Source: Ascidiella aspersa (lineage: Eukaryota). From it: DNA of 64,000 bases. Positions 1 through 64,000 of the stretch are shown one piece after another. The translations under genes and the position numbers were made by a program. How positions within the stretch are numbered: position 1 is the stretch's first letter; each line of letters starts with the position of its first letter. Below the pieces are notes generated by a model, which was not told the origin of the DNA, made no database searches, and saw nothing but the letters and a program-made list of their open reading frames with translations. The stretch covers positions 16,554,001 through 16,618,000 of the forward strand of contig OZ004608.1 of the NCBI GenBank assembly GCA_963924565.1, read 5' to 3'.

Positions 1-1092
1 CGGTAACGCCGGTTCGAATATCTAATCGCACCATAAATGTCATAGACCGAGGCGACCTTATTTTTGAAGGTCGCACAGCCCAATCACGAACAATAATTGG
101 TAATTTTAAATGTCAGTTTACCTGGTCTTCATTGTTTTAAATACAAAGCGTGACTTGATGTTTTTGGCAACCTTATTTGATATTTGTTTCTGCATTTCCA
201 GAAAAATATCCTGTCTTAAATAAAATTATAATTCGGGGATAAACTTATGCGGTTTAAATTATAATTGTTTACTTCTGTTTCGCTAAAACTTCTTATTCGG
301 GAAAGCGAACTCTCTAATAAAGCTAGACCAATAATATATGTTATACCCTTTTAATCGAGATATTTAGTTCAGTCAACGCCTGTGCGAGTAACTAACGGTA
401 GCTAAAGGAAATCTAGTAATCAAGCCTGCACAACATGCGGCCCGCGCAACTTTTTATGGTGGCTTTTGGGCGTCCCAAGATGTAATAACATTTTCCCATT
501 TGTGACACTACTTTTGTTTTAAATCAGTACCTGCTTGTGTGTTAGGCGATCACACATTTTGCTGTAACTGGCTAGAAACCACAAGCGCGTAGTAAAGTCA
601 TGCGTACAATAGTTAAATCGACTATAAGCGTATATCAATTTATTGATAGAAAATCTGTTCAGCCCAAAAGCGCTATGCACACTATCACTATAGAATGTTA
701 CACCATGTGACTCATAAACTCAATTTCTGTTAAATTAGACTAGAAATGCGAGCAATGTGCTACTGTCTTTTATGTGTCTTATGTGGCACGTATTGAATTA
801 AAACCAAATATAAACCATTTTTTGCGCGAATGTAATGAATTTCAGTTTCGTCTTTGCGCACGAGATCGCTCGAGCATATCATATTCGCGGTACAATGGAT
901 ATATCAACTTTAGTATGGGCCCGCGTTGTTTTTCAAGTTGAACCACACATCTAGTTTAAAGATTATTTCGCACCATAGTTGTAATTTGGGGCACAGTTAT
1001 TCTATAGCAATGGGCATATATAGAGTTAAATGTTTATTTCACTGTTGGTTGATCGAGCAATGTTACCTAATTTTTTTGTCGGAATTAATTAG

Positions 1093-2491
1093 GAAGGTCA
1101 GCTGGAGTGGTTTCCGCGCATGCAGGCGATGTCGTTGGCGGCCCAGGACGAGGCTGTGGAGAACAACGATATGAGAAGTCTGCTGCTGCAACTCGACAAC
1201 ACTTCCAACCTGGTGGTAACCCTGTCGCGTCAGTTGCAGGTAAGAAGTGTTATAACAACACAAGTATTACCCGAATACCTCTTTGTTTTTACCTGTTTTA
1301 GCGTTGTTTCAATTTACCGAAAAGAGCAAAGAGTAAGGAACCTTTTTTTGGATGTATTTGCATGAGAGCAAAATTTTTTTTTTCAAATATTTTTAGCGTC
1401 TAGTTGTGAGTGGCAAAAATTGTGATTTTAATAGGGGCGTTTATTTTGTTCATGTTTAAAAAGCAGAACATATAAGGCCTGAATAAAAGCAATTGCTAAG
1501 TTAACAAAACTTTTATTTCAGTGCCTTGGTGCGCACAGGAAACCGGGTAAATTATACTAAAAAGAAAAGTTAGATTTGCGCGAAGCTTGAACAAAATTAG
1601 TATTACATGATTCAAATAGAAAAACAGTTGCAGTTTGATTTGTACCAAGTGGTAAAAAAATGATAGCTTAAATTTATCTGAACGCCAGGTTTCATCATCA
1701 AAACAGCCATATACCGACCGCTCGGCAAGAGTAATCCTTTTTTTAAATTTTAACCGACATAACCCGAATATTTGGAGGTATACATGTAAATAAGATTGAG
1801 TTGCCGCCAAGTTATTTTACTTACAGCAACAACGTTTGTTGGGCACGCGAGGGTATTCCCTGGTCACGATTGGCGGTCGTTTGGGGGCGTTTTTCGAGCG
1901 AACATAAACATTCCATATAAAACTTATTCAGTTGATGAAACAATAATATTATTATTATTTTTGTTAATATCGGGATCTAAGCCTACTCCGACATTTCTAG
2001 TTGTTGATCTTTTTTCCATATCATATGATCCGAACAAAACCACACAGGTTGTAAAAAAGATCTAAAACAACTTTATTTGACAAAAGCAAAATACTATATA
2101 GTTACGCAAAAAAGCATCATCAGTTATGCTATTTTCTTAATTCGAATGATTCATACTTTTTTGCGTAACTATATAGTATTCTGCTTTTGTTAAATAAAGT
2201 TGTTTTAGATCTTTTTTACAACCTTTGTGGTTTTGTTCGGGTCAAAACTTATACAGTAATCAGAAGTTAAAATTGCGCTTGAAATAACTTTTTTATTATC
2301 ATTCGACCAACTTAATCAGTTTAACCCCAACTTTGAGATTCTTGTCGCTTGGCGATTATCAGCACTACAAATCGGCCTTAACCTTTCGCCTGTCACAGGA
2401 TCTCCAAGACCAGGTGACAGAACAAAGGCGGAAGCAACAACGTCTCAACATCATTAACCCGCACAACCACGTGCAGTACCACAAGCCGTAA
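1093..2491 (+). CDS. ITPR: Inositol 1,4,5-trisphosphate receptor, last two coding exons (1093-1239, 2399-2491); gene starts upstream of the window
   Basis: The phase-0 GT/AG-bounded exons translate EGQLEWFPRMQAMSLAAQDEAVENNDMRSLLLQLDNTSNLVVTLSRQLQ|DLQDQVTEQRRKQQRLNIINPHNHVQYHKP*. This matches the IP3R C-terminal WFPRMRAMSL...EQNELRNL...QMTEQRKQKQR coiled-coil. Confidence 0.92.
2030..2240. repeat. ~85-bp-arm inverted repeat in the last ITPR intron; probable Penelope-like pseudo-LTR remnant
   Basis: 2030-2114 is the near-perfect reverse complement of 2156-2240. The minus strand at 2085-2130 reads as a degenerate hammerhead: AGCATAA CTGATGA T GC TTTTTT GC GTAA CTATATAG TA TTTTGCT. Confidence 0.7.
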
Positions 2492-4785
2492 TACACATGC
2501 TGACTGGTGTCCGCGTTTTGCTATTCGAAGTTGTTCCAGCCTATTGCTGTGCTACTTGAAAATACGATAGTTGCTGCCGCTGTTTTTGTCTGGTGATGTA
2601 CTGCTAATTGCAACTGTTGTGATGCGTTAGTTTATACTGTGCTTAGCCGCCCTTAACATGACGACGTAATATTGAGATTTTATTTTTTCTTATACTTTGA
2701 TCTTTTTCGGCCACCCGCCGAGTTTTGTTTACTATATTACTTGCTTCAAAACCTTGTATGTAATATTGCAAAAATTATAATTTATAAAAAAAAATGTTTT
2801 ACAACTTGAATCGTGAGTCATTATGCTGTTATTTCAAAATCCCCAATGAAATTTTACTGACAACCCGTTGCAATAGTGCTCCTATAAGGGCTAACAATAC
2901 ACGCAATACCCTGTTTATTACGACAGATTGTGGCCCCGACAAATAGTGCTCCGTTTTTTCTGTGGAGGCGTATATTTGTAAGACTTTAGCTGGAAAGGTG
3001 CGTGCCCCAACCTATATTGGCCTTTCTGTTGTTTTTGCTGGGTATTTGTATCCGTCGTCCCAGTATTTTTGGTGCACCAGAAATATTCGTTACGTTATTA
3101 TTGTGCGCAAAGAAGTGGCGCGGTGATCTTTTGAACGTTGTGCACACCACCAATGTACTATTTCACGCCCGTTATTGTACAGTTCACGCATGCTTGTTTT
3201 GGCTAAATCGTAATCGTGGCGCCGCCTATTAAACCCTTACATGTTAAAAGTCGTTGGCACCACTGCCGTTTTGGCGATTTTACTATGGCCCACCAATACT
3301 TGTGATGATTAAATTCAACCTTTGTTGTCCGCGAAGCAAGCGCAGCCGCTGGCCCGCTTATTTTGTTCATTTAGCGCTCTGTTGTGTTTTCCCATGTTCG
3401 CTTCACTGGACTAAATTAGCCACCAATTATTCGTGCGCAATTATTTGACGTGTCTTCGCGGTCAGTCGCTTGCCGCCTGACGTCGTCGCGTCGTCATTCC
3501 CGACGCTGCTGTTTTCTTCGTAGTTATTTTATGGCAATATGAAGAAGAGGCCACTTTTCCTGACAAAGTGGCATGAATAAACAAAATACTAAAACAAAGT
3601 AGCGTAGGGTAAACTTTAAATTTGCTTGTTTTCAAAGTTTTCACTTTTTGCAGTGTTTGGAATTTCTGTTTTTGGTGTTTACATGTCACTTTGTTAAGTA
3701 AAGTGGCAACTCTTCACATACAAAGCACTTTCCTTTGCTCCCAATTGCACTGATACTTGAGGCACCCTGTTACTGCCCCGCTGTTAATTCTAAATAAAGT
3801 ATATATATATCATCGTTTTTGTTTGTTGGCTTCTATTAGATTTTCTAATCAATACGAAAAAGCTTCTCGTTAGAATGTATTTTTAACACTGTAAATTGTA
3901 TGGCAAAAAAACAATTATTTTTGTGTAAACAATTGCACCTCGCTTTGAGATGCGCTTAGATGTTACACAGTTATACCTGCATGTTGCACTTGTTATCCTT
4001 GTTTTACTTGAAGTTACTCTTAGCGTGAAATTTCAACTTAACTTGAGCCACATTTTAATGACATTTCTTTCAAAAAAGAATAGGATAATACGAGGTTATC
4101 TAAACTACTTTTATAGTAAATAAAAATCTTCACAACTTCATTTAAATGTCCACATTTATCGCTTGGTAGTAATGGGGAGGTCGTTTAGTTTCGCTGTACG
4201 TTTAATCGGCATACTGTTTCCCCGAGTAGCGCCTTGAAATAAACAAGTACAGTGTTGTTGATTGAGCTGCTGACACACGCCCGAGAACGCCCGACCCTCA
4301 TAATTTTTATGACCACCTCATGAATTTACTACCAGCGCGAAGCCAACGAAGATAATAAGTTAGTGTCCACGCATCAATCATTTACTGCAGAAGCAGAACT
4401 ACATCTGCAACACCCTTTTGTTAGTCATCGCTGCCAACTAATAGTCGGGGTATCACTCACAATCTGTAAATAAATCCAAACAAGTCTTGTTTCCGGTCGG
4501 TATGTGCCGGGGTAATTTGTCGCAATTTAAAAGGGACATGTTTTTATAGATGGTTTGCCAACTAATGTATTTACTTATCGAAAAACGCATATAAATATCG
4601 ACAAATGTATATAAATAACAAATTTTCCAAAAAACATACATCTGATGTACACAACATATTTACACTTTCGCGTGTCATATCAATGCTTTGTTGTTTCATA
4701 CGCAGCATCGTGCTCCTAATTTGATCGAACCCCCGCGAGGTCGCATACACAGCGGTCACGTATGCCAACTTGGCGATCACTAACT

Positions 4786-6303
4786 TTATTGCTCGATCAC
4801 GGCAACATTTTCGTTGCTCGTCTTTCCTCGCTCGCTTGACGACTGGCTGCCCGACTTTTGCGAGCTGCTCACCGACCACACGAAAGTTTCTTGTGGACTC
4901 TTATCGGCCCCGGGGGTCCTGGGTGTGTCGACGCGGCTCCCGCTAAACATGGACGCCTGCCTCGGGCTGCGGGACAGTCCTTCGTTGCCCGAGATGTCAC
5001 CACGGGCATTTGGATTCTTTATCCAAGGAGAGCACATCGCGAATACCCGGGGTCTCCAATCACGAAAGGTTCCAATGAGGGTAACGAGGTTGATGAGGAT
5101 GTTTGCGTCAAACACTAGGGTCGGTGCGATGTTGTACTGGTCCTTCACAAAGAGGATGAGAATCGACGCGCCTATGTCGGTGAGAATACAAATGCCTGCC
5201 GTGATGGTCGCTCGCTTGATCAAAGACATAAATCCCCGGCTTTTTGCGGCCTTCGAGTCCATCGTATTACGGTGTTTCACTAGCGGGTAAATAAAGAGGC
5301 CAAATAGAAGGGCCTGGAAGGCGACTGTTGAAACTGTTATGCAAATCCATGCGATGTAGTCGGGTATAACACTCTCCGACAGCAAACAGCCTTTGGGTGT
5401 CAACCGGTAGAATCGCGTGGTCGTAAAGAGGACTGTGCATCCCACCTCGGCAATGAAGATAAAGATTAGCGAGAGTGTGCTGACCACCTAAATAAGATGC
5501 AAAAAATAAGTCGCTTACTGCCACTTTCCCACTTGAACACACTTCACTATCTCGCAACCCAACTTCGCTATCGTGTACCCATAAGCCTTTAAATCAAACA
5601 GACGTATTTACTTTAACAATTTTATGCTTTAAGTTGCTAAGAAATGCGTGACATCTCTTCGAGGGAGCAGACGTGCGATCAAACTACTTTAATGCTCAAT
5701 ATATCGTATTGGTGGTGGGTTAATGATTTGTCGCATTTCTCAAAGATAGTTGTATTATTACACTTTATTAAGCGTATTAGCATCGACAAAATTTTTAATG
5801 ATAATCGTTTAATATACCTTGATGACGGGCGAGGACAAATGTTTCATCGACGGATCCGAATAGAAGAAGTTCTGTCTGGTCCACAGAAAACCATAAACAC
5901 ATGAAATGCAAACGGCGGTGAGGATAATCTTCAGCTTCAGAACCGTGTTGCAGTAATCAGAGTTATAAGTTTCAAGATATTGAGCCAGCAGCTCGTAATG
6001 TTCGCAGATAAAACGTGAAAGGAGAAACAGTGCGGCCAGCAGGGATTCCACCCTCATTACCATTGCGTAAGTGTGGCTCTTGTTCACTTTGTGCTTAAGC
6101 TTACGCAGTGAGCCCATTCTTCGGTTTTTGGGACGCTTGCATTCGTAAACAGCGAAGTTTACAACAATGTACAAAGTCACCAGAGTGAAAAACGATACAG
6201 AAGCCTCCAAGACGATAAATCTCGTCATATCGAACTCTTGTACATAAGTTTGACTTGCATTCGTAAAGGTGGCGTTGAACGTTACCGTTTCGGTCGTCGC
6301 CAT
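4786..6303 (-). CDS. Orphan 7TM receptor #1, two exons (6303-5818, 5487-4786), 395 aa
   Basis: ORFs 5809..6303 and 4786..5487 join in phase 0 (AAG|GTATAT ... TATTTAG|GTG). Seven hydrophobic segments, N-terminal NxT/S sites, a TM3 Cys, an ECL2 GC, and family motifs LWTRQNFFYSDPSMKHL, FQALLFGLFIYPL and FRDWRPR. Confidence 0.9.
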
Positions 6304-8170
6304 AATATCCTTGGGACGGGACTGTCTTTATTACTCAAGCGTCTTTATTACAGATGCTGTAATACTGCAACACCGGCTGTATTCAAAATGTAGCTTGAAG
6401 GTGCGCTTTCTACCCAAGCGTGCTAAGCCCTTGTAAACGGATTGGCTTTGTTGACAATTTTTACTCTATCCGTTACTTCTGTTGCTGGATTAGTCACCTC
6501 GAGGCTCGCCTGTTTGTCAGTCAGAATGTCGCGTCGCCCTACTGACGCACCTTGTCGAGCCGGCGATTGTTAGATTGCGCTTGTTCGAGGCTCTGCAGAT
6601 TCTAATTACCTTGTCCGTCGTGATTCGAGTAAATACGTGCTAACTCGTTTGCACTCTACGGTGTATTTGAAACTGTAAAACAAGAGTGCTAGTTAATTCA
6701 AAAACCAAAAATATAGTCTATTCTTCAAAGTTCGAAACTTTGGCAATATACATCCTGCTTTGAAATAAATGTTTCTTACGTTGCTGTACAAAAATGATTA
6801 AATTTGTAAATAAACACCTATATGTATGCATATTTATAAAGGTTTTTTATGTAAAAGTTCTACTGTAAATTACATTCTTTAGGTCAATAGTTTTTAACTA
6901 ATAAATAGTTAAAATTTTTAAAACGATTCTGCATATTATTTTAGCAAAAATGACCTCAAAATTGTAAGTATAATCTTAAACTTAAAGCCATACGCCAAAA
7001 ATCGCATGCTGATCTGCAAACGAATGTTGCTAGTGACACTAATACAAGAACGTGATCAAACATTCTTTGCAAACACCGCGACTTACAGAATGTATAACGA
7101 CACGGCTATCTGGTTCTTTACTCTCTACTGCCACTTAAATGACATAATACACGGAATCAACGCAGCGAGGACAAACAACTGTCAAGCGCCCAAGCGGGCA
7201 GTGATTCTTAATGATTTAAACTCCATACGTGCAGTCGTTCACTCAACACAGTCATTTTGTCGTTTGAGCAAAAAAACTTTGCGCCCTAGGCTATTCTATT
7301 GTCCAAAAAATCTATCAACCTTACTCGAACTATACAAAGGTTGGGCAGGTTTTAATCCGCCTTGTAACGAGATAATACCTTTCTCGTAAAACTATACGGT
7401 AGATTTATCAATAACCTGCTGTCTTTTTTCGTGTAAACAAATAATTAAATGTTGTAAGCCATAAGTTTTAATTGACATCCACAAACCGCGAAATAATTAT
7501 TTAAAATGTTTATTGAACTTAGTTTTTTGTTAAACCAGTATTATTTACCATCACGAACTCGGCGTTCAGTAGTGCAAGTTCACCTTCTTGTAATCTTTAC
7601 GAGAAGAAGTTTTAATCCTGTGTTGGAATGTATGTGTGATTAACTTGGGCCTATTATGTACTGTAATTCGGATTCAACCTTAGCGGTAAAAAATACATTT
7701 TACATTACATTCCAACTTAAACGGGTTGATCAAATCGAAATTTGTTGCCATTTATGTCTATTATTTAGGCACTAAACAACAACTAGAAGCTATAATAATT
7801 AAACAATTTTTTGTCTGAAACATTTTGGTTAAAAAACAGAATATATTCATTTAAAGGCAGTTAATTTGGTAATCGTAAAGTATATAATTGATTAGGTTAC
7901 TGAATAAGTTTTACAATCATTGCACTAATTAAAAACTGTTAATCGTTTGTACCGCAATATTTATGGTAATTCGACTCAGTTAAGATTTTATTTTGTTAGA
8001 TATAATTCATTTATCCGAGGTCGCTCACAGGTGACGCTGTGATTCATAAAATTAACAAAAGGGTAGCGTCACTGTTCGTGGAGCAGTACACATATGATCA
8101 CTTTACAACGACTAAGTGATTTAGTGCGATTGCCATGCGTCCATTGATAAACAGGTGTCTAATTGATTAA

Positions 8171-9178
8171 ATGTTTTCAGCAACTTCCGTGAGTACTTTT
8201 ATCGGCAACGAAAATGAGACGGCTACAGACGAATTTTTTGGAATTAGCATCGGTGCATTGGCCACCAACAGCGTACTTTTGCTTATGTCTTTTTATATTA
8301 CGACTGCACTGGCGGTCTATGAGTATAAATGTATCCTAAAACCAAGTAAAAGTCCGCAAACGTCAAGCAGAAGTAGTCAACTACCTCACTGGTCGAGACG
8401 TTTATGCTTCATAGGATCTGTGACGCTACTGATCCGGATTATTTTAGAAGTGATAGAGAACAGGTTCGGAATGAATTCGGACGTCGTTTGTCGAGTCATC
8501 CGGCCAACCAAGTCGGTACTGCATTTTTTGTTGGTTTCCTGTGTTTATCTTGTGCTATGGTTGCGCCAGAGGATGTTCTATAGCACACCTGTCATGGAAT
8601 ATTTGACCAACAAGTTCGTGCGATTCTTCAGCGCTTCCCTCCCGGTTATAATCCTGCTCACAAACGGCATCACCGTTTTACTAGACGTTACGACAAGAAA
8701 ATACACAAGCTCGTATCGCGGTTGCGTGGTCGAGTGGAGCCTTATATGGAAGAAGCTACCAGGCATATTTCTCTTTGTGTCGGGGACTTTTTTCCAGGCC
8801 ATTCTCTTGGGACTGCTTATATACCCTTTGGTAAAGCACCGCGACGACTCCCATGCCGCGAACGTGAGAGGCAGAAGAAAAGAGACGGCGGTCGTGCGTC
8901 GGGTAACAGCGGCGGCCGTCGTAACCGTGCTAATCGATGGCGTGAGTGGTTTAATTTCAATCACTGTGCTCTCTGGGTCTCTGGGGGTACTAAGGGCAAT
9001 GTTGTACGACCTCAACATGATGGTGGCGCTTCTGTGCGTCGTACTCAGCTTTGCCGATTGGCGGAAGAGGCTGTTTCCTTTCCACACCGAGGCCGATTCA
9101 AAAAGAAAAAGAAAATCGTCTAGCATGTCCGCACAAAGCGGCGGAAGCGGCGTAGTGACCGATGGATCGCGTTTGTGA
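8171..9178 (+). CDS. Orphan 7TM receptor #2, intronless, 335 aa; head-to-head with #1
   Basis: Seven hydrophobic segments; motifs LWLRQRMFYSTPVMEYL, RGCVV, FQAILLGLLIYPL and FADWRKRLFP are shared with the other three genes. Confidence 0.92.
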   Translation: MFSATSVSTFIGNENETATDEFFGISIGALATNSVLLLMSFYITTALAVYEYKCILKPSKSPQTSSRSSQLPHWSRRLCFIGSVTLLIRIILEVIENRFGMNSDVVCRVIRPTKSVLHFLLVSCVYLVLWLRQRMFYSTPVMEYLTNKFVRFFSASLPVIILLTNGITVLLDVTTRKYTSSYRGCVVEWSLIWKKLPGIFLFVSGTFFQAILLGLLIYPLVKHRDDSHAANVRGRRKETAVVRRVTAAAVVTVLIDGVSGLISITVLSGSLGVLRAMLYDLNMMVALLCVVLSFADWRKRLFPFHTEADSKRKRKSSSMSAQSGGSGVVTDGSRL

Positions 9179-10467
9179 AGTTTAAAAATATTATAGTGAT
9201 GTTAAAAATTATTAAAGTGAGGTCCAATGATGACCTAAAATGAAAATATTTTTGTAATATAAAACACGTATTTCACAATAGTAGTGTCACGTTCACCTCA
9301 ATAAAATTACACTGCTTTTATGCTATTTTATTGACTTTGGTTTTACTTCGTAACAATGAAACAAAATGCATCCAACGGAGTCGCAAACAAGGAGAAACAG
9401 ATTCAAATGTTACCAGAACAAGCCAACTACAATCCGACAGCATTCACTTCAACTTTGCTAGGTGGTTATTAAAGGTGCTCAAAGCAGATGTTAAAAATTA
9501 ATAAAGAATTATTCCAAACGTAATAAATTTATCTATATTGTATTTATTGTTATTCTTACTTAATAGAAAAATGTTTGTTTTGACCATAAAACTCAATGTG
9601 CTTTTGGTACCGGTGTACAACATATCCAATTGTCCATGTGGATCACCTTGTGTATCACTGCACTAAAAATAAGACGACGTGTAATCTATGTGTGATTTCA
9701 TGAACAATATCATCGTAAACATTAATCAGATCATTATGAGACATCTCTAGATCTTGCAGTATAGGGTTATAGGTTGTATCCCAGCTTAAAGTGGAATGGG
9801 GAAAACAACAACGTAATCACCAATGAGCATGCATATTCATACAGGCATTCTAAATGTTGTGTACTCTATGGACTATCTACTTATAAATCCAATTTGGAAT
9901 AGGTATAGTTACTGCAGTTTATTGTTATTGCCAATAAAGCAGCAATTTTAATCAATAACTGATTTTATAATCTTTTACAACCAGGGACGTCGCAAAATCA
10001 ACTTCAGTAAACTCTTCAGTAGAAGAACATTTTATTTTTTTGTTCAATTTGGAAATAGAAATGACGCCATTTTAGTATCGATCAGACCGTCGTACTTTTG
10101 CAAAAAATGTCGGGTCTTTTGTCGGTATAGAATAAAATAAAAAACATAGGTTGGCAAACACCGGGACGCGGCTCGATGGTCGTCCGCGGGGAGTTTGTTA
10201 ACGGTCTCTAGGCAGGGGGGTAAAGTAGAATACTTTTTTTACCGAAACGCGTGAAGTTTTTCCGTCAAAAAGTTACCTGATTAATAAAGCAGGCAACCTT
10301 AAAAATCACATAGGGTTAGCATTCAATGTCGTGAACAAATATGCGGCTAAAAGAGGCAAACATAGTTCAATAAAAATACAAAAAAAATTATGGAGGAATG
10401 GCTTTGTGAAACAAAGTACTACTTTAACAGATGTCAACCTGTCGTTCATATTTTTATTATATTAGGT

Positions 10468-11147
10468 CAGGGGTCGGCAACCTTTCGTGTACAGCGTGCC
10501 AGTTTATGAATAATGTCAAAATCGCGTGTCGAATATATTTCTTTGTTTGGTTCTGCACTAGCAACCAGGGCTGCGGAGTCGGTTAAAAACAACCAGAGTC
10601 CGACTCCAGTCAAATGTGCCATCGAGTCCAGATCAGACTCTACAGCTTGTATTTCACCCATTTACGTAAATAAAATAAGATGATTAGTTCAGCAATCCAC
10701 TCATAGGGGTCATGGATAATATGCCACCATATGCTAATTCGCCCTAACAATTTACAGTTTTTTCCTTATCAGTTTCGAAATTTTGTACTGCGCATGCGCA
10801 CACGTCGGACGGGTAGTTTTACCCGAGTCCCTAATTCGACTCCGCATCCCCTGCTGTGATCCGACATCTATTTTACGCGGTTTAAAAGACGCCATTACAT
10901 ATGTTAAATTCTGTAAAGACACCCTAACCCTTTCAAGGTAGAATGCCCTGCTTTAACGCAGTAAACATGACACCAAGTTTAGGCATTGTGACATAATACT
11001 AACGAACGATTAGTCGTTAACAACAAGTTTAACGCCCACAAAAAATAATGTTAAGTAGCCTACAACAGAAACTAATTTGTGACACGAAAACCGTCGAATC
11101 ATTTGGCGTGCCCTGAAAAATCATCTCGCGTGGGTTGTCGACCCCTG
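10468..11147 (+). mobile_element. hAT (Buster/Charlie-like) MITE with nested CAGGGCTGCGGAGTC MITE (~10566-10853)
   Basis: TIRs CAGGGGTCGGCAACC / GGTTGTCGACCCCTG; perfect 8-bp TSD TATTAGGT (10460-10467, 11148-11155). Confidence 0.85.
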
Positions 11148-11347
11148 TATTAGGTTTTTCTATGACTTAACTTTATGTTCACTGAAACGTTATCTTTGGT
11201 CAACTATGACTTATGAAGGGTCAGATCGTAGTTGGATGTTTCAGTGTCTTAATATGTTACTGTTAATCCCCTTCTATGTAAAGTTGTGCATACAAACAGG
11301 TAGCAGCCAATGGTACTATGGTTGTTTCTCGACGTGCTCGACTCTGA

Positions 11348-11420
11348 GCCTTTATAGCTTGGCTGTAGTGCGATGGTCCCGGTAAGGCCGGATGTCGTGA
11401 GTCGAGCCTCATCGTAGGCT
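11348..11420 (+). pseudogene. Degenerate tRNA-like / tRNA-SINE copy
   Basis: Homologous to 13721-13789 and ~33060-33118, with anticodon arm TGGTC CCGGTAA GGCCG. Shares an upstream TGGTTGTTTCTCGAC leader with the 13721 copy. Confidence 0.55.
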
Positions 11421-12452
11421 AGTTGTTTATCTGACCTGGCGTTGCTTGCACAAAATCCTAATTTTATCAGCTGGTTTTGGTTAGCCCTTCTGAAGGTTAA
11501 CTATCTGTTGTCTTATTACCATACTTTTTGGACTTATTGCGGCAAAACAACCCCAAGATTTTCGTTGAATTAATTAAGATTGTAATATATTTCCATAACT
11601 GAACATTTGTTGTTTTCAAAGGTCGGTCCGCGATAAAATTTTAGTCTGAAACCGAGTAGCGGTGCAACAAAGTTTGCCGACTCCTGAAATAAAAGACTTC
11701 AAACATTTTTAATTTTAAATCATTGTTGACAACTCTATAGGCATCTAGGTAACGGAAAACATTTTAGAAGTAGGGGCGGATGTTAGAATTTTGTTTGGGG
11801 ACCATAAATTTTTCAGGAATGTTACAAAAACTACGTCATAAGACAAAGTCTTTTAAAACACCAGTTGTCATCTGGCAAACTCGTGCGCAAAAAAATATGC
11901 AGCTGAAAACTAATCTAATATCAAACGAAGGGCGAAAAAATGTGTTTATTGTTTTGAATGACGGTGGTTGTAAGTTGTAACCTACTTTAACAAATACAGC
12001 ATATCTCGAGTTTATGATCTTTTAGCTAAATAAATTTGCTTAACACGCACAGAACATAAATAATCGACAGAAGTTCACACGAAGCGCGAATCATTTTTTG
12101 TCTACACACATTGTTAGTAGATTTTGGGGACATGGCCTGGTTGACCCTCAGAAACCACCCCTGTTTAGGAACGCAGACTTTTTTGTCCCACTGCCCAAAA
12201 GGTAGAAACACCGAAAAATGCATTAATATAAGGCGTAAGGCGAAAAATGCATTAATATAGGGCGAAAAAAAGAATGATTGCCAAAATTTAGGCAAAAAAT
12301 AATGTTTTTTGATACAGGATGGTTGTGTTAAAAATATGGGTAAAACCTGTGTAAGATCCAAGATATAAACGTAAACCACCATGGGAACATATCCAATAAA
12401 TTGCAGATATAAAAAAAATAGGCATAGCAGTGAAATAACAAAAGTTATACAG

Positions 12453-12572
12453 TAGTGTTGTAAACAAGTCATTTAAAAGACAACTTAATTAGCCCGTCTT
12501 TTGAAGAAAAAAAATTGTCCCAGTCAAGTCATTATTAGAGCAAATAAGTCTAATTAGTCATGTAATTGACAT
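12453..12572 (-). mobile_element. Decayed terminal fragment of the GACTT-repeat MITE
   Basis: Similar to the reverse complement of 21045-21235 (AGTGTTGTAAACAAGTCATTT...GTCCCAGTCAAGTCATTAT). Confidence 0.6.
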
Positions 12573-12748
12573 ATATGTCAGCTAGAAAATAACAACGCAA
12601 CATATAGCAAGAAGATTGTTGCAGATTGCAAAAATTGAAATGCGTAAGACAATTTTATTAAAAAATATTTAATATTTAATAAAAAATTAATTTCAAAAAT
12701 GACCCTGGTCAACAGCAAATTCTAAAGTAAACGGAGATGTGTATAGCA

Positions 12749-13150
12749 CAGGGATGGGCAAACTGCGGCTCTCCGGCATGTTTTTTGTGGCTCTTCTAAT
12801 TGAATCGTAAAATTTCAAAAAACTTGAAAAGGTTACCAAGAGTACCGTTTATAAACATTTATTTTTTATTTTCTTTATTTAGGCCAGCATTTCGTTTATG
12901 ACGTAATACTAGACTTAGAGTCCGAAGAGTTAGTTAACAAAAAACTGATATTAATAACTATTGTGCGTGTTATTTTGCTATTACCGTTATTACTGTGTTG
13001 ATTATTACCGTTTTGGTATATTACAATTCTGTTATTATTGCGGCTGGCCTTGCATTATTTACCGTTATTTTATAGAGAAAATTTTGAGGCTCTTTGGTGC
13101 TTGTATTTTCTGCAAATGGCTCTTCCATTGAATACATTTGCACACAACTG
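12749..13150 (+). mobile_element. hAT MITE
   Basis: Ends CAGGGATGGGCAAA ... TTTGCACACAACTG; 8-bp TSD GTATAGCA on both sides. Confidence 0.8.
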
Positions 13151-13217
13151 GTATAGCATCTTGCTCCATATTATCTGTCCAGCATATTGCTGGAAGCGCT
13201 TTATCAATTGTCTATAG

Positions 13218-14243
13218 CAGGCTTCGGCAACCTTTTGTATGCAGTGTGCCAGTTTATGAATAATGTCAAAATATGTACAATGTGCGTTACACGTTTTTCT
13301 ATGTTTGATTTTGAACTGCGAACCAGGGCTCCGAAGTCAGTTACAAACAGCCCGAGTCCGACTCCAGCCAAAATTTGAACCCGAGTTAGACTCCTAAGTC
13401 CGGCTCAGACTACACAGCTTGTATTTCACTGATTTACATAAAAATGGATATTCATTAATTCAATCATAGGGCTCGTTACGATTTATAGTTTGCTTCCTTA
13501 CCAGTTTCGAAATTTGGTACTGCACATGAGCACACGTCGGACTCGGGTATAGTTTTACCTAGGCTTACTCGAGTCCCGAGTCCGACTCCTCAGCCCTGCT
13601 GTGATCTGACATCTAATTTACGAATGATCTGACATATAATTTACGTATCTTGGGAGACGCCATTAAACCTAATTTCATAAGCATTGGCGCATGGTTGTTT
13701 CTCGACTCGTTCCCTTCTGAGCCTGCATAGCTCAGTTGGTAGAGCGACGGTCCCGGCTTGACTCGTGAGTTCGAACCTCACTGCAGGCTAGTTGTTTTTC
13801 TAGTCTGCTCTGCTTGCATGATAGATCAACAGATTCGGTGAGTCTGCGATGGCTTTCGGTCTACTACAGTATCAGTTTCGTTTTTAGCTTGGTTTCTCAG
13901 TCGCACAAAATCACACGTGCTTACTTTTAATGTGGAATGCATTGCAAACATCACGCTATGTCGGGGGACATTGTGACGTAATACGAACGGTTAGTCGCAA
14001 AAAAACAACTTTAACGCAAACAAAAAATAATGTTAAATACAACAGTTAAGACACCAATCGGGACACGAACTGGAAATGTGTGCAACCATTTCGTTAGCGC
14101 TAAAGTTAATGATGTGGTAGTGATGTAATGGATGTACTTTATTATTAAAGTGATATAACGTGCGCGTTAAATCATTTGGCATGCCTTGAACAATCATCTC
14201 GCGTGTCAAAAGTGGCACGCGTGCCAGGGGTTGCCGACCCCTG
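13218..14243 (+). mobile_element. hAT MITE of the same composite family as 10468-11147, with a nested MITE and tRNA-like insert
   Basis: Ends CAGGCTTCGGCAACC ... GGTTGCCGACCCCTG; degenerate TSD GTCTATAG/GTCCATAT; internal homology to 10468-11147 and to 48332-49339 (reverse). Confidence 0.75.
13721..13789 (+). pseudogene. tRNA-like sequence (SINE head or tRNA pseudogene), anticodon arm partly deleted
   Basis: Perfect 7-bp acceptor stem GCCTGCA/TGCAGGC; D arm GCTC-AGTTGGTA-GAGC (A box); T arm GTGAG-TTCGAAC-CTCAC (B box); T-run downstream. Confidence 0.75.
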
Positions 14244-14572
14244 GTCCATATGATTTCCTGTTTTTCATTATTCTTATTAAAGCATGTTATCACGAAATGT
14301 AATTACCGCCAGCTGGAATATGCTATATAGGCCCTAAGTGATTTTTATTTATGCCAAAAGCATATACTGTTCATTGTGGAGTCTAGATCGCGTAAGTTAC
14401 GGAGGTAAATTATTGTACGTATATCGTAAGTAATGTTGCACTGAATATGTGAATAATAGAAATCACCTTGACCCTTGCAAGATAAATGTCGACCTTAATT
14501 CCTGATCAGTAACAGCAAAATAATCTAGCAAAGCTAGCAATTCAGGTCAGACACATTAACCAGATCTTAAAA

Positions 14573-14616
14573 AGATATATATATATTTCGCCAACTAAGG
14601 CATCGTCAGTATATCT
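14573..14616 (-). ncRNA. Minimal type I hammerhead ribozyme (inverted pLTR copy)
   Basis: Exact reverse complement of 15145-15188. Confidence 0.78.
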
Positions 14617-15144
14617 GAATAAAAACAAACGCAAGTTTTCCACCCGTTGGTCTACCCATCGTTCGTTATGGAACGCATTTCGACACGATGGTCTAAGTGA
14701 CAAAACCGCACTGCAACATCACTACGCCATATCCCACCCCGATATACTTGATTGTAGACCGTTAATTTCTAGCTGTTATATTGTTCAGTTTGTTGCCCAG
14801 CCACCGTTCCACATGTTAGACATTTGTGAGGATAGATGGCTTAACAAAATTAAAGCCAGAATCAATATTCAAAAAATGGTACTGCCCCAAATTAAGTAGT
14901 TGTCTAGTTCTTATCGTTTTCTTACGCCTCTACTCCATTTTTTCTTTTTGCCTTGCCGTTTTTGTGCCGTTATTTTGCGTTGCCGCGTTTCTCTCGACCC
15001 GTTCTTATTGCTTCTGTACAGGGGTTGTACAACTTGGATGCCATTACTATTTAACAGCTTTTATATTTTAGTTATTTTACTTTGTTTTATTTAAACTTTA
15101 ATGTTTTCTGACTCATTCTTATACTGTTGCGTTTGTTTTTATTC

Positions 15145-15188
15145 AGATATACTGACGATGCCTTAGTTGGCGAAATATATATATATCT
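15145..15188 (+). ncRNA. Minimal type I hammerhead ribozyme
   Basis: AGATATA-CTGACGA-T-GCC-TTAGTT-GGC-GAAA-TATA-TA^TATATCT: intact core, 7-bp stem I, 3-bp stem II, palindromic ATATAT stem III. Confidence 0.8.
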
Positions 15189-15329
15189 TTTTAAGATCTG
15201 GTTAATGTGTCTGACCTGAATTGCTAGCTTTGCTAGATTATTTTGCTGTTATATCGTAAGTATCTGTAAGTACTGTTTAATTGTTTCTCGTTTGTTTATA
15301 CGCAATAAATACAATTCCATTGTGGCTCG

Positions 15330-16690
15330 CACCCTCAGATGTGATAGATTGATTCTTAATGTGTTTTCGGCGCTGATTCTGAAAATGCCATTATTTTTTT
15401 TCTAGCACATCAGGTATTTGAAATATTTGTATTTTAATTTTTCAATGTTTTCTGTATTATTCATATAGGCAAATGACGCACTGTGACATAATCCAACTAT
15501 AATGTGACTCACACACCATTTAATCTGTTTTTTTACTGATATCTCTAAAAAAACAATATAGAAAAGATCTTTTATCAACGATATTCGTAATTAAGTAGTT
15601 AATTTTCAGATGTAAAAACAGCATCCGAGCTGAGTATACATTTTGTTTAAACAAGTTCTCGTAGCACTTCTAGCAGAAAAAATTAAAATGAATAAATGTT
15701 CGGTAATCCCATATTTTTATCATTAATGTTGTTACATATCCTTTTCAAAGTTGAGTGACCAACGACAAGCAACAAGTTACTTCAGATATCATTAGGTTGG
15801 ACAATTGTACTTAATATGTTACATTTATCAAGGAGACCTATACCACATAATGCCTCAATGCATGTTTCCCTTCTTACTCATGGAAGTCTTGAATTCTCCC
15901 TGATAAAGTTGAAAATTAAATGGAGTTAAAAACGAAAGTTCAAAAACAATTCTGTTTTCCAGACAGATTTATACAGCCTTATTGTAGATGCGTGTTTTTT
16001 TTCAAAAGAAAGTCAGAACTGCTTAAGTGCTTGTATTAGGATTAAAATAGAATAACTTGCTTGAGATTAATGTAGTATTAAGACATAGCGTAAATAAAAC
16101 TTAGACAACCTACATACAGTGTATGGTCCTTTTTGCTACAATAGCATGCTACCACCTGCATTACTAAGAGACTCTAAGCTAAGCAAAACGAAAGGCATCT
16201 TAATGGAACAATATATTAGTAGAATTCCAAAGGATGTAACCTACATTGTAAAAAGGTGGAATTATACGCGCTTAGCTGGCATTTGGTGACTGTGTGTTAA
16301 CTTTTTAGAAAATGCAAATGGCACTCTTTTCCGTTCGGTGTTGATGATCTGCTTAGCTTAGCATATAGATGGGTTATGCATGTCACTTAAAGTGCATTTT
16401 CTGTACACTTAGTTGAACTTCTTTTCAGAAAACCTTGGTTCAGTTAGAGACGAACAAAAACAACATTTTAAACGATTAAAACCCGCCACCAAGGATTTCA
16501 AAAACGTGGAATAGTTGAAAGTTCCATCAAAGAAGTTCTATGGTGATGACTTGAGTTAAAATATTTCAAAAATGTGATGTGCTAAAGAAAAACTAAAGGT
16601 ATATATTCGAAATTAGGGTGAAAAATACATCTAAGATGAATTATTCACATTCTCGTTTAGAAAAAAAGTGAAAATTTGTTGAGCAGTTTA
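15330..16690 (+). mobile_element. Degraded, internally deleted CMC/Chapaev3-like DNA transposon
   Basis: Broken transposase motifs in order: RRPIPH (~15831), an ELL..RLK.NNLL-like tract (~16010-16065) and MSLKVHFLYT*LNFFSENLGSVRDEQ (~16380-16457). Imperfect subterminal inverted repeats ~15353-15428 vs ~16557-16636. Ends approximate. Confidence 0.55.
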
Positions 16691-19196
16691 ATTCGACGCA
16701 ATTATTGTTTATTATTAAGTCCAGCGTTAAACGTAGGCTATATAAATTTATTGTGAAAGTGTAAGATGTTTTTCACCTATTTACGTAACTAAATTAAGGT
16801 GCATATTTGGCAATCCACTCATAGGGGTGCAATTTATTCACCCACAATACATGAGTGGAAAATATCCACCATATGCTATTCAACCTACACACTTTACAGT
16901 TTGTGGCCTTACCAGTTTCGAAATTTGGTACTGCCCATGAGCACGTCGGACTCGGGACTCAAGTAGGCCTACTTACTGAAGTCCTGAATCCCGAATCCGC
17001 ATTCAACAAAACAACCTACTCCGTCGAGTCCCGAGTCCCAACCCTATACTTTAATAAACAGTAGCCCACACAGCAATTGTACAACAGGTAGAACAAACAT
17101 AGCAAGAATATAAAAGCCCATCAATTTAAAAATATCGAAAAAGATATTTGAAATTTTCAAATGAGAATCCACAAGAATTCAAAATATCACTCGGCACCCT
17201 TGAGCGATAAAAACGACACCCAAGGGTGCCGTGGAACTCTAGTAAGCCTACATAAATGAACGAAATAGCCTTTATGTTTCTACGGTTTCACTTTTCAATC
17301 TGGCGGGCAGATCATTCCGCAAAACCTTTCGAACATTGATTTGTTGTTTTAGTTTTAGATTTCTACCAAGAGATTGGTAAGAAGCGGCAGGATACCATGT
17401 TGCAGTAAATTTTACCTTGCTTTTTTAAAATAAGTTAAATAGCAACCAAAAGACGTTTTACAAAAAACTTCTAAACCAGTGTTTTCCCAACCGGGGTTCC
17501 CTGGCAACTTTATGTGCCGTATCTAATGCTCCAGGTTGCCGATTGATATTTGGAAATCTTAAAGAATATAATTTTCGCTAAAGTAGTAATCCTCTTGATA
17601 CAATTCTTTGTGTAAGATAAGAATACAATAAATCAAGTGGTATTTTTCTACATTGTGTAAAGTCGATGTTTGTTGTTTCCGCAGCCTACCGTCTGTTGTA
17701 ACATTATGCTAAATTTGCAATCTATTTACTTTTTCTAAAGGGTTCCGCAAGCCATAAAAGGTACTGTACCAAGAAAAACAGTACCTTTCATGTACTGTAC
17801 CAAGAAAAACGTTGACCTAAATACGTGCCCCTTAGCATGATATTTATCAATACAGATTCAATAAGGAAGCAAAGCGTTATGCAGTTAGTCATGCCTAAAC
17901 GTGATGTCATCACAATAGAAAGCAACGGCAACCGACGCAAGAGTTATTCAAAATATTTCGAGGTGGTAGGATTTAGTAGTTACGAAACTTAGTAGTGCCA
18001 ATGACACATAGGGCCTATTAAGAATAACTACTTTTAATACTTAAAACTTCATAGGTAGCCTAATGCAAAGAGGCTATCAGTTTGAAATAGTAAGGTAGTC
18101 TGTAGGCCTACATATCTGTTTCAATAAACATTGGCTTAAAAAGTTATACATAGATTATCCTGAAGTTTTTTAACCTCGCTAAAAGTTAATGCTTATTATA
18201 ACAAAACATTTTAAACTGAAGAATAAATGTGATTTAAATATAGTCGGTCTAATGCTGGTGTATGTCATAAGTTCATTTGTAGCGTTGATTTAAATTTTAT
18301 TTAGGTAAAAACTATTGCTCGTACTTAGAGATAGTTATCTTAGTTAGGACTTATTTAAATATTTAACTAACTGCTGGATATCCTGCGCTTGGTAATCGGT
18401 AGTTCGAATAGAATACCTTTTTATATTGCCTCAGAAGTAAAATATATCAATATAAACTTATTGATAAAAGTTACAGAAGTAAAATATATGGAACACATTA
18501 AACACTTGTTTTATTAAAACTAATACTTGGACTTTTAGACCATTTTAATAGATAAGCCCATTGAGAAATGTTTACCCCGTCGAGGTCAATTTAAATTCAG
18601 ACAATCTTGATGTCTGTTGACGTGTTCCATACAGCAAAGCCATGGCAAAAGACGTTTAAGTTTTTTCGGCAATTTGTTGACGGAAAACGGCTAACTGGAA
18701 TGTAGGGAATAATGCAGCACGTCTAGGAAGCAGGTTACTAATAGTATAACAGTTGGGCCGCATAAAAATCAGTTGGCACATAACAATAGCAGTGGAAAGT
18801 TAGACAGCAAGTGGAATTAACTTTGTTAAATAGCCCAAAGCATTGACTATAAGGGGCGCCACACACACGTCGATGATTGCACGTAGGATCGAGGAAAGTA
18901 AAAAACATCTGGAGGTCCACGCATAGGCAAAACTAGTATGCTAATGTGATACAACTATAGTTACTAGAGCACTGGTGAAATTCACAAATTAACTATAAAT
19001 CCGCGTCTTGTCATAGATATTCGTGAGCCTTTGTAAAAACTTAGTTTCATTGTTTGGCACATAACTAAGCAAAAAGGATAAATAGGAAGTCATAAAGCTT
19101 ACGTAGCATTTGTACAAAAACGAAATCTGTTTTTTAAAACTACTTTTTTTAGGTGAACGTTTTATGAAAATTCGCAAAAGTGTTTTATATAGAGTT

Positions 19197-20273
19197 ATGA
19201 ACACTGTGGACTTTGAAGTTACCGCTAGAATGTTTCCGAACAACACGACATCTCAAGCTGAACTAACCTCAATCAAAAATACTACATCCTACGACGGGCA
19301 GTTGATTGGTGCTCTGGTGCTATGCACTGTGACGCTGATTGCCACCATCTATCTCACAACCGTGCTTGTGATTTACGAAGTGAAGGTCAGGCAGAAGAAC
19401 AGAGATAGTCTACCCCTGACCCGATCGCGTTGCCAATCCAGGTTGGTGAGAGACAAGTGGGCGGATTGGATGCGGCTGCTTTCTTTGATTGGATGTGCTA
19501 CCCTCCTGTGTCGCGTGCTCATTGAAACTGTCGAAATCCGCCACGGACAGGGCTCCGACGAGGTTTGCGCAATTATCCGGCCTGTGAAGGCGTTTCTACA
19601 GGCGACGGTGGTGACGTGCATCTACTTGGTGTTGTGGATACGACAGCGCAAGTTCTACAGCCTGCCTGTAATGGAACATCTTACCAACAAGTACATTCGC
19701 TTTCTCAGCAGCTCGATTGTCGTGATAATGGCCACGGCCGACGCCGTTACAGTTTGCCTTTACATCTTTACACGAAAGTACACGGATTCGGAACGTGGAT
19801 GTGTGGTCGATTATAGCCTCGTCTGGAAAAAACTTCCGGGACTGTTTATGTTTCTGTCCACTGTGCTGTTTCAGGCAATCTTGCTTGGGTTGCTGATTTA
19901 TCCACTTATCAACCACAGGCGCAGTATTCAAGTCCAGAGCACCGCACAGCGGCGCGAGATTGTGCTGATACGAAGAGTGACCGTCGCCGCACTTGTAACG
20001 GTCGCCATCGACGGTCTTTCCGGGTTAATTACGATCACGGTACTCTCTGGCTCCTTTGGTATCTGGCGACCGCTTCTCTACGACGTGGATATGTTCGCGG
20101 GACTGTTCTGTGTGAATCTAACGTTCAACGATTGGAAGATTCGATTTTGGCCCTGTTTTGCTGACAGCAAGGAAGTGAGAGGCACACTAAACCAAGTGTA
20201 TAGCAACATGGAAACAGAATTTACGAACACAGTTGATGGGACGACAACCACCGGGATGGATGGCGCCGCATAG
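19197..20273 (+). CDS. Orphan 7TM receptor #3, intronless, 358 aa from the MNTVD start (alternative in-frame ATG at 19164)
   Basis: 7TM pattern with LWIRQRKFYSLPVMEHL, RGCVV, FQAILLGLLIYPL and FNDWKIRFWP. The MNTVD ATG is conserved in paralog #4, whereas the 19164 ATG is ACG there. Confidence 0.9.
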   Translation: MNTVDFEVTARMFPNNTTSQAELTSIKNTTSYDGQLIGALVLCTVTLIATIYLTTVLVIYEVKVRQKNRDSLPLTRSRCQSRLVRDKWADWMRLLSLIGCATLLCRVLIETVEIRHGQGSDEVCAIIRPVKAFLQATVVTCIYLVLWIRQRKFYSLPVMEHLTNKYIRFLSSSIVVIMATADAVTVCLYIFTRKYTDSERGCVVDYSLVWKKLPGLFMFLSTVLFQAILLGLLIYPLINHRRSIQVQSTAQRREIVLIRRVTVAALVTVAIDGLSGLITITVLSGSFGIWRPLLYDVDMFAGLFCVNLTFNDWKIRFWPCFADSKEVRGTLNQVYSNMETEFTNTVDGTTTTGMDGAA

Positions 20274-20687
20274 AATTATTCACAGATATTCTGTTATTTA
20301 TCTGGTGCGGCGATTGTTTTCATTGTGCCAACAATAACTAACCTAAATATATTGATTACAATTACAGTGTGGCTTCGTACCGACACATATTTAATTGAAG
20401 ATCCAGGCACAAACGTTTCGGTGAGATTTGTGCTATTTGTTGTTTGGTGTTATAAAATGTATATATAATGTGCCTATTCGTTGATTTTAGAAAACCACCC
20501 ACGCCTACATGCTTGCTCGTCCAGCCAATTAAAGCATTCGAAGCGTGTCACCAATAATAAACTTTAGTTGGATACATTTTAAGTTTTTGGGGAGAGACCC
20601 GTGTAGGAGAGCGCGTTTTTGAATTGTTAAACCTGAAGTACCCGATTGGGCGTCTGCGCAGGCCTGGACGCGGAAGTAGACGCTATA

Positions 20688-21301
20688 AATAGTGTGTATC
20701 TTGCAACTAAAGCACTTCATTTCCCCAGATCGTCCTTCCAGGTGTCAAATTACGGGCAAACATTTCTAGCAGTGTTGTAATGACTTAAGTCATTGACTTG
20801 ACTTAAGTCCTTTGACCAAAATGACTTGACTTGACTTAAGTCTTTTGGCCAAATGACTTGACTTGGACTTAAGTCTTTTTGGCAAATAACTTGGGAGTAA
20901 ATTAAGTGTTTTTCATTAAAATTTATCTCAAGTTTAGCGTATTAAACACTTTAATTGCTGCGTATTGCGTATGTGTTTTTTTAGTTAAATTGTTGCATAT
21001 AATCGGACGAGTTTACCAATTTTAATAGTTTAATAATTTACTTTTATGTCAATGACATGACTTGAAATTGACTTGCTCTCATAATGACTTGACTGGGACT
21101 TGACTTGGGCAACCGATGACTTGGACTGGGACTTGACTTGTTATTTTTGCAAAAGACTTGACTTGGACTTAAGTTATTTTTCAAATGACTTGACTTGGAC
21201 TTAAGTCGTTTCAAAATGACTTGTTTACAACACTGATTTCTAGACATTTGGGTTTGCCACTTGTTATTACAAATCGTTCCAGTAAGGAATAAATAGGAGG
21301 T
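20688..21301 (-). pseudogene. METTL4: METTL4 3'-end fragment (~50 codons) split by a MITE
   Basis: 20688-20769 plus 21244-21301 align to ~38745-38884 of intact METTL4 (PPIHSLLERF...CLEMFARNLTPG..WGNEVL region). Confidence 0.88.
20770..21235 (+). mobile_element. 466-bp hAT-like MITE rich in GACTT repeats, inserted in the METTL4 fragment
   Basis: TIR CAGTGTTGTAA/TTACAACACTG; 8-bp TSD ATTTCTAG, present once in intact METTL4 at 38819-38826. Confidence 0.92.
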
Positions 21302-22543
21302 ACGAGGAAATTTAAGTCTTGTGTTTTTGTAATCTATCTAACTAAACGCGTTGTGCGTACTTTGATTCAGACTTCCCTAACAAAAACCCAAAAACGTTTT
21401 AAATGTTTAAACGAATTTGGAATTTTAACACAAAATTATTTCGTGCACCACAATATTAAATCGTGATTCACAAGTTTAACGCGTTGATTTCAACTGTTGA
21501 GCTTCAAGCACAAAAAAGTAAGCTATTTTTAAAATTTATTAACAGATCTTGCGATCGGCGTTTTAACTTAGACATTTTCGATATATGCATGATTTGCGAG
21601 ATTCTATAGTATAGAATCTATACATTTAAATGTTTTGATAAAAACTCGTACACAAAATAATTTACAGACTTTTCGGTCGGCATTTTAACTTATATATTTT
21701 TTAATATTTTTAAAAGTATTTTTACCTGGTAAGCTAGGCAGAATCAGTTATTGTGAAAACCATGTACAACGACAAGTTTCGTTTTCCCATGATTCCGATT
21801 GGTGATTTGTCCTTCGTCGGCGGCACTTGTTTCAGCTTGTACTTCATCAGTAGCGTTCCGTATTTCAAGCAAATGCTTTGATGATGCTATGGAGCGTCTC
21901 GTGACGTATCTTTTGACGAGATTAGTTCCTCCAAAAGCTGGCTTCTTGCAGGTCCCAAACATGACCGCAAGTTCAAAAGAGGGTTTGTTATGGTCCAAGG
22001 CTTCGTTTGTCCAACCAAAGGTTTCGTCCTTATAGTTAGGTTGAAGACAACGAGCGTTGGAATGGATGATACCAGGACGTAGTATTTCTGACGATTCTTA
22101 ACCTTTTTGAAACAGGTTTAATAAAATTGCCAAGAAACAACTCGTTCAAGGTACTGCGAAAATAACCAAACGGCTAAATCGCTCAACAGATGTTATTGAA
22201 CTCTTTTTTCCGCCTTAGGGTAACCCAGATAGACGCGGTTTAACCCTTAATTTAACGCTTAATGGTAGTGAAAAATTACTATAGTAGGCTAACTGGTGTT
22301 CGGAGACACGTCGGGTCGCCAATTTGTGGGGCGCGAGTTTAGTTTGTTGAAACTTTTAATAGTTTATTCAAACAGAAGAGAGTAATAATTGACAGTTTCG
22401 TTCTGACTCCAACTTGAAGATGCGCATCTAACTCGCGAGCCGCCACAAGACGTTCAGGTTATTGGAATAATTAGTTGATAAGAACAACCAGTTTCAAACT
22501 ATAGAACGGCAAAACAATCAACGCTATAAACAGCACCAGTCGA

Positions 22544-25500
22544 CAGGGGCGGCCGCAGAAAATTTTCCAGGGGGGGGCAATCAGCGAAAATCAAAAAGGG
22601 GGGTCTTGAATTTTCAACTTAGGGAATTCCCCTATTTTTCGTCTGACTTAATGAATAATGAGTAATGACGTCATAAAACAGTGACAGTATGACGTCATAG
22701 AATGGTGATTGCAAGACGTGATAAAAAAAAACTAAACAGAAACAGCCAAATACGTCCAGCAAAAGCGACCACGTGTGTCGTAAACAATCCTGTCAGGCGC
22801 CAGCTGCGAAACACGATAACTTCAGGCAAAAAAAACAAACCAAGACCGTGAAATATCTGTGATTAATTGTGGTAAAATCACACATAATTCGACTATCAGC
22901 AGCGCATTTTGTTCCATGAACGGAACGAGCGCTAAAAAATTGTCTTTCACCATCTGCAATACTAAACGAAGATCGTTTTTTCCTGGTGTTATTATGCCAC
23001 GATTAGCGCAACAATTGCGCCGAGCTGTGTGCCAAGTCAGCTAAATTACAAGCCGCGGTTGAGGGAAAATAAGTTGTGTCCATTGCACACTTAGCACGTG
23101 GTGTAAGAGTATGCTTAAAGAGCATAATTTTGCGTTAAACATCATTACTTAAAAATGGAGACTTTGAAACGCGCACGACAGTCACCATTATACCTCCTTT
23201 TAAGAATCTGCTTCAGTTAAACAAATGAAACGGTGTTACACTAAGGAACATACTGCGTATAACTCGACGTTTTTTAACGAGAAAAAATAAAGAAGGTTTG
23301 ATTAGCGTTGTCAATTGTAGAATACACACTTGCTAATCAGTCAACCTACACAAATAACGAAAGAGAAAAATTCCAGCGTTTATGGTCGGCCAAACAAAAG
23401 ACGAAAAACGGCGTTTTGCACTCGATTTTGGTTTCGCATTAGATTAAGACGCGTGACCCAATTACTTTAAAAGCACGCCGCTTCAAACAGTTTGTTAAAC
23501 CATGACAAAAACGAACAAAAAACGATATTATCACTTACAAAAAGAGGGTAATAACTCCCACCCCCCTGGATACGCCACTGGGGGCAATGGATAATGTATA
23601 ATATTTTTAACCTTAATATACATATTACAAAAAAAAATCCTAACTGGCAACCCTGGCCGTGACTACCGAAGAAGCTGATTAATTCAAACAGCAACTGACG
23701 TAAAAATGAAGTAACTGAGAGATAAGGATATTCCCAATGAACTAAAAATAATTATCAATTAGCGAAGCATATAACGTGATCGATACAAGACAACAAAGAA
23801 TCAATAGGCTACTATAGGCTAGCTTCAAAAAAGAAGTTCTAGGAAACTATGCTACCAATACCACTATTGGCACTATTTTTGTGTCCCGCCAGCTGATGTG
23901 GATATTTTAATTGATAGCTAATTTACCCCTAATAGTGAGGAAATTTACCCCCAGGGGTAAATTTACCCCAGGTTAAGAAAGGCTGATTTAAGGTGTCTAT
24001 GGTTGTAGATGTACATGTAAACATTAACTCAGTATGTAGTCATTTTAAGAATCGTCATTGGTGCGGCGATTGTTTTCATTGTGCCAACAATAACTAACCT
24101 AAATATATTGATTACAATTACAGTGTGGCTTCGTACCGACACATATTTAATTGAAGATCCAGGCACAAACGTTTCGGTGAGATTTGTGCTATTTGTTGTT
24201 TGGTGTTATAAAATGTATATATAATGTGCCTATTCGTTGATTTTAGAAAACCACCCACGCCTACATGCTTGCTCGTCCAGCCAATTAAAGCATTCGAAGC
24301 GTGTCACCAATAATAAACTTTAGTTGGATACATTTTAAGTTTTGGGGGAGAGACCCGTGTAGGAGAGCGCGTTTTTGAATTGTTAAACCTGAAGTACCCG
24401 ATTGGGCGTCTGCGCAGGCCTGGACGCGGAAGTAGACGCTATAAATAGTGTGTATCTTGCAACTAAAGCACTTCATTTCCCCAGATCGTCCTTCCAGGTG
24501 TCAAATTACGGGCAAACATTTCTAGCAGTGTTGTAATGACTTAAGTCATTGACTTGACTTAAGTCCTTTGACCAAAATGACTTGACTTGACTTAAGTCTT
24601 TTGGCCAAATGACTTGACTTGGACTTAAGTCTTTTTGGCAAATAACTTGGGAGTAAATTAAGTGTTTTTCATTAAAATTTATCTCAAGTTTAGCGTATTA
24701 AACACTTTAATTGCTGCGTATTGCGTATGTGTTTTTTTAGTTAAATTGTTGCATATAATCGGACGAGTTTACCAATTTTAATAGTTTAATAATTTACTTT
24801 TATGTCAATGACATGACTGGAAATTGACTTGCTCTCATAATGACTTGACTGGGACTTGACTTGGGCAACCGATGACTTGGACTGGGACTTGACTTGTTAT
24901 TTTTGCAAAAGACTTGACTTGGACTTAAGTTATTTTTCAAATGACTTGACTTGGACTTAAGTCGTTTCAAAATGACTTGTTTACAACACTGATTTCTAGA
25001 CATTTGGGTTTGCCACTTGTTTTTACAAATCGTTCCAGTAAGGAATAAATAGGAGGTACGCGGAAATTTAAGTCTTGTGTTTTTGTAATCTATCTAACTA
25101 AACGCGTTGTGCGTACTTTGATTCAGACTTCCCTAACAAAAACCCAAAAACGTTTTAAATGTTTAAACGAATTTGGAATTTTAACACAAAATTATTTCGT
25201 TATATTTAACACAAAATTATTTCGTGATAAAAAAAACTAATCAGAAACAGCCAAATACGTCCAGCAAAAGCGACCACGTGTGCCGTAAACAATCCTGTCA
25301 GGCACCAGCTGCGAAACACGATAACTTCAGGCAAAAAAAACAAACCAAGACCGTGAAATATCTGTGATTAATTGTGGTAAAATCACACATAATTCGACTA
25401 TCAGCAGCGCATTTTTTTCCATGAACGGAACGAGCGCTAAAAAATTGTCTTTCACCACCTGCAATACTAAACGAAGATCGTTTTTTCCTGGTGTTATTAT

Positions 25501-26217
25501 GCCACGATTAGCGCAACAATTGCGCCGAGCTGTGTGCCAAGTCAGCTAAATTACAAGCCGCGGTTGAGGGAAAATAAGTTGTGTCCATTGCACACTTAGC
25601 ACGTGGTGTAAGAGTATGCTTAAAGAGCATAATTTTGCGTTAAACATCATTACTTAAAAATGGAGACTTTGAAACGCGCACGACAGTCACCATTATACCT
25701 CCTTTTAAGAATCTGCTTCAGTTAAACAAATGAAACGGTGTTACACTAAGGAACATACTGCGTATAACTCGACGTTTTTTAACGAGAAAAAATAAAGAAG
25801 GTTTGATTAGCGTTGTCAATTGTAGAATACACACTTGCTAATCAGTCAACCTACACAAATAACGAAAGAGAAAAATTCCAGCGTTTATGGTCGGCCAAAC
25901 AAAAGACGAAAAACGGCGTTTTGCACTCGATTTTGGTTTCGCATTAGATTAAGACGCGTGACCCAATTACTTTAAAAGCACGCCGCTTCAAACAGTTTGT
26001 TAAACCATGACAAAAACGAACAAAAAACGATATTATCACTTACAAAAAGAGGGTAATAACTCCCACCCCCCTGGATACGCCACTGGGGGCAATGGATAAT
26101 GTATAATATTTTTAACCTTAATATACATATTACACTTAAATATAATACTAATAATCGCATTTTGAAATTCCAGGGGGGGGCAAGTCTCCCCCCCCCCCCC
26201 CCTTGCGGGCGCCCATG
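22544..26217 (+). mobile_element. hAT-like non-autonomous element enlarged by an internal duplication of flanking DNA
   Basis: Termini CAGGGGCGGCCGCA / TGCGGGCGCCCATG; perfect 8-bp TSD CCAGTCGA (22536-22543, 26218-26225). Confidence 0.85.
24444..25057 (-). pseudogene. METTL4: Second copy of the METTL4 3'-end fragment with the same MITE (24526-24991)
   Basis: Duplicate of 20688-21301, including the ATTTCTAG TSD (24518-24525, 24992-24999). Confidence 0.85.
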
Positions 26218-27131
26218 CCAGTCGATAGCTAAGAAAAAGTTGTTTGGGCCCAGTTAAGATACAATAGTCAGCCCGTAAGTGACTCTAGTGAGTCCCGAAA
26301 GAAACTGATTCTAAATCCAATCCCGATGACTTAATGAAGCCGAAACAAAATGCCAATTAAGATAACAACACTGGGGTGCGATTAGCATTGCTTCGACGCA
26401 GAATGCGAATAAGAAATAAATCTGCCACGATAACACAGACGTATTCACGCAAAAGTGCGAAAGCATTGACCAGCTGGCAACAAATAACCCTACAGCGCCC
26501 TCGGTTAAGAACCACTGTTGTAGAACAACTATTTTTGATCGAAACTAGCAATATTCAATGCTATTTGTAGATTAAGCTATAAAACAGTAGATGATACCTA
26601 TCAAGAGAAACCATTTGGCATAATTAAAGCCCACTGTCCCACAGCGTTGTACAGCTTTTTAAAGCAACTGTGCTCCTTGTTGACAAATGACATGTATTTC
26701 AGGGCTGCCACTCTCAAAATTAAAAAAAACACTAGATTGGACCATAAAAAAACACTAGATCCGGAGAAAAACCACTAGATTGTTATCGCGACAACATATT
26801 GCCATTTTTATGTTGATTTAACATCTCCAGACGTTTAATCAATGTAAAAACAGACTACTTTTTAAGTCTGTGTGCCATAATTGCGTTATTAAAGCTACTA
26901 TTTGCTAAATATACACAACAAAAGCTCTGCTTTTATTACCGTTTTTTGTTGAATATTAAGGCACCTACTTAAACAAATGTAGCAACAGTGGTTTTGAGTT
27001 TGGCAGTATTATTGTTTTATGCTTAACACTGTCTTTGTACGGTACATTAAACGCCACTTGTGTTTGGTAGTTTTAACTTTATATAGCAAGCTTGGCATAT
27101 TGCTGAATATCTATGAGTCTTGTCCGGTTTC

Positions 27132-27332
27132 AATGTTGCACTCATCACCTTGACCCTTGCAAGATAAATGTCGACCTTAATTCCTGATCAGTAACAGCAA
27201 AATAATCTAGCAAAGCTAGCAATTCAGGTCAGACACATTAACCAGATCTTAAAAAGATATATATATATTTCGCCAACTAAGGCATCGTCAGTACATCTGA
27301 ATGAAAACAAACGCAACAGTATAAGAATGAGT
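27132..27332 (-). mobile_element. Solo Penelope-like pseudo-LTR with hammerhead (27255-27298)
   Basis: Near-identical to 14462-14634 and to the reverse complement of ~15111-15250. The stem I change GATATA>GATGTA keeps pairing through a G-U wobble. Confidence 0.78.
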
Positions 27333-27909
27333 ATTTAATCTTTAATGTTTCTGACAAAAACTTGTTTTTTCGTGGTGGAGTTACGTCACACTCCGACTAT
27401 GATATCAATTGAACTGTTAAGTACAATAAAAGGGCCAATCGCGAAGATTGGGTTTGGGCCCTGGGGGCAGTTCTATTCACTATAAATGAGTATAACTGAC
27501 CCTGGGGGTCCTAGCCAGATGTTGCCAAAAATTCCCCCAAAAGATCGACTTTTTGAAAGAATTTTTTTTTTTGCCATCTAATTTATCAGCTTTACCTATA
27601 TACCCTACCTAGACCTGCTCCTTCCTCTCACTCCCCTTTTCTCCCTTTAGCACCTTTGGTTGGCAAGCGGTGATTGAATTGGCCCACACCCTACAGTGCG
27701 GCACTACAGCTGTACAAACTTCTAAATATAGTCTGCTGCCCGACACTAACAGCAATCAGTACAGAAACTTGTTATTAACAAGCATCGAGCCAGCGACGAT
27801 CACCAAACATGATCAGGCTTTTACATTTGATTTAAAAAAGGAAATTTTTCATTCACTTTACCATTTTTAACAATGGAAGCCGGGAAATAAACTAAAGTTT
27901 ATTACTCCA

Positions 27910-30900
27910 TGTAATGATTTATGTTTCTATTGTTGACTCTGATTTCTATGCTATCTGCTTCTGTGCGTTTCTCCTTTCTTTTCCTTGCCTCTCTCCGTAA
28001 TTATCATTATACGTCCCGCGTCTTGTTACATTCTTCCCTTCCCTTTATAACTCGTGTAGCTTTACTGTGCTTCGTCAGTCTTTGTCAGTTTCTCTTATTG
28101 GGTACTCTTTTATATTCGTTACTAATAACGTTCTTTTTGTTACAGCACTCTATGTTGTAAATTGTTGATTAAAGCTATAGTAAACGAACTTGACGACGTT
28201 TATTGTTAGTTACTTCAATTTAATCAACAAAATTTTCCATGATGGAAAACCGACAACTTTTGCGGCCTAAAACTTTGACGATCGAGCCCGAAGCTCCTAA
28301 TGCTGCTCGACACTTCGCGTATTGGTTACGCTCCGTTAACGACTTTATCGACCATCTCGACGAAGGCGATAACACCACTTCCGCTGCAAACAGGAAGCGC
28401 TTCATAGTCAACTGTTTATCTCCGGATATATTCTCTTATGTAGAGGATGTTGACTCCTTCGAAGAAATCGTCAGTACATTAAAACAAATGTACGTGAAGA
28501 AGAAAAATAACGTATTCGCTCGCTATATACTTGTAAGTCGTCATCAAGGCCCCGACGAGACACTCGCGGAGTATTTGCGGGAACTTAAACTTTTAGCGAA
28601 GGATTGTACTTTTCTTCCAGTATCGGCTCATCAATACAAAGACGATCTTACCAGAGATGCGTTTATAAACGGTCTTTCGGCTCCGTTCATCCGTCAACGT
28701 CTCTTGGAAATAGAAGATCTTGATTTAACTAAGGCTTCTCAGCTTGCTGAAAGCCTGTCCAAAACGCAGCAGCAGTCTGTTTTGATGGGCAAGACAATTC
28801 CTTCTATGGCGTCTGTTCCCGCCTTTAAAGAGCTGGAAAGCGACGGGAATGGAAGTACCGCCACTTCTTCCGAGTCTATTTCTCTGGCAACGGCTGACAG
28901 AAGCTTAAAAGCCAAAGGTAACTTGTGCTATTTCTGCGGTGGTGGACAGCACAGCAGCCGCGCGACCTGTCCTGCCCGTAACGCTACTTGTTACCAATGT
29001 GGAAAAAAGGGACACTTTTCACGAGTCTGCCAGAGTCGTTCTTCGTATTCCTCCCGCCGGGTGAATTCACGACCCGCGTCTCCGACCGCCGTTGGTTCTT
29101 CCATGATTTCTGGTCATCTTCCGCCCTCGTTTCTGGCCGGTGCTCCTTCCTGTCTGGGTCCTGCGTTAGTCGATGCGACTTTACAATCCACTCCGGTCCA
29201 AGTTTTGATCGACTCCGGGGCTTCCGAAAACTTTGTCAACAAAAGGTTAGCCACCAAGCTTCGTCTGAAGACCTTCGGACCCCACTCCTCCGTTTCCATG
29301 GCCTCCTCCCGTCTCTCTATCGCTACTTCGGGAAGAACCACCGCTACCATAGCCCTACTAGGTCGATCATACATCCTAACCTTTGGTGTTTTAGATGACC
29401 TTTGTGCTGACGTTGTTCTCGGTCAGGACTTTCTGAAGAAACATGTCGAGGTTAGTTTCTTCCTGGGTGGACCGGAAGCACCCCTGAAAATTGGATTCAA
29501 TGATTTCTCCCACCTTTCTTTGGCCGTCGCTGACTTAAACCCCCCTCGCCTATTTGAGTTTTTGCTTCCAGGTTGTACTCCCATAGCTGCACGCTCTCGT
29601 CGATATAGTAAAGAAGACTGGAATTTTATCAATGATGAGATCCGGCGTCTCTTGGAGTCTGATATTATAGAACCTGCTCGTTCTCCTTGGAGAGCTCCTG
29701 TACTAGTGGTCTCTCGTGGTAACAAGAAGAGACTGGTTGTCGACTACTCTCTCACCATAAACCGATTCACCCAGTTGGACGCCTATCCATTGCCGAAAAT
29801 TGAGGAAATAGTAAACAAGGTCGCTCAAGATAAGTTCTTTAGTTCGCTCGACCTGCGTTCCGCTTATCATCAAGTTCCGTTGTTACCTGGGGAGCGACAC
29901 TACACGGCTTTTGAGGCTGGCGGAAAACTGTATCAATACAAACGCCTGCCGTTCGGCGTCACTAATGGGGTCGCCGCGTTTCAGCGCGCTATTGACGAGT
30001 TTATTGAAGCTAATAAGCTGAAAAAGGTCTATGCCTATCTCGACGACATAACTGTAACGGGTTCGACTTTGGAGGAACATGACAGCAACCTTCGAGCTCT
30101 ACTTCAAGCTGCTGCTCGGCAGAATCTCACTCTTAATGAAGAGAAGTCAATGATTCGCCGTACTTCTTTAGATTTCCTGGGATACCGGATTAGTCAAAAC
30201 AAAATACAGCCGGATCCTCAACGTCTACAGCCTCTTCTCGAGCTCTCGCCACCCACGTCACCCAAAGCCTTGAAACGCGTCTTGGGGATGTTCTCCTACT
30301 ACGCTAAGTGGATCAAGGACTTTTCTCGTCGCGTACAGCCGTTGCTCACTGCAAATCGTTTTCCTCTGAATGAGACGGCCGTCCGTTCCTTCCGTGATTT
30401 AAAGACTGAGCTCGAAAGGATAACTCTTGGGGCTGTTCGCGACGGCGTTCCCTTCGAGGTGGAAACCGATGCTTCCGACTTCGCTATTGCTGCAGTTTTA
30501 TCCCAGAACGGGCGCCCTGTAGCTTTTATGTCACGTACTCTTAGCAAGTATGAGCGGAACTATCCTGCTATTGAGAAGGAAGCGACCGCCATTGTCGAAG
30601 CAGTCCGCAAGTGGGCTCACTTCCTAAAGGGCCGTAGTTTTACTCTCATCACCGATCAAAAGTCTGTGTCCTATATGTTCGACCGAACCAATCGAGGTAA
30701 AATTAAAAACGCCAAGATCACTTCGTGGAGGCTAGAGTTGGGTCAATATTCTTACGATATCCGTCATCGCCCTGGTGTTCAAAACGTGGTCCCCGACGCT
30801 CTATCACGGGTATGTGCTTTCACAGGTTCTACGCGAAATCTTGAGGAGTTGCATAAAGCGATGGGACATCCGGGATACGCCCGTATGTATCACTTCATAA

Positions 30901-32202
30901 AAAGTAAGAACCTACCGTTCACTCCCGAGGAAACCAAAGCCGTCGGGCGGAACTGTCGCTCTTGCGCCGAACTAAAACCACGTTTCTACAGACCGGAACC
31001 TCGGGATCTGGTAAAAGCAACGAGATCGTGGGAGCGACTGAGCATAGACTTCAAGGGTCCTGTACAGGGACCGAATCCGTACCTTCTAGTGCTAGTTGAT
31101 GAGTATAGTCGATATCCGTTTGTTTTTCCTTGCAGAGACATGACGTCCCGCTCCGTCATCGAGTGTCTCTCCGTCCTCTTCTGTTTATTTGGTTTTCCCG
31201 AATATATTCACAGTGATCGTGGGACCTCTTTTATCAGCAAAGAAACTCGTCAGTTTCTTACTACTCGGGGCATTGCAACGAGTAAATCGACACCCTATCA
31301 TCCACAAGGTAATGGTCAGTGCGAAAAGACAAACCAAACGGTTTGGAGAACTATTAAACTTCTCCTTCACAGTCGTGGTCTGTCAGGCAACCGCTGGGAG
31401 GAAGTGTTGCCAGAGGCTCTTCACGCTATTCGTTCGCTTCTCTGATTCCTCCGTTTCCCGAGACGAGCTTTAACCGGAACCGCTATGCCTTCGTGGCTAC
31501 TTAATCGAGGTGTTGTTCTTTTACGTAGGTTTGTTCGAACCAAGGGAGAGCCCCTGTGTGATCCTGTCACATTGCTCGACGCGAATCCATCCTACGCCCA
31601 TGTTCGGTTTTCTGATGGGCGCGAAAGTACAGTCTCTACATCCGACCTCGCTCCGTGTCCTGGTTCTCCTGAGTCGCTCCATGACGCTTTTCCCCCTCGC
31701 GACGCCGAAACCTCTCGGACCTCTGAAGGCGAGGCACCGGTACCGGTTGAAGATGAACCGACCTCTGAACCCGCCCCATCTCCTGGAGACGAAGTACCTC
31801 TCCCCGACATCCGACGATCGGGTCGTGAACGTCGGGCTCCTGTCCGCTACGGAGACTGGACTGTCTGAAGGGTCTTTTATCTAGAAGGGATGAATGTAAT
31901 GATTTATGTTTCTATTGTTGACTCTGATTTCTATGCTATCTGCTTCTGTGCGTTTCTCCTTTCTTTTCCTTGCCTCTCTCCGTAATTATCATTATACGTC
32001 CCGCGTCTTGTTACATTCTTCCCTTCCCTTTATAACTCGTGTAGCTTTACTGTGCTTCGTCAGTCTTTGTCAGTTTCTCTTATTGGGTACTCTTTTATAT
32101 TCGTTACTAATAACGTTCTTTTTGTTACAGCACTCTATGTTGTAAATTGTTGATTAAAGCTATAGTAAACGAACTTGACGACGTTTATTGTTAGTTACTT
32201 CA
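27910..32202 (+). mobile_element. Ty3/Gypsy LTR retrotransposon (Mag-like gag), full length, very young
   Basis: 308-bp TG...CA LTRs at 27910-28217 and 31895-32202 that appear identical; 5-bp TSD CTCCA; PPT AGAAGGGATGAA (31883-31894); PR-RT-RH-IN domain order. Confidence 0.97.
28239..31445 (+). CDS. Gag-Pol polyprotein in a single ORF; integrase truncated by an in-frame TGA, with the same frame continuing to 31868
   Basis: Zn knuckles CYFCGGGQH...C and CYQCGKKGHFSRVC; protease LIDSGAS; RT LPFG and YLDD; RNase H ETDAS; integrase HHCC and IDF...SDRG...E. Confidence 0.95.
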   Translation: MMENRQLLRPKTLTIEPEAPNAARHFAYWLRSVNDFIDHLDEGDNTTSAANRKRFIVNCLSPDIFSYVEDVDSFEEIVSTLKQMYVKKKNNVFARYILVSRHQGPDETLAEYLRELKLLAKDCTFLPVSAHQYKDDLTRDAFINGLSAPFIRQRLLEIEDLDLTKASQLAESLSKTQQQSVLMGKTIPSMASVPAFKELESDGNGSTATSSESISLATADRSLKAKGNLCYFCGGGQHSSRATCPARNATCYQCGKKGHFSRVCQSRSSYSSRRVNSRPASPTAVGSSMISGHLPPSFLAGAPSCLGPALVDATLQSTPVQVLIDSGASENFVNKRLATKLRLKTFGPHSSVSMASSRLSIATSGRTTATIALLGRSYILTFGVLDDLCADVVLGQDFLKKHVEVSFFLGGPEAPLKIGFNDFSHLSLAVADLNPPRLFEFLLPGCTPIAARSRRYSKEDWNFINDEIRRLLESDIIEPARSPWRAPVLVVSRGNKKRLVVDYSLTINRFTQLDAYPLPKIEEIVNKVAQDKFFSSLDLRSAYHQVPLLPGERHYTAFEAGGKLYQYKRLPFGVTNGVAAFQRAIDEFIEANKLKKVYAYLDDITVTGSTLEEHDSNLRALLQAAARQNLTLNEEKSMIRRTSLDFLGYRISQNKIQPDPQRLQPLLELSPPTSPKALKRVLGMFSYYAKWIKDFSRRVQPLLTANRFPLNETAVRSFRDLKTELERITLGAVRDGVPFEVETDASDFAIAAVLSQNGRPVAFMSRTLSKYERNYPAIEKEATAIVEAVRKWAHFLKGRSFTLITDQKSVSYMFDRTNRGKIKNAKITSWRLELGQYSYDIRHRPGVQNVVPDALSRVCAFTGSTRNLEELHKAMGHPGYARMYHFIKSKNLPFTPEETKAVGRNCRSCAELKPRFYRPEPRDLVKATRSWERLSIDFKGPVQGPNPYLLVLVDEYSRYPFVFPCRDMTSRSVIECLSVLFCLFGFPEYIHSDRGTSFISKETRQFLTTRGIATSKSTPYHPQGNGQCEKTNQTVWRTIKLLLHSRGLSGNRWEEVLPEALHAIRSLL

Positions 32203-35200
32203 CTCCATTTCAAGATTATAAAAACCACTAGATTCTCCAAGAAAATCACTAAACCACTAGATTATTTCAAAAACCACTAAATCTAGTGGAAAACCACTAG
32301 GAGTGGCAGCCCTGGCCCCTGATGTATTTTGATTTTTGAAATCGTAATGGTACGAAACAACAGGGTTAGTTACGTAACAATGAATAGGCTTCAAATTGGC
32401 AAAAAATATAAATAATGGCCTCGTGCCCAGTTTGTTTTGATGATTTGCGTTGGGGGTTCGGATCTGGCCTTCGGGCCGTAAGTTACCCACCCCTGATTTA
32501 ACCGGTCAAATACTCATATTGGAAGCAAATGTTGTAAATTTTATCAGGCTTGTTTTGTGATTTGAGTTAAAATCAAAATAATGACTTCAACACACAATGC
32601 TGCATACTTATACCAATATCTAGTATCATTGCTTATACTTGAGATTTTTAAGCTGTGATGAGGAGTTAAAACATTTGTTTTTTGCTTATACATTTACTTG
32701 CTGTTAAATTTCGTTAAAAACTTGTTGGCTTAACTTTGTGGTTGAATAGTACTACGGTATAAATGAATATAATATTGCTTGTAAGATGGACATAGTTTGC
32801 AATGATTCCTATTGATGGTCAAAAAATAAATGTTTTCTGTTTGACAACCATGTTACTTAAGCTAAGATTAAGGTTACCACCAAGGTTTATTTTTAATTTG
32901 AAATGCATTTTGTTAGTGTCTAGTATTTGACCTATTTGACGAGTATTTGACCGGTCAATTGACTGGATTTTATTTGACTGGTCTAATGCCCAAGCCCGAC
33001 CCTGTGAAAAACCATTGCTTACCATTAGTGGTACGCGTACCACAGGTTGTGAACCCCTGCTGTAGTGCGACGGCCCCGGTAAGGCCGAATGTCTTGAGTC
33101 GAGCCTCATCGCAGGCTATGTTGTTTACCTGGCCTGGCCTTGCTTGTACAAAATCCTAAATTAATCAACTGATTTCGGTTATCCCTTTAGAAGGCTTCCG
33201 GTTAACTATAATGTTGTCTTATATTAGAAATTGTTGCGGCAAAACAACCCCAGATTTTCATTGAATCAAGATTGTAATATATTTCCATAACTAAACATTT
33301 GTTGTTTTCAAAGGTCGGTCCGCGATAAACGAAACATTTTTAACTTTAGATCATCGTCGACAAATTTATGGCCATCTATAGGTAACGGAAAACAGTTCAG
33401 AAGCTTGGCGGATCTTAGATTTTTGTTCGGGGACCATACATTTTTAGGAATGTTACAAAAGCTACGTCAAAAAACAAAAGTCTTTTAAAACACCAGTTGT
33501 CATCTGGCAAACTTGTGCGCAAAAAAATATGCAGCTGAAAACTAATCTAATGTCAAACAAAGCGCGAAAAAAAATGCGTTTATTTGGTTTGAATGACTGT
33601 GCTTGTAACCTTCTTTAACAGCCATTGCATTTCGTCGACTTTATGATCTTTGAGCTGAATAAATTTGCTTTAACACGAACAAATACACAAAAAAAGACAG
33701 AAGTTAAAAATATAGGTAAAACCTGTGTAAGATCCAAGATATAAAGGTAAACCACCATAAGTATCAAATAAATTGCAGATATTTGAAAAAAAATATGCAT
33801 AGACTTGTGAAGTAGACAAAGTTATACATTGTTGCGGATTGCCAAAATTGAAATGCATTATACACAGGGACGTGCAGTCAGGAGAGGCAGGTGAGGCAGT
33901 GCCAACATCTGGCAAAGCAAAAGATATATCAAGCAAAAGTTATATCAGTTAATCTCTACCGCAAATTTTACGATTCTATACCTAAAGCGTGCTTTATTTT
34001 TTTTCTTCTATTTTGTTGCGTTATCCGTAGCAAGCGTTCACGCGGTCAAAATCACTGAAATACGAGAAGAGAGGCAGCGCCAAACCGTGCCTCTCTTCAG
34101 GTCACAGAATGCCATACACTGCATTATGCGTGCCTTTTTCTTTCTCCAATTCTCTCGGAAAAACATGATGAACGATTTAGCTATGATTTGAGGCATGCCT
34201 CAACCTCAATTATGACGTCCACTCTATGAAACCTTTCTTTGTGCAGCTTAAATGCCGGCATAGTGCGTGTACATTGACTTCTCGTAGTGTAAAGCTCTAG
34301 AGTTGAAGTCATAAATAAAAGCAGACCTATTGCACATTTAAAAGTTTTGCATCAGACGACTGGACAAAAAAATAACACGCAACTCTCTTGGTAAAAAAAA
34401 GAGATTGGTAAAAAAGGAGTGGATGCTGTGTGGCTGTTACAGGCGTAGCCAGGGTGGCCATGGCCACCCCAAAATGTTATAAATAGTGTACTCTTAATAA
34501 TAATTTGTTTTGTAGCTTTTATGAGCAGTACCACAACAGTCCATCACAGGCGTGCCACGCCATCAAATGTCATGCACTGTTACGTCATAAAAGATGTAGT
34601 CATTATTACGTTTGCTATATTAATGTGGTTTTACTACTGTACTTTTTGGTGATTTTGTTATTGCTCTCTGGATATTTTTTGAGTATTGCGCTAAAACTCA
34701 GTCAGTTGCTGCTCGAAACAGTTTGCCAGCATATTTATTTGTGTTCGATACGCAGTTTATACAATGGCAAAAGCTAAACAAAAAGAGTTCAAACTTTCTT
34801 TTTATTTTTATTCTTACTATACCGTTTTTTTCATTTTCAACATATTCGAAACGTTCAAAATGCTACCTACTTCTTTCGGCTTTGATATTCTTATTACGTC
34901 TTACTACAACCTCCAGCACTTATGCTCCAAGGTAGAGCAGAAAGATATTCTTGATTTGTTACACTCCAATCGAAAAAATATATTGTAACAAGAAGCTCAC
35001 CAATAAAAATGGAAATCTCAAGATTTTGAAATATCTCTCGGCACCCTTGAATAGCCAAGAAAATGTTGGTCTGAATACGTGCCCTTTAGCATGGTATTTA
35101 TAAATACAGATTCAATAAGCAAGCAAAGCGTTATGCAGTTAGTCATGCCTAAACGTGATGTCATCACAATAGAAAGCAACGGCAACCGACGCAAGAGTTA

Positions 35201-36172
35201 TTCATAATATTTCGAGGTGATATAATTGATAGTAATAGTTAGAAACTTAGTTACCAATAACACGTATTAAGAATAAATACTTTAATACTACTCAATTGGT
35301 AATACAAAGAGGGTATCAGTTTGAAATAGTTAGGCAGTCTGTACATATCTGTTTCAATAAACATTGCCTTAAAAGTTATAGGCCTACACAAGTTATCCTG
35401 AAGTTTTTAACCTCGCTAAAAGTTAATGCTTATTATAACAAAACATTTTAATTTGAAGAATGTATCTGATTTAAATAGTCGATATAAAGCTGGTGTATGT
35501 CATAAGTTCATTTGTAGCGTTAATTTAAATTTTATTTTGGTATTAATCATCACTATTGTTCGTACTTAAAGATAGTTCTCGTAGGACTTATTTAAATATT
35601 TAACCAACTGCTAGATATCCTGCTCTTGGTAATCGGTAGTTCGAATAGAATACCTTTTTATATTGCCTCAGAAATAAACATATTGATAAAAGTTACAGAA
35701 GTAAAATATATGGAACAAAATAAACACTTGTTTTATTAAGACTAATAGTTGTACTTTTAGACCATTTTAATAGATAAGCCCATCGAGAAATGTTTACCCC
35801 GTCGAGGTCAATTTAAATTCAGGCAATCTTGACGTCTGTTGACGTGTTCCATACAGCATGTCATGGCCAAAAAAATCGGTAATTTGTTGACGTAAAACGG
35901 CAAACTGGATTGTAGGGAATAATGCAGCATGTATAGAAAGCTGGTTACTTATAGTTTAAAAGTTAGTCCGCATAAAAAAAAAACAGTTCGCATATAATAG
36001 TAGCAGTGGAAAGTTAGACAGCAAGTGGAATTAACTTTGTTAAATAGCCTAAAGTATTGACTAGGAGCGCCACACACACGTCGATGATTGCACGTAGGAT
36101 CGAGGAACGTAAAAACATCCGGAGAATTATGCAAGGCTGAAAATGAGTAATACACTTTTATATTCCTTACGT

Positions 36173-36530
36173 CAGGGGTGGGCAACATACGGCCCGCGAG
36201 CCAGATCCGGCCCGCCAACGCAAATCATGCGGCCCTCGACCTATCTTACAAACTGGGCTCGAGGCCATTTCTCATGTTTTTGGTTTTTAAACTGCGCAAA
36301 TTTTTTTGGTGCTTTATGCAAATCTTGTTCCTGCATCGAATGTAAAGTGTAGTTTAGACCCATTTTCAACTGCACAATAGCATACCCTAAAAAGTGTTAT
36401 CCCCGATAACAGTCGTTAATGATGCTTGTTATAATAAGAGGGGTAAAGTCTATACACATTTATATTTTAACGGCCCCACCTTTCTGAGTTTGGTTTTGGC
36501 CAGCGACTAGAAAAAGGTTGCCCACCCCTG
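36173..36530 (+). mobile_element. hAT MITE ~265 bp upstream of the 7TM #4 start; absent upstream of #3
   Basis: TIR CAGGGGTGGGCAAC/GTTGCCCACCCCTG; perfect TSD CCTTACGT. Confidence 0.9.
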
Positions 36531-36795
36531 CCTTACGTGATGCATTGCATAGACAAAACTATAGTAAGCTAATGCGATACAACTATAGAGCACCGGTGAA
36601 ACTCACAAACTAACTATAAATCCGCGTCTTGTCATTTATTTGGGCGAGCTTTTCTAAAAATTTATTGTTATTTTTTGTCACACAACTAAGCAAAAAGTTT
36701 ACGCAGCATTTGTACATAAACGAGAGGTGGTTTTAAAACTATTTTTTTTAGGTGAACGTTTTACGGAAATTCCCAAAAGTGTTTTAAATAGACCA

Positions 36796-37872
36796 ATGAA
36801 CACTGTGGACATGGACGTTACCGCTAGAATGTTTTCAAACAACACGTCATCTCAAGCTGAACTAACCTCAATCAACAATACTACATCCTACGACGGGCAG
36901 TTGATTGGTGCTCTGGTGCTATGCACTGTGACGTTGATTGCCACCATCCATCTCACAGCCGTGCTTGTGATTTACGAAGTGAAGGTCAGGCAGAAGAACA
37001 GAGATAGTCTACGCCTGACCCGATCGCGTTGCCAATCCAGGTTGGTGAGAGACAAGTGGGCGGATTGGATGCGGCTGCTTTCTTTGATCGGATGTGCTAC
37101 CCTCCTGTGTCGCGTGCTTCTTGAAACCGTCGAAATCCGCCACGGACAGGGCTCCGACGAGGTTTGCGCAATTATCCGGCCTGTGAAGGCGTTTCTGCAG
37201 GCGACGGTGGTGACGTGCATCTACTTGGTGTTGTGGATACGACAGCGAAAGTTCTACAGCCTGCCTGTAATGGAACATCTCACCAACAAGTACATTCGCT
37301 TTCTCAGCAGCTCGATTGTCGCGATAATGGCCACGGCCGACGCCCTTACCGTTTGCCTTTACATCTTTACTCGAAAGTACACGGATTCGGAACGTGGTTG
37401 TGTGGTAGATTATAGCCTCGTCTGGAAAAAACTTCCGGGTCTGTTTCTGTTCCTGTCCACTGTGCTGTTTCAGGCAATCCTGCTTGGGTTGCTGATTTAT
37501 CCACTCATAAAGCACAGGCGCGGTATTCAAGTCCAGAGCACCGCACAACGGCACGAAATTGTGCTGATACGAAGGGTGACCGTCGCCGCACTTGTAACGG
37601 TCGCCATCGACGGTCTTTCCGGGTTAATTGCGATCACGGTACTCTCTGGCTCCTTTGGTATCTGGCGACCGCTTCTCTACGACGTGGATATGTTCGCGGG
37701 ACTGTTCTGTGTGAATCTAACATTCAATGATTGGAGGATTCGATTTTGCCCCTGTTTTGCTGACAGCAAGGAAGTGAGAGGCACACTAAAACGAGTGTAT
37801 AGCAACATGGAAACAGAATTTACGAACACAGTTGATGGGACGACAACCACCGGCATGGATGGCGCCGCATAG
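36796..37872 (+). CDS. Orphan 7TM receptor #4, intronless, 358 aa; paralog of #3
   Basis: Same length as #3, with ~20 aa differences by manual count (~94% identity). Confidence 0.9.
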   Translation: MNTVDMDVTARMFSNNTSSQAELTSINNTTSYDGQLIGALVLCTVTLIATIHLTAVLVIYEVKVRQKNRDSLRLTRSRCQSRLVRDKWADWMRLLSLIGCATLLCRVLLETVEIRHGQGSDEVCAIIRPVKAFLQATVVTCIYLVLWIRQRKFYSLPVMEHLTNKYIRFLSSSIVAIMATADALTVCLYIFTRKYTDSERGCVVDYSLVWKKLPGLFLFLSTVLFQAILLGLLIYPLIKHRRGIQVQSTAQRHEIVLIRRVTVAALVTVAIDGLSGLIAITVLSGSFGIWRPLLYDVDMFAGLFCVNLTFNDWRIRFCPCFADSKEVRGTLKRVYSNMETEFTNTVDGTTTTGMDGAA

Positions 37873-38048
37873 AATTATTCACTGATATTCTGTTATTTAA
37901 CTGTTCTGTTCTACCACATTACTGCTTCAAATATTGTTTAATACAAAATATAATAAACGTGTAACAAAAGGCTTTGAAATAGAGCAAATTTATTAAAACC
38001 AAAAATATAACTTGCTAAAACAATAAACCGCATGGTTTTTGAGTTTTT

Positions 38049-38664
38049 TGGTGACGACAGGCCTTACGTTTGTGAGAAATGCCCTTTTTCGCATTTACGT
38101 AGGTAAAATAGGAAAAAATAGGCCTATTTGAAATGGACTCAAAAGAGGCGGCGGGCCGGTTGAATTACATTGGCAGGCCGGATACTGCCCGCGGGCCATA
38201 GGTTGCCGACCCCTGTCCTAGAAGAACCACCAGAAGAAGAAACATCACGCCATTGTAACACTAAACATTCTGTACCACAATTGTTATTACGCAGTGTATT
38301 TGTTTTTATTCGTAAAGACTCTTACAGACCACCACTTAATACCCCATATAAAGGTCCTTTTAAGGTCCAAGAGTGACATGTTAAATATTTTGTTTTAGAT
38401 CTCGGGGGTAAGCAACAAACTGTGCCTATTGACCGTTTGAAGCCAGCAGTAATTGATGTTTCGCGACCCTTGCCAACCCCAAATATAAAAAAACGGGGCC
38501 TTCCTCGCAAAATTTTAAAGTCGTTTCTGGGGGAGCTTTGTGGTGACGACACGCCTTACGTTTGTAAGAAACGACTTTTTTCTTGTGTTTCGCTTACGTG
38601 TCTCGTTTTCGCGTGTCACAGTTGATTCAAACTGAACACGATGAATTAAAACAACTTCGCTACA
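38049..38664 (+). mobile_element. Old Gypsy relic: integrase GPY/F tail, PPT and short LTR remnant
   Basis: VFIRKDSYRPPLNTPYKGPFKVQE*...TVPIDRLKPA, then GGGGGAG PPT, then TGTGGTGACGAC...CTACA (38539-38664). A similar LTR start lies at 38049. Confidence 0.7.
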
Positions 38665-38730
38665 GTATACTATATAGTGAACGGTGTGCACCAAAAATTA
38701 CTTAATTTATTTAATGTAACGTTTTTGCCT

Positions 38731-39873
38731 TCAAAGCTCGTGGTAATAGTGTGTATCTTGCAACTTCAGCACTTCATTTCCCCAACTTGTCCATCCAGGT
38801 GTCAAATTACGGGCAAACATTTCTAGACATCTGGGTTTGCCACTTGTTATTACAAATCGTTCCAATAAGGAATGAATAGGAGGTTTATGTGAGTGTATTT
38901 TGCAAGGAACACTGCAAACTACGTAGTTTGGAAAAAGCTCTGTATTTGGATTTTTTCTATTACCATCTTTTAGACAAAATCTCCCAATGACCAAACTTTC
39001 ATATGGCTTTTTATGCAAACTGTCAAATGGATAGATTGGAGTACCACTTTTAGTTACTTTCACCCAAAACCATTTAGCAATGTACTGCACATTCCAAAAC
39101 GGAAAGAGCTCATTTGTGACAAAATTTAATATCTTTTGCTTATTAGTTATCCAAATTGCAACAAGACATCCATTTTCAGCTAAGCTTCTGATTGGCAAAT
39201 GCTTTATATCATAGAAACTTAGGTAGTCATATTTTGCACCTCTTTTAACTGATTTGTTTTTCCATGGCGGATCCATTAGAATACAGTTGTATTTAACCTT
39301 CTGACAGTCTTTTATTAAAACCTTAATATCAGAAACATCACAATTCAAAAACCTACAACTCTTTGGCATCAAAATTTGTTTTTCTTTCTGTAAAACTCTG
39401 ACAGGAAACTCATTTTTGTTTTCCATAAAATGCAAAGCGTCTTGAGAAAAATCAAGTTGTAAAGCTGATTTCACTCCTTGCAGAGGATAAGTTTCCCCAG
39501 TTAAGTCTGTTACAACTCCACAGCAGACCTGTCTTGCAAAATATTCTTTAACCAATCCACATAGCACTTCTGCAGAAGACTGAATTGATTCCCTTATGTG
39601 TTCATAATATTGTTGAGAAACTAGTTCTTCAGCTGAAAATGGATATTTGCGTTTTCTTATTCGCCTCTTTTTGACATTTACAATACTTGTGTTATTTGTT
39701 TGATTTTTTTGCCTTTGTTCAATGTATGGCTTCTTTAAATTGAACAAACTCTTTTCAAAACAAAATGATTTAGTTGATTCTCCATTTAATGAAACTGTTT
39801 TATTGTACACTATTTCAAAATAGTGCTCATGATCAATAAAAACTCCTTCAGTATGTTCAATTAAAAAGTTCAT
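38731..39873 (-). CDS. METTL4: MT-A70 family N6-adenine methyltransferase METTL4, intronless CDS, 380 aa
   Basis: ILMDPPWKNKSVKR catalytic motif; WITN, WFWVKVT, HKKPYE, SVPCKIHSHKPP and CLEMFARNL.PGWTSWGNEVLKLQ; AATAAA ~20 nt after the stop. Confidence 0.95.
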   Translation of the reverse strand: MNFLIEHTEGVFIDHEHYFEIVYNKTVSLNGESTKSFCFEKSLFNLKKPYIEQRQKNQTNNTSIVNVKKRRIRKRKYPFSAEELVSQQYYEHIRESIQSSAEVLCGLVKEYFARQVCCGVVTDLTGETYPLQGVKSALQLDFSQDALHFMENKNEFPVRVLQKEKQILMPKSCRFLNCDVSDIKVLIKDCQKVKYNCILMDPPWKNKSVKRGAKYDYLSFYDIKHLPIRSLAENGCLVAIWITNKQKILNFVTNELFPFWNVQYIAKWFWVKVTKSGTPIYPFDSLHKKPYESLVIGRFCLKDGNRKNPNTELFPNYVVCSVPCKIHSHKPPIHSLLERFVITSGKPRCLEMFARNLTPGWTSWGNEVLKLQDTHYYHEL

Positions 39874-40295
39874 TTTAAAATTTAATTCTAAAAAAATTTT
39901 TGAAGCTTTAGTTAAAAAACTCTTGTTATTGTATGGGTTACATCACCATAGAAACTCTATATATCCAAAGGTTAATCAACTAAATAGTTAGTTATATCAA
40001 AATGAGAAACAACATCAGCAATTTTAACACAGATGAAAGTTGCTTTACAATATATCTACAAATACTATATTTAGTAACAGCAATAAGTGAAGTTTGTCAG
40101 CATTAATTTGTTGGGTCAAAACTCACCAACCATTTGCTATATTCGCTTTGCTGCAAAATATTTGCTTAGCCCTGAGTTATTTGTACTGTAACGAAACAAG
40201 TTGACAAAAACAAAATTGCAAGAAAAAAATAAATATGGGTGAATAAATATGATAACAACACTTGACCCAGCAGGGCCCAAACTCACACCCTAACC

Positions 40296-40638
40296 CAGGG
40301 GTTCTTAAACTGGGGTCCATGGACCCCTTGGGGGTCCGTGAACTAGTTTTAAGGGGTCCATGAAGGCCTAATTAAAGAACTAGTGTATACTTAAGAAGTA
40401 ATTAATTTTTCAAAGAAAACACTTTAATTAAAAATTAAACGATTTTGCACTGAATGTATAGTTAGATTCCATTTAACTTTCACATTTTTCGGACTGAAAT
40501 AAACAGAGTTATGAAGTCTATTTGTATTGTAATGTCATATTATGACTTCATTTTGGAGCATATCTTGTCTACCGGGGTCCATGCAAAGCAAAAAAAAAAT
40601 TTATGGGTCCGCGGGTACAAAAAGTTTAAGAACCCCTG
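40296..40638 (+). mobile_element. hAT (Charlie-like) MITE
   Basis: TIR CAGGGGTTCTTAAACT/AGTTTAAGAACCCCTG; TSD CCCTAACC/CCCTAACT. Confidence 0.85.
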
Positions 40639-41029
40639 CCCTAACTCAAATGATGTTGGCAATATAAACCCCTGACAAAAAAGTGGTAGGATTCTAAACC
40701 AGCGTGAAGTTTTATTTTATTTTTTCTAAAGTTTACAGTATTTTTTCATATAGTTACCATACCACCTTATATTTATCTATAAATGCATTACGTATTAGTT
40801 TTATTGTAACATTACATAATTGCCATTTTCTCTTACGGTAAACATCTAGAATTATCATAAATTAAATCTAGAAACATCTGGATTTTTCATGGAGAAATGT
40901 AAAAAATAATCTAGAAAGGATTTTACATTTGACAAAATATTAACATTATAAAGCTTAATGCCAGATAAAGTTGCATAAAGAGGCGCTGGTCTAGAATTCT
41001 ACCACAACCAACATTCATATTTGGGTGAG

Positions 41030-42967
41030 AGGGGTTGGTAGCCGAGGTCGCATATACGGGCGTTTATGTCGCATATACGGGCGGTTGTTGGTCGCATATA
41101 CGGGCGGAGATGTCGCATATACGGGCGTTCGCATAATGTCGCATATACGGGCGAATTTCTCTACCGAACATACTGTGTGGTGTAAGGCATCGGAATGGCG
41201 TTCTATCAGATTTTAGTAGGCCATTATGAAGTGTTTGTGTTGCCTGACAGTTATGACGTCATATCATGTCTTCATCGTAACGTCACTCTCATCAAGTTCT
41301 GTAGTAAATAGCTCATATTTGGCTAGGTCGCATATACGGGCGTTCGCATAATGTCGCATATACGGGCGAATTTCTTTACTGAACATACTGTGTGGTTTAA
41401 GGCTTCAAAACGGCGTTCGAATAAATTTTAGTTGGCCATTATAAAATGTTTGTGTTGCCTGACAGTTATGACGTCATATCATGTCTTTATCGTGATGTCA
41501 CACGAATCTAGTGGTGTAGTAAATTACCCATATATTTGGCTAGGTCGCATATACGGGCGTTCGCATAATGTCGCATATACGGGCGAATTTCTCTACCGAA
41601 CATACTGTGTGGTGTAAGGCGTCGGAATGGCGTTCTATCAGATTTTAGTAGGCCATTATGAAGTGTTTGTGTTGCCTGACAGTTATGACGTCATATCATG
41701 TCTTCATCCTAACGTCACACTCATCAAGTGCTGTAGTAAATAGCTCATATTAGGCTAGGTCGCATATACGGGCGTTCGCATAATGTCGCATATACGGGCG
41801 AATTTCTCTACCGAACATACTGTGTGGTGTAAGGCGTCAAAACGGCGTTCGAATAATTTTTTTAACTTAAAATTAAATAAATTAATTTTTTATGTTCCTA
41901 ATCCTTCTTGTCACTTCAGTCGCGGTCCTCAGTAGAAACACTGTGTTTAATGAAAAAATCTAGTTTGATATATACTACGCCTGTTATTTATTTTTCATTT
42001 ACTTCTGTCTGTTGTTTTAAACATACAAATAGCCTCCCGCAAGTGAGTATACTATTATTATTGCAATATCGTTGCGTTCTTTTTTGGATTTCGCGGTATT
42101 TTATTTTACGTTTTACAGTATTTGTTTAGTAATTGTTTTCTTTAAATAAAAGATTATACGATTTTGCTGCCAAATTTTGGATTGGCTCGCTGTATATCGA
42201 AATTTACCATGGAGACAAAGCCATATTTTATGACGGTCAGCTAACCGACAAGAAATCAAGCAAAATTGTGAAATACATTACCAGAACAAAAATCGAATGT
42301 ATGATTTAACAAAATAACCTTATATAAACCGTTTGCTAATTTATAGTCTTATTTTATAGTTTTGTTTATATTTTTTATTTATCCAATACAAATGTATTTT
42401 GAGTGTGTTAATTGGCAGCTGCTGTATTTTGTTAGCAAGAATCGTTAGGACCGTCAGTATTACAGTATGGTAATTTACTACACCACTAGATTAGTGTGAC
42501 GTCACGATGAAAACATGATATGACGTTATAACTGTCAGGCAACACAAACATTTTATAATGGTCAACTAAAATTCATTCGAACGCCGTTTTGACGCCTTAA
42601 ACCACACAGTATGTTCAGTAGAGAAATTCGCCCGTATATGCGACATTATGCGAACGCCCGTATATGCGACCTAGCCAAATATGAGCTATTTACTACAGCA
42701 CTTGATGAGTGTGACGTCACGATGAAGACATGATATGACGTCATAACTGTCAGGCAACACAAACACTTCATAATGGCCTACTAAAATCTGATAGAACGCC
42801 ATTCCGACGCCTTACACCACACAGTAGGTTCGATAGAGAAATTCGCCCGTATATGCGACATTATGCGAACGCCCGTATATGCGACATCTCCGCCCGTATA
42901 TGCGACCTACAAGCGCCCGTATATGCGACATAAACGCCCGTATATGCGACCTCGGCTACCAACCCTG
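41030..42967. mobile_element. Foldback-type element with long inverted arms built of ~216-bp tandem units and GTCGCATATACGGGCG subrepeats
   Basis: Left arm ~41030-41860 has unit starts at 41112, 41327, 41544 and 41759. It is inverted relative to the right arm ~42470-42967, around an AT-rich spacer of ~600 bp. Termini GGGTTGGTAGCC/GGCTACCAACCC. Confidence 0.85.
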
Positions 42968-44357
42968 ATGATTTGGGTTAAGTGTTTGGGTAGGTCAAGT
43001 ATTATTATAAAATAATAAATATAATAATACTTGACCCACCCTCCCCAAAACGCTAACTCGCACCCTGACCTAAATATTTTGTATTGATTGAATAATTGTT
43101 TGAATGCTGTCATAGGATTGTAGAACAGCGGCAATGAAGGTCTTGCTTGAAGCTTTTGATCTAAGACTTTCTATTTCAAAAAACATTTTGTTGAACATAA
43201 CCAGTTATTGAAATGTCGATTTTATTCTTTAATAATTATGTTATAATTACCGTACCGAAAATTTTACATTTGAAATTACTAAAACATTTATCCTCGATAG
43301 TTATTCTGTCATCAATTTAGATCATACAATATTTTTAATAATAATCTAAAAAAATCATCTAACATCTAGAATGTATAATACTACTACATCTAAAACCAAA
43401 CTAAAACGTCTAGTTTTAGATTAAACTAATAATCTAGAAATAGAATGGCAACTATGACGATTTCGTAAAGACCAAAGTAATTTCTATGGACTTTGGTAAA
43501 GAGTAAAGCCAAGTGTGCTAACGAGCGAATGTTGCAAAGAGGGGATGTCCCTATGTTAAGTTTATTTTGATTGAGTTTTATCCAGGGAGTCGAATCGTTT
43601 GACTTTTCCGGTTCGGTTCGGGTTTGTTTATTATTACTTATGACTCTATCAGTGAATTTTGCAATTGTTTTTGGTCAATTTTTGCAGTTGCAAAATTACA
43701 GTGAGGTGTTTCGTGAAAAAGCTAATTTTTTAAATTGGGTTGGTTGGTTGTACTGGAGGAGGCCATGTGGATTCTCAGAAAATCGGAATTACTTTTTTGA
43801 TTTCTCCCCTTTTAAGTACAGCGATATTGCCTTCGGGTAAGAGGTTGCGAAGGGTTGGTAAATATGTTTAGGATTTGGGTTGGAGCCTTGGAGGTATCCT
43901 AAAATTTTAGTGGTCCTTGGCTCCTTAAAGTCTAGCTGTCCTCAATGACCTTATGGTTCTATAGTGATCATTGCGGTCTTTGTAATCCTTGTATTCTTTG
44001 CAATCCTTATGACGCTTGTTATCTTGACCTACTCAGTTTAGTGTAATAGTAACTGGATTCTTTTCCTGATGTAATGGTAATGCCTTGAGTAAACCATGTG
44101 AAACAAAAAAATCCGATAATATTTATGAAAGGTTGAACAAACACACAATGTACCAGAAGTGATAATTTACTATATAAGTTGATGTCGTTTCATTTGTTGA
44201 AACCAAGCATTGGCAAACTTATTATAGGTTTAGAATAACAAGTTTATAGATGCTAAACGTTTTTTGGTGTAAATATGAAGTTTTTTGTGATAAGAGTTTG
44301 GCATGAAGGTGAGTAGACGTAACAGTTGTCTGTTTGCAGGTTGTCTTTGGTTTTATT

Positions 44358-49993
<5,636 letters not shown>

Positions 49994-51067
49994 TAGCATT
50001 TTGTGTTAACTTAACGAAATTTCGTCGCATCGTTAGACTTTATCTGTTTCAACGGAAGAGTTGTGCTGAAAGAGGTGCTGTGTGAACTTTAAGTGGCTCA
50101 CAACCGGCGCCATCCTGAAGCTAGCCGAAATTGTTACTTTTCTTCAATTCTTTTCAGTTTTGAGTTGCCATCATACAGTTTCACCGGTATTGCAATAACT
50201 TTGTTTCAACTTTAAGATTTTTATTTACCGAAAATGCATTTTTGTCTTTCTTGTTTTCTTGTACCGTGTTGGCAAGAAACTTTTTTCTGTAACTTCGTTG
50301 TTTTGTATTCTTGTTTTCTATGCTTTTTTATTATTCTCTAACACTACTTCATTTGTTATTACATTAGGTATATTTCTTTGACTATATCCGTTATTAGGGA
50401 TGGCCGATAACATCAGATGGATCCGATACCCGATGCCAAGCGGTAGTATTGGTAGTCGTCCAGAGTGGTATCGGTCAATAAGATACGATTTTTAGTCATG
50501 ATTAACGATTTAACGCAGTGATTCCACCTTAAAAGGAGAATTTATAAAAAAAAGTAGAATGGTAACAGTAGGGTTAACTAAAATTCATAACGTTAAAGCA
50601 AATTTTTGTCTAAGAACTTTGCAAAGAATCCTCTAACGTCTTCATTTCAACCATTTTGCTTGATTGACTAATGACGTCATTTTGTATCGGGGATCGTTAT
50701 CGCGATGGAACCTTTGTTATTATTACGATTTTGGTACACCGTTGTTTGCAAAATTAACTATGTTTTAAACAATCGCTTGGTGACATACGATTTACACTTG
50801 CAGCATACAGCTTAACCGCAAAAGTTACTTAACATTTACCAATGACTCCTGATGAAAGATTTGCGGAAGGATAGTGTAGATAGAGCGTAATTCTCAGCGA
50901 CCGATATTCTCTTTACTTTAACCACATATAGCCTCTGGGTAACGTTTAACCTTTACTGTAAGCAGACGGATAATTTCTACACAAACTTGTTTCTCATGCT
51001 GCGCTAAACGCATACACAGGCACTATAGTAGTAAATCTCAGCTTGACGACGCAACTCCGTAAATGCG

Positions 51068-54000
51068 ATGCTTTCGTATGGAATTCCCATATTTGCAAGT
51101 TTATTAATCAACGTTGTTGCAGGTAAACTTTATGTATTTTCAAGTTGGCATTGGTTTTAATCGGTATTATATAAGGCTGTAGTCAGGTGAAGTGGAGAAT
51201 GTATATATTTTGAATATTTTTATTTTAAAAATGTGTTTTAAAGGTTTACAATGTTTTACGTGCGACAACGCTCAAGGAATGATCGAATGCGCATTCAAAG
51301 GGACCATAAAGCAATGCCAAAATAATCAGGTGTGAGCATTAATCCTATAACCTAAACAGCTCATTTTGAGTTACTGGTATTTTAATTGTATACCACTTCT
51401 GGTGTTTAAACTCAGTCAACATGAAAAGCATCCAAGTTTTGGAAGATAGACAGATAGGGTGTGTTATTATTGGCTAAATATTCTAACTAAGCTATCATTA
51501 GAAAACCTGCGAAACGGTTGTGCGGCGCTCCGGAAAACGTCTCACTGTCATCAAAAGTTGCAAGCAGAAACAAGCCTGTCTGGAAACTGCAAAAAGTCAG
51601 GTAGAATGCCTACATTTCACTGGCATGTTTTTTTATAATGTTTTGCACAGAGCAGGGCTGCGGAGTCGGTTAAAAATAACCCGAGTCCGACTCCGGCCAA
51701 AAAACTAAACCCGAGTCCGACTCCCGTCAAATGTGCGATTTTGTCGAGTCCCAAGTCCGGTCCGGACACTGCAGGCTGTATTTCACCAATTTGTGACTAA
51801 AATAACGTGAATATTCAGCAATCCACTTATGGGGTGTCGTATAATTCATTCACTCACAATACAGGTTTCGAAAAAATTCCGCCATATAATATTCTACCTT
51901 TACAATTTCCATTTGGCGGCCATTTCAGTTTTAAAATTCGGTACTGCGCATGTGCATGTCGGACTCGAGACTCGGGTAGTTTTACAAGGTCTTACTCGAG
52001 TCCCGAGTCCGACTCCAGAAAAAACAAACCGACTCCTCGAGTCCCGAGTCCGACTCCGCAGCCCTGGCACAGAGCGCTGTCAAAGCTTTTTAAAGGCACC
52101 CTTTAGCCATTTTATTATTCGTGGCTTTGTCATGATACCTTCCAGATATCGTATCGGGATTTTGGAGACCTCGAGTGCAACAGGGATCACGAAAACTCTG
52201 CTTGCACCTGTTGCTGCGAGGATGATTTGTGTAATCTGAACACACGGCCCTGCATCGGAATGACGTGTAAGTCGCACCACAGAAAGCATGGGAAAGGCTT
52301 CTCAGGCAGAACTGTCATCGACCACCTTCGGGAGAAGTCTCGGGGGTCACGATTGTATAATTTAATTGTTTGCCAGTTAAATGAAAGGGGCCACAATGTA
52401 AGAAAGATTAAGAACCACTGGTGTAGAAGGTTATGCACGATCAATAGTGACAAAACCCCACTGTGATAAAAACGTATAAGTTGCGCGTCGTTTATTTTGC
52501 TACAACGAACGGTTCAACACATTTAAAAAAAGGACCAGCGGTGTAGTAAGGTCACAGGTGTATACAATATAACGTGTTCCTTTAAAGTTAAAAAAAAACG
52601 TCTCAGTGACTAGATTTCAATAAAAGTATTTAACAGCGACAAGTTTGACAATAAATAATAATTTAAAAATTGACTTCTTAGTTCCGTGCGAGCCAAGAGT
52701 TACCATGGAGAACGGCAACTTATCGTGCACCAATGGGGCCATGGTGGATTCAGTGTGTACTTACAAATGTAACAAAGAAGGGTTCTTTCTTCGACCTGTT
52801 ATAGGCAACGGAGAATCTATATGTCTCGCTTCGGGAACTTGGAGTCAGCCAAAGCCATGTTGTGCCCGTAAGTTTTCGAGATATCATCTCACAACTTCAA
52901 CGCCTTTAGCGTTTTTTAATGTTAAATGATGTTATCAATAAATTCTATGATGTTATCTTTAAATTTGTATTCTGCAATTTCCTGTTGGATACCCGGGATT
53001 ACGCTTATCCGAAAAGTTTTATTTAAAAATCAATAACTTTTAGCTGTGTTGAATAACTTGTTTTAGAAGGGACCCTTATATTTGTTACAGGTGCTTGTCC
53101 GCCAAATTTGTACAATGACATCGTTTTTATGCGTCAAACCAACAACCAGGCGGGATGGAACGAATTTCAGCGAATGGTTGAGACATTCATCGGGTAAGTA
53201 GCCTACACTAGACTTAAAGTAGCCTATTGCCTTACCGCTAACTTTCTGTTTTAAAAATATTTTTCAATATAATACTTTAAAACTTTTATCATGGACTTCA
53301 GCCGCCTTCAACAGCCTTAACAAGCATTAATTGTGACGTTTAAAATTGCAGCCGACAACAATGTTAAAGTTAAATGTCAATCTGTCTAATGAGACTCTTT
53401 TGAAAACGAGACTGTGATATTTTTTATTTATTGTGTAATATTTACGGCCGCTTTTGTGCAGGCAATTAAACGTGGAAAGTGATGGTGTCAACGTCGGTGT
53501 TGTTTCTTATGGAGACAACGTACACGCGAACGAAACGATCAAACTGTCCCAGTTCTCTAGTGACAAGGATGATTTGCTGCTGGCCGTTAATAACCTCCCC
53601 TTTGTACCAGGTTTGGCTTAAACTTTGGCATAAACCAGCGTATAAACAGTGCACGAAATTCTCATACTTTTGGTTTGCAAAAACATTTTACATACCGTAA
53701 GTGTTAAATTACGTTTTGTTATTCACGCCTTAATCTTAGCAATTTGCCGTGTGGTGATAAGCTACAGCTACACCATTGACATCACTGTTTTGCTGTGTCT
53801 GTTTTTACTTATAAACCGGCTTTGATCAAGAGCGGTTATTGGTTTCTTACGCACTTTTGCAGACGATGGCCCTGACGTTCGAACCGGCAATGCATTGACG
53901 TATGTATTGGAGGAGTTTTACTCACCGGGAAACGGAGACCGACGCGACAGCAAAAACGTTATCATATTACAAGCGGACAAGCCGACTGCTGACGATGTTA

Positions 54001-54407
54001 ATCGACCTGCGTACCTTCTTCGACAGGCTGGCTTCACTGTAAGTTGCAAAAGTAAAATACATTTATAGTCCGAAACCAAAATGTCCATGACGCTTTTGGT
54101 TCCGTTGGATTGTTTTCGGGAACAATATTTTGCGAAACATTTTTGCTTTTAAGGTATATTTCATAATTTAAAGTAAAGATTCATAGTACACTTATGCGTT
54201 CTAATTATGTATAGCTGACTAACACGTACCTCGTTGAATCAGATATACACCATTTTACCTCACGGTGTAACGAATGATGATTTCATCAATCAAGCCCATG
54301 TGATCACCGGAAAAAGTGACCAGGTTTTCACACTTCAGGCTCCTAATGATATCACCTTTCTTGAAGACTTAATGAGGATTTTGTGCAGCAATCCATGTAC
54401 ACCCTAA
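51068..54407 (+). CDS. Secreted LU/three-finger + Sushi(CCP) + vWA protein, 379 aa; exons 51068-51122, 51244-51329, 51502-51600, 52146-52266, 52682-52867, 53091-53193, 53462-53610, 53863-54038, 54243-54407
   Basis: Phases are consistent (1140 nt). Signal peptide MLSYGIPIFASLLINVVAG; LU domain LQCFTC...SCKQKQAC...CTCCCEDDLCN; Sushi C...NG..SC...C.Y.C...C...G.WS.PKPC; vWA DIVF...VGVVSY...TGNAL...GDR...KNVII. Confidence 0.85.
51653..52066 (+). mobile_element. hAT-like MITE (GAGTCC/GACTC subrepeats) in intron 3 of the LU-Sushi-vWA gene
   Basis: TIR CAGGGCTGCGGAGTCGG/CCGACTCCGCAGCCCTG; perfect TSD GCACAGAG. Confidence 0.9.
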
Positions 54408-54884
54408 ATCCTCAACCACTTCTTTAAAATCAGAAAAAAAATATATATTCAATTCGAAAATATTCAATTCGACGGGGTGTTTGCCCAAATAGTCGTTGAG
54501 AAATGAAATAACCAATCTGCAATAACGTGAACGTCATGCCTGTGGTAGACTTTTGTTTGAAACCTTTATGTGTTCGTTTGATATGTAAACGCTATGGCCC
54601 CTCTCCCACGTTTGTACGAGTAGCAACTATAACGTATTAAAACGACTTTAATTATCGGTTATTACTACAAAAGTAGGTTGCTTGGTGTTCAATCAGCTTT
54701 TTTGTGGTTAATGTGTGTTTAGTGACCATGGGTGTTTCGTCATGTCATTATCATTAGATCTGTAACAAATTAAACAATATGAACTTAAAGGTTCTTTTGT
54801 GCTAAAGAGAAGAGTGTGTGACCTTAAAAGTATATTAGACCATTAAATAGGTTTGGGTTGTGCGCTATTGCTTATACGATAGCT

Positions 54885-55067
54885 CAGTGCTTTTCAACCT
54901 TTTTGCTGGAGTGGAACCCTATGAAAACATTTCACTGGCTCAATATTCCAGTGCAAATAATTCCACTGGCTCGAGGAACCCCAGTGTAATGAACACACCT
55001 CAAATTAGCTACACAAAATTGCGGCACCCCTGGCCTGTACTAGCGGAACCCTGGTTGAAAACCACTG
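54885..55067 (+). mobile_element. Short hAT MITE
   Basis: Ends CAGTGCTTTTCAACC/GGTTGAAAACCACTG; degenerate TSD CGATAGCT/CGATTGCC. Confidence 0.65.
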
Positions 55068-55316
55068 CGATTGCCAGACCTAAACCCACTTTGGTGGGGA
55101 CTGGTATTGCCATATGCATTCCTGACTCAGAGGGTATTCTGATAGCCTAGCCTAGTGCAATCTAGCAAACACTGTTCTAAATATGTTCACCAGGCCTGCA
55201 CAACTCGAAATAGTACAACCGCCGCATCATGAAAAACTTCTCTTCGCGGGCCGCATATTAACTTAAATGCAATAGTTTTAATGTGAAGCAAGCGTAGTTT
55301 AATTGCAAGTCTCATT

Positions 55317-58300
55317 AAACTAATTTGCCTCGACCAATCAACCACACTATTGCTTCAATAAGTATTGTTGTAGTCTGATTACAAATCCACACATTTTTTT
55401 TTTTGCTATTATGGGCAAGCCGGCAAATGCCGGCAAGCACAAGCCCTCACTGTATTGACTAGACAAGACTGGTTATATATTGATATAAGTTTCGCCTATA
55501 CAAGTTGAAAGTTTGCATGAAAGAGAGAAGGCGACACGAGAAAGCGGAAATGATTTATAACCCGAAGCCTTTTTGGCTGCCGGGAACTGCAACAATAACG
55601 CGTTTACACAGGTGAAATACTTTTATCTATAACGGAAATATGTGTCACGATATAACATTATTCCTGTGTGAAACAGCCGAATGCTTTGTTCTCAGTGTGA
55701 CAGCGAGTGTTTGGTAAAAGGCGTGAAAAAGTGACAAATCATAAATCGTAACATATTTGATAAATAAACAATACAATAAATTCCAAATTATCCACTAATT
55801 ATTACTTATGACGCTACAGACACTCCAGCACAAAAGGAATTGCCGTCGTGAATGTAACACGGCGGCTGCTTTTCGCAATATACCCGAAAGGTTTCTATTT
55901 TTTGACACAATTGACTTTTGTTAAAAAGTGCTCCACACGATTTGAGCGAAACGAACATGAACAAGGCAATGAGTCACGAGTTGTAGCTTTTAGCAACACG
56001 TTCAACAACAAGATGTTTTCTTCTGTCGATAAGTCAACGAACGACAGGCGTTTTAGGTTATATTTTGAATAACGCACAAATTTGTTATTGCAATTCATAA
56101 TTACTCACGTTACACATATCTTGCGATTCAATACAATAACACATATATTTTATAGCGATTACACATTAACTCAATCTCCGTTATATGCGATTAATAGGCG
56201 ATAAATGCAACGATTTTTAGGTTACAATCATTCACACAAGTGAAACATTTGTAATTAGTGCTCGTGCAACGTGTATTTTCATTGAAATTGGCTTCACAAT
56301 TTAATTTCTGCGCGGCAACACTACGATTTGTTGGTTTCTGAAGTAAGGAAAAGCGTTGGTGGAGGTAAGTCTCCAGCCATTTTGTAATTGCGGCCGGAAA
56401 CAGGCCTAGGCGGATAAGAGTAATTTTCTTATCATGGAAATGGTAGAATTAACCACCAATAGTAGTAATAGGTTATTAGGGTCAACGTAGCAAGAACATT
56501 ACGCTAGCAATGGGGCCCGTGACCAGCAAGCAATTTGTAACGTGAAATACATTGGGCACTGGTGAAAGTTAGTTTACATCGTTGATGCTGTACCATGTTT
56601 TCTTTTGAAAAGATAAGTAAAATTTATCTTGAAACGTGGAATTTTGCTTTACGTTTCTAGGTGTGGGATTTTAGTACTAGCGTCGAAAAGCACTGTTTTA
56701 CTGAAACACCGCTAATGGAGTTAGCCGGATTCGCGACTTTCGGCCTTTACCAAAAGAGATTGAGTTGGCAATTAAGCCTTGTAAGCCAGGCACGCCTTGG
56801 CGTAAGATTACAGGTGAACAAGCTATTTTTTAGATAGGGTTCAGGAGTCCTTACGGTACTTTTGTATCCTTGTTAATTAGAAAGTTCCTGCACTTACTTG
56901 CGCAGATTGGTTCATGAAATAAAGTAATACAATGCAGACGTTGCAGTATACACTGGAGAATAGTCAATTTGACTGGCTTGCGTTTTAAAAGTATTTGCGA
57001 ATCCGTTTCTAGAAACGCTGTTTGTTTAAGTGAGGGAATGCGGTTAGAACACAATCCTAGAGCGCCTTAAGGAAATCGCTTGATTTCCGCTTTTTTTTTT
57101 AATTTTTAATTAGTGTTGCATTCGGGGAGCACTAAAGTAAGCGATGCATTGAAATTCATTACATAAAATATTTAAGACATTACAAACGTGATTAGGGTTT
57201 ATTCCTAAAGTCGCGTTTAAAGACTTCCACGAATTGAATCATATAGTTTGCGAGTGAATGAATTACTATGCTTTTAAGTACTTGCGACTCGCGTGCAGAG
57301 TAGCCTATACAATTTAGAGTTTCCTGAACTGAAACTCAAACGCGTGAATTGTTTAAAACAATTTGGACACTATACAAAATTAAGTCTCTTTGATATATGC
57401 ATGATTTGCAAATTTCGACACATTTAAATGGTTTAAGAAAAAGTCGCATAAAAACAATTTACAGACCTTTCAGTCGATATTTTTACTTATTATATATATA
57501 TAATTTTATTTTCATTTTAAAATATAATAGATTTTTCACCTGATGAACTAGGCAGAATCAGTTATTGTGAAATCCAGGATTCCAAGCGGTGGTGATGTCT
57601 TTATCGGCAACGCTTTATATTTTGTGTTCCGTATTCCAAGCAAATGCTTTGCTGACGAGATGGAGCGTCTTTCGACGTATCTTTCGACGAAATCAATTCT
57701 TCCAAGCTAGCTTCTTGCAGGTTTCAAACATAATAGTTTTTAGGCGGTCGTTTGTAGGTGGTCCGTACAGATTAAGGCACATCTTTTCTTCAGCTTCGTT
57801 CGTCACTTTTCTTGGCCATAAGAAATAGAGTTCTTTTTTTCCGCACTCACGTGGCAACAATTTGAAGCAGTGTGTTGATTACAAGTCTCTCTAAACTAAT
57901 TTGCCTCGACCAATCAACCACACTATTGCTTCAATAAGTATTGTTGTAGTCTGATTACAAATCCACACAGTTTTTGTTTGCTATTATGGGCAAGCCGGCA
58001 AATGCCGGCAAGCACAAGCCCTCACTGTATTGACTAGACAAGACTGGGTATATATTGATATAAGTTTCGCCTATACAAGTTGAAAGTTTGCATGAAAGAG
58101 AGAAGGCGACACGAGAAAGCGGAAATGATTTATAACCCGAAGCCTTTTTGGCTGCCGGGAACTGCATCAATAACGCGTTCACACAGGTGAAATACTTTTA
58201 TCTATAACGGAAATATGTGTCACGATATAACATTATTCATGTGGGAAACAGCCGAATGCTTTGTTCTCAGTGTGACAGCGAGTGTTTGGTAAAAGGCGTG

Positions 58301-58384
58301 AAAAAGTGACAAATCATAAATCGTAACATATTTGATAAATACACAATACAATAAATTCCAAATTATCCACTAATTATTACTTAT
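55317..58384 (+). repeat. ~490-bp near-identical direct repeat (55317-55809 and 57893-58384)
   Basis: Both copies run from AAACTAATTTGCCTCGACC to CCACTAATTATTACTTAT. The first lies just inside a hAT-like end (CAGGCCTGCACAAC, 55191). Confidence 0.85.
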
Positions 58385-59760
58385 AATGATTTTATATTCA
58401 AGAGACATAAAAAACGTTGGCAAAAGATTTTACTATAGAGTGCCACCATACACACGGAACTGGTCTTTAATCTACAAACATTTGAGCTAACTAATAGGTA
58501 GCTACTATATAGGCAGCGTAAGTGTTGCCGTTACGTAGTTCAAATCAGAGAGTCGAACCGAACCTGAACGGGAACTGGTTTTAGGCCACTTTTTCTCGAA
58601 CCATAACCGAACCTGAACAGTTTCTTGTACGATTTTATGGGCCGAACTGGGACTGACCTAGATATATGTAAAGAACCTGAACCTAAACCGAACCCGAACC
58701 TGTCAAAAAAGCGATTCACTCCAACATGACGTCATAACTTGTATTTCACAGGGTCAAGTTATGCCATGTTTGTTTTTTTTTATGAAAAAATGAATATTTT
58801 AATTTTGCTAATATTTTATATCGTTATGGAGCCTTAATAGCTTTGTGCATATGATTTCACAATATTTGTTTGTTTTTAAAAATAACTCACTTTAAAGAAA
58901 ATCCTAGTACGGTACACAAGTTCAGACGACCGAAATAACGTCCGCCACTTTTAGAACGATCCTTACAAATAAATTGTAACCTTATGGAATAATGCTGAGA
59001 AAAGTATATTTGTAACAATCGTGATAATAAATCACAGCTTACATTTATCTGCGAGCCACAGATGCCGATTGCCGACAATAAACAAGCCACAAGATCACCC
59101 CTGCTATAGGCCTGCAACACATACACATAGATAGCCAAGTTTAAAAAAAGTGTGAAACGAACTACGCATATCGCGTTGTTGATAATACAATACATAAATA
59201 AGTCTGCACTTATTTGTTTGCGGGGATGTACGTTAGGCAGGCCTGATGCCAGGTTGGATAGTAAGGCCTGCGCAAAAATTGCGTCGCGCTAACGGTTTTC
59301 AGTATAGTAGCCTACTCCATTTTCAGCCGTGCAGTTTCAAGCTGCAAAATCGTCTCCCCCGCGCAAAATCCAGAGTTTCCAATCTGGGCCTGATGTACAC
59401 AAAAAACACATGGTACGCGGTGACAAAATAAACGCCACGAAACATAAGTTTTTTTAAATTAAGTCACTTTGTTTCTACGTGAAGAGCTAATCATAATTAA
59501 AAAAACATTCGTTAAACTTTTCTTTTAAACATCTGTGTTCTATTATTTTGCTCGCGGAATTTTCAGCGTCATTTTAAAAGATTGCGTTTTGTGCTAGGAA
59601 CACTTGCTGTGGTATGCTTCATAAGTAATTTTGATAACTTCAAAAGATTCCCGCGAAATACCAACATGGGCCGTAACTTTCATAATTTAAAATTTGTAAT
59701 CGTTCAATGCTAAGTTAATACGTAAAGCCGTGCGATACATCAGTGTAACAGAAAAGCACC

Positions 59761-60108
59761 ATGCAGAATCTTATGAATACAGAAGATTTATCTGCGATCG
59801 TCAAAGAACAAAAGGCCATGCTTCAAAGTTTGGAGAAAAGTAACCAAATGCTAATAAACTGCAACCGAATTGCTGAGAAGCAGCAAGAAATTTGCCTAAA
59901 TGCCATTGGTCACCATACCGCAGTTTTAAGTCATATGAAAAACGATTTAAATTCCATTTTTATGAGGATAAGAAATCTTAAGACCAAACTGCAGGAAAAA
60001 AGTCCAGAGTCGTGGTTGGTTATTGATGAACCTGAAGTCGAAATATCAGCAACTGAAAGTCACCAAAAAGTAGAGACTCTTGTTGGTGTTGATGCTGAGA
60101 AAGAGTAA
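59761..60108 (+). CDS. KXD1: KxDL motif-containing protein 1 (BORC subunit)
   Basis: MNTEDLSAI...QKAML..LEKSNQMLINCN...HHT..L..MKNDLNSIF.RIR.LK.KL...PE matches the KxDL domain. Confidence 0.9.
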   Translation: MQNLMNTEDLSAIVKEQKAMLQSLEKSNQMLINCNRIAEKQQEICLNAIGHHTAVLSHMKNDLNSIFMRIRNLKTKLQEKSPESWLVIDEPEVEISATESHQKVETLVGVDAEKE

Positions 60109-60843
60109 CATTTCGTGTGTAGAACATTTTTAATTGCATTGTGCCAGAGTAGGCTGTATTACGTGGCAGGCCACTGTGAAAATTAAGTGCACCTGCAAGT
60201 TTTTTTTTCAAGCTTTCAAAAGTGCTCCCCGAAAAAATTAAATGTGGTAGGATTCTTTACCAACACCGCCTAATCTTACTTGGCATTATTACCTGCTATC
60301 TTAATTAATCAGCAAAGTTCACTATTTATCATTATATATTTTTATTTCTATGTATATAGTAATGTATACCAATTTATTTTTCTTTTTTAAAACATTCTAA
60401 AAACTGTGGATTTACGAAAGTGTTTTGCCGGTCATTAACAATTTTTCAAAAAATTGTATTTATCTTGTTTTCTGCCGAGTCAATGCAGTTGCTTACGATC
60501 CTGGTAAAATAACCCTAAAACCAACCTTATTAAATTCCTAACTTCTCACAAGATAAGTGTTTGCTTTTTCTGTTTGCTTTGTTTTGCTTTTATACAAAAC
60601 AAACTTTAAAAAATAATTTTATTTTATTTTCTAAAAATGTGATTTAATTATATTGACAACAGAAAAATAAGTAATTAAACAACTTTCTCAGAACCAATAG
60701 TTTAACAGCTATTTTGTGATGTGATTCTTATATAAATCTTGTATGACAAATAGTTTGTGCTTACTTTTGTTTCAGTGTAATTTTTGTTAACCATATATTT
60801 TTTCGCTTTCTAGATGTCTATAAATATTTAAAAGTCAATTAGT

Positions 60844-63800
60844 ATGTCTAAAACAATAACGGAATTGTGTGACAAACATCATATTAAATTTGAAATAATT
60901 TCAGCAATCAAAAAATGTAAAACGTATGGATTATTTGAAACAACAAAATGGTGGGTACATTTTACTTTCGTTGGTTGTGTTTTAGTCAACTCTTAAATTC
61001 TTTATTTTAGGCTTTCTGAACTGTCCTTCTCTCTTGACTGTCCACCACTAAAGCCTACATCGGACTATGCCCAAAAACACTATGGCAAAGTGGATTACTT
61101 TTCAGAGGAACAAAAGTAAATTAGTTTGCTTTAATTTGTAAATGATCTCTTGATTACTTGAATTGTAATGGGGACCAACCCCTGACTAAAAAATATTTTG
61201 TTGAGCTAAATAAAACATCTGCATGTAAATAATACCAATTTTGTTAAGATATATTTTTATAGTACACAAACTTATTTGCAGTAAATATTATCACAACGAA
61301 ATGCAAGGCGCAGCAACATAAATTGAAATTATAGTTTATTTTAAAATTGGTAGAAAATTGCTCGCATACCATTTAAAACAGCTTTTGTGTACCACAAGTT
61401 ATATGCAAACCACAGGTTGTGAACCATTGCTATATTTGATGTATGTTCATTTTACACAAAATATTTATTTTTGCTTTTGGCTGCAGCCCGGAAAATCACA
61501 GGATAGTTGACCGTTATCTACTTGCCAAATCTTATTTTGATGTTGAAGAATATGACAGAGCAGCTCATGTGGTAAGAGATTGCAAAAGTGGACCATCTTT
61601 CTTTATTCATGTCTACTCCCGCTACCTATCAGCTATCAAAAAACATCAACTTGACCACATTTACAGTCATGGTAAGTTTTTTTAAATAATCCTAAAAATT
61701 ATCAAAAAACACATTCATACACAGATATGTGTATAACTGTTACAAACTGTACTCTACCCCTGAAGTTCCACCTACTAATAACACAAACAGTCAGGCACAC
61801 ATGTCATACTATACCGTAACTGTTTAGAGGTTTATCCGCAAATCTATCAAAAGATTTGTTTGCAAGCAAGGTTAGTCTAGGGAAATCTAGGCTGTCATGA
61901 GGTTTGAACTCCCAACCTTAGTCAAACGGGTAATATTACTTGTTCCATTGAGCTATGCTGGCTCATAGGAGAGCAAGCAAAGTGAGAAAACCACTTACAT
62001 CATGTTTGGATGTACAGATTAATTTTAAGAGGTTCAGAACAATACTTTTGAAACATAAATACACATTTGTGTACAACTTTGATCCAACCGTTTTTAATTC
62101 TTATTGACAAACAATACCGGTGTACATATTGTATGACAAACAGGGTTTACATAAGGTCATAAGTTTAAAATTTACCGCTGGCAAGGGTTTTCTAGCTTTG
62201 CATTATTTGTAAAGAATCCATGATAGATACACTGCTTTGAGTTAGCCACATTCAAGTATGGTAATTTATGGTTTTGCTGAGTTTTTTAAAAAACATGCCT
62301 GGTTAGATTTAAAAACTATTTAATTCTCACTTTTTTTTCTTGTTAATTCGCACTTTTGGTAATCACATAGGCACTGTAGATCGAGCTTTGGGAAAAAATG
62401 ACCAACTGCGAGCTTTACGGGCAGAGCTTAGCCAGAAGCAAAAAAACGGCAATCTTGAGGCGTTTTCTCTCTACCTGTATGGTATCATTTTAAAGAAAAC
62501 TTCAGAAATGTCTACAGTGGTGCAAAAAAATGAAGCAATTAATATTCTTTCACAATCCATTCAGCAGTTTCCAATGAACTGGGGAGCTTGGAAAGAACTT
62601 TCTTCTCTTATAACTGATCAACAAAATGTAAGAAACAATTTTTTTCTGCTGCATTTACCTTTTATAGTACTTGTAATCACAATAGTGTTTTTGGTGTCTG
62701 CTATTGTTGTTGTGTGCTGGTGATAAATGAGAATTAGATACAAATACCATAAATATTTTTTATTATTCACCTTTTTTATTAAGCTATCATCACTAGATCT
62801 TCCGAAGCATTGGATGAAAGATTTCTTTCTAGCTCAGACTCATGTTGATTTGGTAAATGCAGAGGATGCCTTGAACATGTATGATTCACTTAAAAAGGCT
62901 GGTTTTTTAGACAGTTGCCACATTAAAACCCAAGAAGCAAATTGCCAGCACAATAGAAGGGGTATGCAAGAAAGTTATTATAAAGAGTACTGTTATTGGT
63001 CTTTTTTATGGATTTAATACTAGGCATAAAACATAAGCTAGGTAAATTTCTAAAATATTTTGTTCTTGTTTCTCAAAATTGACGATAACAAAAGAGTGTA
63101 CTTGTTGTATCTATTATGTGATCCATTTTCTTTTTAATAGTGTGACCTTATTACAATCTACAAGTCTCCACTGTGATTATAGGTCAGGGATTCTTAACCT
63201 TTTATGACTTACGGCACCCCTCAAAATCAAGAAGCTTACCAATTGAGCAAAAATCAGATTCTTAAAAATTCTCGGCCCTACCTTGAGTATTAGAAATGGC
63301 ACACCAGGGCGCCGCGGCACCCCGGTTGAGAACCACTGATATAGGTGGTAAATTTGCTGTTTAGTTTTGTCAACAATGTTGCTTTACAGTGTTTGATGAT
63401 GCAATAGCATTGCTAGAGGAGGTCCGTGAAAAAGACCCTTACAGGTTGGATGACATGGATATTCTCTCCAATATGTATTATGTCAAGGCACGCCGTTCAG
63501 ACCTGGCCCATCTTGCTCATCACTGCACCCAAGTGGACAAGTACAGAGTGGAAACCTGCTGCATTGTAGGTGCGAATCATTCTGTTTTTCAACTAGGGAT
63601 CTACTGATATTATCTTTTGGAAATGATACTGATAGGCAATGTTCTAGTTTGCTAACTAATATCACATTCTATGTATATCGATTTATTTATAAACCTGACA
63701 TATGCTGATAACTTTCATAATTTGAACATCTAATAGAAATAACATTCAGTTTATTTTCTTGCATGAAGTTGCGTTAAAAAATACTCTTATGATCCTCCAG

Positions 63801-63954
63801 GAAATTATTACAGCATAAGGGCAAACCATGAGAAGGCGGTCCTCTACTTTCAGCGAGCTCTTAAGCTCAATCCTAACTACCTAAGTGCTTGGACACTGAT
63901 GGGACACGAGTATACCGAGATCAAGAACACTTCTGCTGCCATACAAGCCTATCG
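60844..63954 (+). CDS. CDC23: APC/C subunit CDC23/APC8, 5' part; exons 60844-60950, 61011-61115, 61487-61671, 62371-62627, 62784-62961, 63390-63569, 63801-63954; continues beyond the window
   Basis: [71 protein letters not shown]...[28 protein letters not shown]. Confidence 0.96.
61891..61963 (-). pseudogene. Degenerate tRNA-derived repeat in a CDC23 intron
   Basis: The minus strand reads GCCAGCATAGCTCAATGG (A box)...GGGAGTTCAAACCTC (B box)...ACAGC. Confidence 0.45.
63185..63338 (+). mobile_element. Short hAT MITE in a CDC23 intron
   Basis: Ends CAGGGATTCTTAACC/GGTTGAGAACCACTG; TSD TTATAGGT/ATATAGGT. Confidence 0.7.
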
Positions 63955-64000
63955 GTAAAAGATATGCGCGTTAACTGCATGTAGTTCGATGTTATATCGT

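What the first reader, a model, noticed from the sequence alone, without database searches (positions are those of the whole stretch)
4786..37872. Cluster of four non-canonical orphan 7TM receptors: candidate lineage-specific chemoreceptor family
Seen: four genes share a distinctive signature: YxxLWxRQxxFYSxPxMxxL at TM3/ICL2 in place of DRY, FQAxLxGLxIYPL in TM5, (Y/F)D in TM7 followed by FxDWxxR in place of NPxxY, and the TM3 Cys / ECL2 GC pair. They are mostly intronless, tandem, of mixed ages (highly diverged to ~94% identical) and lie in a TE-rich, duplicating region. Established: this birth-and-death pattern typifies chemoreceptor families, and ascidians lack vertebrate-type olfactory receptor repertoires. 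Inference: an undescribed expanded sensory or ligand-receptor family.
Basis: partly seen in the sequence, partly recalled or inferred. Interest (0 to 1): 0.75.

Follow-up and report, generated by a model that had tools for sequence, protein, structure and literature searches.

The report
Sea-squirt orphan seven-helix receptor genes
The window holds four working genes of a very large seven-helix membrane receptor family seen so far only in sea squirts; its function is unknown, and it has been proposed, but never tested, as these animals' missing smell and taste receptors.

Summary
Four paralogous genes lie at 4786-6303 (-, two exons), 8171-9178, 19197-20273 and 36796-37872 (+). All carry the reported motifs. 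Each has seven hydrophobic segments, an N-terminus with glycosylation sequons, and a Cys pair at the top of TM3 and in ECL2.

They belong to a large family. A profile search of this genome gave 123 matches, and only 121 of 257 candidates were scored. A library of 1.84 billion representatives gave 569 hits. Of 30 representatives sampled, 11 carry a name, and all 11 are tunicates.

No Pfam family is reached. Profile-profile comparison with this genome's own class A receptors gave 1.4% probability, against 100% for the control.

The copies are under purifying selection: dN/dS is 0.28 for the 94.4%-identical pair. Gene A is transcribed.

Conservation is concentrated on the predicted cytoplasmic face, as expected of a signalling receptor with a variable ligand side.

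A chemosensory role is untested. B/C/D and A fall in two subfamilies that also contain Ciona and/or Clavelina proteins.

A 2020 Ciona paper (PMC7397655) already noted such a tunicate-specific 7TM family.

The parts
5818..6303 (-). Gene A, exon 1: ATG at 6303, N-terminus with 2 NxS/T sequons, TM1-TM3 and the LWTRQNFFYSDP motif. The donor GT follows 5818.
   Evidence: ORF. Splice site. Profile match to positions 1-152, E = 6e-39. RNA-seq depth over 5727-6531.
5488..5817 (-). Gene A intron: 330 nt, phase 0, GT..AG.
   Evidence: Sequence. RNA depth is 0 in 5566-5726 and 0.14 in 5405-5565. Homologues align across the junction. No spliced read was listed; too few reads were laid.
4786..5487 (-). Gene A, exon 2: TM4-TM7, the GC of ECL2, FQALLFGLFIYPL, FRDWRPR, a Ser-rich tail and the stop codon.
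   Evidence: profile positions 152-306, E = 4e-53. RNA depth over 4922-5404.
8171..9178 (+). Gene B: single exon, 335 aa, 7 hydrophobic segments.
   Evidence: E = 3e-105. No RNA reads in the sampled run.
19197..20273 (+). Gene C: single exon. The frame is open from 19110. The ATG at 19197 (MNTVD) is the one shared with D.
   Evidence: E = 4e-109.
36796..37872 (+). Gene D: single exon, a recent duplicate of C. 94.4% aa identity, dN/dS 0.28.
   Evidence: E = 2e-107.
17800..20304 (+). Duplicated block holding gene C and about 1.4 kb upstream of it. Its partner is 35055-37903.
   Evidence: Self-BLAST: 85.0% over 1136 bp and 91.8% over 1386 bp.
35055..37903 (+). Duplicated block holding gene D and its upstream region.
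27909..32202 (+). Context only: a Gypsy-type LTR retrotransposon between C and D, with 309-bp LTRs that are 100% identical and a 1068-aa gag-pol ORF.

Best explanation
The four genes are functional members of a very large orphan seven-helix receptor-like family seen so far only in tunicates.

A belongs to one subfamily. B, C and D belong to another. Both subfamilies are shared with other sea squirts.

Likely mechanism:
- The protein sits in the plasma membrane with a glycosylated N-terminus outside.
- A disulfide between the top of TM3 and ECL2 braces a variable outer pocket that binds the ligand.
- The strongly conserved cytoplasmic ends form the interface to an intracellular transducer, most probably a heterotrimeric G protein. 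These are LWxRQxxFY after TM3, YPLxKH after TM5, R at the start of TM6, and FxDWxxR after TM7.

Shown here: topology, Cys pair, the conservation pattern, purifying selection, family size and taxonomic range, and transcription of gene A.

Inferred: surface location, G-protein coupling and ligand binding.

The ligand class is unknown. An external chemical cue is one candidate.
For: Topology
- Gene B has seven hydrophobic segments.
- K+R makes up 23.4% of the predicted inner loops against 7.9% of the outer ones.
- 69 of 79 members have an N-terminal NxS/T sequon.
- C107 and C185 are invariant in 79 of 79 members.

Conservation
- It is 0.50-0.64 in the inner halves of TM3, TM5, TM6 and TM7.
- It is 0.29-0.45 in the outer halves.
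- Inner against outer columns gives Mann-Whitney p = 0.0016.

Selection
- dN/dS is 0.28 for C/D.
- It is 0.17-0.46 in 6 further paralogue pairs.

Family size
- 115 matches with protein B.
- 123 with the profile. Only 121 of 257 candidates were scored, and the weakest listed match has E = 8e-20. 102 of the 123 have no internal stop.
- 24 of the matches lie within C5:21.85-22.04 Mb.
- 569 representatives at E <= 1e-3 in the library of 1.84 billion.

Range
- 11 of 30 sampled representatives are named, and all are tunicates: Clavelina 4, Ciona 4, Styela 3.
- names only Ciona intestinalis, C. savignyi and Clavelina.

Trees
- B+(C,D) has support 99. It sits inside a clade with support 97 that contains Ciona and Clavelina proteins.
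- Both exons of A fall in one clade with support 96 that contains Clavelina P0025.

RNA
- 24 reads were laid on the exons of gene A.
- All have the first mate on +, which in most stranded libraries means the RNA is from the minus strand.

Literature
- A Ciona 7TM of a tunicate-specific family concentrates at the exposed apical tip of papilla cells that express PLC-beta and the IP3 receptor (PMC7397655).
Against: - No direct evidence of G-protein coupling or of any ligand.
- No match to any GPCR model reaches threshold. 0 of 79 members reach Pfam's cut-off for any GPCR family.
- hhalign against this genome's class A receptors gave 1.4%, 1.4% and 0.9% probability.
- A profile search of PDB sequences found nothing significant. 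The best hit is rhodopsin at E = 0.16, and it is out of register.
- The class A motifs DRY, CWxP and NPxxY are absent.
- Gene B had 0 RNA reads in the about 6% of one run that was read.
- My helix boundaries were set by hand from hydropathy, so the inner/outer test depends on them.
Confidence: 0.72

Rival explanations
1. The family is specifically the tunicate chemoreceptor repertoire, detecting external cues such as settlement or food chemicals. It would replace the vertebrate-type odorant receptors that tunicates lost. The four genes here would be such chemoreceptors.
For: - The family is large, mostly single-exon and arranged in tandem arrays. 21 of 123 matches carry internal stops, and some copies are recent duplicates.
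- The outer face is variable and the inner face conserved.
- Bulk RNA signal is low or absent.
- The 7tm_4, TAS2R and 7tm_7 models gave 0 matches in this genome. These searches had no positive control.
- Niimura 2009 found 0 odorant receptor genes in Ciona and Oikopleura and suggested that other families take over (PMC2817399).
- Johnson et al. 2020 proposed exactly this for their tunicate-specific 7TM family.
- A 2026 paper shows taurine chemosensing by papilla neurons with the receptor still unidentified (PMC12922724).
Against: - No expression data from sensory cells for this genome, and no ligand.
- The four genes of this window lie in subfamilies shared across sea squirts, with only 2-3 named copies per species visible. 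C/D has dN/dS of 0.28 with changes scattered along the protein. This is not the fast-turnover pattern.
- The one characterised Ciona member is in contractile, non-neuronal cells.
- The 2026 taurine paper favours neurotransmitter-receptor homologues as candidates.
Confidence: 0.3
2. The family is an extremely diverged branch of rhodopsin-like (class A) GPCRs. The conserved subfamilies in this window would serve endogenous ligands such as tunicate-specific peptides, lipids or amines.
For: - The TM3-ECL2 Cys pair and an Arg at the cytoplasmic end of TM3 resemble class A.
- A Tyr-Pro ends TM5. Any resemblance of this to class A is my recollection only.
- 1 of 79 members (P0058) gives a sub-threshold 7tm_1 match. 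It has E = 5.6e-5 and 23.2 bits against a cut-off of 30.5. The matched stretch (residues 175-312 against profile 107-249) runs roughly in helix register.
- UniRef labels P0008 and P0157 'family 1 profile domain-containing'.
- Both subfamilies have members in other sea squirts.
- Ciona is known to have lineage-specific peptide GPCRs (PMC6475428).
Against: - hhalign of the family, and of P0058+P0053 alone, against own-genome class A receptors gives 0.9-1.4%. Class A halves find each other at 100%, E = 1e-44.
- 78 of 79 members give no 7tm_1 hit.
- UniRef labels another member (P0009) 'family 3', so these automatic labels disagree.
- The Ciona peptide receptors of PMC6475428 are 21-26% identical to vertebrate class A receptors by BLAST. 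This family has no such hits.
Confidence: 0.25
3. These are seven-helix membrane proteins that are not signalling receptors, for example transporters, channels, scaffolds or enzymes. The GPCR-like features would be superficial.
For: - No sequence or profile link to any GPCR family.
- The nearest named clusters in the ESM Atlas are fungal DUF7703 membrane proteins, at only 0.85-0.86.
Against: - N-out topology with glycosylation sequons, the extracellular Cys pair, basic conserved cytoplasmic helix ends and Ser/Thr-rich tails (21% against 16% for the whole protein) are typical of receptors.
- Expansion to over a hundred tandem copies with variable outer faces is unusual for transporters or enzymes.
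- The Atlas scores are below the 0.9 level that the tool calls more than a lead.
Confidence: 0.1
4. The open frames are not real genes: they are chance ORFs, pseudogenes or cargo of transposable elements.
For: The region is rich in transposable elements and recent repeats. Gene B has no RNA reads.
Against: - All four have intact frames, with homologues in other sea squirts at 39-51% identity.
- dN/dS is 0.28.
- Gene A has RNA-seq cover on the direction expected for a minus-strand gene, and an intron-shaped gap.
- No repeat ends flank the genes apart from the C/D duplication itself.
Confidence: 0.02

Closest known systems
Tunicate-specific orphan 7TM family of Ciona KH.C3.516 (Johnson, Razy-Krajka and Stolfi 2020, EvoDevo 11:15, PMC7397655)
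   Same: The paper's description fits. The proteins are 7TM, have no BLAST hits outside tunicates, have many paralogues in several tunicate species, and include tandemly arrayed copies. The paper proposes them as tunicate chemosensory receptors (passages read). Our family has Ciona, Clavelina and Styela members, all annotated as uncharacterised.
   Different: Identity of the two families was not tested by sequence. The paper gives no motifs, counts or subfamilies.
Rhodopsin-like (class A) GPCRs, Pfam 7tm_1 (PF00001)
   Same: Seven helices, N-terminus outside, the Cys pair at the top of TM3 and in ECL2, a conserved Arg at the cytoplasmic end of TM3, conserved cytoplasmic helix ends, and mostly intronless genes.
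   Different: No DRY, CWxP or NPxxY motif. 0 of 79 members reach the Pfam cut-off. Profile-profile probability is 0.9-1.4% against 100% for the control. None of the 57 PF00001 matches in this genome coincides with a family locus.
Lineage-specific chemoreceptor expansions (vertebrate OR/TAAR/V1R/T2R, nematode serpentine receptors, echinoderm and lophotrochozoan class A expansions)
   Same: Over a hundred mostly single-exon copies in tandem arrays, recent duplicates beside old ones, some broken copies, and a variable outer half.
   Different: No sequence relation was found. No expression in sensory cells and no ligand has been shown. The subfamilies in this window are shared across sea squirts rather than species-specific.
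Ciona-specific neuropeptide GPCRs (Ci-LF-R, Ci-YFV-R and others; PMC6475428)
   Same: Lineage-specific receptor clades in a tunicate.
   Different: Those receptors are 21-26% identical to vertebrate class A GPCRs by BLAST. This family has no detectable relatives outside tunicates.

Membership tests
Tunicate-specific orphan 7TM family (KH.C3.516 type, PMC7397655) | Seven predicted transmembrane helices | tested here: met
   The hydropathy scan finds 7 segments in gene B. C, D and the two exons of A are homologous to it. The positive-inside rule holds, 23.4% against 7.9% K+R.
Tunicate-specific orphan 7TM family (KH.C3.516 type, PMC7397655) | No significant similarity outside tunicates | tested here: inconclusive
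   All 11 named of 30 sampled representatives are tunicates. No Pfam or PDB hit. But 19 of the 30 carry no name, and 419 of the 569 hits were not listed, so non-tunicate members are not excluded.
Tunicate-specific orphan 7TM family (KH.C3.516 type, PMC7397655) | Many paralogues, some in tandem arrays | tested here: met
   115 and 123 matches in this genome, both lower bounds, with dense clusters on C3, C5, C6 and C8.
Tunicate-specific orphan 7TM family (KH.C3.516 type, PMC7397655) | Sequence similarity to KH.C3.516 itself | not testable with these tools
   No tool gave the sequence.
Class A rhodopsin-like GPCR (Pfam 7tm_1) | Match to the 7tm_1 model above its cut-off | tested here: not met
   0 of 79 members are above 30.5 bits. 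One (P0058) reaches 23.2 bits, E = 5.6e-5. The 10 further representatives and the two exons of A give none.
Class A rhodopsin-like GPCR (Pfam 7tm_1) | Profile-profile similarity to class A receptors | tested here: not met
   hhalign gave 1.4%, 1.4% and 0.9% and 0.9%. The control, class A half against class A half, gave 100%, E = 1.2e-44. The class A profile was built from only 11 receptors of this genome.
Class A rhodopsin-like GPCR (Pfam 7tm_1) | DRY at the end of TM3, CWxP in TM6, NPxxY in TM7 (motif definitions recalled, not from a call) | tested here: not met
   The family consensus has LWxRQ, no W/P motif in TM6, and FxDWxxR.
Class A rhodopsin-like GPCR (Pfam 7tm_1) | Cys pair at the top of TM3 and in ECL2 | tested here: met
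   C107 and C185 are invariant in 79 of 79 members. That they form a disulfide is inferred.
Any GPCR class | GPCR-type seven-helix bundle fold | not testable with these tools
The ESM Atlas holds no model of this protein.
Other GPCR and chemoreceptor Pfam families (7tm_2, 7tm_3, Frizzled, Dicty_CAR, nematode Sr families, TAS2R, V1R, 7tm_4, 7tm_6, 7tm_7) | Match to the family model | tested here: not met
   None is among the 25 families that one search lists, out of 120 families matched by any of the 79 members at E <= 10. The only such hit elsewhere is Srsx at E = 0.68 in P0135.
Chemoreceptor (functional class) | Large lineage-specific expansion in tandem arrays with gene birth and death | tested here: met
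   21 of 123 matches have stops inside, two of which are the gene A exons. Recent pairs have dS 0.09-0.57. For the four genes of this window the turnover is modest.
Chemoreceptor (functional class) | Expression in sensory cells and response to external chemicals | not testable with these tools
   Only one bulk RNA run of unknown tissue was available. Gene A had 24 reads and gene B had 0.

The most novel reading that the evidence does not exclude
The family is a receptor class of its own that arose or diverged beyond recognition in the tunicate stem lineage. It cannot be assigned by sequence to any of the five main GPCR families. It serves as the tunicates' chemosensory repertoire after the loss of vertebrate-type odorant receptors. 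The subfamilies shared across sea squirts, as in this window, would detect cues common to all of them, such as settlement or conspecific signals. The species-specific arrays would track local chemistry.
Probability: 0.22. Interest if true: 0.8.

Novelty: new member of a known kind. Interest (0 to 1): 0.48.

Why it matters
- Vertebrate-type odorant receptors are absent from Ciona and Oikopleura (PMC2817399).
- The receptor for the larval attractant taurine is unidentified (PMC12922724).
- The GPCRs upstream of the Gq/Gs signalling that starts metamorphosis are unidentified (PMC12176390).

This family has more than a hundred surface-receptor-like genes, no Pfam model, and only 'uncharacterized protein' labels. 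It is the obvious candidate pool for these roles.

This report adds to the one-paragraph mention in print:
- a motif and topology description;
- a lower bound on copy number in one genome;
- a negative, controlled test of class A membership;
- evidence of selection and transcription;
- the observation that some subfamilies are shared across sea squirts, which makes them good first targets for finding ligands.

Settlement of sea squirts is also a fouling and invasion problem, so their settlement receptors have practical interest.

Tried and rejected
Searches and tests that led nowhere
- Pfam gave nothing at E <= 10 for the four genes. It gave nothing for 10 own-genome paralogues or 10 long or distant representatives.
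- The profile against PDB sequences gave only an out-of-register rhodopsin hit at E = 0.16. P0058 alone against the PDB gave 0 hits.
- The second and third homologous-protein searches returned only 5 proteins (with alignment A2) and the query itself (with P0058). They added nothing on names or range.
- The ESM Atlas gave unnamed chordate clusters, one with the automatic name 'Serpentine receptor class gamma' at 0.97. Among named clusters it gave only fungal DUF7703 at 0.85-0.86, which is a lead only. No Pfam Srg hit backs the automatic name.
- I followed the single 7tm_1 hit (P0058) as a possible bridge to class A. It was not corroborated by hhalign (0.9%), by my local class A HMM or by the PDB search. 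I leave it as an unconfirmed hint.
- P0145 (744 aa) looked like a member with a large extra N-terminal domain. Its first roughly 350 residues have no start Met and look like read-through of a gene caller, so I rejected that reading. The long representatives instead carry inserts in ICL3.
- Searches for 7tm_4, TAS2R and 7tm_7 in this genome gave 0 matches. They had no positive control, so they do not prove absence.

Literature
- Seven searches found only PMC7397655 describing such a family.
- 'tunicate-specific' plus '7TM' is held by that one paper alone.
- KH.C3.516 is named in 3 records, which are that paper and a 2024 paper with its preprint, where it serves as a cell marker only.
- The 2008 Ciona GPCR census lists 169 GPCRs. 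Its section on specialised tunicate GPCRs names only a cAMP-like and a Methuselah-like receptor (PMC2396169, abstract and section 11).
- PMC9238270 was read in passages and is not relevant.
- Subscription journals are not covered by the library.

Limits of the RNA evidence
- No spliced read of gene A was listed. The run had 24 reads on the stretch, 4 of them only partly on it. The intron therefore rests on splice signals, the gap in depth and homology.

Full report
WHAT IS THERE

The window carries four paralogous genes.
- Gene A is on the minus strand. Exon 1 is 6303-5818, the intron is 5817-5488, and exon 2 is 5487-4786.
- Gene B is 8171-9178 (+), 335 aa.
- Gene C is open from 19110. The first ATG shared with D is at 19197, and the gene ends at 20273 (+).
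- Gene D is 36796-37872 (+).
- A profile built from 79 family members finds exactly these five coding pieces in the six-frame translation of the window, at E from 6e-39 to 4e-109. It finds nothing else at E <= 1.

Across 79 aligned members, C107, W130, C185 and P219 (gene B numbering) are invariant. L129, Q133, Y137, S154, G184, L215, R244, F294 and W297 are at least 90% conserved.

GENE MODELS

B, C and D are single exons. Gene A has one intron:
- The donor is AAG|GT after 5818 and the acceptor is AG|GTG before 5487. The intron is 330 nt and phase 0.
- Both exons match the same homologues in collinear order, for example Clavelina P0025 at residues 21-162 and 165-359.
- In an RNA-seq run of the same species label, 24 reads lie on the stretch. 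They cover 4922-5404 and 5727-6531. Depth is 0 in 5566-5726 and 0.14 in 5405-5565.
- All reads have the first mate on the + strand. In most stranded libraries this means the RNA comes from the minus strand.
- No spliced read was listed, because too few reads were laid.
- Gene B had no reads in the about 6% of that run that was read.

TOPOLOGY AND CONSERVED FACE

- Gene B has seven hydrophobic segments at about 25-52, 78-96, 113-131, 153-171, 199-217, 249-267 and 277-295.
- 69 of 79 members have at least one NxS/T sequon before TM1.
- Lys+Arg make up 23.4% of the predicted inner loops and 7.9% of the outer ones. The N-terminus is therefore outside and the C-terminus inside.
- The two invariant Cys sit at the top of TM3 and in ECL2.
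- Conservation is highest in the inner halves of TM3 (0.64), TM5 (0.62), TM7 (0.53) and TM6 (0.50). It is lower in all outer halves (0.29-0.45).
- Inner against outer columns gives Mann-Whitney p = 0.0016. I set the helix boundaries by hand from hydropathy.

This pattern is the one expected of a signalling receptor: a fixed inner face, a braced ECL2 and a variable outer half. That it couples to a G protein is an inference.

THE GENES ARE FUNCTIONAL

- C and D differ at 20 of 357 residues (94.4% identity). dS is 0.093, dN is 0.026 and dN/dS is 0.28, with the changes spread along the protein.
- Six other recent paralogue pairs in the genome give dN/dS of 0.17-0.46.

SETTING

- C and D lie in a duplicated block, 17800-20304 against 35055-37903, at 85-92% identity.
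- A Gypsy element with identical 309-bp LTRs and other 97-99% repeats lie between and around them.
- A and B are head-to-head, with their ATGs 1.9 kb apart.

SIZE AND RANGE OF THE FAMILY

In this genome (308.6 Mb, 75 contigs):
- Protein B finds 115 places at E <= 1e-3.
- The profile finds 123 at E <= 1e-5. Only 121 of 257 candidates were scored, and the weakest listed match still has E = 8e-20, so the count is a lower bound.
- A few genes appear as two matches. 21 of the 123 have stops inside the match, two of which are the gene A exons.
- The matches form dense arrays. For example, 24 lie between C5:21.85 and 22.04 Mb.

In public data:
- Gene C finds 569 representatives (50% identity clusters) at E <= 1e-3 and 175 at E <= 1e-10.
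- I sampled 30 of the 150 listed. 11 carry a name, and all 11 are tunicates: Clavelina lepadiformis 4, Ciona intestinalis 4, Styela clava 3. All are 'uncharacterized' or 'unnamed'.
- adds Ciona savignyi.
- The other 19 sampled have no name, and 419 hits were not listed. Members outside tunicates are therefore not excluded.

WHERE THE FOUR GENES SIT IN THE FAMILY

I built a FastTree of 113 rows and an IQ-TREE 'quick' tree of 51 rows.
- B+(C,D) is one clade with support 99.
- It sits inside a clade with support 97. This clade also holds two Ciona intestinalis proteins, one C. savignyi protein, two Clavelina proteins and unnamed proteins.
- Both exons of gene A fall in another clade, with support 96. 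It contains Clavelina P0025, which is 51% identical to exon 1 and 39% to exon 2.

So the window joins members of two subfamilies that are shared among sea squirts, with local duplication. The bursts of near-identical copies are elsewhere, for example the C6 arrays. The rows were chosen from the best hits, and both trees are rooted at the midpoint only.

IS IT A KNOWN KIND OF RECEPTOR?

By sequence, no.
- No Pfam model is reached by the 79 aligned members, by 10 further representatives or by the two exons of A.
- The only GPCR signals are 7tm_1 in one member, and Srsx at E = 0.68 in P0135.
- The 7tm_1 member is P0058, at E = 5.6e-5 and 23.2 bits against a cut-off of 30.5. Residues 175-312 match profile positions 107-249.
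- hhalign of the family against 11 class A receptors taken from this same genome gives 1.4%.
- Against two halves of that set it gives 1.4% and 0.9%. The two halves find each other at 100%, E = 1.2e-44.
- P0058+P0053 alone give 0.9%.
- None of the 57 PF00001 matches in the genome coincides with a family locus.
- The family profile finds nothing significant among PDB sequences.

What remains class A-like is the Cys pair and an Arg at the inner end of TM3. I therefore do not file the family under class A. A very remote relationship is not excluded.

WHAT IS IN PRINT

- Johnson, Razy-Krajka and Stolfi 2020 (PMC7397655; passages read) found Ciona KH.C3.516. It is a 7TM protein 'of unresolved phylogeny' with no BLAST hits outside tunicates. 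At least two similar genes lie in tandem, and many relatives occur in other tunicates.
- KH.C3.516 is the second most enriched transcript in papilla axial columnar cells. A GFP fusion concentrates at their exposed apical tips.
- The description fits our family.
- My seven literature searches found no other description.
- Niimura 2009 reports 0 odorant receptor genes in Ciona and Oikopleura (PMC2817399).
- Ascidian larvae sense taurine through papilla neurons, with the receptor unknown (PMC12922724, abstract and Discussion).
- The GPCRs that drive Gq/Gs signalling at metamorphosis are unknown (PMC12176390, passages).
- In this genome, 7tm_4, TAS2R and 7tm_7 gave no match, but those searches had no positive control.

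EARLIER NOTES OF THIS SCAN

Three other windows of the same genome were already reported as clusters of this family, with the same paper cited. Those notes gave me the lead to a '2020 Ciona paper'. I then found and read the paper myself.

VERDICT

- The reading 'expanded, lineage-restricted receptor family' is supported.
- 'Undescribed' is probably not right.
- 'Chemoreceptor' is plausible but untested. For these four genes the sharing of their subfamilies across sea squirts makes a conserved ligand at least as likely.
- The finding is a new set of members of a barely described family. It is interesting mainly because that family is still uncharacterised, and less so because this scan has now met it four times.

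Noticed in passing
window 38731-39873 (-): A single open frame of 380 aa with a full MT-A70 adenine methyltransferase domain (Pfam E = 1e-39, residues 195-367). It lies about 0.9 kb downstream of gene D on the other strand.
   Followed up: no
window 27909-32202: A Gypsy-type LTR retrotransposon with 309-bp LTRs that are 100% identical and an intact 1068-aa gag-pol frame at 28239-31445.
   Followed up: partly
window 6046: All 4 RNA reads covering this place read C where the window and the DNA contig of run X1 read T. On the minus-strand transcript of gene A this is A to G, at a third codon position. It could be a difference between individuals or RNA editing. There are too few reads, and the samples differ, so it cannot be decided.
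   Followed up: no
   Followed up: no
window 41032-42965: A nest of direct and inverted repeats of about 320-530 bp at 88-97% identity.
   Followed up: no
proteins P0047, P0066, P0107, P0109, P0121, P0135, P0154, P0145 and its cluster: The long database representatives of the family match the profile in two pieces, split after TM5, with about 30-175 extra residues between them. So a branch of the family has a greatly lengthened third inner loop. The extra N-terminal 350 residues of P0145 look like gene-caller read-through.
   Followed up: partly
G000 C3:31038491-31099436: Seven family matches that each cover only profile positions of about 10-247 or 76-232. This suggests an intron-bearing or truncated branch arrayed on both strands.
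   Followed up: no

Follow-up and report, generated by a model that had tools for sequence, protein, structure and literature searches.

A probable recent, 5'-truncated Penelope-like insertion with an inverted pseudo-LTR and opposite-strand hammerhead motifs in Ascidiella aspersa

Introduction

Penelope-like elements (PLEs) are known to insert as inverted, 5'-truncated copies with a tail of 30-40 bp at either end (PMC8557442), and in Adineta vaga copies with inverted pseudo-LTRs (pLTRs) are accompanied by 9-10-bp duplications and a 31-bp tail (PMC3846280). Dual hammerheads lying 100-700 bp apart on opposite strands have likewise been reported (PMC4209133). The combination of inverted pLTRs, a tail, a target duplication and opposite-strand hammerheads is therefore already published, and the architecture described below is a known one. 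The element PAc (Poseidon, Anolis carolinensis) cuts and extends both target strands in vitro, its reverse transcription starts at two internal sites with the interval between them corresponding to the tail, and its insertion is independent of its hammerhead, which cleaves only with protein (PMC11167929).

Here we have analyzed a 64,000-nt stretch of DNA from Ascidiella aspersa (contig OZ004608.1, positions 16,554,001 to 16,618,000; hereafter the window), in which an earlier note had described a PLE insertion with paired hammerhead ribozymes. As a locus the insertion matters little, being very probably a dead insertion of known architecture. Both of its 3' termini, the microhomology at its junction and its target duplication are readable to the base, and anatomy at this level bears on the unsettled origin of PLE head-to-head insertions and their tails.

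Results and Discussion

Anatomy and ends of the insertion

The features of the insertion, and of a third copy elsewhere in the window, are as follows:

14420..14432, plus strand: left copy of the putative 13-bp target-site duplication, an exact match to 15250-15262, abutting the family terminus at 14433/14434
14433..14509, minus strand: PLE tail of 77 nt, on the left arm only; long 3' end, 176 nt past hammerhead C3
14510..14634, minus strand: left arm, an inverted, 5'-truncated pLTR copy, 100% complementary to 15127-15251
14573..14616, minus strand: candidate minimal type I hammerhead, minus copy, with core 14586-14609 and predicted cut after 14580; mirrors 15145-15188
14633..14634, no strand: 2-nt microhomology at the head-to-head inversion junction; the arm ends at 14634 and the X2 and X5 contigs join at 14633
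14633..14899, plus strand: C-terminus of a PLE GIY-YIG endonuclease, by homology to relatives; 88 codons plus stop
14900..15144, plus strand: U-rich 3' UTR and upstream pLTR part (125 of 245 bases are T)
15127..15251, plus strand: direct pLTR part common to the left arm; short 3' end, 99 nt past hammerhead C3, no tail
15145..15188, plus strand: candidate minimal type I hammerhead, plus copy, with core 15152-15175 and predicted cut after A15181
15250..15262, plus strand: right copy of the putative 13-bp target-site duplication, whose first 2 nt fit the element too
27133..27350, minus strand: third copy, a stub of the same family that consists of a solo pLTR plus tail and shares the outer terminus; hammerhead at 27255-27298

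The inverted arms are perfect over 125 nt with a spacing of 492 nt, and since they are still 100% identical the insertion event appears to be recent. The 13-nt direct repeat, within which the earlier note placed the insertion, is exact, is the sole repeat of at least 9 nt near both ends and is absent elsewhere in the window; its probability of arising by chance is ~4e-8 per register or ~1e-6 across 25 registers. No empty site was found among the 15 of 87 joints listed from public runs, and the target duplication is thus read from the sequence alone. At the left outer end, 55 + 48 RNA reads and 29 contigs from public runs exit into mixed flanks at 14433/14434. The 77-nt tail is common to the left arm and the third copy and absent from the right arm, and the 3' ends, counted from hammerhead C3, lie at +176 (left arm) and +99 (right arm). 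The third copy is 98.8% identical to the left arm across 173 nt, with one A-U pair of stem I changed to G-U and an 18-nt deletion in its tail; for this copy the best candidate target duplication, of 6 bp, was unconvincing. The earlier note mentioned neither the tail nor the junction microhomology, nor did it report the third copy.

The stop codon is separated from the hammerhead core by 253 nt. A pyrimidine tract followed by AG at 15145-15146, which are also the first two bases of the plus hammerhead, raises the question of a pLTR intron ending at helix I of the hammerhead, an optional feature that is present in D. virilis; upstream there are only three GT donors, all poor, and no splice joint at 15145-15146 was found among the 15 of 87 joints listed.

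The locus thus resembles Penelope of D. virilis and Pen2/Pen2a of Adineta vaga in its 5' truncation, its inverted 5'-truncated copy at the 5' end, its one-arm tail, its short target duplication and the hammerhead in the pLTR (PMC3846280; PMC8557442). It differs from the EN+ PLEs described there in its tail length, which is 77 nt here and ~80-100 nt in relatives as compared to 30-40 bp, and from Pen2/Pen2a in a duplication of 13-14 bp (window and relatives) instead of 9-10 bp and in an inversion junction that carries no palindrome in the window.

The endonuclease fragment and its relatives

Between the arms lies an open reading frame fragment, given in the earlier note as 87 codons; it is indeed stop-free, but its element-derived part begins one codon earlier, at 14633, and comprises 88 codons. 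Neither the GIY nor the YIG motif is present, as both would be located upstream of the fragment, and a start codon is lacking as well; the fragment hence is not a functional protein. Its sole Pfam match, Ntox5 (E 0.014, below the cut-off), was judged to be chance, and NCBIfam gave no match.

A phmmer search against 1.84 billion representatives returned 210 matches at E<=1e-3, and in the long relatives the fragment always aligns at or near the C-terminus. The best full-length relative (P0002; 974 aa, 52%, E 3.9e-20) comes from the ascidian Phallusia mammillata, as do P0038 and P0005. Pfam scans of ten relatives found GIY-YIG in all ten at E<=0.014 (four above the curated cut-off and one at it) and RVT_1 in seven, the latter domain belonging to the relatives and not to the truncated window copy. 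Their layout is RT, a CxxCxxC linker zinc finger and GIY-YIG with CCHH; the invariant H, R, H, H, E and N columns are retained in the window fragment, and the two cysteines fall outside it. The AlphaFold model of P0002 (mean pLDDT 88.8) gave telomerases as its top seven Foldseek matches in the PDB, at low TM-scores of 0.24-0.30, as would be expected for a modelled PLE protein, while a profile search against PDB sequences found 0. Judged by homology, the fragment belongs to the RT+GIY-YIG Penelope-like elements, as the earlier note had proposed.

Two contigs from public runs locate the break in the native reading frame. One of them (X2, 579 nt) matches 14633-15146 with 1 mismatch and reaches the YIG motif on its upstream side; the other (X5, 494 nt) joins the window at 14633 too. 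Both indicate that the native ORF breaks at this base. As the inverted arm ends at 14634, the two sides overlap by 2 nt at the junction. No full-length copy of the exact window family was recovered.

The features of EN+ PLEs found are a C-terminal GIY-YIG with CCHH and a telomerase-related RT (the latter on relatives), an inverted pLTR with tail, an exact 13-bp target duplication and a hammerhead in the pLTR. Assignment to the Hydra clade (no CCHH, CxCX5C linker, DKT) was rejected, the relatives having CCHH, CxxCxxC and DKDG, and so was assignment to Naiad/Chlamys (N-terminal endonuclease, mostly no canonical hammerhead), the endonuclease here being C-terminal and a hammerhead present.

Two database entries among the relatives deserve mention. 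P0005 is annotated as a cytoplasmic methionine-tRNA ligase yet is a PLE endonuclease fragment, likely a mis-annotation, and P0027 is a PLE RT-EN fragment under the label of a bacterial metagenome-assembled genome, probably reflecting animal DNA in the bin.

The reverse transcriptase lineage

Among 4,704 candidates, 43 proteins were recovered by the RT search, 35 of them (query included) at 32-48% identity, after which identity drops to <=28%. These 35 share DKDG, YPLFKTHK and GIxTG[DE]NxSVSxAN-type motifs and are separated in a quick tree from 8 unlabelled outsiders by a long branch (SH-aLRT 100), an arrangement that carries a long-branch warning. The pattern of a CX2-5CxxC zinc finger between RT and EN matched 29 of the 35; in five of the six misses the EN motif was not matched either, and the sixth fitted a variant window of the pattern.

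In their order of RT, CxxCxxC linker and GIY-YIG with CCHH, the full-length relatives are like Neptune and Nematis. The zinc finger is not diagnostic of Neptune since it is common to Nematis and Naiad; the long linker of the relatives is nearer to the Neptune and Naiad rows of Fig. S2 than to Nematis (PMC8557442). Unlike the Neptune and Nematis rows of Fig. S1, motif B is GIxTG[DE]NxSVSxAN and not AMG-type, with DKDG and YPLFKTHK upstream, and it differs from every clade row compared in that figure, which gives about two examples per canonical clade (PMC8557442). Neptune itself is paraphyletic (PMC8557442). The supplement text of the same paper, where matches in figures and in gapped or DNA sequences would escape, contains none of four lineage motifs, DKDG, Phallusia or tunicate names, and our literature search found no paper joining Penelope-like elements, ascidians and hammerheads. 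This long-branch RT lineage with 77-100-nt tails, matched to no named clade in a comparison made without labelled references, may be new; it may well also be present in Repbase under Neptune or Penelope names.

The hammerhead motifs

The plus-strand motif consists of a 7-bp stem I (15145-15151 with 15182-15188), a stem II of 3 bp preceded by an unpaired U and the palindrome AUAUAU as stem III, and together with the conserved core and a NUH site this points to a minimal type I hammerhead. Core match and 44-mer fold agree with the earlier note on the core, stem I, stem III and the predicted cut after 15181, and the identical minus-strand hammerhead that it reported was recovered as a core match at 14586-14609 within the perfect arms. 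A third core lies at 27268-27291 on the minus strand, so the catalytic core is intact in 3 of 3 copies, as compared to 0.01 chance matches expected in the window. Folded on its own, the 44-mer forms stems I and II at -8.0 kcal/mol, with a z-score of just -1.4, and the covariance-model check suggested in the earlier note gave no support, as Rfam models at E<=10 reported no hammerhead in the window. The case for the hammerheads therefore relies on the core sequence and on the relatives. The exact pattern had 0 matches in viral contigs and 0 in JGI metagenomes.

Like the minimal type I hammerheads of metazoan PLEs, the motif has a CUGANGA core, an extra base before stem II, a G10.1-C11.1 pair and a short palindromic stem III (PMC4209133). 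Unlike the hammerheads described there it has, as read from its bases, a shorter stem II (3 bp), a longer stem I (7 bp) and an AU-only stem III.

Related loci and public runs

Related loci were taken from a JGI metagenome search in which 367 of 600 stretches were confirmed, and the best 80 of these 367 loci were used; the number of assemblies behind them is small, and some insertions are represented more than once. The hammerhead pattern applied to them was sequence-only, with no pairing requirement, and stem pairing was assessed by core-anchored counts. With it, the 80 loci and the window together gave 34 hammerheads, as compared to 0.4 in shuffles. Stem III is palindromic in 19 of the 26 distinct hammerheads; pairing at positions 1-4 is seen in 22-24 of them for stem I and in 22-25 for stem II, and stems I to III show changes on both sides. 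A sense hammerhead was located 290-504 nt past the stop in 16 of the 26 loci with room downstream, and none was found within 700 nt in the remaining 10. Upstream, an inverted hammerhead was seen in 6 of 65 loci and a direct one in 4 of 65. Two loci (L052:4942-5427 and L074:4912-5397) carry a direct 194-nt repeat after the ORF and, ~1.5 kb downstream, a hammerhead variant with a non-palindromic stem III.

Two of the related loci, L045 and L056, repeat the window anatomy, with 14-bp duplications (one mismatch) and a tail on one arm; their ends lie at +98/+179 and +91/+194, respectively. The ends of a further inverted insertion, L025, could not be resolved, and its junction is an imperfect palindrome. 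In the family of L038 we counted ends over BLAST matches at >=83% identity, excluding the query, 2 matches cut by an edge and 3 continuing into the ORF. Seven ends fell at +88 to +99, 11 at +187 to +195 (three of which are probably one insertion) and 1 at +70, so that 18 of 19 resolvable ends lie in two clusters. These two discrete clusters show two fixed termini to be a property of the lineage. Four inverted insertions were examined, and in three of them a short end is paired with a long one, the fourth being L025. These three pairings fit two-site, two-strand priming and could also be due to chance, which we estimate at about 0.1.

The summed contig depth in X1 was 353,000-541,000 in tail bins as compared to ~4,400-5,600 in ORF bins, a contrast that is not copy number and that suggests many short pLTR stubs. 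RNA run X24, of which about 6 in 100 was read and whose species is possibly other than that of the window, gave 602 matched reads, only 53 of them at >=99% identity. The matches listed showed no pile-up of ends, at a low depth and with a library type in which cleavage ends are not marked. RNA reads across the ORF end showed the strandedness expected for the sense direction and came from diverged subfamilies.

Origin of the insertion

We consider it very probable that the locus is a dead, recent, 5'-truncated insertion of an EN+ Penelope-like retroelement, from a lineage with a Neptune-type zinc-finger linker, probably formed by two-strand priming. The earlier identification of a 5'-truncated PLE with an inverted pLTR is borne out by the RT+GIY-YIG homology, the target duplication and the PLE-type minimal hammerheads. 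The RT-EN protein of a full-length copy located elsewhere would have nicked both strands of an AT-rich target ~13 bp apart, and from each nick reverse transcription would have started at one of two fixed sites within the RNA, +99 and +176 relative to the hammerhead core. One cDNA of ~620 nt would have reached the endonuclease region and the other would have measured ~200 nt; the two may have been joined head to head via the 2-nt microhomology, with gap filling yielding the 13-bp duplication and the hammerheads travelling as passengers of the pLTR. Two-strand priming is inferred here from the in vitro results on PAc, which the locus resembles in having a tail delimited by two fixed 3' termini, an AT-rich target and a hammerhead shortly upstream of the termini (PMC11167929). 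Unlike PAc, which belongs to the Penelope/Poseidon clade and whose ORF starts inside the hammerhead, the window hammerhead has an ATG directly followed by a stop.

The same element could alternatively have been inverted by self-priming or template switching, through fold-back on an antisense or nascent strand and without use of both target strands. Self-priming on an antisense template is favoured for the head-to-head Penelope structures of Adineta vaga (PMC3846280), the 2-nt microhomology is compatible with a template switch too, and the junction of L025 is an imperfect palindrome. However, the window junction lacks such a palindrome, the left arm has 77 nt that are missing from the right arm and is thus not a simple copy of it, and in vitro PAc acts on both strands, cleaving and extending each (PMC11167929); we therefore regard this route as unlikely. 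A non-autonomous element, retrozyme-like or MITE-like with terminal inverted repeats, moving as an 830-bp unit is very unlikely. Terminal inverted arms within a target duplication, and short pLTR stubs covered far deeper than the ORF part, would suit such a unit, and the window hammerheads share with non-LTR retrozymes a non-coding, PLE pLTR-derived context and type I structure (10.64898/2026.07.22.740005). In contrast, the X2 and X5 contigs cross 14633 into native ORF and not into the inverted arm, no listed piece bridges the inversion junction, the arms are unequal and the third copy is a solo stub. Retrozymes are moreover described as head-to-tail, same-strand tandem arrays (10.64898/2026.07.22.740005), unlike the head-to-head truncation product seen here; retrozyme identity was rejected, as it needs at least 2 consecutive tandem hammerhead units and the window copies are inverted or solo.

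Returning to two-strand priming, we speculated if the relatives form an unnamed deep clade of C-terminal EN+ PLEs in ascidians, and probably other invertebrates, with the three RT motifs, 77-100-nt tails, 13-14-bp duplications and inverted insertions that regularly pair the short and long RT start sites on opposite strands. We hold this to be possible but rather doubtful. If true, genomes would preserve in the short/long pairing the trace of a dimeric mechanism that primes on two strands, and an unnamed RT lineage would represent a new PLE clade, with intact-looking ascidian ORFs suited to a PAc-type in vitro assay.

Predicted behavior of the hammerheads in RNA

The earlier note treated the two hammerheads as a pair and expected transcripts from either strand between 7TM-like ORFs 2 and 3 to carry a self-cleaving motif. 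Neither expectation is borne out. As the hammerheads are on opposite strands, each RNA holds one sense ribozyme only and dimerisation in cis is impossible, and whichever direction read-through takes, transcription passes the antisense arm before the ribozyme. Equilibrium folding of a 901-nt read-through RNA predicts a pairing probability of 0.0 for stems I and II, and forcing them costs 67 kcal/mol, so that on both strands the 125-bp hairpin is predicted to mask the ribozyme at this locus. Read-through RNA would accordingly be a dsRNA substrate for silencing or editing and not self-cleaving. It is tempting to assume cooperation between hammerheads placed on opposite strands of inverted pLTRs, but mutual silencing is the outcome to be expected.

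It appears very unlikely that the locus nevertheless influences transcripts from the interval separating 7TM genes 2 and 3 by equipping them with active self-cleaving motifs. All three copies do retain an intact catalytic core, and an RNA starting between the arms would be without the antisense arm, Penelope having an internal pLTR promoter; in such RNA stem II forms with a probability of 0.96, and only 3.9-5.5 kcal/mol are needed for the active fold. Yet even there stem I has a probability below 0.01, losing to a local competing hairpin, and minimal PLE hammerheads are reported as inactive as monomers and weak as dimers (PMC4209133), with one PLE hammerhead needing protein (PMC11167929). The self-duplex of stem III is very weak, at -0.8 kcal/mol as compared to -4.3 and -4.8 kcal/mol for two palindromes from relatives. 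The element lies 5.2 kb after 7TM-like ORF 2 and 3.8 kb before ORF 3, and nothing links it to the expression of these ORFs. In the parent element, the motif would most likely cut tandem precursor RNA weakly, as a dimer or aided by protein.

Other features of the window

The 7TM-like gene cluster comprises ORFs at 4786-6327, 8171-9178, 19107-20273 and 36658-37872, which have 6-7 hydrophobic segments; two of these genes gave no match in Pfam, and the look-alikes of the 7TM-like protein in the Atlas are mostly chordate clusters. The block 17800-20304 is duplicated at 35055-37903. A tRNA-like match at 13721-13789 (Rfam 44.9 bits; not called by ARAGORN) lies in a repeat at 13691-13818 that is shared with 11318-11450 and is probably a tRNA-derived SINE, whereas a SAM-III match among the Rfam results at E<=10 was rejected as chance.

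At 27909-32202 we observed an LTR retrotransposon of the Gypsy type whose two 309-bp LTRs are 100% identical, indicating a very recent insertion; it has a 1073-aa ORF on the minus strand, whose gag-pol motifs were judged by eye. An uninterrupted MT-A70 methyltransferase ORF, which we take to be METTL4-like, occupies 38731-39942 on the minus strand. Pieces of its 3' end (38745-38884) recur at 20688-21301 and 24444-25057 with 93-95% identity; they sit in a duplicated block (20303-21467 and 24059-25228) and are possibly gene fragments captured by a mobile element. Finally, 41032-42965 is a nested tandem and inverted repeat with units of ~215 nt and 500-bp arms at 96.6% identity.

Follow-up and report, generated by a model that had tools for sequence, protein, structure and literature searches.

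A chromodomain-less animal Gypsy clade that probably primes reverse transcription with RNA from its own LTR

The window analysed here is a 64,000-nucleotide stretch of the Ascidiella aspersa genome, and all positions below refer to its forward strand. At 27910-32202 it holds a Ty3/Gypsy retrotransposon of 4293 bp (~4.3 kb). Direct repeats at 27909-28217 and 31894-32202 are 100% identical, and trimming off the last base of the target site duplication, which both repeats share, sets the bounds of a 5' LTR at 27910-28217 and a 3' LTR at 31895-32202, each 308 bp long with TG..CA ends. Comparison of the repeats also gives the target site duplication itself, the 5-bp CTCCA, with its left copy at 27905-27909 and its right copy at 32203-32207. 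The complete identity of the two LTRs points to a recent insertion, and at least 10 near-identical copies are present in the genome. The assignment to Ty3/Gypsy is based on the TG..CA LTRs, the target site duplication, the domain order gag-PR-RT-RH-IN, and an RT closest to that of Ty3; the best PDB match of the element is the Ty3 RT/RNase H (E 8e-52).

A single gag-pol frame at 28239-31445, recognized from the open reading frame and Pfam, encodes gag, protease, RT with a YLDD motif, RNase H, and the integrase core. Two gag zinc knuckles at 28926-29030 were read from the translation, where Pfam reports zf-CCHC below its cut-off only. In the window copy the frame ends early, at a stop codon (31443-31445) within the integrase, at a point where a sibling is longer by 30 nt. 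The rest of the integrase frame lies behind the stop at 31446-31868 and has no chromodomain by reading frame and Pfam; longer open frames are present in other genomic copies of the element. A purine-rich tract at 31883-31894, directly ahead of the 3' LTR, is the putative plus-strand primer site.

The feature of most interest lies at the 5' LTR junction. The first-pass annotation, made from the window alone, stated that the LTR ends at 28217 without a TGG behind it and that the bases following it complement a stretch of the LTR, and the sequence confirms both statements. Behind a one-base spacer at 28218, which is constant in position throughout the clade and mostly A, the primer-binding site (PBS) at 28219-28230 agrees at every base with the reverse complement of 28162-28173, and the complementarity extends beyond these 12 nt on neither side. 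The gag ATG at 28239 does follow 21 nt past the LTR, and the second stem described there (28174-28186 with 28197-28210, including G-U pairs and one bulge) appears in the minimum free energy structure. We refer to 28162-28173 as the predicted 12-nt self-primer, on the strength of its complementarity and of the covariation described below. Its last six bases, ATTAAA at 28168-28173, form a hexamer of the poly(A)-signal type. The predicted cut site, placed by analogy with Tf1, is 28173/28174, and the predicted hairpin at 28174-28210 begins with the first base after the primer. The 3' arm of this hairpin is GU/U-rich, like a downstream poly(A) element.

Folding of 28162-28240 gives -19.1 kcal/mol with z=-4.1, an optimistic value because the segment was chosen for its hairpin; the inner stem taken alone is weak (z=-1.3). 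The 12-bp helix keeps a pair probability of 0.96 when 90 nt of upstream sequence are added. Among 20,000 shuffled LTRs none held the 12-mer (expected 7e-5). Compared with 164 tRNA-like sequences called by ARAGORN in loci fetched from the genome (18 labels, part of the tRNA set), the PBS has a longest complement of 7 nt, and an Rfam search of 27800-28400 returned no match.

Within the genome, all 12 copies of the element's own family with an undamaged junction (L001-L011 and L013) pair at 12 of 12 positions, and they do so in three sequence states. Both partners of one pair are changed in L008, which is 99% identical to the query and has the same variant in its 3' LTR, and both partners of another pair are changed in L011 and L013. 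The two compensations of this family can be explained by selection alone through a G-U route. The other junction-bearing loci among L001-L016 are damaged: L012 is cut by an inversion, and L014-L016 are missing part of the LTR arm. A sister family (L030, 74%) has 11 positions paired.

A second family, with 61% RT identity and a 133-bp LTR, pairs through an unrelated 12-mer, again with the one-base offset. Ten of its 11 copies pair at all 12 positions, the remaining one (L209) having two mismatches. In two copies a C-G pair is replaced by A-T, a transversion-type compensation with no G-U intermediate, and in three copies changes directly following the PBS agree with the LTR sequence ahead of the primer and so lengthen the paired run to 16-17 nt. 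The extensions at positions 14-18 of this family have a templated look.

Other Gypsy elements of the genome served as controls. An LTR pair was found in 28 of 31 other fetched Gypsy loci, and the self-complement is at most 7 nt in all 28; a TGG site was read by eye in 25 of these, and the boundaries are unclear in 3. A further control family of 7 loci has TGG and a self-complement of 4 nt.

Relatives outside the genome were taken from the best 80 of 443 metagenome matches and from 10 loci of a genome collection, and 39 of these 90 loci, those with a gag start and at least 100 nt of upstream DNA, were kept. Scans of viral contigs found no relative. When the site is placed one base past the CA, pairing reaches 11-12 of 12 positions in 30 of the 39 loci, compared to 1 of 780 shuffles. 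Four of the other nine pair at 10 positions, one pairs at 8 and has a changed PBS, one (L091) was mis-anchored, and three are without such a site. Read by eye, L091 is paired at 12 of 13 positions despite the automatic mis-anchoring. For 15 loci the LTR end could be fixed independently from the 3' LTR, and it agrees with the one-base offset.

Removal of 14 loci from the 39 (near-duplicates, and L101, L127, L128, and L155, which have no clear site) and addition of the two families of this genome gave a set of 27 families with 23 distinct PBS 12-mers. At positions 4-12 the pairing with the family's own LTR is 8.67 of 9, compared to 5.21 of 9 with the LTRs of other families, a difference reached in none of 10,000 permutations. 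In 26 families, own pairing exceeds the cross-family level up to position 16 and equals it from position 17 on. An alignment of 14 families (A3) has 168 of 168 cells paired and 8 of the 12 pairs changed on both sides (0 of 500 shuffles; slid controls, 20-49%), a number favored both by kinship and by the choice of the families, which were hand-picked as clear cases. Complementarity across related families, which the first-pass annotation had named as a check on its reading, is thus found as covariation in the 27-family set, in alignment A3, and in 30 of the 39 relatives. What covariation of this kind demonstrates is pairing or templating, and not an RNA that acts as a primer.

The predicted primer ends in ATTAAA in 13 of the 27 families, in AATAAA in 3, and in close A-rich variants in most others, and the bases after it are mostly GCCT or ACCT. 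In 22 of 27 families the base directly behind the primer opens a stem of at least 4 bp (shuffle mean 8.8, maximum 16); the overall stability of the inner region is unremarkable across families (mean z -0.64). Paired runs are mostly 12-18 nt long, with ends at 11-19 nt.

Homologues that match at 54-74% over RT-RH come from Ciona, Trichuris, Armadillidium, Caligus, lepidopterans, a leafhopper, and an ant. Among the 120 homologues listed, no precomputed chromodomain was found. The absence of a visible chromodomain, mentioned early on, is also supported by Pfam, which finds no PF00385 in the two frames of the window, in a full-length sibling, or in five relatives. Chromodomain-bearing references came from viral contigs and a protein search, with PF00385 present in L249, L250, and P0198. 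Four chromodomain matches in the genome were followed up (three were fetched) and were ruled out as chromoviruses, being Polinton-like.

Trees were calculated from 39 of 82 extracted rows for RT-RH and from 38 rows for RT-RH-IN; they are unrooted and include no named Tf1, sushi, Mag, or Cigr-1. The clade has 100/100 support in both and sits on a long stem (1.2). The chromoviruses form a separate group, with support of 99/97 on RT-RH and 100/100 on RT-RH-IN, and the clade falls outside it. Our Tf1/sushi-like references are four chromovirus-type rows (one fish, two fungi, and one viral contig), not Tf1 or sushi themselves. Grouping of the clade with these rows is rejected on RT-RH-IN (AU p=0.00012, or 0.00014 with three mismatched integrase parts blanked, which came from another element copy) and is not rejected on RT-RH alone (p=0.069). 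Since the grouping is rejected on RT-RH-IN and the element has no chromodomain, we place it, on the evidence of these trees and domains, outside the Tf1/sushi group. The proposal of a non-chromovirus lineage stands to that extent, but a sister relationship with the chromoviruses as a whole is not rejected (p=0.106 and 0.229), and the self-priming of the clade and that of chromoviruses may share one ancient origin.

The nearest named relative is a 1216-aa polyprotein of Ciona intestinalis (P0123), 71% over 526 RT-RH-IN columns and joined to the element with 100/100 support. Four loci of the genome that we take to be Mag-type, from the type of their PBS, form a 100/98 group of their own that is next to the clade and not around it. 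The label "Mag-like" used at the outset is apt for the double knuckles of gag, but RT-RH-IN lies on its own long branch, apart from the Mag-type loci of this genome, and a tRNA PBS, expected of the Mag lineage, is absent here.

Our preferred reading, to which we assign a probability of about 0.8, is that this animal Gypsy clade primes its minus strand with RNA of its own LTR, with a start 11-17 nt before 28173 and a cut at 28173/28174. Where the first-pass annotation had proposed tRNA-independent self-priming, an LTR-derived stretch does pair with the PBS and covaries with it, and the priming itself is what we infer from the sequences. Transcription would begin at 28162 or slightly upstream of it, about 11-17 nt ahead of 28173. 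The RNA 5' end would pair with 28219-28230, as the covariation indicates, and the hairpin from 28174 is predicted to stack on the resulting helix. By analogy with Tf1, the element's RT/RNase H would cut at 28173/28174, and RT would extend the new 3'-OH across the spacer and U5 to give a strong-stop DNA of ~45 nt. The hexamer at the primer end would serve as the poly(A) signal. At the 5' end of the RNA the duplex would mask it, but in the 3' LTR it would be free, and cleavage ~15-30 nt downstream of it there would leave a short R overlap for strand transfer. Plus-strand synthesis would finally copy the primer back into the PBS and write LTR changes there, as the patterns among the copies suggest. 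Such copying would account for the compensatory changes in near-identical copies as well as for paired runs of differing length. Plus-strand synthesis in LTR elements renews the PBS from the primer, which the available portion of PMC11042837 describes for Tf1, and a self-primer with a slightly variable 5' end would therefore be expected to leave these patterns.

A broader version of this reading, which we hold tentatively and would not back at even odds, is that tRNA-free priming arose in a widespread Gypsy clade of invertebrates separately from that of Tf1/sushi, with the clade's own poly(A) signal forming the primer 3' end. One helix would then both silence premature polyadenylation in the 5' LTR and set up the primer cut, and each round would rewrite the PBS from the RNA 5' end, so that the length of the paired run in the genome would record the heterogeneity of starts.

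The position of the RNA 5' end bears most directly on the strongest of the rival explanations, which we nonetheless consider improbable: a long 5' leader, produced by a start near 28077 (TATA/Inr) or by trans-splicing at 28145, in which the 12-mer would not be the first 12 bases of the RNA and the primer would be an internal cut product. A putative upstream start can be read from the sequence at 28044-28080, where a TATA-like motif (TATAA at 28046) and an Inr-like motif (A at 28077) have the textbook spacing of -31. The TATA is kept in a sister family (L074), but its position is not common to the clade, in which it stands at no fixed distance. A branch-point-like sequence, a pyrimidine tract, and CAG make up a splice-acceptor-like site at 28120-28145, 28 nt upstream of the primer end, and no donor above 2 bits was found in the LTR upstream of it. 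Six of 26 families, versus 0.54 expected, have an acceptor-like YAG at a distance of 26-29 nt ahead of the primer end, an enrichment whose p-value is too small because the families are related; in the other 20 the acceptor is absent at that distance. Spliced-leader (SL) trans-splicing is common in the group of Ciona, from which the nearest named relative comes. In RNA run X7, of which about 6% was read, 48 reads fell on 27800-28700 and 174 fell on 28218-32300, mostly with the first mate on minus; these shallow data, too few to decide, contain no start pile-up in the LTR, no splice joint, and no SL-like loose ends at 28146. The drop of pairing to the cross-family level at position 17 argues against a long leader, as it is what would be expected if copied primers end there. 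The same pairing limit at position 16 lends indirect support to a start 11-17 nt before the cut. Against such a start, position 28162 is a T, and across families there is no sharp pyrimidine-purine start peak.

Several further observations concern splicing and the RNA end. Priming from a splice junction was set aside as unneeded, the 12-mer being contiguous in the DNA with no upstream LTR donor above 2 bits. A cap-templated C after the paired run is not supported, the base being C in 6 of 21 cases and T in 10 of 21. Donor-like sites recur at ~+320 and +1050-1100, where they could be candidates for a spliced gag RNA that joins the 3' LTR acceptor; they fall on codons of the Gly-Glu/Gly-Lys type and are placed differently in the window. 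Contigs ending at 32132 are one base off the acceptor.

About half as probable as the long leader is a helix that only hides the poly(A) signal of the 5' LTR, with a tRNA fragment, another host RNA, or a protein as the primer. In retroviruses the 5' poly(A) signal can be occluded by a hairpin; here a poly(A)-type hexamer closes the left arm in most families, and the tRNA comparison covered part of the host set, with 7 nt as its best complement. Occlusion, however, needs no register, and the right arm always lies one base past the LTR end, where a primer must sit. The 23 different PBS 12-mers go with the LTRs of their own families, a pattern that no set of host RNAs would reproduce, and the templated-looking extensions of the second family also speak for a copied primer rather than for occlusion. 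The 23 different 12-mers argue, too, against half-tRNA priming of the copia, Osser, or Bianca type.

A slightly less credible possibility still is that the 12-mer of the 3' LTR pairs with the PBS in a circularised RNA, the cut 3' end of the whole genomic RNA acting as the primer. The 3' R region does have the same 12-mer and the start of the hairpin, and sequence cannot separate the two copies, but copying from such a primer has no natural stop, whereas paired runs end at 11-19 nt, and cutting would deprive the RNA of the 3' sequence matched by the first DNA made. Chance complementarity or a local inverted duplication has a negligible probability although both arms are AT-rich: the LTR-PBS pairing is not due to chance, given the both-sided changes in near-identical copies, the other letters at the same place in the second family, and the shuffles, and chance is refuted as well by alignment A3, by the outside relatives, and by the absence of such pairing from other Gypsy families of the genome.

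If priming with the element's own LTR RNA is correct, a large animal clade outside Tf1/sushi would make self-priming a recurrent solution and not a one-off. Proteins of the clade occur in tunicates, nematodes, crustaceans, and insects, although the primer site has been seen only in this genome and in the collected contigs. The clade is relevant to the order in which hairpin and tRNA priming arose, a question raised in the part of PMC3601003 available to us. Such elements would not rely on the supply of host tRNAs, and 3'-tRNA fragments, which target the PBS according to the accessible text of PMC7472051, would find no such site in them. They would also escape annotation tools that demand a tRNA PBS. 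A poly(A) signal at the cut, together with one hairpin, would provide a second natural substrate for the cutting of an RNA:RNA duplex by RT/RNase H.

Among named elements, Cigr-1 is reportedly a Ciona intestinalis gypsy retrotransposon, described by Simmen and Bird in 2000. At ~4.2 kb, with a single frame of ~1210 codons between short LTRs and an echinoderm/Mag-like gag, it is consistent with this clade. The clade may be that of Cigr-1, beside which we set it by this description. In the available portion of PMC6238403, Cigr-1 is given as a clade of its own that is found also in molluscs. The Kuafuorterviruses (Troyka) are, in the excerpts available from PMC11673190, a deep-branching animal LTR lineage, as is the present clade. 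Membership was ruled out by the same excerpts, in which their RT has IADD, VADD, or LADD in contrast to the YLDD of the element, and in which a cited Repbase title gives Troyka a 3-bp target site duplication in contrast to the 5 bp found here.

The precedent for self-primed reverse transcription is Tf1 (PMC7175516), whose primer is copied into cDNA ends (PMC11042837) and whose RNA pretzel is defined by two PBS-adjacent duplexes (PMC10085805), as far as the available text of these sources goes. By the same partial sources and PMC5341516, the clade shares with Tf1/Tf2 of Schizosaccharomyces pombe and with the Tf1/sushi group the lack of a tRNA PBS, a single gag-pol frame, and a 5-bp target site duplication; in both, the PBS beside the LTR end complements an LTR stretch some tens of bases upstream, and a duplex adjoins the predicted cut site. 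Of Tf1-type features, the clade thus has a PBS without TGG and an LTR-PBS complement of at least 10-11 nt kept by compensatory change. In contrast to Tf1, it has neither a chromodomain nor an SH3 domain of the Tf2 type, its primer ends in a poly(A)-type hexamer, and a one-base spacer follows the CA. Its paired run is mostly 12-18 nt, compared to 11 nt in the Tf1 accounts available, and one local hairpin at the cut site takes the place of the two PBS-adjacent duplexes of the three-duplex pretzel. Such duplexes are not enriched in the clade (3' of the PBS, 116 versus a null of 124; 5', 103 versus 99). The "Tf1-like structure" of the first-pass annotation is accordingly apt only in part, since it does not hold for the two PBS-adjacent duplexes. 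Priming was measured in Tf1, according to those sources, whereas in the clade we infer it.

In plants, self-primers have been predicted for Tcn1 (Gypsy) and for TAR (Copia: Houba and Osr-1) in the accessible part of PMC6317226, by a published criterion of at least 10 bp of LTR-PBS complementarity at 0-5 bp from the LTR end, and the window element falls within these bounds as Tcn1 and TAR do. With TAR, self-priming had already been proposed there outside the chromoviruses. As far as the available text of PMC6317226 and PMC10085805 shows, self-priming is otherwise tied to Tf1/sushi chromoviruses. The full-text literature at hand, seen in part and including PMC6934838 and PMC13524379, yielded no report of self-priming in a non-chromovirus animal Gypsy clade; Repbase Reports, GyDB, Butler 2001, the original Levin and Cigr-1 papers, and supplements lie outside that scope and may already note the trait. 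Compared with Tcn1, a chromovirus, and TAR, a Copia element, both plant in the passages available, the present case is an animal non-chromovirus Gypsy clade with covariation. The mechanism of self-priming is already known; what is likely to be new is this architecture, as we read it from the sequences, in such a clade.

Of the 26 families compared, 6 carry a splice-acceptor-like site that lies 26-29 nt 5' of the primer end: the window element and the outside relatives L096, L102, L116, L159, and L252, which come from metagenome or genome-collection loci. In the window element this site occupies positions 28120-28145, within the 5' LTR, and no splice donor to match it was found in that LTR. The site could serve in trans-splicing, in terminal-exon definition, or in making a spliced gag RNA. 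The LTR of L013, a copy of the element's own family in the source genome (G000 C2:18.84 Mb), has a pure poly(A) insert in the T-rich tract 5' of the acceptor-like site; the insert carries a target duplication of ~17 bp and looks like a very short LINE-mediated insertion.

Three other copies of this family are broken exactly at the primer site. The inversion in L012 begins just past the first bases of its primer-binding site (PBS); deletions in L016 and L018 run from the PBS into gag, and a hot spot for rearrangement may lie at the end of the PBS. Members of the element's animal clade also appear on bacterial MAG contigs (genome-collection loci L251-L260), probably through contamination from the host.

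Elsewhere in the window, multi-membrane-span frames at 4786-6327 (minus strand) and at 8171-9178, 19107-20273, and 36658-37872 (plus strand) are mutually similar, clustered, and mostly without introns. They look like orphan 7TM receptors; a Pfam scan of three of them gave no matches. An uninterrupted 403-aa frame at 38731-39942 (minus strand) contains an MT-A70 methyltransferase domain (E = 1e-39) with a DPPW motif. We take it to be METTL4-like, and it would be either a retrocopy or an intronless gene. Tandem and dispersed repeats are also present: units of ~33 nt and ~216 nt lie at 24542-24967 and 41112-41843, respectively, and a 98% identical duplication, its copies 2.5 kb apart, spans 22724-25528.

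Among other mobile elements of the genome, L231-L233 (G000 C7:11.22 Mb, C2:7.09 Mb, and C3:3.18 Mb) are Polinton/Maverick-like, and their integrase bears a chromodomain and adjoins a packaging-ATPase-like frame. The Gypsy families L181-L184 have TGG as the primer site and an integrase that precedes the RT (order verified in L181 and L182), a domain order that is presumably of the Gmr1 type.
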